Shown here: piece by piece, positions 1-34,686 of the stretch | Layout of the letters: each line of letters starts with the position of its first letter | How positions within the stretch are numbered: position 1 is the first letter of the stretch | Assembly (NCBI RefSeq): GCF_004010195.1 | Contig: NC_057718.1 | Location: forward strand, 56,410,009 to 56,444,694 | Reading direction: 5' to 3' | Length of the DNA stretch: 34,686 bases | From: Chiloscyllium plagiosum | Lineage: Eukaryota | Made by a program: the position numbers and the translations under genes | The notes under the pieces: generated by a model | Told to the model about the DNA's origin: nothing | Seen by the model: only the letters and a program-made list of their open reading frames with translations | Database searches by the model: none

Positions 1-180
1 CCCCACCCTCCTCTAGCTTATCTCTCCATGCTTCAGGCTCTCTGCCTTTATTCCTGATGAAGGGCTTTTGCCCGAAACGTCGATTTTGCCTGTCCTCGGA
101 TGCTGCCTGAATTGCTGTGCTCTTCCAGCACCACTGACCAGAATCTGGTTTCCAGCATCTGCAGTCATTGTTTTTACCTC
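1..180 (+). mobile_element. Penelope-like element 3' terminal repeat (pLTR), family A; extends beyond the left edge
   Basis: Nearly identical to 26113-26250; same family as the tails of the GIY-YIG-encoding copies at 11841-11962 and 16369-16496. Confidence 0.85.
50..85 (+). ncRNA. Minimal type I hammerhead ribozyme motif, intact core
   Basis: CTGATGA(54-60)-A-GGGC-TTTT-GCCC-GAAA-C-GTC(81); ACGT palindrome as stem III; short stem I (tc/ga). Confidence 0.75.
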
Positions 181-442
181 ATTCAGAGAAGGGCCAATAC
201 ATGTCTCTGGGGCTCCAGGCCAGACCACCAATCTGTTATAGACCAGATCAGACGCTCTTAAAATGTTTTATGAAGGGAGCCCAGACCCTAACGTTTTTAA
301 TTTTTTTAAGCAGATGTATGGTGGATATTCCAGGAGTGATGCACCTGGTCAAACCATTGAGCTTTAAACAAAACAGAATTTATTTAAATACTACAGATGA
401 AGCATGAACAAAAGGAACCAGAATTTAGAATAATTTAACTTA

Positions 443-787
443 TTTATAGAGGTGTATAAGATGATTAGGGGTTTAGATAGGGTCGACAGTGAGAATCTTT
501 TTCCACGTATGGAGTCAGCTATTACAAGGGGGCATAGATTTAAATTAAGGGGGGGGGGGGGTTAGGTATAGGACAGATGTTAGGGGTAAGTTCTTTACTC
601 AGTGAGTCGTGAGTTCATGGAATGCCCTGTCAGTAGCAGTGGTGGACTCTCCCTCATTATGGGCATTTAAGCGGGCATTGGATAGGCATATGGAGGATAG
701 TGGGCTAGTGTAGGTTAGGTGGGCTTGGATCGGCGCAACATCGAGGGCCGAAGGGCCTGTACTGCGCTGTATTCTTCTATGTTCTAT
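443..787 (+). mobile_element. CR1 (HER1-like) LINE 3' end, 5'-truncated
   Basis: RT C-terminal IEVYKMIRGLDRVD...TRGH motif; tail gggccgaagggcctgtactgcgctgta-ttctatgttctat; possible TAACTT target-site duplication (436-441/787-792). Confidence 0.85.
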
Positions 788-1171
788 AACTTGTAATGGC
801 TTTAATTCCCTCCCAAGTTGTTGCCTCTGGTGGATTACAAGGATACATCCTTGATCTCATATTCTCATCTACCTGCTGTCTCCATATGACATCACCAGAA
901 AGCAGAGTATTAGTTTTCAAACATATGGTTACAAAACACCCTTCTAATTCATCCTTCTTTGAGCGAGTTGAGATAAAGTTTAAGATCACCAAAGTTGAGT
1001 GAGGAAGGCTGTGAATATAACTTGAAAAGTAATATCCTATGGTATTTGGGTTAGTGGCAGATAGAAGGGACTTAGGAAAAGGGTGGAACAAGATGAAATT
1101 CAAAAAGAAGGAATACATGCCAGTGAATTGGAGCAAACAAGGAGTAATTTACTGCTAAGAGCCACATGATG

Positions 1172-1430
1172 TCTGGACAGAAACATAAATAGCTGGAAAA
1201 TCTCAGCAGGTCTAGCAACATCTGTGGAGAGAAGTCAGAGTTAACGTTTCAGGTCCAGTAACCCTTCTCCAGAGCAGTTCTGAAGAAGGCTCGATTCTGA
1301 AGAAGCGTCACTGAACCTGAAACATTAACTTTGATTTCTCTCCACAGATACTGCCAGATCTGCTGAAATTTCCCAGCTGTTTCTATTTTGGTTTCAGATT
1401 TCCAGTATCCACAGTTCTTTTGGTCTTTTA
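1172..1430. mobile_element. ORF-less inverted pair of Penelope-like pLTRs (family B), each arm with a hammerhead-like core
   Basis: 1172-1272 is the approximate reverse complement of 1297-1400. Cores are CTGGAGA..GAAACGTT (minus, 1241-1272) and CTGAAGA..GAAACATT (plus, 1297-1326). Confidence 0.75.
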
Positions 1431-1724
1431 ATGTCTAGAGAAGGTGGATAGTAGATGGGATGGGCAGACAGAGAGGGTTCATCGCTCCTTAGCCAGGTTT
1501 CTGTCAAAGCCATGGCATTAACTCAATCATCCATAGTAGACTCATTGGTTAAGTGGCAGATTCTGGGTTGGGCCTGGGACTCAGAGTGCATGGTCTGTCA
1601 TTCCGGAAACTAAGTGGGTGCATCCAATGGCACTGGTTGTGGCCTCGGGCACTCTGGGGGGGTTTGTTCTTCATCTGATCAGGCCTTCGTGTTGAGTCTC
1701 CACATGGTCCTTAATGTCTTAGTG

Positions 1725-3350
1725 TCTACCGCCCAGTGGCCCTGACATCCATCATTGTGAAGTGCTTCAGAGTTAGTAATGGCACTCATCAACTCCAGCC
1801 TTCCAGATTGGCTTGATCCGCTACAATTCAACTATCATCACAACAGGTCCACAGCAGACGCGATCTCCCTGGCCCTACACTCATCCCTGGAACACCTGGA
1901 TAACAAGGACACAGCGGCATGGTAACTCAGTGGTTAGCACTGCTGCCTCACAGCACCAAGGACCCAGGTTCGATTCCAGCCTCGGGTGACTGTCTGTGTG
2001 GAGTTTGCACATTCTCCCCGTGTCTGCGTGGGTTTCCTCCGGGTGCTCCGGTTTCCTCCCACAGTCCAAAGATGTGCGGGCCAGGTGAATTGGCCATGCT
2101 AAATTGCCCTTGGTGTTAGATGCATTAGTTGGAGGGAAATGGGTCTGGTTGGGTTACTCTTCGGAGAGTCAGTGTGGACTGGTTGGGCCGAAGGGCCTGT
2201 TTCCACACTGTAGGGAATCTAATCTGTAGGGAATCTAGTCTAATCTGAAATATCAGACTCCTATTAATTTATTTTAGCTCTGTCTTCAACACCATAATTC
2301 CAACAAAACTTATCACTAATCTCTGTGACCTAGGACTCTGCTTCCCCCTCTGCAACTGGATCCTTGACTCCCTGACCTGCAGACCACGATCTCTAAGGAT
2401 GGTTAAAAACACCACCTCCACAATAAAGCTCAACACTGGTGCCCCATAAGGCTGTGTACTCAGCCCCTTACTATACTCCTTATGCACTCGCAACTTTGTG
2501 GCCAAATTCAGCTCTAACTCCATTTACAAATTTGCTGATGACACCACTGCAGTGGGTCGGATCTCAAACGATGATGAGACAGAGTTCACAAAGGAGATAT
2601 ACAGCTTAGGGCATTGTGTAAAGACAACAATATTGCCTTCAATGTCAGAAAAACGAAAGAGCTGGTCATCAACTTCAAGAAACAGTGTGGAGGATACAAT
2701 CCTGTCTGTATCAACGGTGCGGAGGTGTAGGTGCTTGGGAGCTTCAATTCCTAAAAGTAAATATCAATGATCTATCCTGGTCCATCCAAGTCAATGCTAC
2801 AGCCAAGAAAGTACACCAATGCCTCTACATCCTCAGAAGGCTAAGGAAATTTGGCATGTCCACAATGATTCTTACCAAATTTTATAGATGCACTATGGAA
2901 AGTATCCTATCAGGATGCATTACAGCTTGGTATAGTAAATCTCTACCCAAGCCAGTAAGAAATTAGTGTTGTGAAAGCAGCCCAGCACATCACAAAAGCC
3001 AGCCTTCCTTCCATTGACTCTGCCTACACTTCCCGCTGTCTCCAAAAAGCAGTCAACATAATCGAAGACCCCTTCCACCTTGGTTATACTCTCTTCTACC
3101 TTCTTTCATTGGACAGAAGATGCAAGTTTGAAAACACAGTTTCTTCCTGCTTTTATCAGACTTATGAATTGACCTCTCACTTATTAGAGTTGATCTTTCT
3201 CTGCACCTTCTCTGTAACACTATATTCTGCATTATGTTCTACTACCCTAATGAACTTATGTAAGGTATGATTTGTCTGGTTAGCATACAACACCATACGT
3301 TTTACTATCTCAGTACATGTGATAGCAATAAATCAAACCAAAATCAAACC
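1725..3350 (+). mobile_element. Rex1/Babar-type LINE, 5'-truncated and frameshifted RT region plus 3' tail; interrupted by a SINE
   Basis: [52 protein letters not shown]...FYRCTMESILSGCITAWY; aataaatcaaaccaaaatcaaa tail. Confidence 0.85.
1914..2246 (+). mobile_element. tRNA-derived V-SINE (HE1-like), full length
   Basis: A box TAACTCAGTGG; B box GGTTCGATTCC (1967-1977); V-domain tctccccgtgtctgcgtgggtttcctccgggtgctccggtttcctccca; CR1-like tail ending in (aatct)n. Confidence 0.9.
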
Positions 3351-3949
3351 ACTGATGGCAAGAGCCTTGTTCACAAGTGAACAAACACTCTTAAGGAATA
3401 TTTGGTCAGAGTTTATCCATTGACAGGATCCACAGGGTCAGCAATGAAAGGAATAAGTTGGACAAAGAATAGATTGGCTAGAGAGCAACTACAGGGCAAA
3501 CTGTGCAGGAGGATGGCTGACTGAATTGGATATGACAATATACCTCAATGAGGCCTTTAGAAGGTGCCAGGAAAGGCACTGTAGAAAGTTGTGGGCTTAT
3601 CAAGGAGACAGTCAAGTCTGGAATAGCAGCAGAAGATTACAAAGCTTCTGGAACATTACATTCCGCATTTGTGTTCTTATTACCCTGATGAACTTATATA
3701 AGATATGATTTGTCTGGTTAGCACATAACACAATACATTTTACTATCTTGGTACATATGACAGCAATTAACCAAATCAAAGTCAAACCAATGACGGCAAT
3801 AGCCTTGTATTTACTGCTGTAATTTTAGGAGGGATGTGGGAAGGTAGAGCACTCAAATGGAAAAAATAAAAGAGTCATGACAGGAGGGATAGAAACAGAA
3901 AATTAATTGAATAAGAGGTAATTAAGGCTAGCAAGTCTGTCAAAAAAGA

Positions 3950-4810
3950 GCTATCCAGCATAATTCCATTTTCCAGCTCGTGGTTCACATCCCTATAGGT
4001 TAAAGTTGATCAAATGCAGACCAAAATGTTTTTAAAATGTGATGACAGTTTCTGCCTTCAACAAGCTTTCAGACAGTGTGCCATATCCCAACATCCTCTT
4101 TGCCAAAATAAATATCTAATTTCTCCTTTAATTCTTTGCCAGTTACTTTAAATCTATGCCAACAAAGGGAAATGGCTTATTTGTATCTAATCTATCCAGG
4201 CCTTTCAATTTTATGTACTTCAATTAAAATGCCTTCTTTCCTTCCTCTGGTCCAAACAGAAATCTATCCAATCTCTTCTGATAGCTAAAATTCTCCATTT
4301 TTGACAATCTCCTCTGTATCTCTTTCGTGTCAACATTCACCCTGTAACCCAGTAACCAAAACAGAGCTCCTGCTATGCTCTGACTAGTGTTCCTTTCTTT
4401 CACAGTTTCTCCATGATCTGCCTGTTCTTATACTTATGCTTTAGTAAATTCTTAACTACCTTATTTACCTATCCTGTCACCATCAATATCTGTGGACATG
4501 AACTGAAGTCTCATCTAAGCTCCCTTTATTCCTCTACACTCCTCAGTATTCAACCAGACAACGTGTACTCCTTTGCTTTGTGTACCTTGCCCAAATACGT
4601 AACCTCACTCTTATACATATTTGAATTATATTTGCTGCTTACCTACCCATCCTACCAATGCACCAATATCTTTTTATCGTCTACAACTATCTTCCTTATC
4701 AATCACTCAGCTAAGTTCTGTATCTGAGGTTTTTAAATCTAGGGGAAATGACTTAAACTCTGATTTATTCATCTCAATCACGAGAAACATGAGACTTAGT
4801 ACTGACCCCT
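3950..4810 (-). mobile_element. Old, degenerate CR1 LINE 3' region
   Basis: Antisense CR1 3'-end phrases; no intact ORF. Confidence 0.55.
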
Positions 4811-4820
4811 GCATTCATAC

Positions 4821-4928
4821 AATCCCTACAGTGTGGAAGTAAGCCATTCGGCCCATCGATCCAGACTGACCCTCTGAAGAACATCCCATCCAGACCCACC
4901 CTATCCCCGTAACCCTGCATTTCTCATG
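4821..4928 (-). mobile_element. HE1-like SINE 3' fragment
   Basis: Reverse complement of the SINE tail (gggccgaatggcttacttccacactgtagggatt). Confidence 0.75.
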
Positions 4929-6707
4929 ATATGTAGAGAGGAAAAAAATAACAGGAAGGAAGAAAAGTGCAAAAAGAACTGGTGGGCTCAAATGCAACTC
5001 AACAGGTCTGAACATGCATATTTAATTTTAGATCAAACTCCTTTAGGTTCCTTGTGGTCATTTTTATAATAAACTTACCAGAGCTTACTTCCATACATTT
5101 TATGTATAGTAACAATACAATGATCAGTTTCAATTAGAGATTACATAATTCAGGAGAAACTACTTTGTAGAAAAATGTACATGGTTTGTTGACTATTGTT
5201 TGCATTCATATTAAGTATAAGGATTATTGGGATCACTTAACATTTATCAGCACCAAGTCACACATGCATCTAATTTCATTTTACAAACTATCACTACATT
5301 TAAAAATAACTCACTGTATGTGAATCAGAGGAGTAATTATGGAAGCAACAAATGAGTTGCTGTGTAAAATCAAGATCTTTTGCATTAATAATGGGGTAAT
5401 GTCTTCAGGCAATAACATACATGCGAGACCATGGAATTTAATCAAAGCAGGCATTAACCTGAAAACAGACTGTGATTGAATTTTCACTAGTTAAGTTTAT
5501 CCTAGAGTTACACTAAAACTCTGTGACAAGCTTCACATAATTGAAGGAAGTGAGGTGTTCTGGAAAATTTAGATATAAATTTCAATCTTTCTAGTTTAAG
5601 CATTAGAATAGGAAAAAATACATATCAGGAATCCTCTCAAATGGCATTTGGCTAAATCTTTTGGACTGTGAATGATTTGAACAATTCTGGGCTTCAGGCA
5701 ATTTTCAGGTCTTGGCACAATGCACAGGAGTAGCAGATTTTCAGGCACAATATCGTGACCAATTAAGCACCCACCTCTGGGAACACCGTCCAAAAGGATA
5801 TGAGACAAGCTCTGAAGACAAAAGATGGATACACTGTGAACAATGTCAGCAACCATCACGAAAGACTGCTACTGAGACCCAGGAGGGGAGTAATGGAGAT
5901 ATCAATACTATCAAGACAGTAGCTGGTATAGCATCAGTCTTTGTACAAAAAGAGACATTAGTCCCTCAGGAGTTCCTTACACTGTGGCAAGCATCTGACA
6001 TGGAAATACATTGGCTTTGTCATTTCTTGTCGATAAATATCAAAAGGTCTCGAGACCTAATGTGCTTCTAATCTCCAACTGTGTAGTTATTTCCTCTTGA
6101 GGTGATGGGGTGCTGATATGGCACTGGGGTGACAGGGGGCTACACAGGCAGAATTGCTTTGTTGCAGAAAAAAAATGATAAAAGAATCCCTTAACTTCCT
6201 TAAATGGGTTGACTACCATAGACACATGGGTTGTTATCAGTAGTTCCAGCATGATCTGTCAGAAGTGGGAACTTAGTACACTGACCAAATGCTTACTTCC
6301 TTAAAATTCCCTGTACCCCATCTTCAGATCCATTTCAAGGAACTGAGGAAATTCCCATTTGAATGAAAATGATGGGTAACAAGCAGTTTATCCAATCAGT
6401 TGATTGTGGACTGACTTCAATCGTCACAATTACAGCAGAGCTATAACATATACAGAAGACAGACAGATAATACCAGAAAAGCAAAATTTAAGGGATGGTA
6501 TTTTAGAAAAATACGACTATGATTAAAAAGCTGACACATTACGTACATTCCAATGAATGTCAAAAAAAAACAAAAGAGAAGCACACCTTCAACAAAATAA
6601 AACTTTCCTGAAAATATATTCAGCATACTTTTTAAAACCTGTGATTAATTAAAATATTATTTATCGGGTATAATACTGACATGTATACAGAAGCATGCAA
6701 GACATAC

Positions 6708-6868
6708 CAAGAAATGCTCCAATATGTTGAGTGATACCTCCTGCTTCCATAGTAGCAACCTGGGTTTTCCTCAAACAGTCAAGTAACGTTGTTTTTCCAT
6801 GATCAACATGACCCATTATAGTAACCACTGGTGACCTGGGAACCAACATAACTGGATCTGAAGGTGGC
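6708..6868 (-). CDS. MTIF2: MTIF2 coding exon 4 (161 nt; [53 protein letters not shown]), start of the tr-type GTPase domain
   Basis: IF2 G1 P-loop GHVDHGKT and G2 GGITQHIGA; acceptor tttctcttttag|G (phase 2); donor CTT G|gtatgt (phase 1). Confidence 0.97.
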
Positions 6869-7044
6869 CTAAAAGAGAAATACATAATGAATTTCCCTTG
6901 GAAGGAAATGAAATCTCATGTTTCGTTAACCAATTTCTCAGCAGTTCTCATTCTGAAAAAATATCTTGAAAAATGAGAACATTCAATATTTTTCCCTCTG
7001 GTATAGGGCACAGACTTCCAGAAAGAATGATGATTTAGGTCACA

Positions 7045-7182
7045 CTCTGAAAGGGAGTTGCATTGGGCTTGAAATGTTAACTCTATTTCTTTTGTCATGG
7101 GCACTACCAGAACCATGGAGTTATTCCAGCATTTTTTTTTTATTTCTGATTTTCAGCATTTGCAGTTTTTTACTTTTAATTT
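7045..7182 (+). mobile_element. Strongly decayed solo Penelope pLTR (family B)
   Basis: Aligns by eye to 28427-28555 (ctga...gaaatgttaactct...ccagca...cagcatttgcagtt); hammerhead core degraded. Confidence 0.55.
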
Positions 7183-7660
7183 AGTTTGTAAATGGCAATG
7201 GAATACAGTTTGACTGCTGCTGATCGTTTGCAGCAACTTAGAACACTGAGTTTCTTGAAGCATTCCTTGTTCCAAATTAATAACATTTAGCATGGTAGTA
7301 GTACCAGACAACATGATTATGAGTGCCCTCAGTGTGAAGACAGGACTTTTGTTTTCAAAGAGACCTCATGGTAGCCACTTTTTACCATTACTGTCATGGA
7401 TAATATATTTGTGGCAGGCGGACTGGTCAAGACAGGATTAAATGGCTTTTCCCTTTGTTCGTTCTCTTGTCATTTGCCACAGGCTAAGTCTGGCAATTAT
7501 GTCATTCAGATCTCAGTGAACTCTGCATTCGTAGTGCTAACAAGTCACTCTGTGAGGGAGACCGATGGCCCTCAAATAAAGTACATTCTGTGTTATTTCA
7601 TATCTTCAGTGTTTCTCCCACCTGATCTTCATCATAGAGTGGGACTGCTTCTCCACCTGT

Positions 7661-8420
7661 GTGAAAGTTGAAAATCACACACCAGGTTATAGTCCAACAG
7701 GTTTATTTGGAAGCACTAGCTTACACAAACACATACACCCTCCACATCCCCTTTCACAGGCTTACACTCCATCACATTTACACATACACTTTTTCAAGCT
7801 TGCACACATGCAAACACACACTCTCTCACATGCACTCACATTCACATGCACACACTCACTGTCTCTCTTGCACTGCACACATATAAGTCTGTGGGGTGAA
7901 TTTGTATTTGCATATACATTCTATTTTGCTAAAAAAATGCACAATCTGCAGGCAGTCAATGCAGGGAGTGAATCCAATGTAACATTTTGTAAATCCCACT
8001 TTGGAAACAGCATCAGTCTGACTCAAAATTGGGATATAGACAGACTTTAACCTCACACCTTTAATGCATTGTCTTAGCTGAAATGTCACCTTTTTTTTAT
8101 AAAACCTTAAGTTATATCAAGAATGTGACATAAAAGAAGTTCTGGGATTTAGATATTAATAAACCGAAACCTGCAACCCATTCTAAAAGATGAAAGTGTT
8201 AACAACAATCTAGGTTTGTTCAATATATCATTTCAGTTGAACGACACTGTAATCTTTTGTTATAAATTCTGTGTTGTATGGCCTTGCTCGACAACTACCT
8301 GATGAAGGAGCAGTGCTCCAAAAGCTAGTGCTTTCAAATAAACCTGTTGGACAATAACCTGGTGTTGCATGATTTTTTTTAACCTCATCCACCCCAGTCC
8401 AACACTGGCTCCTCCACATA
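7661..8420 (+). mobile_element. Penelope-like element (family C): long 3' non-coding region with terminal repeat and an inverted partial terminal repeat at the 5' end
   Basis: 7661-7722 is the reverse complement of about 8322-8390 (aagctagtgctt.caaataaacctgttggac.ataacctggtgt); CA-rich tract 7723-7880; hammerhead-like core at 8299-8327. Confidence 0.7.
8296..8330 (+). ncRNA. Hammerhead-like motif with G12->A change (probably inactive)
   Basis: tac-CTGATGA-A-GGAGC-AGT-GCTCC-aAAA-GCTA-gtg; stem III palindrome AGCT; stem I tac/gtg. Confidence 0.55.
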
Positions 8421-8429
8421 CATGAATGT

Positions 8430-8800
8430 TGTATGTGGTAATCAGTAGGAAGCTTCTTTATCTTTGTTTGACCTAATTCCATGAGGATTGTATGATCTGA
8501 AATTAATGTTAAGAAGTACCAGGACCATTCCTGTCCGACCACTATGCTGGAATTGTTTGTCTTACCCAATGGAACAGGAACTCACACAGATGGCAATGTT
8601 GGAACCTGAGACATTGGCAGCAATGCATAATTCAGTTAATATGTATATGTCAGACTGTTGCTTAACTAGTTTGTGGGACAATATCCCATTACTTGGCCAA
8701 GAATTCAGATATTACTGAGAAGGAGTTTGTAGGATCAAGTGGGTCAGGTTCATTGCATCTGGTGCCTAGGCTGATGCTTGGTGGTCCTTCCAGCCTTATC
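8430..8800 (-). mobile_element. Degenerate LINE fragment (endonuclease region), same family as 20985-23220
   Basis: Similarity to 22950-23200 (e.g. tagtttgtgggaca...cc.attac); no intact ORF. Confidence 0.5.
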
Positions 8801-8966
8801 TGTATTAAATATTCCGAATGTGGTTAGATTTAATTTGCACAGAATAGATAGATGAAATGTTTCAATACAGCATGATTTTTTTCTGTGTAAATATATTGAT
8901 ATTTTACCAAGATATTAAGCATAACCATTCTAGTCTGATTATATGCAAATTAAACACATAACCTAC

Positions 8967-9138
8967 CTCCTCACCGCATCTTTATTTTCTTTCACTTTTT
9001 CTTCTGCAAGTTTTGCCCACTTAAATTTCATTCCAGATTTCTTTATAACCTCTTTAATCCATTTTTCATCTAAGAGCAAATCCTGTTCAATGGAGTCTAT
9101 GTCAATATTTGTGTGGAGTAGAGCCTCAAATACATGAT
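8967..9138 (-). CDS. MTIF2: MTIF2 coding exon 3 (172 nt; [58 protein letters not shown])
   Basis: Acceptor ttctgaatatag|AT (phase 1); donor AGG AG|gtaggt (phase 2). Strong resemblance to vertebrate MTIF2 (EALL.T.IDIDS...WIKEVI.K.GMK.KW...NKDAVRR). Confidence 0.95.
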
Positions 9139-10759
9139 CTATATTCAGAAAGAAATTATGACGTGAATATGTAACAGTAAGTGTAGAAAGAACAATGTCT
9201 TTTGGAAGAAGTAAGGCCACTTACCATATGGATTGATGTGGAAATTCAGAGTCCAATAGCAATCAGCTGTATATCAGTAGGATTTTAATTTGGGGTGACA
9301 TTGCCTAATTCATGGAAAGATTGCAGCAGATATGATCAAGGGTCAGAGGAGGTCGAGGTAAATTATTTAATTCTGCTTAAATGGTTTCCTTTTAGCCGGG
9401 AGAAAGAGGAATGTTCCTCTGGGTGTCTCAACCCCAGACTCCTCACCAACAATTGTTGTCATGTCAAAAGCTATCTTTAAGTAAATTGCGAGGAAATGTT
9501 TCCTAAAGTCTAAAGCAGTGGGACTGCAGCTGAAGGTATTACCACATCAGCACAACAGAATTTCAAATTAGGGCGAAGTTTAGAATTTCTAGGGCCTTAC
9601 CTAAATAGCTTCGCTGGGTTAAAAGAAACAGTTGATGGCTCGTACAAGACTAATTAGTGGCCAAAAAGTCTGACTGCACTAATAACAGAAGAGGGTTGGA
9701 GAGGAGGAGAGAGGAATCTTTGAGAGATTCTCAAGCTGAACATCCATTTTATCAATTGTAAACAGACCTATAGCAATAAAAGCAATACAATACTTTACAG
9801 CAAAACGCAGCACAATATCATTCCTCCTCAAAAAAAATGACACAAAATAAAATAAAACTGCATTCGGGATAGAGTTGTTTGATAATATTTATGGTGCCTT
9901 CTGCTTCACTGATAATTGTAGAAGGTGCTTAAAGCATACCTGTGGTGTCTGTTAACATCTGACCAGGAACAAAGTACATCAAAATATGCACACTTTATTA
10001 CTTCTTTCCCAGAGTCAAATTAGTAAGAAATGTATCCTAACAGAACATTACAAGGCTCCGTTTGAAATAAAGCCATCAGATAAACAAAATTAGACATAAG
10101 TTAATAGCAGCTGAACACTTTACTGACTTATACACCAGTGTTATATTTGCATCATTCAGACTGAGTAATTTGTCTTTATGAACCTGACTTTAACCCTGAA
10201 AGCATTGTAATGAAACAACAAATATATTAAAATTGGGGTAAATACTGTGTTTTGTCACTCATGCATCATTCTGTCCAAGAATAGTTAATCCATGGTGCTA
10301 TAAAACTGAATTCTAGGAGCTGCATAATCTATGATTTACTTGACTTACCTGTTTAACATTTGTTTGAAGTTTGTCAAAGTTATAATTAGCACATACTGTT
10401 TCCACTCTGTGCTTTCTATTTACTAAATAGGTCGACATATAGAAATTTATAACCTCAACCTCAGTTCCTCTGGGCTATCCGCAACAGTATAAAATCCCAA
10501 ACAATTGCAAGTACTACTTCAGAGAAAGTAACTGAAATCTGAAGAACTGTCAGCAACATCACAAGACTAAGCTGGCATAAGCATTCAGAAATTTCGACAG
10601 GCCAGGGATTTGTAAAATACTTGAGATGGTAGAAATGACTCAATGATTTCACAAAACACTGAACAAGAGTGACTCCTTACTGGCTTTGTTCCAATACATT
10701 CCATAAGCATATTATATTTAGTGTTTTGGCGGGTTTAACTACGTTTACTATATACTTAC

Positions 10760-10871
10760 CTATATCTTTATCCATTGCTTCTGCAAGTTCAGTGACAGTC
10801 ATCTTTTGCTTTATCTCCACTTCTTTTTTCACTTGCTTTTGCTTCTTTGGAGCAATCTTACACTTATCTTG
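10760..10871 (-). CDS. MTIF2: MTIF2 coding exon 2 (112 nt; QDKCKIAPKKQKQVKKEVEIKQKMTVTELAEAMDKDI)
   Basis: Acceptor ctctcattcaag|CAA; donor ATA G|gtaagt (phase 1). VEI..MTVTELAEAM is the IF2 N-terminal motif. Confidence 0.9.
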
Positions 10872-11444
10872 CTTGAATGAGAGAAACAGGAATTTACAAA
10901 AGAATAAATTTGTAAAAGTATGTACACACAATAAACCGGAGGATATCAATACTGCACTGGAGAGTCAGCCCCTCCATTTGATTATGGTTTCAAGTCTGGA
11001 AAATGAAAAATTACATCCTCAGCATGAGATAACTTCAAAAGAGGACAGAATATTTTAAAAATCAAGAATGTTTTGACTTGCCACCACCAAAATATAATAA
11101 CCATTGATGGCTGTGTTTTATATTTAAAACTATTGTCTCCGTGAGTAACTTTAAATATGAATGGAACCATTTATTGCTAATACTTTTGAGACCAAGCTGC
11201 AATCTAGTTATTTTGGGTCGTTCTGCTGTAACATATTTTGTTAACATGATTGATGACTTGGGAACATTGTTTCTAAAGTGCGAACTTTTAAAGTGTGTAT
11301 TAGTTATTATGCGATTCCAGCCCCATTAGATTAAATGGTGCTGCTATTACACGATTTTCTTATAAAGCAGCATTGCACAAGAATGGAACTACCATGTTAT
11401 CGCAGAACTGACATTACTTCAATACAATACCGAGAGTACACATA

Positions 11445-11840
11445 AACGAGGAGAAGTAGGCCACTCGACTCAAGTCAGTTCTGTCATTCAACAAAATCAT
11501 GGCTGATTGCTCCACATATGCACCCTTTCCTATTAAACTTTCAATCTCTTGCTCAATAAGAATCTATATTAACCTTAAAAATTTTCAAAGACTCTGCTTC
11601 TACTGCCTTTTGAAGTCAAGTTCCAAAGAGTTGAGATCCCCCCCACTCACGAAAAAGAAAATTTCCTCACCTATGTTTTAAGTGGAAATCTCCTTATTTT
11701 TTATAGTGACTGTGCTACATCTGGATTCCCCAAGGAGGACATATCTTTTCCACATGCGCACTATCAAAACCCCTCAGGATCTTATTAGTTTCAATCAAAG
11801 TGCCTCTTATTTTCAACTCCAGTAGATACAAATCAAGCCT
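11445..11840 (-). mobile_element. CR1 LINE 3' fragment
   Basis: LDLYLLELKIRGTLIETNKILRGFD resembles the CR1 RT C-terminus (LGLYSLE.RR.RGDLIETYKIL.G.D). Confidence 0.75.
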
Positions 11841-11931
11841 GGGAGAAAGTGAGAACTGCAGATGCTGGAGATCAGAGTTGAAAGGTGCTGGAAAACCACA
11901 GCAGGTCAGGCAATATCTGAGAACCAGGACA

Positions 11932-11964
11932 GTCAACATTTCGGGCATAAGCCCTTCATCAGGG

Positions 11965-11965
<1 letters not shown>
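11932..11965 (-). ncRNA. Hammerhead-like motif, sense to the MTIF2 pre-mRNA
   Basis: Minus strand CTGATGA-A-GGGC-TTAT-GCCC-GAAA-T-GTT; core intact but stem III palindrome altered (ACGT->ATGT). Confidence 0.6.
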
Positions 11966-11966
<1 letters not shown>

Positions 11967-12006
<40 letters not shown>

Positions 12007-12024
12007 GTGCGTGCGTGCGTGTGT
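11967..12024. repeat. (GT)n/(GTGC)n microsatellite inside the Penelope 3' region
   Basis: Directly visible. Confidence 0.95.
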
Positions 12025-14784
12025 ATGGCGGAGGTTGAGAGATAAATAGGAGGATAGGAGGGTGAGGGCAAGCTAGCTGGGAAGGTGATAGGTCAGTGCA
12101 GGTGGGGGTTGATTGTGATAGGTCAGTGGGGAGGGTGGAGCATATAGGTGGGAAAGGAAGATGGACAGGTAGGACAGGTCAAGAGGTAGTGCTGAGTTGG
12201 AGAGTTGGATGTGGGATGAGGTGGGGGAGGGGAGAGAAGATTTGGAAACTAGTGAAGTTGAGGTCGACGACGTGTGGTTAAAGGGTCCCAAGGCGAAAAA
12301 TGAGGCATTGTTCCACCAGTCATCGGGTGGCTTGGATTTGGTGGTGGAGGCAACCCAGGACTTGCACGTGCTTGGCGGAGTTGTAGTGGTCGGCCACAGA
12401 GCAGTGGGGTTGTTTGGTGCATGTGTCCAAGAGATGTTCCCTGAAACATTCCATGAGTTAGTGACCTGTCTCCCCAATGTGTAGACGATCACATCGAGAG
12501 CAATGGACACAGTAGATGAGATGTTTGGACGTACAGAAAATCTCTGCCAGATGTGAAAAGATTCTTTGAGACCTTGGATGGAGGTGAAGGGGGAGGTGTG
12601 GGCACAGGTTTTACATCTCTTGCTGGGGCAAGAGAAGGTGTCGGATGTGTAGGGTGGGTTCATGAGCGGGGTGTGGACCTAACAAGGGAGTCAAGGAGGG
12701 AATGGTTCTTGTGGAATGCAGATAAGGGTGGGGTCTAATTGTAAGTGGCGGAAATAGCAGAGGATAATGCGCTGTATCCATTACTGAGGGGGGTGAGGAA
12801 GTGTAATCCAGATAGCTGTGGGAGCCAGTGGGTTTTAAATAGATGTCCATGTTGAGTCAGTTGCCAGAGACAGAGAGGTCCAGCAAAGGGAGGGAGGTGT
12901 CCATAATGGTTGAGGTGAAATTAAGGTCAGGGTGGAAGGTGTTAGTGAAGTTGATGAACTGTTCAACCACCGCTTGGAAACGAGGTGGGGCTGATAGTTG
13001 AGGATAATGCACTGCGTATGGAAATTGGTGAGGTGGAAGGTGAGGACAGGGAGTTCTATCCTTGTTGTGGTTGGAGGGGGTACTGTTCAAGGGCGGAGGT
13101 GCAGCAAGTGGAGGAGATGTGTTGCAGGGCATTGTTGATCATCTGGGAGGGGAAATTGCGGTCCTTGAAATAACAGACCATCTGGGATTTCTTCAAGTGG
13201 AATTGCTCCTGGTGGGAGCAGATACAGTGAAGGCAGAGGAATTCGGAGTAAGGGATAACATTTTTATTGGTGGGGGTGTAGTCCAGGTAGCTGTGGGAGT
13301 CGATGGGTTTTAAATAGATGTCAGTGTTGAGTCGGTCGCCAGAGACAGAGAGGTCCAGGAAAGGGATGGCGTTGTCTGTAATGGTCCAGGTGAAATTAAG
13401 GTCAGGGTGGAATGTGTTAGTGAAGTTCATGAACTGTTCAACCACGAGGTGGAGCCGATACAATCATCAATGTAGTGGAGGAAAAGGCAGGGGATGGTGC
13501 CAGTGTAACTGTGGAACATCGACTGTTTCACATATTCTATGAAAAGGCAGGCATAGCTGGGGCCTATGTGGGTGCCATTACCCCTTTGGTCTGAAGGAAG
13601 TGGGAGGATTTGAAGGAGAAGTTGTTGAGGATGAAGACAAGTTCCGCCAATCGAATGAGTGCATTAGTGGAGGAGTACTGGTTGGGTCAGAGGGAAAGGA
13701 AGAAACGGATGCCTTCCCCATGGCGGATGGACATGTATAGGGACTGGATGTCCATGATGAAGATGAGGCATTGGAGGCTGGGGAAACAAAATCAGGGAGA
13801 AGGTGAAGGACGTGGGTGGTGTCTTGAATGCACCTGGGGAGTTCCTGGACCAAGGGGGACAGGGCAGTGTCGCGATATGAGGATATATGTTTGGTGGGAC
13901 AGGAGCAGGCAGAAATGATAGGTCGACCAGGGCAGTCAGGTTTGTGGATTTTGGGTAAGAGGTCGGACCGAGTGGTGTGGGGTTGCAGAACTATGAGGAT
14001 CGAGGCTGTAGATGGGAGCTCCCCTGAGGCGATGAGGATGTGGATGGTCTAGAAGATGATGGTTTGGTGATGGGACATAAGGTCGTGATCAAGGAGGCGG
14101 TAGGAGGAGGTCTATTCACATGATGGTTCCTGGCTTCAGTGGTGTAGAGGTCGGTGTGCCGAACTACCAGTATGCTCCGCCTTATCCGCTGATTTAATAG
14201 TGATGTTGAGTGGAGGGAAGGGAGGGCTGTACTTTGTGAGGAGGAGTGGTTAGAGTGGATGAGAGGGGTGGACAGGTTGAGGTGGTCAGTATCACAGTAG
14301 GAGCCAGGGGTAAAGAGGTTGAGGGCAGGTAAGTGTCTCTAGTACTAAATAGAACATCAACCCTAATATCATGCAGCTTTGTTGATTTTCCAACCATTAA
14401 TTTTCATCTGCACCTTTCATATATTTGATTCTAATTTTGTGTTCATCCTTACACTCTTCAATCTCCCTTTCTTTGCAAGAAGTATATATATTGGTTATTA
14501 TTTCTGAAGCCTGTACTCTGCATACAAGAGCCTTTTTTAAACTGCAAAGTTAAATAGGGAAGATGTCAGCTTTTAATATCCCAACATCCCTGAATATTAC
14601 AAAAGGGGAAACATACAAGGCAGATAAGAAATAAATATACAAAATGTCAACTGAGACGATTCATTTGAATAAGAGCATTAAAAAGTAAAGAGAATTAGTA
14701 GGCAATTTGGCCCTTCAAATCTCTTCTCCCTACAATCTTTGTCTTTTGTTCCCTGTATGTAAAGGTGCGGGATCTGCAAGAAAA

Positions 14785-15172
14785 GGAGGCTGAGGAGTGA
14801 CCTTATAGAGGTTTATAAAATCATGAGGGGCATAGGTATGGTAAATAGACAAGGTCTTTTCCTTGGGGTCGGGGGAGTCTGGAACTAGAGGGCATAGGTT
14901 TAAGGTGAGAGGAGAAAGAGTTAAAAGGGGCCTAAGGGGCAACTTTTTCACATAGAGGGTGGTGTGTGTATGGAATGCGCTGCCAGAGGAAATGGTGGAG
15001 GCTGGTATAATTACAACATTTAAAAGGCATCTGGATAGGTATATGAATAAGAGGTGTTTAGAGGGATATGTGCCATGTGCTGTCAAATGGGATTAGGGTA
15101 ATTTAGGATGTCCGGTTGGCATGGACGAGTTGGATGGATGGGTCTGTTTCCATGCTGTTCATCTCTATGACT
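14785..15172 (+). mobile_element. CR1 LINE 3' end, 5'-truncated
   Basis: RLRSDLIEVYKIMRGI...TRGHRFKVRGE; tail ...gggtctgtttccatgctgttcatctctatgact. Confidence 0.85.
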
Positions 15173-15404
15173 TCACTAAGATCATGTTTTTTCTTATTCT
15201 GTAATATTTTGGATATTGTTCAAATAGTCACTACTGACAATTTAAAGTATTCTCCGCTTATATCTTTATTTCCAAAGTGGATAACTTTACACTTACCCAT
15301 ATTTTATTCCATTTACCTTGTTCTAGTCTGATCACTTACCCTTTGAAGCAAACCCAACTTCTTTGCTTCTCTAACCAACATTACATTGTCAGCAAACTTG
15401 GATT

Positions 15405-16496
15405 CATTCCCTCCCCACTCCTATCTGCACTCCGCAGAGACCATTCCCAGTGACTCCCTTGTTAGGTCCACATCCTCTACGAACCCACTCTCCTCCTTCC
15501 CTTGCCCCTGCAAGAGGTGTAAAACCTGCATCCAAGGCCTCACGGATCTTTTCACATCCAGCAGAGATTTCCTGCACATTCACCCACCTCATCTACTGTG
15601 TCCATTGACTCGATACAGCCTCCTCTTCCTCGGGGAGACAGGACACCAACTCGTGGAGAGTTTCAGGGAACATCTCTGGGACACGCACCAAACAACTCCA
15701 CTGCACTATGGTCGATCACTTCAATTCTCCCACCCACTCCCCCAAGGACACATAAGTCTTAGGCCTCCTCCACTGCCAAATCCAAACCACCCAATAACTG
15801 CAGGAAGAACGCCTCTTCTGCCTCAGAACCCTTCAACCACACAGCATTAATGTCAAATTCACTAGTTTCCAAATCTCCCCTCATCCCAGATCCAACCCTC
15901 CAACTCGGCACTGCCCTCTTGACCTGTCCATCTTCCTCCCCACGGCACGGTGGCTCAGTGGTTAGCACTGTAGCCTCACAGCACCAGGGACCCGGGTTCA
16001 ATTCCAGCCTTGGGTGACTGCCTGTGTGGAGATTGCACATTCTCCCCGTGTCTGCGTGGGTTTCCTCCGGGTGCTCCGGTTTCCTCCCACAGTCCACAGA
16101 TGTGCAGGTTAGATGAATTAGCCATGCTAAGTTGCCCGTAGTGTTAGGTGCATTAGCCAGAGGGAAATGGGTCCGGGTGGATTACTCTTTGGAGGGTCGG
16201 TGTGGCCTTGTTGGGCCAAAGGGCCTGTTTCCACACTGTAGGGAATCTAATCTAAACCTGTCACAATTACCAGCCACCTACATCTACATTTCACCTTCCC
16301 ACCTAACTTCCCCCAGCCCCAAACCCACCCCCAGATTTATCTCTTACCCCCCTTCCCCCTCCACATTGCTGATGAAGGGCTTATGTCCAAAACATTGACT
16401 CTCCTGCTCCTCGGATGTTGCCTATCCTGTTGTGCTTTTCCAGTGCCACCCCTTTCAACTCTGACTCTCCAGCATGTGCAGTCCTCACTTTCTCCT
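15405..16496 (+). mobile_element. Penelope-like element (family A) 3' part: GIY-YIG region plus pLTR with decayed hammerhead (16369-16396); interrupted by a SINE
   Basis: CPCKRCKTC, LGETGHQLVESFREHLWDT; homologous to 11841-12730 in the opposite orientation. Confidence 0.85.
15942..16255 (+). mobile_element. tRNA-derived V-SINE (HE1-like), full length
   Basis: A box TGGCTCAGTGG, B box GGTTCAATTCC, V-domain, (aatct)n tail; highly similar to 1914-2246. Confidence 0.9.
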
Positions 16497-16499
16497 TGG

Positions 16500-17600
16500 A
16501 ATCACTGCACTCAGCTTCTTCATCTAAACACTTCTAAAGATTTCAAACTGACAAATCCAATCATTTATCTTTGTTGTAATCCTGCCAATTGAATTCTCAC
16601 TCTTTTTTTTGTCCTTTTATCTATCTTTAAACTATGGTATTATGTAATCTCAATCTCATGAGGTTTAATGTTTCGTAAAATCCTTACGAAGTACTGTATT
16701 AAATATTTGCTCAAAATGCCAATGCACTATTTCCTTCCTATTTACTTGACAGCCTCAAAAGGTTGAAATTTGTAAAATATAATTTCCTTTAAAAAATGTG
16801 CCATGAGTTTGTCTGATCTTATTCTGATAATTCTAAATGTCATTTCCTTATTCACCATTATAATTTATCTAGTTTCTGTTTCTAACGAACCCACGTACCT
16901 TCCACTTCTTAAAACTTTTACAAACCTCCTCGTTTACTATCAATTTCGAAACCCTTACTGGATTTTAAAATCCTCCAAATCTTTGACTTACTTCTCTTAT
17001 CAGTAATCAGCCTATTTTCTCAATTTATACCCTGACTTGTTCAGACACAAGACCCTAGTGTCACACTCAAACAACTCTCAAAATCAACAATACAGCTGTG
17101 CATGACTATTCTTCCCTAAAGGTCCCTTTACTGAACAGTTATTAATGAAACCTTTTTCATCACACAATTCAAGATCTGAAATTTCCTGTTGTTTGGTTCC
17201 TCCCAATATTAAAAAAAGAACAATTTGTATGCTATGACTTCATCTCCTAAATTATTAGTGCCAATTTGTTTTGCAGAGTCCATATGAAAATTAAATTTCT
17301 GTGAATACTGTTTTACCCTTGCTATACACATTTTTAATGTTCTGAAATTTACTCTGCCCAACATTACAGCCACTTTTAGAAGACTTTTAAACTATGCCTA
17401 CCAGTGTTTTCTGCCAATTGGTGTTTCTTAGCTCCACCCAAGCTGATTTTACATCTTGATGTTCCAAGATAAAATCTTTTCTCTGCACTGCCGTTATTCC
17501 ATTTTTCTTACTTGGGGCCTCCTTTTCCATTTTGCTTATCAAGTTTCACACTACTTACTTATCAACTTTGGTCATTCTGCAATCATTTCTCTGTAATGAA
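16500..17600 (-). mobile_element. Very degenerate CR1-like LINE ORF2 remnants
   Basis: Scattered antisense CR1-like phrases (e.g. cttagctccacccaagctgattttacatc); no ORF. Confidence 0.4.
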
Positions 17601-18601
17601 TAGCAATCTGTGGTTGATTTAAGCAAAATAGGATTTCTGATTAATTTGTTAAGCACTGTAGCTCTCACTAGTGTAGCTCCGACAGTTCCAAGATATAATC
17701 ACTCTGATTTTCTCTGACATGCATGTAGTACCAAACCTTTCAGCCTAGTGGTTGCTCACCTTCCTAATATAACAATAATGAGTTCTAGATTGTTTCATGC
17801 CAACTTGGTAAACTTCATGTTATTGTGTGCTTCATCTGTGTTCTTTGCACAGATAGAAGAGATCAACTATATATGAGTTATCTACAGAGATAGTTGAATT
17901 AGTACGGAAATACAATTAATTTGCAATGCTACCACTTGCATAGTTATATGGATGTTCTCCCACTGCAATGTAATTTAGTCATAACTGAAGTATAACTTAC
18001 AATTCCTAACTCCTCACTACGTAACTAACTGGAAAATGGAATTTTGATCAAATTAATTGGATCAACTGCAAAATGAATTAGATTTTTTGCACTTGAGTGG
18101 GAAGCAGAAAATATTTATTATTTCATTGATTTCAGAAAATGTAAATTAGCATAGATGCCTACAACTACCACTCAATCTCCTAACAAAAAAAAATCACCAA
18201 TATTTCATGTGTTTCTACACATATGTATATTTGCACACCACACAATACTACATACTTCGACCTCGCCCTGCTGCAGCAATCCTGCTATTGAAACACTCAA
18301 CTCTAGCTTTGTCTCCTCTAGACTTGACTATTGCAATCTTCACTAGATTGATTGGAGACTAAATAGAATGGACCAATATTCTCTGGCATTTATAAAAGAG
18401 TAAAATGTAATCATAATTGTATAGAGTGAATATATGGTTGGAAATTAAATTTAATATAGTCCAGATCCCACAATTTAAAAAATAAAACTTAACAGCATCT
18501 GAAAACAAAGCTAGAATTAACCAGTTCAATCATCTTATTTTCATGGTAGTAAGTCAGAGTCAAACTATCACTTGACCAAAAACTATAATAAACCACCTTA
18601 C

Positions 18602-18799
18602 CCTTTTAGTTGCTAAAAGCCTATTAAGTGGCAGGTTGAATTTGTTGATGCTCCCAGGTAACCAGCTTTGCCCCCAGGTAACCAGACTTGAGCGTAGCTG
18701 CAGATCATGAGTATCTCTCCATCTCAGAGTATGAATCTCATGGAGACACTGCTTCCACGTTGCAGGCTTCAGTCTGAACAACAAACGTCTTATCATCAT
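18602..18799 (-). CDS. MTIF2: MTIF2 first coding exon (66 codons, MMIRRLLFRLKPATW...NRLLATKR); probable mitochondrial presequence. Exon starts at 18805 with 6 nt of 5'UTR
   Basis: Acceptor tttgcag|TTGGTG ATG at 18806/18805; donor AGG|gtaagg at 18602/18601 (phase 0). The N-terminus is Arg/Leu-rich and acid-poor. RLLATKR resembles RLLVTKK in mammalian MTIF2 as I recall it. Phase matches the next exon. Confidence 0.85.
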
Positions 18800-19949
18800 C
18801 ACCAACTGCAAATAATTTTTTTTTATTAAAAATCATTAAGACTGTCGATATTGACAATGTTTTAAAAGGATATTCATAAAATGTTTATGTCATTTGTTTT
18901 AAAGTACTTTGGGGGTACACTGAAGAAATCAAAGGTACATCAAAGCAAGCATTCTTGTTCAATAACGCTACATTTTACATTAAACAACGTACCAGAACTG
19001 TTACTATCATATTTTTAAAATATGTGCATTCAAATTGTTAATTTAATAGATAAACGTAATGGTTAAGGCACAAAACCTTCACCTCTAAACACCACAATAA
19101 TCCCAGGATTGATATCTGGTCTGGACAGATCTACCAAATCTCTGCTTGTTCACTTCAAGATGAAATTCAGCTAACAAGTGTGCAAGGAAAGAGGAATGAA
19201 AGCATATAGGAACTAAGTCGTGGAATTAAGATGACTTCTAATGTGAAACAGGAGTGTGTTCTGGTTTCTCCTGCCAGGATCTGCCACCCTGCTTACATTG
19301 CACTCTCAGTTGTGACCCAGAAAATAGATCAACTTAAATGTTAACGTTTCAACGATTAACTCTTATTACATTTCAAAGCACCACAACCCTTTGTGAAAAG
19401 AGTTTCTTCTATTTTCTATTTTAAATATCTTGCATTTAAGTGTATTTTCCCCAATATTTGAAAATCCTCAATTACTGAAATATTCTATTTCAATCTTTTC
19501 TGTCCCATATTATATTTTAAAGACCTTCAAGTCTTTTCAATCCCCCAACAAAGACAGCTTCAACATTTCAAGTGTTTCTACATATGTGTACCATTGGATA
19601 CCATAATACCATTTGGCTTCATAACATCAACAGACCTTGCCCTGCTGCAGCAATTCTACTGCCAAAACACTCAATTCTCTATGTTAATTTCCACTAGACT
19701 TGATTATTGCAATCTTTATCCAATTGACTTGAGAAAAGAAGGCTATCAATGAGAGCAGATGAATAGAATGGGACAATATTCTCTGGCATTTATAAGTGTG
19801 AGACATAATCATGGTAGCATAGAGTGGATCGGTCATTGGAAGTTAACCTCAGGGTCAAAAACATTACAAAGGTTGCAAACATACTGGTTCAGCTACAGTC
19901 AGGAAGAAAGATCAGTGGCTAGGGAGCAAACTTCATGGTGCAAATTATG

Positions 19950-20380
19950 GTTTTCACTTTCACAACATTTGACAGGGAGAAATGTTTTCTGCACCCAGCA
20001 CTGCACGTCGGTCAGCTGAGTGGCAAATCAGAAACCATAAAGTGTTTGGGAGTGGTGGTGGAGAGATAGAGCTGCTGATCATCAGTGTCATGTGGAACCT
20101 GACATGATGTTTTTCAGTGATGATGACAAGTAGATGAGAGAAAGAGGAAAAACATTGGTCTTTGGGAATCCAGAGATTAAGGTATGGGTGCATCTCATGA
20201 CAGGTAATTCTCTGGCTACGAATATAGTGAAGAATTGCATCAGTATGATGCAGGAGAATGAATAGCATCCGGATGATGAAGGAGAGATTTTGGAGAAGAA
20301 TACTGTTATAAATCAGACTGAAGGCTGCAGAGAAGTTGAGATCAATCAGCAAGCACCATTTCACCATTTAATATGTTAAT
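19950..20380 (-). mobile_element. Degenerate L2-type LINE RT fragment
   Basis: LLIDLNFSAAF resembles LLDLSAAFD; downstream HHVRFH...D and SISPP resemble L2 RT. Confidence 0.5.
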
Positions 20381-20984
20381 TGGCTTTTCTTTAGGGCAGT
20401 TACACTTTTGAAACCGAGTGACAACCTGATTACAGTGAATCAAACATGAAGTTGCAGACAAGATAACTAATGAGAGGAAGGGTGAGTAGGAGATGGGGTA
20501 TCAATTCAAGGACAAATATTATATTGAAGATAATATTTCCCTGAAAGACACAGATACTGCACAGTAATGCTGGTAGCAGCATGTATGCTATTCCTAAATA
20601 TTATCTTTAAATCATCACACATAAAAAGCTGAGAAAAAAAATTGTATTTAAATGGCCAAGCCTTGCACACCAAAAAACAATCAAAGAGTCCATCAGTCAA
20701 GGTGGACATTTACAAGGGGAGAGTGTTAATCACAGAATTTTATTGGGGTGGGTCAATATCTGTGGACAGTGAATTTCTAACAATATCAAAGTAGTCAGAT
20801 GCCTGAGGGTTTGGTGGAAATTAAGTAAAGGGAGTAACAGATAGGTCTCATGAATAAGATCAACTCAGAGAACAAAGTCAGAGAGGAAGTAGAGAAATAG
20901 GCTGGTTCAGGAAAATGGTTGAAATTGAGGCACCTTGGGGAAGTTAAGCTTGTTGGACTAGATATTTTACTGTTTACAGGCCAT

Positions 20985-23220
20985 GATTCAGTAGATACCA
21001 GCATGCATCACCCAACTCGAATTGCCCTGAAGCAACTGGCAGTGAGGTGCTTTCTTGAGCCACTACAGTCCATGGGGGTAAATATGCCCACAGTGCTGCT
21101 TGGAAAAGAATTCCAAGATTGGTCCCCAGAGACCATGAAGGAGTGGCAATATAGTTTCGACTGAGGATGATGTGTGGCTTGAAGGGAAATGCAAGTGGCA
21201 GTATTCTCTTGTATTTGCCTTGTCCTTCCAGATTGTAGGTTTGGGTTTGGAAAGTGTTATCAAAGGAGCCTTGGTGAATTTCTGCAATGCATCGTGTGAT
21301 TGGTACACACTTCTGTCAACGTGCATTGATGGTGGAAACAGTGAATGCTGAAGGTGATGGATGGGAGGCCAATAAAGTGATTTGTTTTATCCTGTATGGC
21401 ATTGAGCTTCTCAAGTGTTGTTGGTGCTGCACTTATCCAGCCAATTGAAGAATATTCCATCTCAGTTTGATTTGTACCTTGTAGATGGTGGACAGATTTT
21501 GGGGAGTTAGGAGGCAGGTTACTCACCTCAGAATTCCTACCCACAGCTGAGGTCCTTTTCCTAGGGTGGTAGAGTCCAAAACTAGACAGCATAGGTTTAA
21601 GGTGAGAGGGGAAAGATTTAAAAAGGTCCTGAGGTGTAATTCTTTCTCGCAGAGGATGGTGTTTGTATGGAACGAGCTGCCAGAGGAAATGGTGGAGTTG
21701 TGTACAATTATGTATATGAATAGAAAGGGTTTGGAGGGATAGGGGCAAAATGTTGGCAAATAGGGCAGATTGGGATATCTGGTTCGTGTAGATGAATTGG
21801 ACTGAATGGTCTGTTTCCATACTATATAACTCTATGACTCTAAGTGCCTGATAGCACTGTCAATTACTCCCTCTATAACTTTGGTGATTATTGAATGTGG
21901 ACTGATAGGGCAGTGATTGGCAAGGTTAGATTTGTCTTGATTTTTGACATTGTTGGCTAGATGTCATGCTGTAGCTGTACTGGAGGAGCATGTAAGTTCT
22001 GAGCTCAACTCTTCAAAGCTGTTACTGGAATGTTGTCAGGTTTCATAACCTTTGAAATATCTAGCGTTTTCACATGTCTCTTGATATTAAACAGAATATA
22101 TAAACTTGGCTAAAGATTGGCATCTGTGATACTAAGTACTAAAGGAGTAAATCCACTTAGCAACTCTCTGAAGTTGATTGGAAATGCTTCAGATTTATAC
22201 TTTACACTGGCGTGCTGGGCTCTCCCATCATGGAGAGTAAAGATTTTTGTGTATTTTCCACAATTATCGACAATTGTGTAATTGTCTGCAGCACTGCACA
22301 GCTTAGATCTGATTCTTTGGGTGGAGGATAGTTTAGCTCTGTCTATCATATGTTGTAACATGAGATGATTTGCATGCTGAATCTTGGAACAACATCACCA
22401 GACTGACACCTGAGTGTTAAATGTGGCTGGTTCTGCTCCTGATATGCCTTCCTGCACTCTTCCTTTAACCAGGGGCATCCACCTGCTGGAGGATAAAATG
22501 TGGAGGGGGACATGTTGGGTTATCATTTTATATGATATTGATTTAAAATAGAGATATTAGGTTGAATACAATTCTGCTGCTGATATCCTAAAGCACCTCA
22601 TGGATGCAGTTTTGAAATGCTAGGTCTATTTGAATCTATCCATTATTAGCACTGTGTAATGACAATAAACATGGGGGAGGATGTCCTCAATTTGAAGATG
22701 ACACTCACATCATCAAAAGGACTGTGCGGGTGGTCGTTCCTACTGTCATGGTCAGATGCAGTTACAACATTGGTCAGGAAGTCAAGTTGGCTTTCCCTTG
22801 TGTTGGTTCCCTCACCACCTGCCACGATCCAGTGTAGCAGCTATGTCCTTTAGGACTCAGCCAGCTCTACAGACCCACACTTGGTGATGGATGTTGACAT
22901 TTTCCAGAGTGCATTCTGTGCCCTTACAAGTGTCAATACTTCTTCCAAGAGGTTTGACCAAATACCATTGGAGTCTTCATTGGTCTGTTCGGACTCCAAG
23001 GGCAACTCTTTTCTGACTGCACAATACTGTATCATCACTGGTTGTTATTTCCTGCCAGTCAGACAGCACATACCAAAATATAATGATGGTGGTGTAAGAA
23101 TGACTTGCTTGATTAGTTTGTGGGACAGCTCTCCCGATTATGACACATTTAGCAATTTGTTAGTAAAGAGGATTTCAAGGAGTCAACACTTCTGCAGCTT
23201 ACAGCAATGCTTTGGATCAT
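20985..23220 (-). mobile_element. Degenerate CR1/L2-group LINE (endonuclease to 3' tail), interrupted by a younger CR1
   Basis: MEYSSIGWISAAPTTLEKLNAIQDK (RT C-terminus); LEEVLTLVRAQNALW (APE region). Confidence 0.7.
21550..21842 (+). mobile_element. CR1 LINE 3' end nested in the older LINE
   Basis: Similar to 14850-15172; (ctctatga)n-type tail. Confidence 0.8.
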
Positions 23221-23439
23221 CAGTGAGATTCATAACCACCATTAAACTAGTTTTTCATTATAGTTGACATGGCAGAACCCATGTCCCCAGAACTTCAGCT
23301 TAAATTTCTGGGTGACATCACTAGAATTATCACTATACGAGTAGAAGACAGAAAATTCATTTTAAAAAACCGATGGGATAACCTTTACTTAAAGTGAGTA
23401 CACACAACTCACAAAAAAAAACACATATCCTTACAGTCC

Positions 23440-23760
23440 CAAACCGGTATGAACAATCTCCACCGCTAACCAAAGTTCGGCTGATAATCGACCATTCAGG
23501 GCACATTAATTAAGAATTTATTTGCTGTCGTACCTGACAGTCTTCAAACTGTGGAAGCCACCATTATAGTTCCCACAATGCCAAGCGACAGGAAACCGCC
23601 GATGCCGCATGTGCAGCCATCTTACTAAAGGAGCCCGTAGCCCACAACCGATTTGAATGGCCATCTTAGTAAAGTAGTCCGTAGCCGAGGCGAACATAGT
23701 CGATAGCTGTGACTGATCACTATTTTAGTAACGGAGAGTAACCCGCGCATTATAATTAGC
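23440..23760 (-). promoter_or_regulatory. MTIF2: Probable MTIF2 promoter and non-coding first exon (donor at 23534/23533)
   Basis: The only CpG-rich non-repeat segment I found. Minus-strand donor CAG|gtacga; ZNF143/SBS-like ATTATAGTTCCCACAATGCC (23563-23582); two YY1-like GCCATCTT sites (23616, 23660). The TSS cannot be determined. Confidence 0.7.
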
Positions 23761-23859
23761 CCTTAGGTCAATCATGTGTAATCCTCGTCCCTAGAGAACT
23801 AATGTTACAAGTGCATGTTAGCTGGAACAAGCATTTATAAAAAAAATAAATTCTTAAAT

Positions 23860-24115
23860 TACAAACAGTTCCGATTACACGAAGGCCAGGTGGTAAGAGG
23901 TAATATTTTCACGTATAAATTGTTTAGGATGTGGACTGCATTGCCCAAAGGTGTCGTGGAGATAGGCGAGCCTTTCGAAAGGAAATTGCACTGAAGAGGA
24001 GACAAAATGTAAAGCAACCTGGAAAAGGCAAAGAGTAACACTGCGTTACTTGCTTCTTCATAGGGTCAGAACAGGTGTTAGGTCAAATGGCCTTCCTAAC
24101 TGTTCTGTGATTCTA
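23860..24115 (+). mobile_element. Old CR1 3' fragment immediately upstream of the MTIF2 promoter
   Basis: gtttaggatgtggactgcattgccc...ggtcaaatggccttcct...ttctgtgattcta; CR1 tail pattern. Confidence 0.55.
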
Positions 24116-24223
24116 TTTGCATTTAAACAAATCGGAAAAATATAATTTAAAAATTAATTTTGTTGAGCTTCTCAGTTGAAAACTATTCTAATTTTATTTC
24201 AAACTGGATACGAATTTAATCAG

Positions 24224-24310
24224 GAGATAGTGCGGACTGCAAATGCTGATGAAGGCTCCTTGGATGCTGCCTGACTTGCTGTGCTTTTTCCACCGCCACA
24301 CTTTATCGAC
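24224..24310. mobile_element. 87-bp Penelope family A pLTR-derived mini-insertion with a perfect 15-bp target-site duplication
   Basis: TACGAATTTAATCAG at 24209-24223 and 24311-24325; the insert is an inverted pLTR tip fused to an internally deleted sense pLTR. Confidence 0.8.
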
Positions 24311-24359
24311 TACGAATTTAATCAGTTTTTTTTGGGGATATATGAAAGATACTACTATA

Positions 24360-24427
24360 AGATTTCACTTCTATTAATTTGGGAAGTGAATTAGATTTCA
24401 CTTCTATTAATTTGGGAAGTGAATTAG
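24360..24427. repeat. Perfect tandem duplication, 33-bp unit x2
   Basis: agatttcacttctattaatttgggaagtgaatt at 24360-24392 and 24393-24425. Confidence 0.95.
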
Positions 24428-24481
24428 GTCCACTACCAATCGAGCAACCTGTGGTAAAAGTGCTTTTGTAGGATTGTCTGT

Positions 24482-24860
24482 TGTGGTTCAGTTGGTAGCC
24501 CACTCTACAAAGAAATTGGAGATCCGAGTCCCATTTGAGTTTGAATGTCAAGGTTGACATGTATTAGGAGTGCTGGATTATTGCAGGTGTTGTCTTTTGG
24601 ATGAGACCTTGTTTTGTCTGCTCTCTCATTATTATAAAAGAATAATTTTGAAGATGGCAGAGGGTTTCTCCCTGCCGTACTGACCAAAATTTATCACTAA
24701 AAATGGATTACCTTTAATTATCACATGACTTTTTTGTAGGACACTTGTGTACAATTTGACAGCTATATTTGTTACATTCAAGTTACCTACATTTCAAAAA
24801 TACTTAATTGTCTTTTAAAGTGCTTGGTATGTGTTGTGAACATGAAAGGTGACATATAAC
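24482..24860 (+). mobile_element. Old tRNA-derived SINE with L2-type tail (DeuSINE/SacSINE1-like)
   Basis: A-box-like TGGTTCAGTTGG; gtcttttggatgagac; tail ...tcaaaaatacttaattg...aaagtgcttgg...tgaaaggtgacatataa. Confidence 0.55.
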
Positions 24861-24947
24861 TAAGTGTATTATGTGATCAGGATTGGCTGTGATTCCTTTT
24901 TGCAGTTAAATAGTCCAGTAATATGTTTTAGAAAAATAACTATGACC

Positions 24948-25304
24948 GTGAAGATTTGCTATTGCAAGGTTTGTAGCTCAGGTTGAGGTTTAGGGTGTAG
25001 GTTTGCTCACTGAACTGTAGGTTTGATATCCAGACGTTTCATTACCTGGCTAGGTAACATCATCAGTGGCAACCTCCAAGTGAAGGGAAGCTGTTATCTC
25101 CTGCTTTCTATTTATATGTTTGTCCTGGATGGGGTTCCTGGGGTTTGTGGTGATGTCATTTCCTGTTCGTTTTCTGAGGGGTTAATAGATGGTATCAAGA
25201 TCTATGTGTTTGTTTATGACGTTGTGGTTGGAGTGCCAGGCCTCTGGGAATTCTCTGGCATGTCTTTGCTTAGCCTGTCCCAGGATAGATGTGTTGTCCC
25301 AGTC
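24948..25304 (-). mobile_element. Penelope-like element (family D, Poseidon-type) 3' end: GIY-YIG C-terminus plus pLTR; cut by the assembly gap
   Basis: DWDNTSILGQAKQRHAREFPEAWHSN..INKHIDLD on the minus strand; homologous to 27565-27878. Confidence 0.85.
25030..25069 (-). ncRNA. Minimal type I hammerhead ribozyme motif, nearly intact
   Basis: Minus strand cca-CTGATGA-T-GTTACCT-AGCC-AGGTAAT-GAAA-C-GTC-tgg; stem I cca/tgg; 7-bp stem II (first pair G-U); ACGT palindrome. Confidence 0.75.
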
Positions 25305-25759
25305 NNNNNNNNNNNNNNNNNNNNNNNNNNNNNNNNNNNNNNNNNNNNNNNNNNNNNNNNNNNNNNNNNNNNNNNNNNNNNNNNNNNNNNNNNNNNNNNN
25401 NNNNNNNNNNNNNNNNNNNNNNNNNNNNNNNNNNNNNNNNNNNNNNNNNNNNNNNNNNNNNNNNNNNNNNNNNNNNNNNNNNNNNNNNNNNNNNNNNNNN
25501 NNNNNNNNNNNNNNNNNNNNNNNNNNNNNNNNNNNNNNNNNNNNNNNNNNNNNNNNNNNNNNNNNNNNNNNNNNNNNNNNNNNNNNNNNNNNNNNNNNNN
25601 NNNNNNNNNNNNNNNNNNNNNNNNNNNNNNNNNNNNNNNNNNNNNNNNNNNNNNNNNNNNNNNNNNNNNNNNNNNNNNNNNNNNNNNNNNNNNNNNNNNN
25701 NNNNNNNNNNNNNNNNNNNNNNNNNNNNNNNNNNNNNNNNNNNNNNNNNNNNNNNNNNN
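25305..25759. other. Assembly gap (N run)
   Basis: Run of n characters; ORFs spanning it are artefacts. Confidence 1.
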
Positions 25760-26250
25760 AGGAGGCCCAGGACCTCCATGTCCTCGGCAGAGTGGGAGGG
25801 GGAGTTGAAATGTTGGGCCACAGGGCAGTGTGGTTGATTGGTGCGGGTGGCCCGGAGATGTTCCCTAAAGCGCTCTGCTAGGAGGCGTCCAGTCTCCCCA
25901 ATGTAGAGGAGACCGCATCGGAAGCAACGGATACAATAAATGATATTGGTGAATGTGCAGGTAAAACTTTGATGGATGTGGAAGGGTCCTTTAAGGCCTA
26001 GTTCTAAACTTTCAGCTCAGCACTGTCCCCATGACTTGTCCTACCTGCCTATTTTCTTTTCCACCTATCCACTCCACCCTCCTCCCTGACCTATCACCTT
26101 CATCTCCTCCCCCCCCCACCCTCCTCTAGCTTATCTCTCCACCCTTCAGGCTCTCTGCCTTTATTCCTGATGAAGGGCTTTTGCCCGAAACGTCGATTTT
26201 ACTGCTCCTCGGATGCTGCCTGAACTGCTGTACTCTTCCGGCACCACTAA
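25760..26250. mobile_element. Penelope-like element (family A): minus-strand GIY-YIG fragment (25760-about 25998) abutting a plus-strand pLTR (about 26005-26250)
   Basis: Minus strand FHIHQSFTCTFTNIIYCIRCFRCGLLYIGETGRLLAERFREHL; inverted arrangement typical of Penelope insertions. Confidence 0.85.
26163..26198 (+). ncRNA. Minimal type I hammerhead ribozyme motif, intact core (identical to 50-85)
   Basis: CTGATGA(26167-26173)-A-GGGC-TTTT-GCCC-GAAA-C-GTC(26194). Confidence 0.75.
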
Positions 26251-26316
26251 TCTAAAACACAGTAATTAGTCATGCATAAACCCCTTTATAATGTAATCAT
26301 TGATTTTTTTTTAATA

Positions 26317-26595
26317 TTAGATTGGATTCCCTACAATATGGAAACAGGCTCTTCGGCCCAACAAGTTCACACCGACCCTCTGAAATGTAACCCACGCAGA
26401 CCCATTCCCCTACCCTATATTTACCCCTGACTAATGCACCTATCACTATGGGCAATTTAGCATCGCCTATTCACGTAACCTGCACATCTTTGGATTGTGG
26501 GAGGAAACCCACACAGACATGGGGAGAATGTGCAAATTCCACATTGACAGTCACCCGAGGCGCTGTGAGGCAGCAGTGCTAACCACTGAGCTACC
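26317..26595 (-). mobile_element. HE1-like V-SINE with internal deletions
   Basis: Reverse complement of ggtagctcagtggttagcactgctgcctcacagcgcc...tgtagggaatccaatctaa. Confidence 0.85.
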
Positions 26596-26934
26596 TAATA
26601 ACTGTCAATGTCTTTGACATTGCAAATTAACTGTGAACAATTATAAGTATATGACCAGATTTTCTAAGGAATGGCAGCCTCATGCAAATTGCCACTCCAT
26701 CTCTTCTTTTACGAAAGGCGAGAACTCTGCATTTCTGACAGGAAATTCTGATCAGGGTTCCTTCAGAAATGTGGAGCTATAATTCAATTCTAACAGTTCT
26801 TTGATAGGGGGCAAACCACAATCCCTACTCACAGCAGTTGTCCTGTATTCTGGAATTTTATGGTCCCAAATCAAAGAGAGTTACTTTGACAGCTGCTAAC
26901 AAATGGCAAGTACATAAAATTGTCAGCGAGTTCT

Positions 26935-27878
26935 CAGATTGAGGTTGAGGTTCTGAATGTCGGTTTGCTCGTTGACCTGGAAGGTTTATTTTCAGATGTT
27001 TCATCACCATACTGGGTAACATCTTCAGAGAGCCTCTGAATGAAGCACTGGTGGTGTAGCCCGCTTTCTATTTGTTTGGGTTTCCTTGGGTCGGTGATGT
27101 CATTTCCTATGGTGATGTCATTTCCTGTTCTTTTTCCTCAGGGGATGATAAATAGGATCCAAGTGAATACCTATACAGTGTATTCAAAAATAATGGGTAC
27201 CATATGAACACAGTCCACTGATTTTCTCAGCAACAAACCCAAACAAGTAGACAAAACACATCCAGAAACTGAAGCCACTCTCCCCTACATCAATGACATC
27301 TCGGAAATGACTGCCAGACTACTCAGACCCCTTGGCATCATGGTAGCCCACAAACCCACCAACAAACTAAAGCAGCAGTTAATGAACTTGAAAGACCCTT
27401 TCCAGACAACAAGCAAAACTAATGTCATTTACAAAATACCTTGCAAGATCTGAAACAGGCAGAAAACTAGCCACCAGGATAGATGAACATCAACTAGCCA
27501 CAAAAAGACATGACCCACTTTCACTAGTATTCTTACATACGGATGAGGAAGGACACCACTTCAACTGGGACAACACGCCCATCCTAAGACAAACCAAACA
27601 GAGACACGCACGAGAATTCCTAGAAGCATGGCATTCGAACTGAAACTCTATCAACAAACACATTGACTTGGATCCTATTTACCATCCCTTGAGAAGAAGA
27701 ACAGGAAATGACGTCACCACTAAAAATGACATCACCAACCCGAGGAAACTCAAACATATAAATAGAAAGTGGGCTACACCACCAGTGCTTCATCCAGAGG
27801 CTCGCTGAAGATGTTACCTAGTATGTTGATGAAATGTCTGAAAACAAACCTTCCAGCTCAGTGAGCAAACCTACATCC
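26935..27878 (+). mobile_element. Penelope-like element (family D): inverted 3' copy (26935-about 27168) followed by a sense 5'-truncated copy (about 27169-27878); two hammerhead-like cores
   Basis: ETGRKLATRIDEHQLATKRHDPLSLV...FNWDNTPIL..TKQRHAREFLEAWHSN (GIY-YIG). Cores CTGAAGA-T-GTTACC..GAAACATC (minus, 26995-27028) and CTGAAGA-T-GTTACC..GAAATGTC (plus, 27805-27838). Confidence 0.85.
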
Positions 27879-27889
27879 GTAAAATTTTA

Positions 27890-28160
27890 AGGTCAGGGTA
27901 CCAGGAGGATGGGAGGGGGGTAGGGTGCCATGTAAGTAAAGTGTCAGGTGATTGAGTACCAGTTTAGAAGGGTTCCAGTTGGGGAAGGTGCAAATATGTT
28001 AGACAAATAGGGTGCCAGATGGGTAGAGTGTCAGATAAGTAGGGCGCCAGTTAGATAGGTTAACAGCTAGGTTGGGGGTAGGGTGCCAGTGACTGTGTAC
28101 CAAGTGTTTAGAGTGCTAGGAAGCAAGATGACATGGGGACCAGGTAAATGATGAAGGTTT
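27890..28160. repeat. Degenerate G-rich minisatellite (core about ggtagggtgccag)
   Basis: Repeated agggtaccag/agggtgccag/agagtgtcag/agggcgccag at roughly 14-16 bp spacing. Confidence 0.6.
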
Positions 28161-28425
28161 TAGGGTAGGTCTGGGTTGGTGAGAGAAATTTGTTCAGTTA
28201 AACAGGACACATTAGGGATGCCAGGATGCGTAATGTGTTACAGCTGCAGTATGTGTGAGTTTCTGGATGTCAGTCTGATCAGGGCAAATGCAATTGCAGT
28301 AAATGAAGTTTGAGTAAGTTCAGCTCAGAGTTCATGAGCTGTTGATGAGTTGCTTATAAGTTTAAAAAACTGTTTAAAAGCTTTATATTGTACTATTTTC
28401 CATGAGGAAACCATATGCCAAACAG

Positions 28426-28555
28426 GTTCTGAAGGAGGGTCACTGGACCTGAAACGTTAACTGTTTCTTCCACAGATGCTGCTAGATCTACTGAGTTCTC
28501 CAAGCAATTTAAGTTTTTGTTTCAGATTTACAGCATCTGCGATGCTTTATTTTAT
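28426..28555 (+). mobile_element. Solo Penelope pLTR (family B) with hammerhead-like core
   Basis: gtt-CTGAAGG-AG-GGTC-ACTG-GACC-T-GAAA-C-GTT-aac; aligns with both arms of 1172-1430. Confidence 0.7.
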
Positions 28556-29026
28556 ACCAGACCATGATATAGTCTGGTCTGAGCTTGCCACCCTGGTAGG
28601 TGCAGTCTCAGCCATCTAGAGGATTGCCCAGCACAGCAGAAAGAAGGCAAATAACTGTGTCCACTCCACCAGCATGCCACCATGTTCTCTCCAATACCTC
28701 AGTCATTCTGTCTTTCCCACCACAGCATCACCCACCCAAGGCTCATGCTCTACCACTCTCACTATTGCTTGTAACACCTTCCCTCACTCACTCTCACCCA
28801 CCCTGATCCCCAATATCACCAACACTGCATGCCTTCTGTGCTGCCTACCCACTTGCTTGGGCCACATGCACCAATGTTAACAGCAGTACTATGCATTTTC
28901 ACCTGTCTTAAGATCAGTTCTTTCTTATTCCATGAGGAAAACTGCCCATAATTGGGTAAAAAGAGTCAAGGTGGATGGTGGGCTGCCCAGCATTTGGCTC
29001 CACATCCTTTAGAAGAAGAGAAACCT

Positions 29027-29455
29027 GAATCTGCCTCGCCCTCCCTTTCCTAGTCCTCTCCATTTCCATCTCCGGCGACTGACTAACCATGGGCATCTAC
29101 TACAAACCCACTGACTCCCACAGTTATCTAGACTACACCTCTTTCCACCCTACTTCCTGTAAAAACGCTATCTCTTATTCCAAATTCCTCTGCTTCTGCC
29201 GCATCTGTTCCCAGGATGACCAATTCCACCTTAGAAAATCTCAGATGACCTCCTTCTTCCAAGGTCACAACTTCCCTTCCCATGATCGACAATGCCTTCC
29301 AGAGTATCTTCTCCACTTCCCTTGAACCCCACCCCTCCCAACACAACCAGGACAGGAACTCCTGGTTTTCACCTTCCACCCCACCAACCTCCGCATACAT
29401 CACATCATCCTCCGGAACCTACAAACGGACCCCACCACCAGAGAGATATTTCCCT
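29027..29455 (+). mobile_element. Penelope family A RT-thumb fragment
   Basis: IYYKPTDSHSYLDYTSFHPTSCKNAISYSKFL.F.RICS; homologous to 13056-13463. Confidence 0.85.
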
Positions 29456-31103
29456 CCTCCAGTATGTATGAAGCCTGTGGCAGGACCACAGATAGTGACA
29501 GAGAGTACCAGTACTTACTTTACACTTGGGGCACACTGAGGATACTCCCACCTTAAATTTTGAAGGACGGTCTGGGGCCAGATGGACTCTCTGAAGAATC
29601 TTCAACTGCATGGCATGCGTCCTATTACAGATTGAAATATTTCTCGCATTTTCACAAATATCCTCTCATGTCTTAGAGGAGATCTCAACTCCTAACTCTC
29701 TCTCGCAGACCTCATATAGTTGCTCAATATCATCCGAGGAACCATCTCCAACAGATGATAAGGAGTACTAACTGAGAGCGTGCCCTTGGCATGAAGCACC
29801 CTCTTCTCTGAATGGGATCTGTAGGAGTCGGTCAAAAGCATAGTTTCTTTTTGAATAAAATTACTAATCTTGAAAAACAAAAAAGGTCTCTGCTAGATAA
29901 TCCATACTTGCAGCTTATTTGGTCAAAGGACATTATTGTTTCAACCTCAAATAAGTCACCCAAACAGGAAACTCCCCTAGCTGCCCAGAGTTTAAACCTG
30001 CAGTCTGTTATCACTGGCCAAAACTCCAGCATACCAACTATAGAGACAATGAAAGATGTTTTAGATGTGTTACCCTCACTCTGCTGCATTGCTCTCCATA
30101 CTTTGACAGTATTAATCATTGTTGGATTACGATAGTATTCCGCAACTATCCTCATTTTATCTAAGAACAATAGGCTAATATGAGGACACTTTGCCTGGGA
30201 GGCCTCAATATCCAACCATTTTTATGATGGGTCCTCACAAACTCAGTCACTCTCAAAAGATAAAAGAGAGCTTAATTGATATATTTTAATATCCTGGAGG
30301 TCCACATCCCCCAGCCCTTGGGGCAACTGCAATTTGGCAAGCTTAATAGGGGCTGCCTGTGGTGCCAGATAAAAGAGCTAAACCAGCCATTAAGTCTCCG
30401 AAATGTTTGCCTGGGAAAAGTCAAAGGAAGCATTTTCATAGGGTATAGCAAACAAGGAAGGACATTAATTTTAATAAGGGCTACTTGACCTAACCAGGAT
30501 ATTGGAAGGCCCTCTCATCTTTGAAGATCTTGTTTAATCTTGTCAAGCAAGTGGACAAAATTAGCTTAAATAATTGATCGAAGACAGGAGTAACAAAACT
30601 ACCTAAATAAAGAAAATCCCCCTGTGACCACTCTATGACTTTATGACTCATCCTTAATATCAGATTCCCCCAAGATCTCCCATTGGCATAGCCTCCAGTT
30701 TTGAAACGTTAAGCCCGAAAAGGAGCCAAATAAATTAAAACATTGTATCATATGGGGTACAGATACTACTGGGTTTATCGAAAAGGTAAGAATGTCATCC
30801 GCATACAATGTAATCTTATGTGCCTTTGATCCCACTTCTGGGGCAGTTATGTTAGGATCCCTACAGATTGAACCGCTGATAGAGACTATCACCAATGTAA
30901 AAAGTAGATGTGAGAGGGGACAACCTTACCAACTTCCCCTACAGATACTAAAATTACTGGATCTTACACCTTTATCACTATAAAGGACCCTTACCCACCT
31001 GATAAAGACTTCACCTAGATCAAACTGTTCTAATGTGTAAGAAAGATATGGCCAGTCAACCTGATCAAATGCCATCTCTACATCTAATGAGATCACTAAT
31101 CTC
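29455..31103 (-). mobile_element. L1-clade LINE ORF2 fragment (RT to C-terminal Cys region), pseudogenised
   Basis: LVISLDVEMAFD (~ISLDAEKAFD), HKITLYADDIL, CPKCKVSTGTLCHYLWSC zinc knuckle. Confidence 0.85.
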
Positions 31104-31124
31104 TGAATTTAAAGAGGGAGAATG

Positions 31125-32460
31125 TGGATTCTGGGTAATCCAAGATGGAGGATGGGAACAATGTCTGGCTGTAACAGTTGCACCTTTTTTGAGGTATGTT
31201 AAGTGTTGAAGGTGATTTCCTCGAATTCCAGGAGCAGCAATTACTCCTTTATATGCTGTTGCATTGTTTTGGAACTTTGGGAAAAAAGTTAAAACAACAG
31301 CACTTTTGAAAGGGAGAAGAACAGACATAGGAAGCACATGGCGAGGTCATTGCAAGAGAGAGAGAGAGATTCACAACTGCTCTTGGAGGAACCTGTTGCG
31401 AGAGATCAAAGCACAGAAACAGATAACAGATGTTTTAAGTGTGGTCTTAAAATAAGTCTGCAGTAGTGAGTAGTGTGGGTTCTTTCTTGATTATATGTTT
31501 TATTGAGATATCTGTCTTGACTAAACTTAAAATATAAGCCATAACTATTAATTTAACCTGAAGCAATGTTTTGTAGAGGAATAAGACAGTGCTATTTTCT
31601 GGGTCTGTAGATTGAAAGAACCAAAAATGGCTGTTAGTAGAGTGATATACTCTTGTCGGATGTATGAGTTAAGGGAGAGTTTACGGATTATTGAGGATTG
31701 CATCTGCAATAAATGCCATAGGTTGCGAATCCTATCCGATCGAATGCATTGGTGGGAGAGGCAGTTAGAGGCAAAGAGAAATTTACAAGAGCAAGGGAAT
31801 GTGATGGATAGGCAGTTATAGGAAGGGGGAAAGTCTCAGATACAGTTACATAGGTGGGTTAACTCCAGGAAAGGTAAGAGAGGAAAGCACGTAGTGCAGG
31901 AGTCTTCTGTGGCTATCCCCATTTCAAACATGTATGTTATTTTGGAAAATGTAGAAGGTGATGGATTGTCAGGGGAATGTAGCATGAACAGCCAAGTTTC
32001 TGGCATTGAGACTGGCTCTAATATAATGAGAGGTATGTCGGGTTCCAAGCGATCGATTGTCTTAGCGGACTCTCTAGTCTGGGTGACAGACAGGTGTTTC
32101 TGTGGCCAGCAGCGAAAAATCAGAATGGTGTGTTGCTTCCCTGGTGCCAGGGTCAAAGATGTCTCAAAGAGGGTGCAGAATGTTCTCAAGGGGGAAGGGG
32201 GCCAGCAGGAGGTCATTGTACACATTGGAACCAAAGACATAGGAAGGGAAAAGATTGAGGTTCTGAAAGGAGATTACAGAGAGTTAGGCAGGAATTTAAA
32301 AAGGAGGTCCTCGAGAGTAGTAATTTCTGGATTACTCCTGGTACTACAAACTAGTGAGGGCAGGAATAGGAGGATACAGCAGATGAATGCATAGCTGAGG
32401 AGTTGGTGTATGGGAGAAGGATTCACATTTTTGGATCATTTTGGGGTAGAAGTGACCTTC
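31125..32460 (+). mobile_element. CR1 LINE 5'UTR plus ORF1 (Zn-finger/coiled coil, SGNH esterase), copy A; ATG 31627; frameshifted
   Basis: SCRMYE..CNKC..LRILSDRM..ERQL; LADSLV, CCFPGARVKDV, VHIGTKDI, VVISGLL. Confidence 0.85.
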
Positions 32461-33927
32461 CAAATGGAGGACGGGAAAAATTTCTGGCTGTAACAGCTGC
32501 TCCTTTTTTGAGATATTTTAGGTGTTGGAGGTGATTTCCTTGAATTCTAGGAGCAGCAATTACTGTTTTGTATGCTGTTGCATTGTTTTGGAACTTTGGA
32601 AAAAAAAAGTCAAAACAACAGCAGTTTTAAAGGGGAGAAGAACAGATAAAAGAAGCACATGGTGAGGTCATTGCAGGAGAGAGAGAGAACCTGCACAATT
32701 ACCGCCTTTGCTGTTTGAATTCATGCATCGCTGGATATCAGTGTGCATCTGGGAAAATTAACAAACAGTGAAATTCACAACTGGTCTTGGAGGAACTGTT
32801 GGGCAAAGTTCACAGCACAGAATCAGATAAGTTAATCGTTGTTTTTAAGTGTGGCCTACAGAGAATCTGCAGTAGTGAGTAGAATGGGTTCTTTTCTTGA
32901 TTATATGTTTTTGGAGATATGTCTCTTGATTAAACTTCAAATATAAGCCATAACTATTAATTTAACCTGGGACAGTGTTTGTAGAGGAATACAACGGTGT
33001 TATTTTCTGGGTCCGTAGATTGTGAAAGAGCAAAAATGGCCTTTATTAGAGTGATATGCACTTCTTGTCAAATGTGGGAGTTTAAAGAGAGCTTAAGGGT
33101 TACTGCGGATTATATCTGTCATAAATGCTGTTGGCTACGAATCTTATCAGATCGAATGGATCGGTTGGAGAGACAGTTAGAAGCAATGAGGAATTTGCAA
33201 CAGCAACAGTATGTGATGGATGGCAGTTATAGGAAGGGGGGAAAGTCTCAGATACAGTCACATAGATGGGTTAACTCCAGGAAGGGTAAGAGAGGTAGGC
33301 AGCTAGTGCAGGAGTCTTTTGTGGGTATACCCACTTCAAACAGGTATGCTGTTTTGGAAAATGTAGGGGGTGATGGATTCTCAGGGAACGTAGCACGAAC
33401 AGCCAAATTTCTGGCACTGAGACTGTCTCTAATGCAACAAGGAGTACATCGGATTCAAAGAGATCAATTGTGTAAGGGGATTCTGTAGTCAGAGGTACAG
33501 ACAGACATTTCTGTGGCCAGCAGTGAAAAAGCAGAATGGTGTGTTGCTTCCCTGGTGCCCGGATCAAGGATGTCTCAGAGAGGGTGCAGAATGTTCTCTC
33601 ACAGGAGAGAGGGACCAGCAAGAGGTCATTGTCCACATTGGAATCAATGACATAAGAAGGGAAAAGGTTGAAATTCTGAAGGGAGATTACAGAGAGTTAA
33701 GCAGAAATTTAAAAAGGAGGTTCTTGAGAGTAGTAATATCTGGATTACTCCCAGTGCTACGAGCTAGTGAGGGCAGGAATAGGAGGATAGAGCAGATGAA
33801 TGCATGGCTGAGGAGCTGGTATATAGGAGAAGGATTCACATTTTTTGATCAGTGGAATCTCTTTTGGGGTAGAAGTGACCTGTATAAGAAGGACGAATTG
33901 CACCTAAATTGGAGGTGGACTAATATA
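32461..33927 (+). mobile_element. CR1 LINE 5'UTR plus ORF1, copy B; ATG 33036; frameshifted
   Basis: Collinear with copy A. CTSCQMWE..CHKC; VHIGINDI; NAWLRSW; DLYKKDELHLN. Confidence 0.85.
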
Positions 33928-34686
33928 CTCTTCCTTTTGGATACTGTTGGGGGGACGACTTACCAGGGGAAAGCAGTGGGGCACAGGCTATGGCACAGAG
34001 TCTGTCCCTGCTGCTCAGAAGGGAAGGGGGAAGAGGAGCAGAGCAGTAGTCACTGGGGACTCAATAGTTAGGGGGACAGATAGGAGGTTCTGTGGGGACG
34101 AGAGAGACTCACAGTTGGTGTGTTGCCTCCCAGGTGCCAGGGTTTGTAATGTCTCTGATCGTGTTTTTGAGATCCTTAAGGGGGAGGGGGAGCAGTCCCA
34201 AGTCGTGGTCCACATAGGCACCAACGACATAGGTAGGAAGAGAGATGGGGATTTAAGGCAGAAATTCAGGGAGCTAGGATGGAAGCTTAGAGCTATGACG
34301 AACAGAGTTGTTGTCTCTGGTTTGTTGCCCGTGCCACGTGCTAGTGAGGCGAGGAATAGGGAGAGAGAGGAGTTGAACACGTGGCTACAGGGATGGTGCA
34401 GGAGGGAGGGTTTTGGATTCTTGGATAATTGGGGCTCTTTCTGGGGTAGGCGGGACCTCTACAAGCAGGATGGTCTTCATCTGAACCAGAGGAGTACCAA
34501 TATCCTGGGGGGGAAATTCACTTAGGCTATTGGGGTGGGTTTAAACTAATCCAGCAGAGAGATGGGAACCAAAATTGTAGTTCGAGTATAGAAAAGGTAG
34601 AGAGTAGGGAGGTCCGAAATCAAGTTTCAGGGTCGCAATATGGCACCGGCAAGCAAGAAGTTGGTTTGAAGTGTGTCTACCTCAAC
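33928..34686 (+). mobile_element. CR1 LINE of a different subfamily: ORF1 esterase domain (33947-34525), then start of ORF2; runs off the right edge
   Basis: SGNH blocks GDS, GTND and DGLH all present; the window ends in GLKCVYLN, the typical start of the CR1 APE endonuclease. Confidence 0.85.

What the first reader, a model, noticed from the sequence alone, without database searches (positions are those of the whole stretch)
50..28461. About a dozen minimal hammerhead-ribozyme cores from four Penelope-like families, with family-specific covarying stems
Seen: a CUGANGA-(extra nt)-stem II-GAAA-NNUH layout recurs at 54(+), 1241(-), 1297(+), 7047(+, decayed), 8299(+), 11935(-), 16369(+), 24246(half), 25033(-), 26167(+), 26995(-), 27805(+) and 28429(+). 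The families share the core but use unrelated stem II sequences that still pair: GGGC/GCCC, GGTC/GACC, GGAGC/GCTCC, GTTACCT/AGGTAAT. Stem I also differs (tc/ga, gtt/aac, tac/gtg, cca/tgg), and stem III is a loopless palindrome (ACGT or AGCT). All readable copies carry an extra nucleotide after A9. Established: Penelope-like elements carry minimal type I hammerheads in their terminal repeats, thought to cleave as dimers (Cervera & De la Pena 2014). Inference: these are self-cleaving RNA processing signals of shark Penelope families. The copies at 54, 26167 and 25033 are the best candidates for activity; most other copies show CpG-type decay. The concept is known; whether these particular families have been characterised I cannot tell.
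Basis: partly seen in the sequence, partly recalled or inferred. Interest (0 to 1): 0.72.

Follow-up and report, generated by a model that had tools for sequence, protein, structure and literature searches.

The report
Shark Penelope retrotransposon hammerhead ribozymes
These small RNA-cutting motifs are real but of a known kind: they sit in the end repeats of very abundant Penelope-type jumping genes of a shark-like genome, most copies here are broken, and the genome's copies were likely made from RNA that the ribozyme had not cut.

Summary
Real, and of a known kind; this scan has noted it before on other DNA (121 notes, at least 20 genomes). All 13 sites are copies of hammerhead-bearing terminal repeats of Penelope-like elements (PLEs). 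Only 4 pass a strict descriptor (C3 at 54+, 25066-, 26167+, 27805+; shuffles give 0.05). The site at 24246 is a deletion junction, not a ribozyme. Families A and C link to Neptune-type ORFs and D to a Poseidon-type ORF. B is a relative of A. The window is ordinary for this genome: 13 copies against 9.4 expected, and about 140,000 intact cores extrapolated genome-wide. True covariation is shown within lineage D (helix I C-G/U-A/G-C; helix II U-A/U-G/C-G). In D the extra nucleotide is the U of the ORF's start codon (in frame in 10 of 11 junctions), a layout like that of the lizard element PAc. Break points of family A copies fall about five times more often at the ribozyme's front edge than at its cut site, and the cut site is not clearly above its neighbours. 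So 'processing signal' is only partly supported: catalysis is conserved, but inserted copies likely come from uncut RNA. Cleavage was not tested.

The parts
52..83 (+). Family A (Neptune-type) hammerhead, intact; C3 at 54, predicted cut after C81; helix I only 2 bp; the copy's tail runs to about 179
1177..1273 (-). Family B copy, C3 at 1272, A6>G (core broken); inverted partner of the copy at 1297
1295..1405 (+). Family B copy, C3 at 1297; invariant core present, helix II broken at two pairs, G16.2>A
7047..7157 (+). Heavily decayed family B copy (70% identity over the tail)
7664..7722 (-).
8296..8330 (+). Family C (second Neptune-type lineage) hammerhead, C3 at 8299, G12>A (core broken); the terminal repeat runs from at least 8139 to about 8409
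11857..11963 (-). Family A copy, C3 at 11962; core present, a CA-repeat run replaces the 5' strand of helix I; 3' repeat of the decayed ORF at about 12100-14340
12100..14340 (-). Decayed Neptune-type ORF (reverse transcriptase, thumb, Cys linker, GIY-YIG endonuclease) with stops, frameshifts and an internal duplication
15413..16496 (+). Family A copy with endonuclease remnant, interrupted by another repeat (15943-16253); hammerhead C3 at 16369, G12>A, helix II broken
24225..24310 (+). Family A fold-back stub with an internal deletion through the ribozyme; 15-bp target-site duplication; not a hammerhead
24968..25304 (-). Family D1 (Poseidon-type) copy: endonuclease end, TATA-like box, intact hammerhead (C3 at 25066, predicted cut at 25033, G10.1-U11.1 wobble), AUG formed by A9, the extra U and G10.1
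25762..26016 (-). Neptune-type GIY-YIG endonuclease remnant, inverted against the terminal repeat that follows
   Evidence: (PF01541, E 1.2e-4)
26165..26196 (+). Family A hammerhead, intact; C3 at 26167, predicted cut after C26194; terminal repeat about 26013-26252
26945..27168 (-). Family D4 copy, C3 at 27028; core present, G16.2>A and one helix I pair lost; inverted partner of 27805
27180..27880 (+). Family D4 copy with the C-terminal ORF remnant; hammerhead C3 at 27805 passes the strict descriptor with wobbles and one mismatch; 7-bp duplication around the inverted pair
28426..28534 (+). Family B copy, C3 at 28429, A9>G (core broken)

Best explanation
These are minimal type I hammerhead motifs in the terminal repeats of Neptune- and Poseidon-type Penelope-like retrotransposons, kept intact in the parent elements and decaying in the inserted copies; they likely sit at the very 5' end of the element's RNA and would cut it only with help, while new copies are likely made from uncut RNA. 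Shown: link to the ORFs, conservation and covariation of the fold, the start-codon overlap in the Poseidon family, and break points concentrated at the ribozyme's front edge. Inferred: transcription starts a few bases before C3; the element's protein (or a second ribozyme pairing through the palindromic helix III) activates cleavage about 30-50 bases into the RNA. The cut would take off the capped end and, in the Poseidon family, the start codon. Reverse transcription starts 75-130 bases behind C3 and runs through the uncut site. Because most insertions are short 3' stubs and the ribozyme lies in that stub, the genome fills with passive copies.
For: Full element with a hammerhead at each end and RT, Cys linker and GIY-YIG between (L345; RVT_1 and GIY-YIG hits on sister loci). 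D cores lie about 161 bases behind a Poseidon-type endonuclease and A cores mostly 300-400 behind a Neptune-type one. The C parent has its own ORF (L210, L343). Core positions are invariant across subfamily consensus sequences: 10 of 11 against 23 of 72 tail positions for A/B (Fisher P 3e-4), and 11 of 11 against 50 of 104 for D (P 6e-4). Copies picked by the tail alone still give a hammerhead consensus in 12 of 12 clusters, one of them visible only from helix II onward. In 36 distinct D copies 93.8% of cells pair, and 0 of 500 shuffles reach that; RNAalifold finds the same two helices unaided. AUG is in frame with the ORF in 10 of 11 junctions found among 30 loci. Family A 5' ends: 37 of 105 at -15..+8, 6 at -71..-16, 3 at +9..+27, 5 at +28..+31. 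Genome-wide break points per 1,000 copies: 80 at -1, 13 at +24, 23 at the cut, 16 at +33; after removing indel look-alikes, 80, 10, 16, 16. RNA reads show the same edge: depth rises roughly tenfold about 4 bases before C3. TATA-like boxes lie at -40 (C) and -47 to -53 (D). Parallel with PAc: protein-assisted cleavage, uncut RNA as template, ORF starting at helix II (PMC11167929).
Against: No cleavage was measured. The transcription start is inferred only. Family A has no TATA-like box (0 of 85 A1 copies), and in D the box predicts a start near -25 to -20 while the few ends seen lie at -15 to -2. Three or four of the 37 front-edge ends look like older upstream sequence that my references did not cover. 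Simple 5' ends at the cut site were 9 of 30 loci against 4 of 15 and 3 of 15 at the neighbours, about twofold after scaling, so a small share of copies from cut RNA is not excluded. The scaling rests on 30-42 matches in the sample and is unreliable for fold-back junctions. The covariation counts copies, not events: it amounts to about three changes among four subfamilies, the pair-level measures did not exceed shuffles (490 and 478 of 500), and one helix II pair is an A-G mismatch in D3. The subfamily seeds contained the core, which favours invariance; one search is the check without that bias.
Confidence: 0.6

Rival explanations
1. Processing signal (first reader; Cervera and De la Pena 2014): two ribozymes in a tandem or read-through transcript pair through helix III and cut out unit-length or circular RNA that is the template for copying.
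For: Palindromic loopless helix III in 29 of 30 unselected hits. Two motifs per full element (L345). A same-strand family C pair 355 bp apart exists elsewhere (L179). Dimers of another minimal hammerhead cut weakly in vitro (PMC4209133). Religation after cutting would leave no trace at the cut site.
Against: Copies carry sequence on both sides of the cut, and the cut site shows no clear peak of break points. The predicted helix III duplex is weak, -3.1 to -4.5 kcal/mol. PAc core mutants insert normally in vitro (PMC11167929).
Confidence: 0.25
2. The fold is kept for a non-catalytic job (protein-binding or folding signal, or promoter and start-codon sequence), and cleavage is incidental.
For: It overlaps the inferred start of transcription, and in D the start codon. 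Free folding of the three intact window copies prefers a pairing that involves core bases, by 3.0-3.5 kcal/mol. Family A has only a 2-bp helix I.
Against: What is conserved is the catalytic pattern itself: N7 varies (U, A, G), N17 is C, U or A in the consensus sequences, and the other core bases do not change. In D the paired changes alter amino acids, so coding does not explain them.
Confidence: 0.12
3. Chance matches, or a host-domesticated regulatory cluster in and near the MTIF2 gene.
For: 4 strict cores in the window against 1.4 expected from the genome sample (P 0.05); several copies lie in MTIF2 introns.
Against: Shuffles give 0.05 and reversed controls 0, so not chance. Overall density is ordinary, 13 against 9.4 expected (P 0.15). 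Both copies on the MTIF2 strand that lie within or downstream of its exons (1272, 11962) are crippled.
Confidence: 0.03

Closest known systems
Minimal hammerheads (min-HHR) in pLTRs of metazoan PLEs, including fish Xena, Poseidon and Neptune (Cervera and De la Pena 2014, PMC4209133; parts 1-2 of 4 read, one of two supplementary files searched)
   Same: Type I core, no loop III, palindromic 15.2-16.2, extra base between 9 and 10.1, several consensus families per genome, mostly single copies from truncated elements, inverted pairs 100-700 bp apart.
   Different: Number: about 140,000 strict cores extrapolated here (30 in 739.5 kb) against about 4,000 in coelacanth and 9,000 in Xenopus (different descriptors). 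Shorter helices in A (helix II 4 bp, helix I 2 bp). U11.1 is the majority in the young D1 subfamily. No shark in the text or the file searched.
PAc, Poseidon element of Anolis carolinensis (Frangieh et al. 2024, PMC11167929; passages and second half of the main text read, supplements not seen)
   Same: ORF starts at helix II of the hammerhead, cut shortly behind the start codon (26 bases there, 28 here counting from the A), fixed 3' ends a short way into the ORF, uncut RNA as apparent template.
   Different: PAc was tested in vitro; these were not. Families A-C are Neptune-type; A's ORF starts about 165 bases behind C3 (L345), so its cut would not remove the start codon.
Non-LTR retrozymes (bioRxiv 10.64898/2026.07.22.740005; part 1 of 5 and passages read)
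   Same: Type I hammerheads derived from PLE terminal repeats, reported in one chondrichthyan genome (mean unit 363 bp).
   Different: Retrozymes are tandem arrays with a ribozyme in every unit; the window has no tandem units, only stubs and inverted pairs.

Membership tests
Minimal type I hammerhead of metazoan PLEs | Invariant core CUGANGA ... GAAA ... UH with helices I and II | tested here: met
   4 of 13 window sites; family consensus from tail-selected copies
Minimal type I hammerhead of metazoan PLEs | Extra base between 9 and 10.1; palindromic, loopless helix III | tested here: met
   30 of 30 and 29 of 30 unselected strict hits
Minimal type I hammerhead of metazoan PLEs | G10.1-C11.1 pair | tested here: met
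   G-C in A, C, D2, D3; G-U in D1 and in CpG-decayed copies (20 G-C and 16 G-U of 36 distinct D rows)
Minimal type I hammerhead of metazoan PLEs | Compensatory changes in the helices | tested here: met
   D lineage, two pairs with changes on both sides; A/B helix II variants; few independent events
Minimal type I hammerhead of metazoan PLEs | Position in both terminal repeats of a PLE | tested here: met
   L345 for A; 5' and 3' junctions seen separately for D; only the 3' side for C and B
Hammerhead ribozyme (activity) | Site-specific self-cleavage after N17 | not testable with these tools
   Needs in vitro cleavage or end-specific sequencing
Canonical hammerhead (Rfam models) | Match to an Rfam hammerhead model; stable helix III | tested here: not met
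   No hammerhead family among 5 matches at E up to 10; expected for the minimal form
Neptune-type PLE (families A, B, C) | [quoted passage not shown] | tested here: met
   Linker read in L177, L345, L361 (A), L186 (B, one decayed locus) and L210 (C)
Neptune-type PLE (families A, B, C) | Placement in the Neptune rather than the Nematis clade by RT phylogeny | not tested
   No reference sequences held; Nematis shares the linker. Neptune is assumed because the 2026 preprint found only Neptune and Poseidon in vertebrates
Penelope/Poseidon PLE (family D) | RT plus C-terminal GIY-YIG with CCHH, no Cys linker | tested here: met
   L352, L353, L351; RT 27-29% identical to the A and C RTs
Non-LTR retrozyme | Tandem units each with a hammerhead | tested here: not met
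   Nearest same-strand cores in the window are 624 bp apart and of different families

The most novel reading that the evidence does not exclude
The PLE hammerhead is an off switch, not a release signal: it is the first structure of the transcript, and once the element's protein binds, it cuts off the capped 5' end (and in Poseidon elements the start codon, whose U is the 'extra' nucleotide). This would end translation of that RNA and limit the element's own output, while only uncut RNA is copied. About 140,000 intact cores, many inside host transcripts, would then be latent cut sites that depend on PLE protein.
Probability: 0.25. Interest if true: 0.62.

Novelty: new member of a known kind. 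Interest (0 to 1): 0.27.

Why it matters
The pairing of hammerheads with Penelope-like elements has been known since 2014, so the finding as such is ordinary. What the ribozyme does for the element is still open (PMC8557442 calls it unclear). This genome helps because it holds very many copies: their break points can be counted, and they point to uncut RNA as the template, in line with the single in vitro study. The shark Poseidon subfamilies also give a natural set of compensatory variants, and show that the start-codon overlap is shared from lizard to shark. They are ready material for cleavage tests with and without the element's protein.

Tried and rejected
Rfam scan: no hammerhead match; the mir-788 hit at 1240-1329 is the family B inverted pair. 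Pfam on window fragments: 1 of 8 hit; longer sister loci: 4 of 6 hit. First look for full elements between same-strand cores (L171-L190): none intact, mostly duplicated or inverted stubs and assembly gaps. A weak link of family C to an ORF in L157 was dropped as a separate decayed neighbour; the better link is L210/L343. An apparent pile of family A ends at the cut site (5 of 105, one an internal deletion) was followed genome-wide and did not stand out: 9 of 30 loci there were intact copies with an indel. Family B ends were not used, as the copies are too decayed. RNA: no RNA holder listed for the D copy. Laying one single-cell poly(A) run and contig sets showed no place where many molecules begin or end. 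This says nothing on cleavage: the library is fragmented, reads come from both strands of embedded copies, the species match is by label only, and a second run laid 0 reads. An extended helix I is predicted for D1 and D4 and a distal stem for A1, but these were not consistent across subfamilies, so they are not claimed. Paper searches found no description of these shark families; Repbase/Dfam and subscription papers could not be searched, and the 2026 preprint's supplements were not seen.
Full report
Observation. I read the whole window and scanned it with a hammerhead descriptor. Four cores pass with no mismatch (C3 at 54+, 25066-, 26167+, 27805+) against 0.05 in shuffles. Looser settings add 28429+ and 8299+, but also chance hits (8 seen against 2.4 in shuffles). 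Rfam gives no hammerhead match. Aligning family consensus sequences back to the window places all 13 listed sites and one more partial copy at 7664-7722. Seven keep every invariant core base; three are clean (54, 25066, 26167). Four have lost a core base (1272, 8299, 16369, 28429), one is decayed (7047), and 24246 is a fold-back junction with a deletion. Inverted pairs (1272/1297, 7722/8299, 27028/27805, probably 11962/16369) reduce the sites to about ten insertions.

Setting. The window is G000:C9:56410009-56444694 of a 3.56-Gb genome. An exon at 6712-6870 on the minus strand matches mitochondrial initiation factor 2 (E 1.5e-23). Exact motif counts genome-wide are 17,044 (A), 72 (B), 3,783 (C) and 2,381 (D), with reversed controls at 0; these are single patterns, not family sizes. 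In 77 stretches chosen by round coordinates (739,530 non-N bases) the strict descriptor finds 30 cores and the reversed control none, or about 140,000 genome-wide by extrapolation. Selecting by the tail alone gives 202 copies, so 9.4 are expected in the window against 13 seen (P 0.15). The window is not a special cluster.

Parent elements. Family D cores follow a GIY-YIG endonuclease remnant at about 161 bases; family A cores follow a different one, mostly at 300-400 bases. L345 is a full family A element with hammerheads at 1429 and 4812 and an ORF with RT, a Cys linker and GIY-YIG between, interrupted by an assembly gap and a stop. Sister loci hit Pfam RVT_1 and GIY-YIG (4 of 6 proteins). 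Family C has its own ORF with the same kind of linker, 834 bases before the core in L210. Family B shares its tail with A and follows a related endonuclease in one locus (L186). The RTs of A, C and D are 27-36% identical. By the linker rule in PMC8557442 (passages read), A, B and C are Neptune-type and D is Penelope/Poseidon; Nematis was not excluded.

Selection on the fold. Across seven A/B subfamily consensus sequences, 10 of 11 core positions are invariant against 23 of 72 in the tail; across four D subfamilies, 11 of 11 against 50 of 104. Those seeds contained the core, so I repeated the test with copies chosen by the tail: all 12 clusters with three or more long members give a hammerhead consensus, one of them visible only from helix II onward. 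N7 varies and N17 is C, U or A, as in hammerheads generally (established knowledge). In 45 D copies (10 of 44 D1, and all D2, D3 and D4 held; 36 distinct), the outer helix I pair reads C-G, U-A or G-C and a helix II pair U-A, U-G or C-G. Paired cells are 93.8%, above all 500 shuffles and far above slid controls (31-52%). The pair-count measures did not beat shuffles, and the changes are few independent events. One D3 pair is a mismatch.

Start codon. In family D the extra base is U and forms AUG with A9 and G10.1. The frame from this AUG is open for 23 codons in 37 of 44 D1, 9 of 12 D2, 6 of 11 D4 and 10 of 12 D3 copies. Among 30 loci holding the ORF's N-terminal part, 11 had a recognisable ribozyme in front, and in 10 the AUG position was in frame with the ORF; the other 19 were truncated or too decayed for the pattern. 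The cut would fall 28 bases after the A. PMC11167929 reports a like layout for the lizard element PAc (26 bases), with cleavage only in the presence of the element's protein and no need of cleavage for insertion in vitro.

Where copies begin. Homology among copies ends 75-130 bases behind C3 and begins at variable points upstream. Among 105 usable family A copies (8 of 113 dropped at gaps or edges), 37 begin at -15..+8, 6 at -71..-16, 3 at +9..+27 and 5 at +28..+31. Three or four of the 37 are probably missed upstream homology, and one of the 5 is a deletion. Family C: 7 of 31 at -14..+1, none at -70..-15. To test the small pile at the cut I counted genome-wide break points at four offsets, using patterns that require non-consensus letters upstream: 1,422 at -1, 474 at +24, 281 at the cut, 322 at +33. 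Scaled, these are 80, 13, 23 and 16 per 1,000 copies, and 80, 10, 16, 16 after removing intact copies with indels (0 of 15, 3 of 15, 9 of 30, 0 of 15 loci). Many are fold-back junctions, for which the scaling is rough. Simple ends alone are about twofold higher at the cut than beside it, on small numbers. In RNA reads laid on the 26167 copy, depth rises roughly tenfold just before C3, with 277 loose ends at 26163, and is flat across the cut; these reads come from embedded copies on both strands, so they confirm the DNA edge and say nothing on cleavage. TATA-like boxes lie at -40 in C and -47 to -53 in D, but not in A; a TATA and initiator in a pLTR are reported for a rotifer element (PMC3846280, passages read).

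Mechanism. Shown: the motif is a conserved, covarying part of PLE terminal repeats; inserted copies decay; copies span the cut site and start mostly at the ribozyme's front edge. Inferred: the RNA starts there, cleavage needs protein or a partner, and it trims the 5' end rather than producing the template. The dimer-processing model remains possible, since religation would hide the cut.

Comparison and verdict. Cervera and De la Pena (PMC4209133) describe every structural trait seen here, including fish Neptune and Poseidon elements; a 2026 preprint reports PLE-derived hammerhead repeats in one chondrichthyan. My searches found no account of these families, but repeat databases were not available. 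The scan's own notes hold 121 similar findings; I had seen the front-edge starts, and the notes led me to test them and supplied the uncut-RNA reading. New member of a known kind; interest 0.27.

Noticed in passing
window 6712-18810, minus strand: Exons of the mitochondrial translation initiation factor 2 gene (6712-6870 confirmed; 8960-9120, 10760-10870 and 18590-18800 look like further exons); several hammerhead copies lie in its introns.
   Followed up: partly
window 1915-2225, 15943-16253, 26317-26595, 4823-4898: A dispersed repeat of about 310 bases, 70-89% identical between copies, SINE-like by recall; one copy interrupts a PLE terminal repeat.
   Followed up: no
window 31139-32458 and 32459-33881: Direct duplication of about 1.3 kb (83-88% identity) in a decayed LINE-like element; a further related copy follows at 34057-34506.
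   Followed up: no
window 29037-29460, plus strand: Neptune-type RT thumb remnant without its terminal repeat.
   Followed up: partly
window 24357-24425: Short tandem duplication of about 33 bases just after the 24246 stub.
   Followed up: no
L179:4842 and 5197 (minus), 5535 (plus): Two same-strand family C hammerheads 355 bp apart, close to the 363-bp mean retrozyme unit reported for a chondrichthyan; a natural candidate for a cis dimer.
   Followed up: no
L251, L256, L259, L269, L276: Several family A copies share one extra G right at the predicted cut site and similar tails, which suggests a small subfamily that spread with a changed cleavage site.
   Followed up: no
family D1, window 25033-25066: The youngest Poseidon subfamily has G10.1-U11.1 as its majority state, not the usual G-C pair.
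   Followed up: partly
window 25305-25759: An assembly gap of 455 N separates the family D copy from the Neptune endonuclease remnant, so their nesting cannot be read.
   Followed up: no
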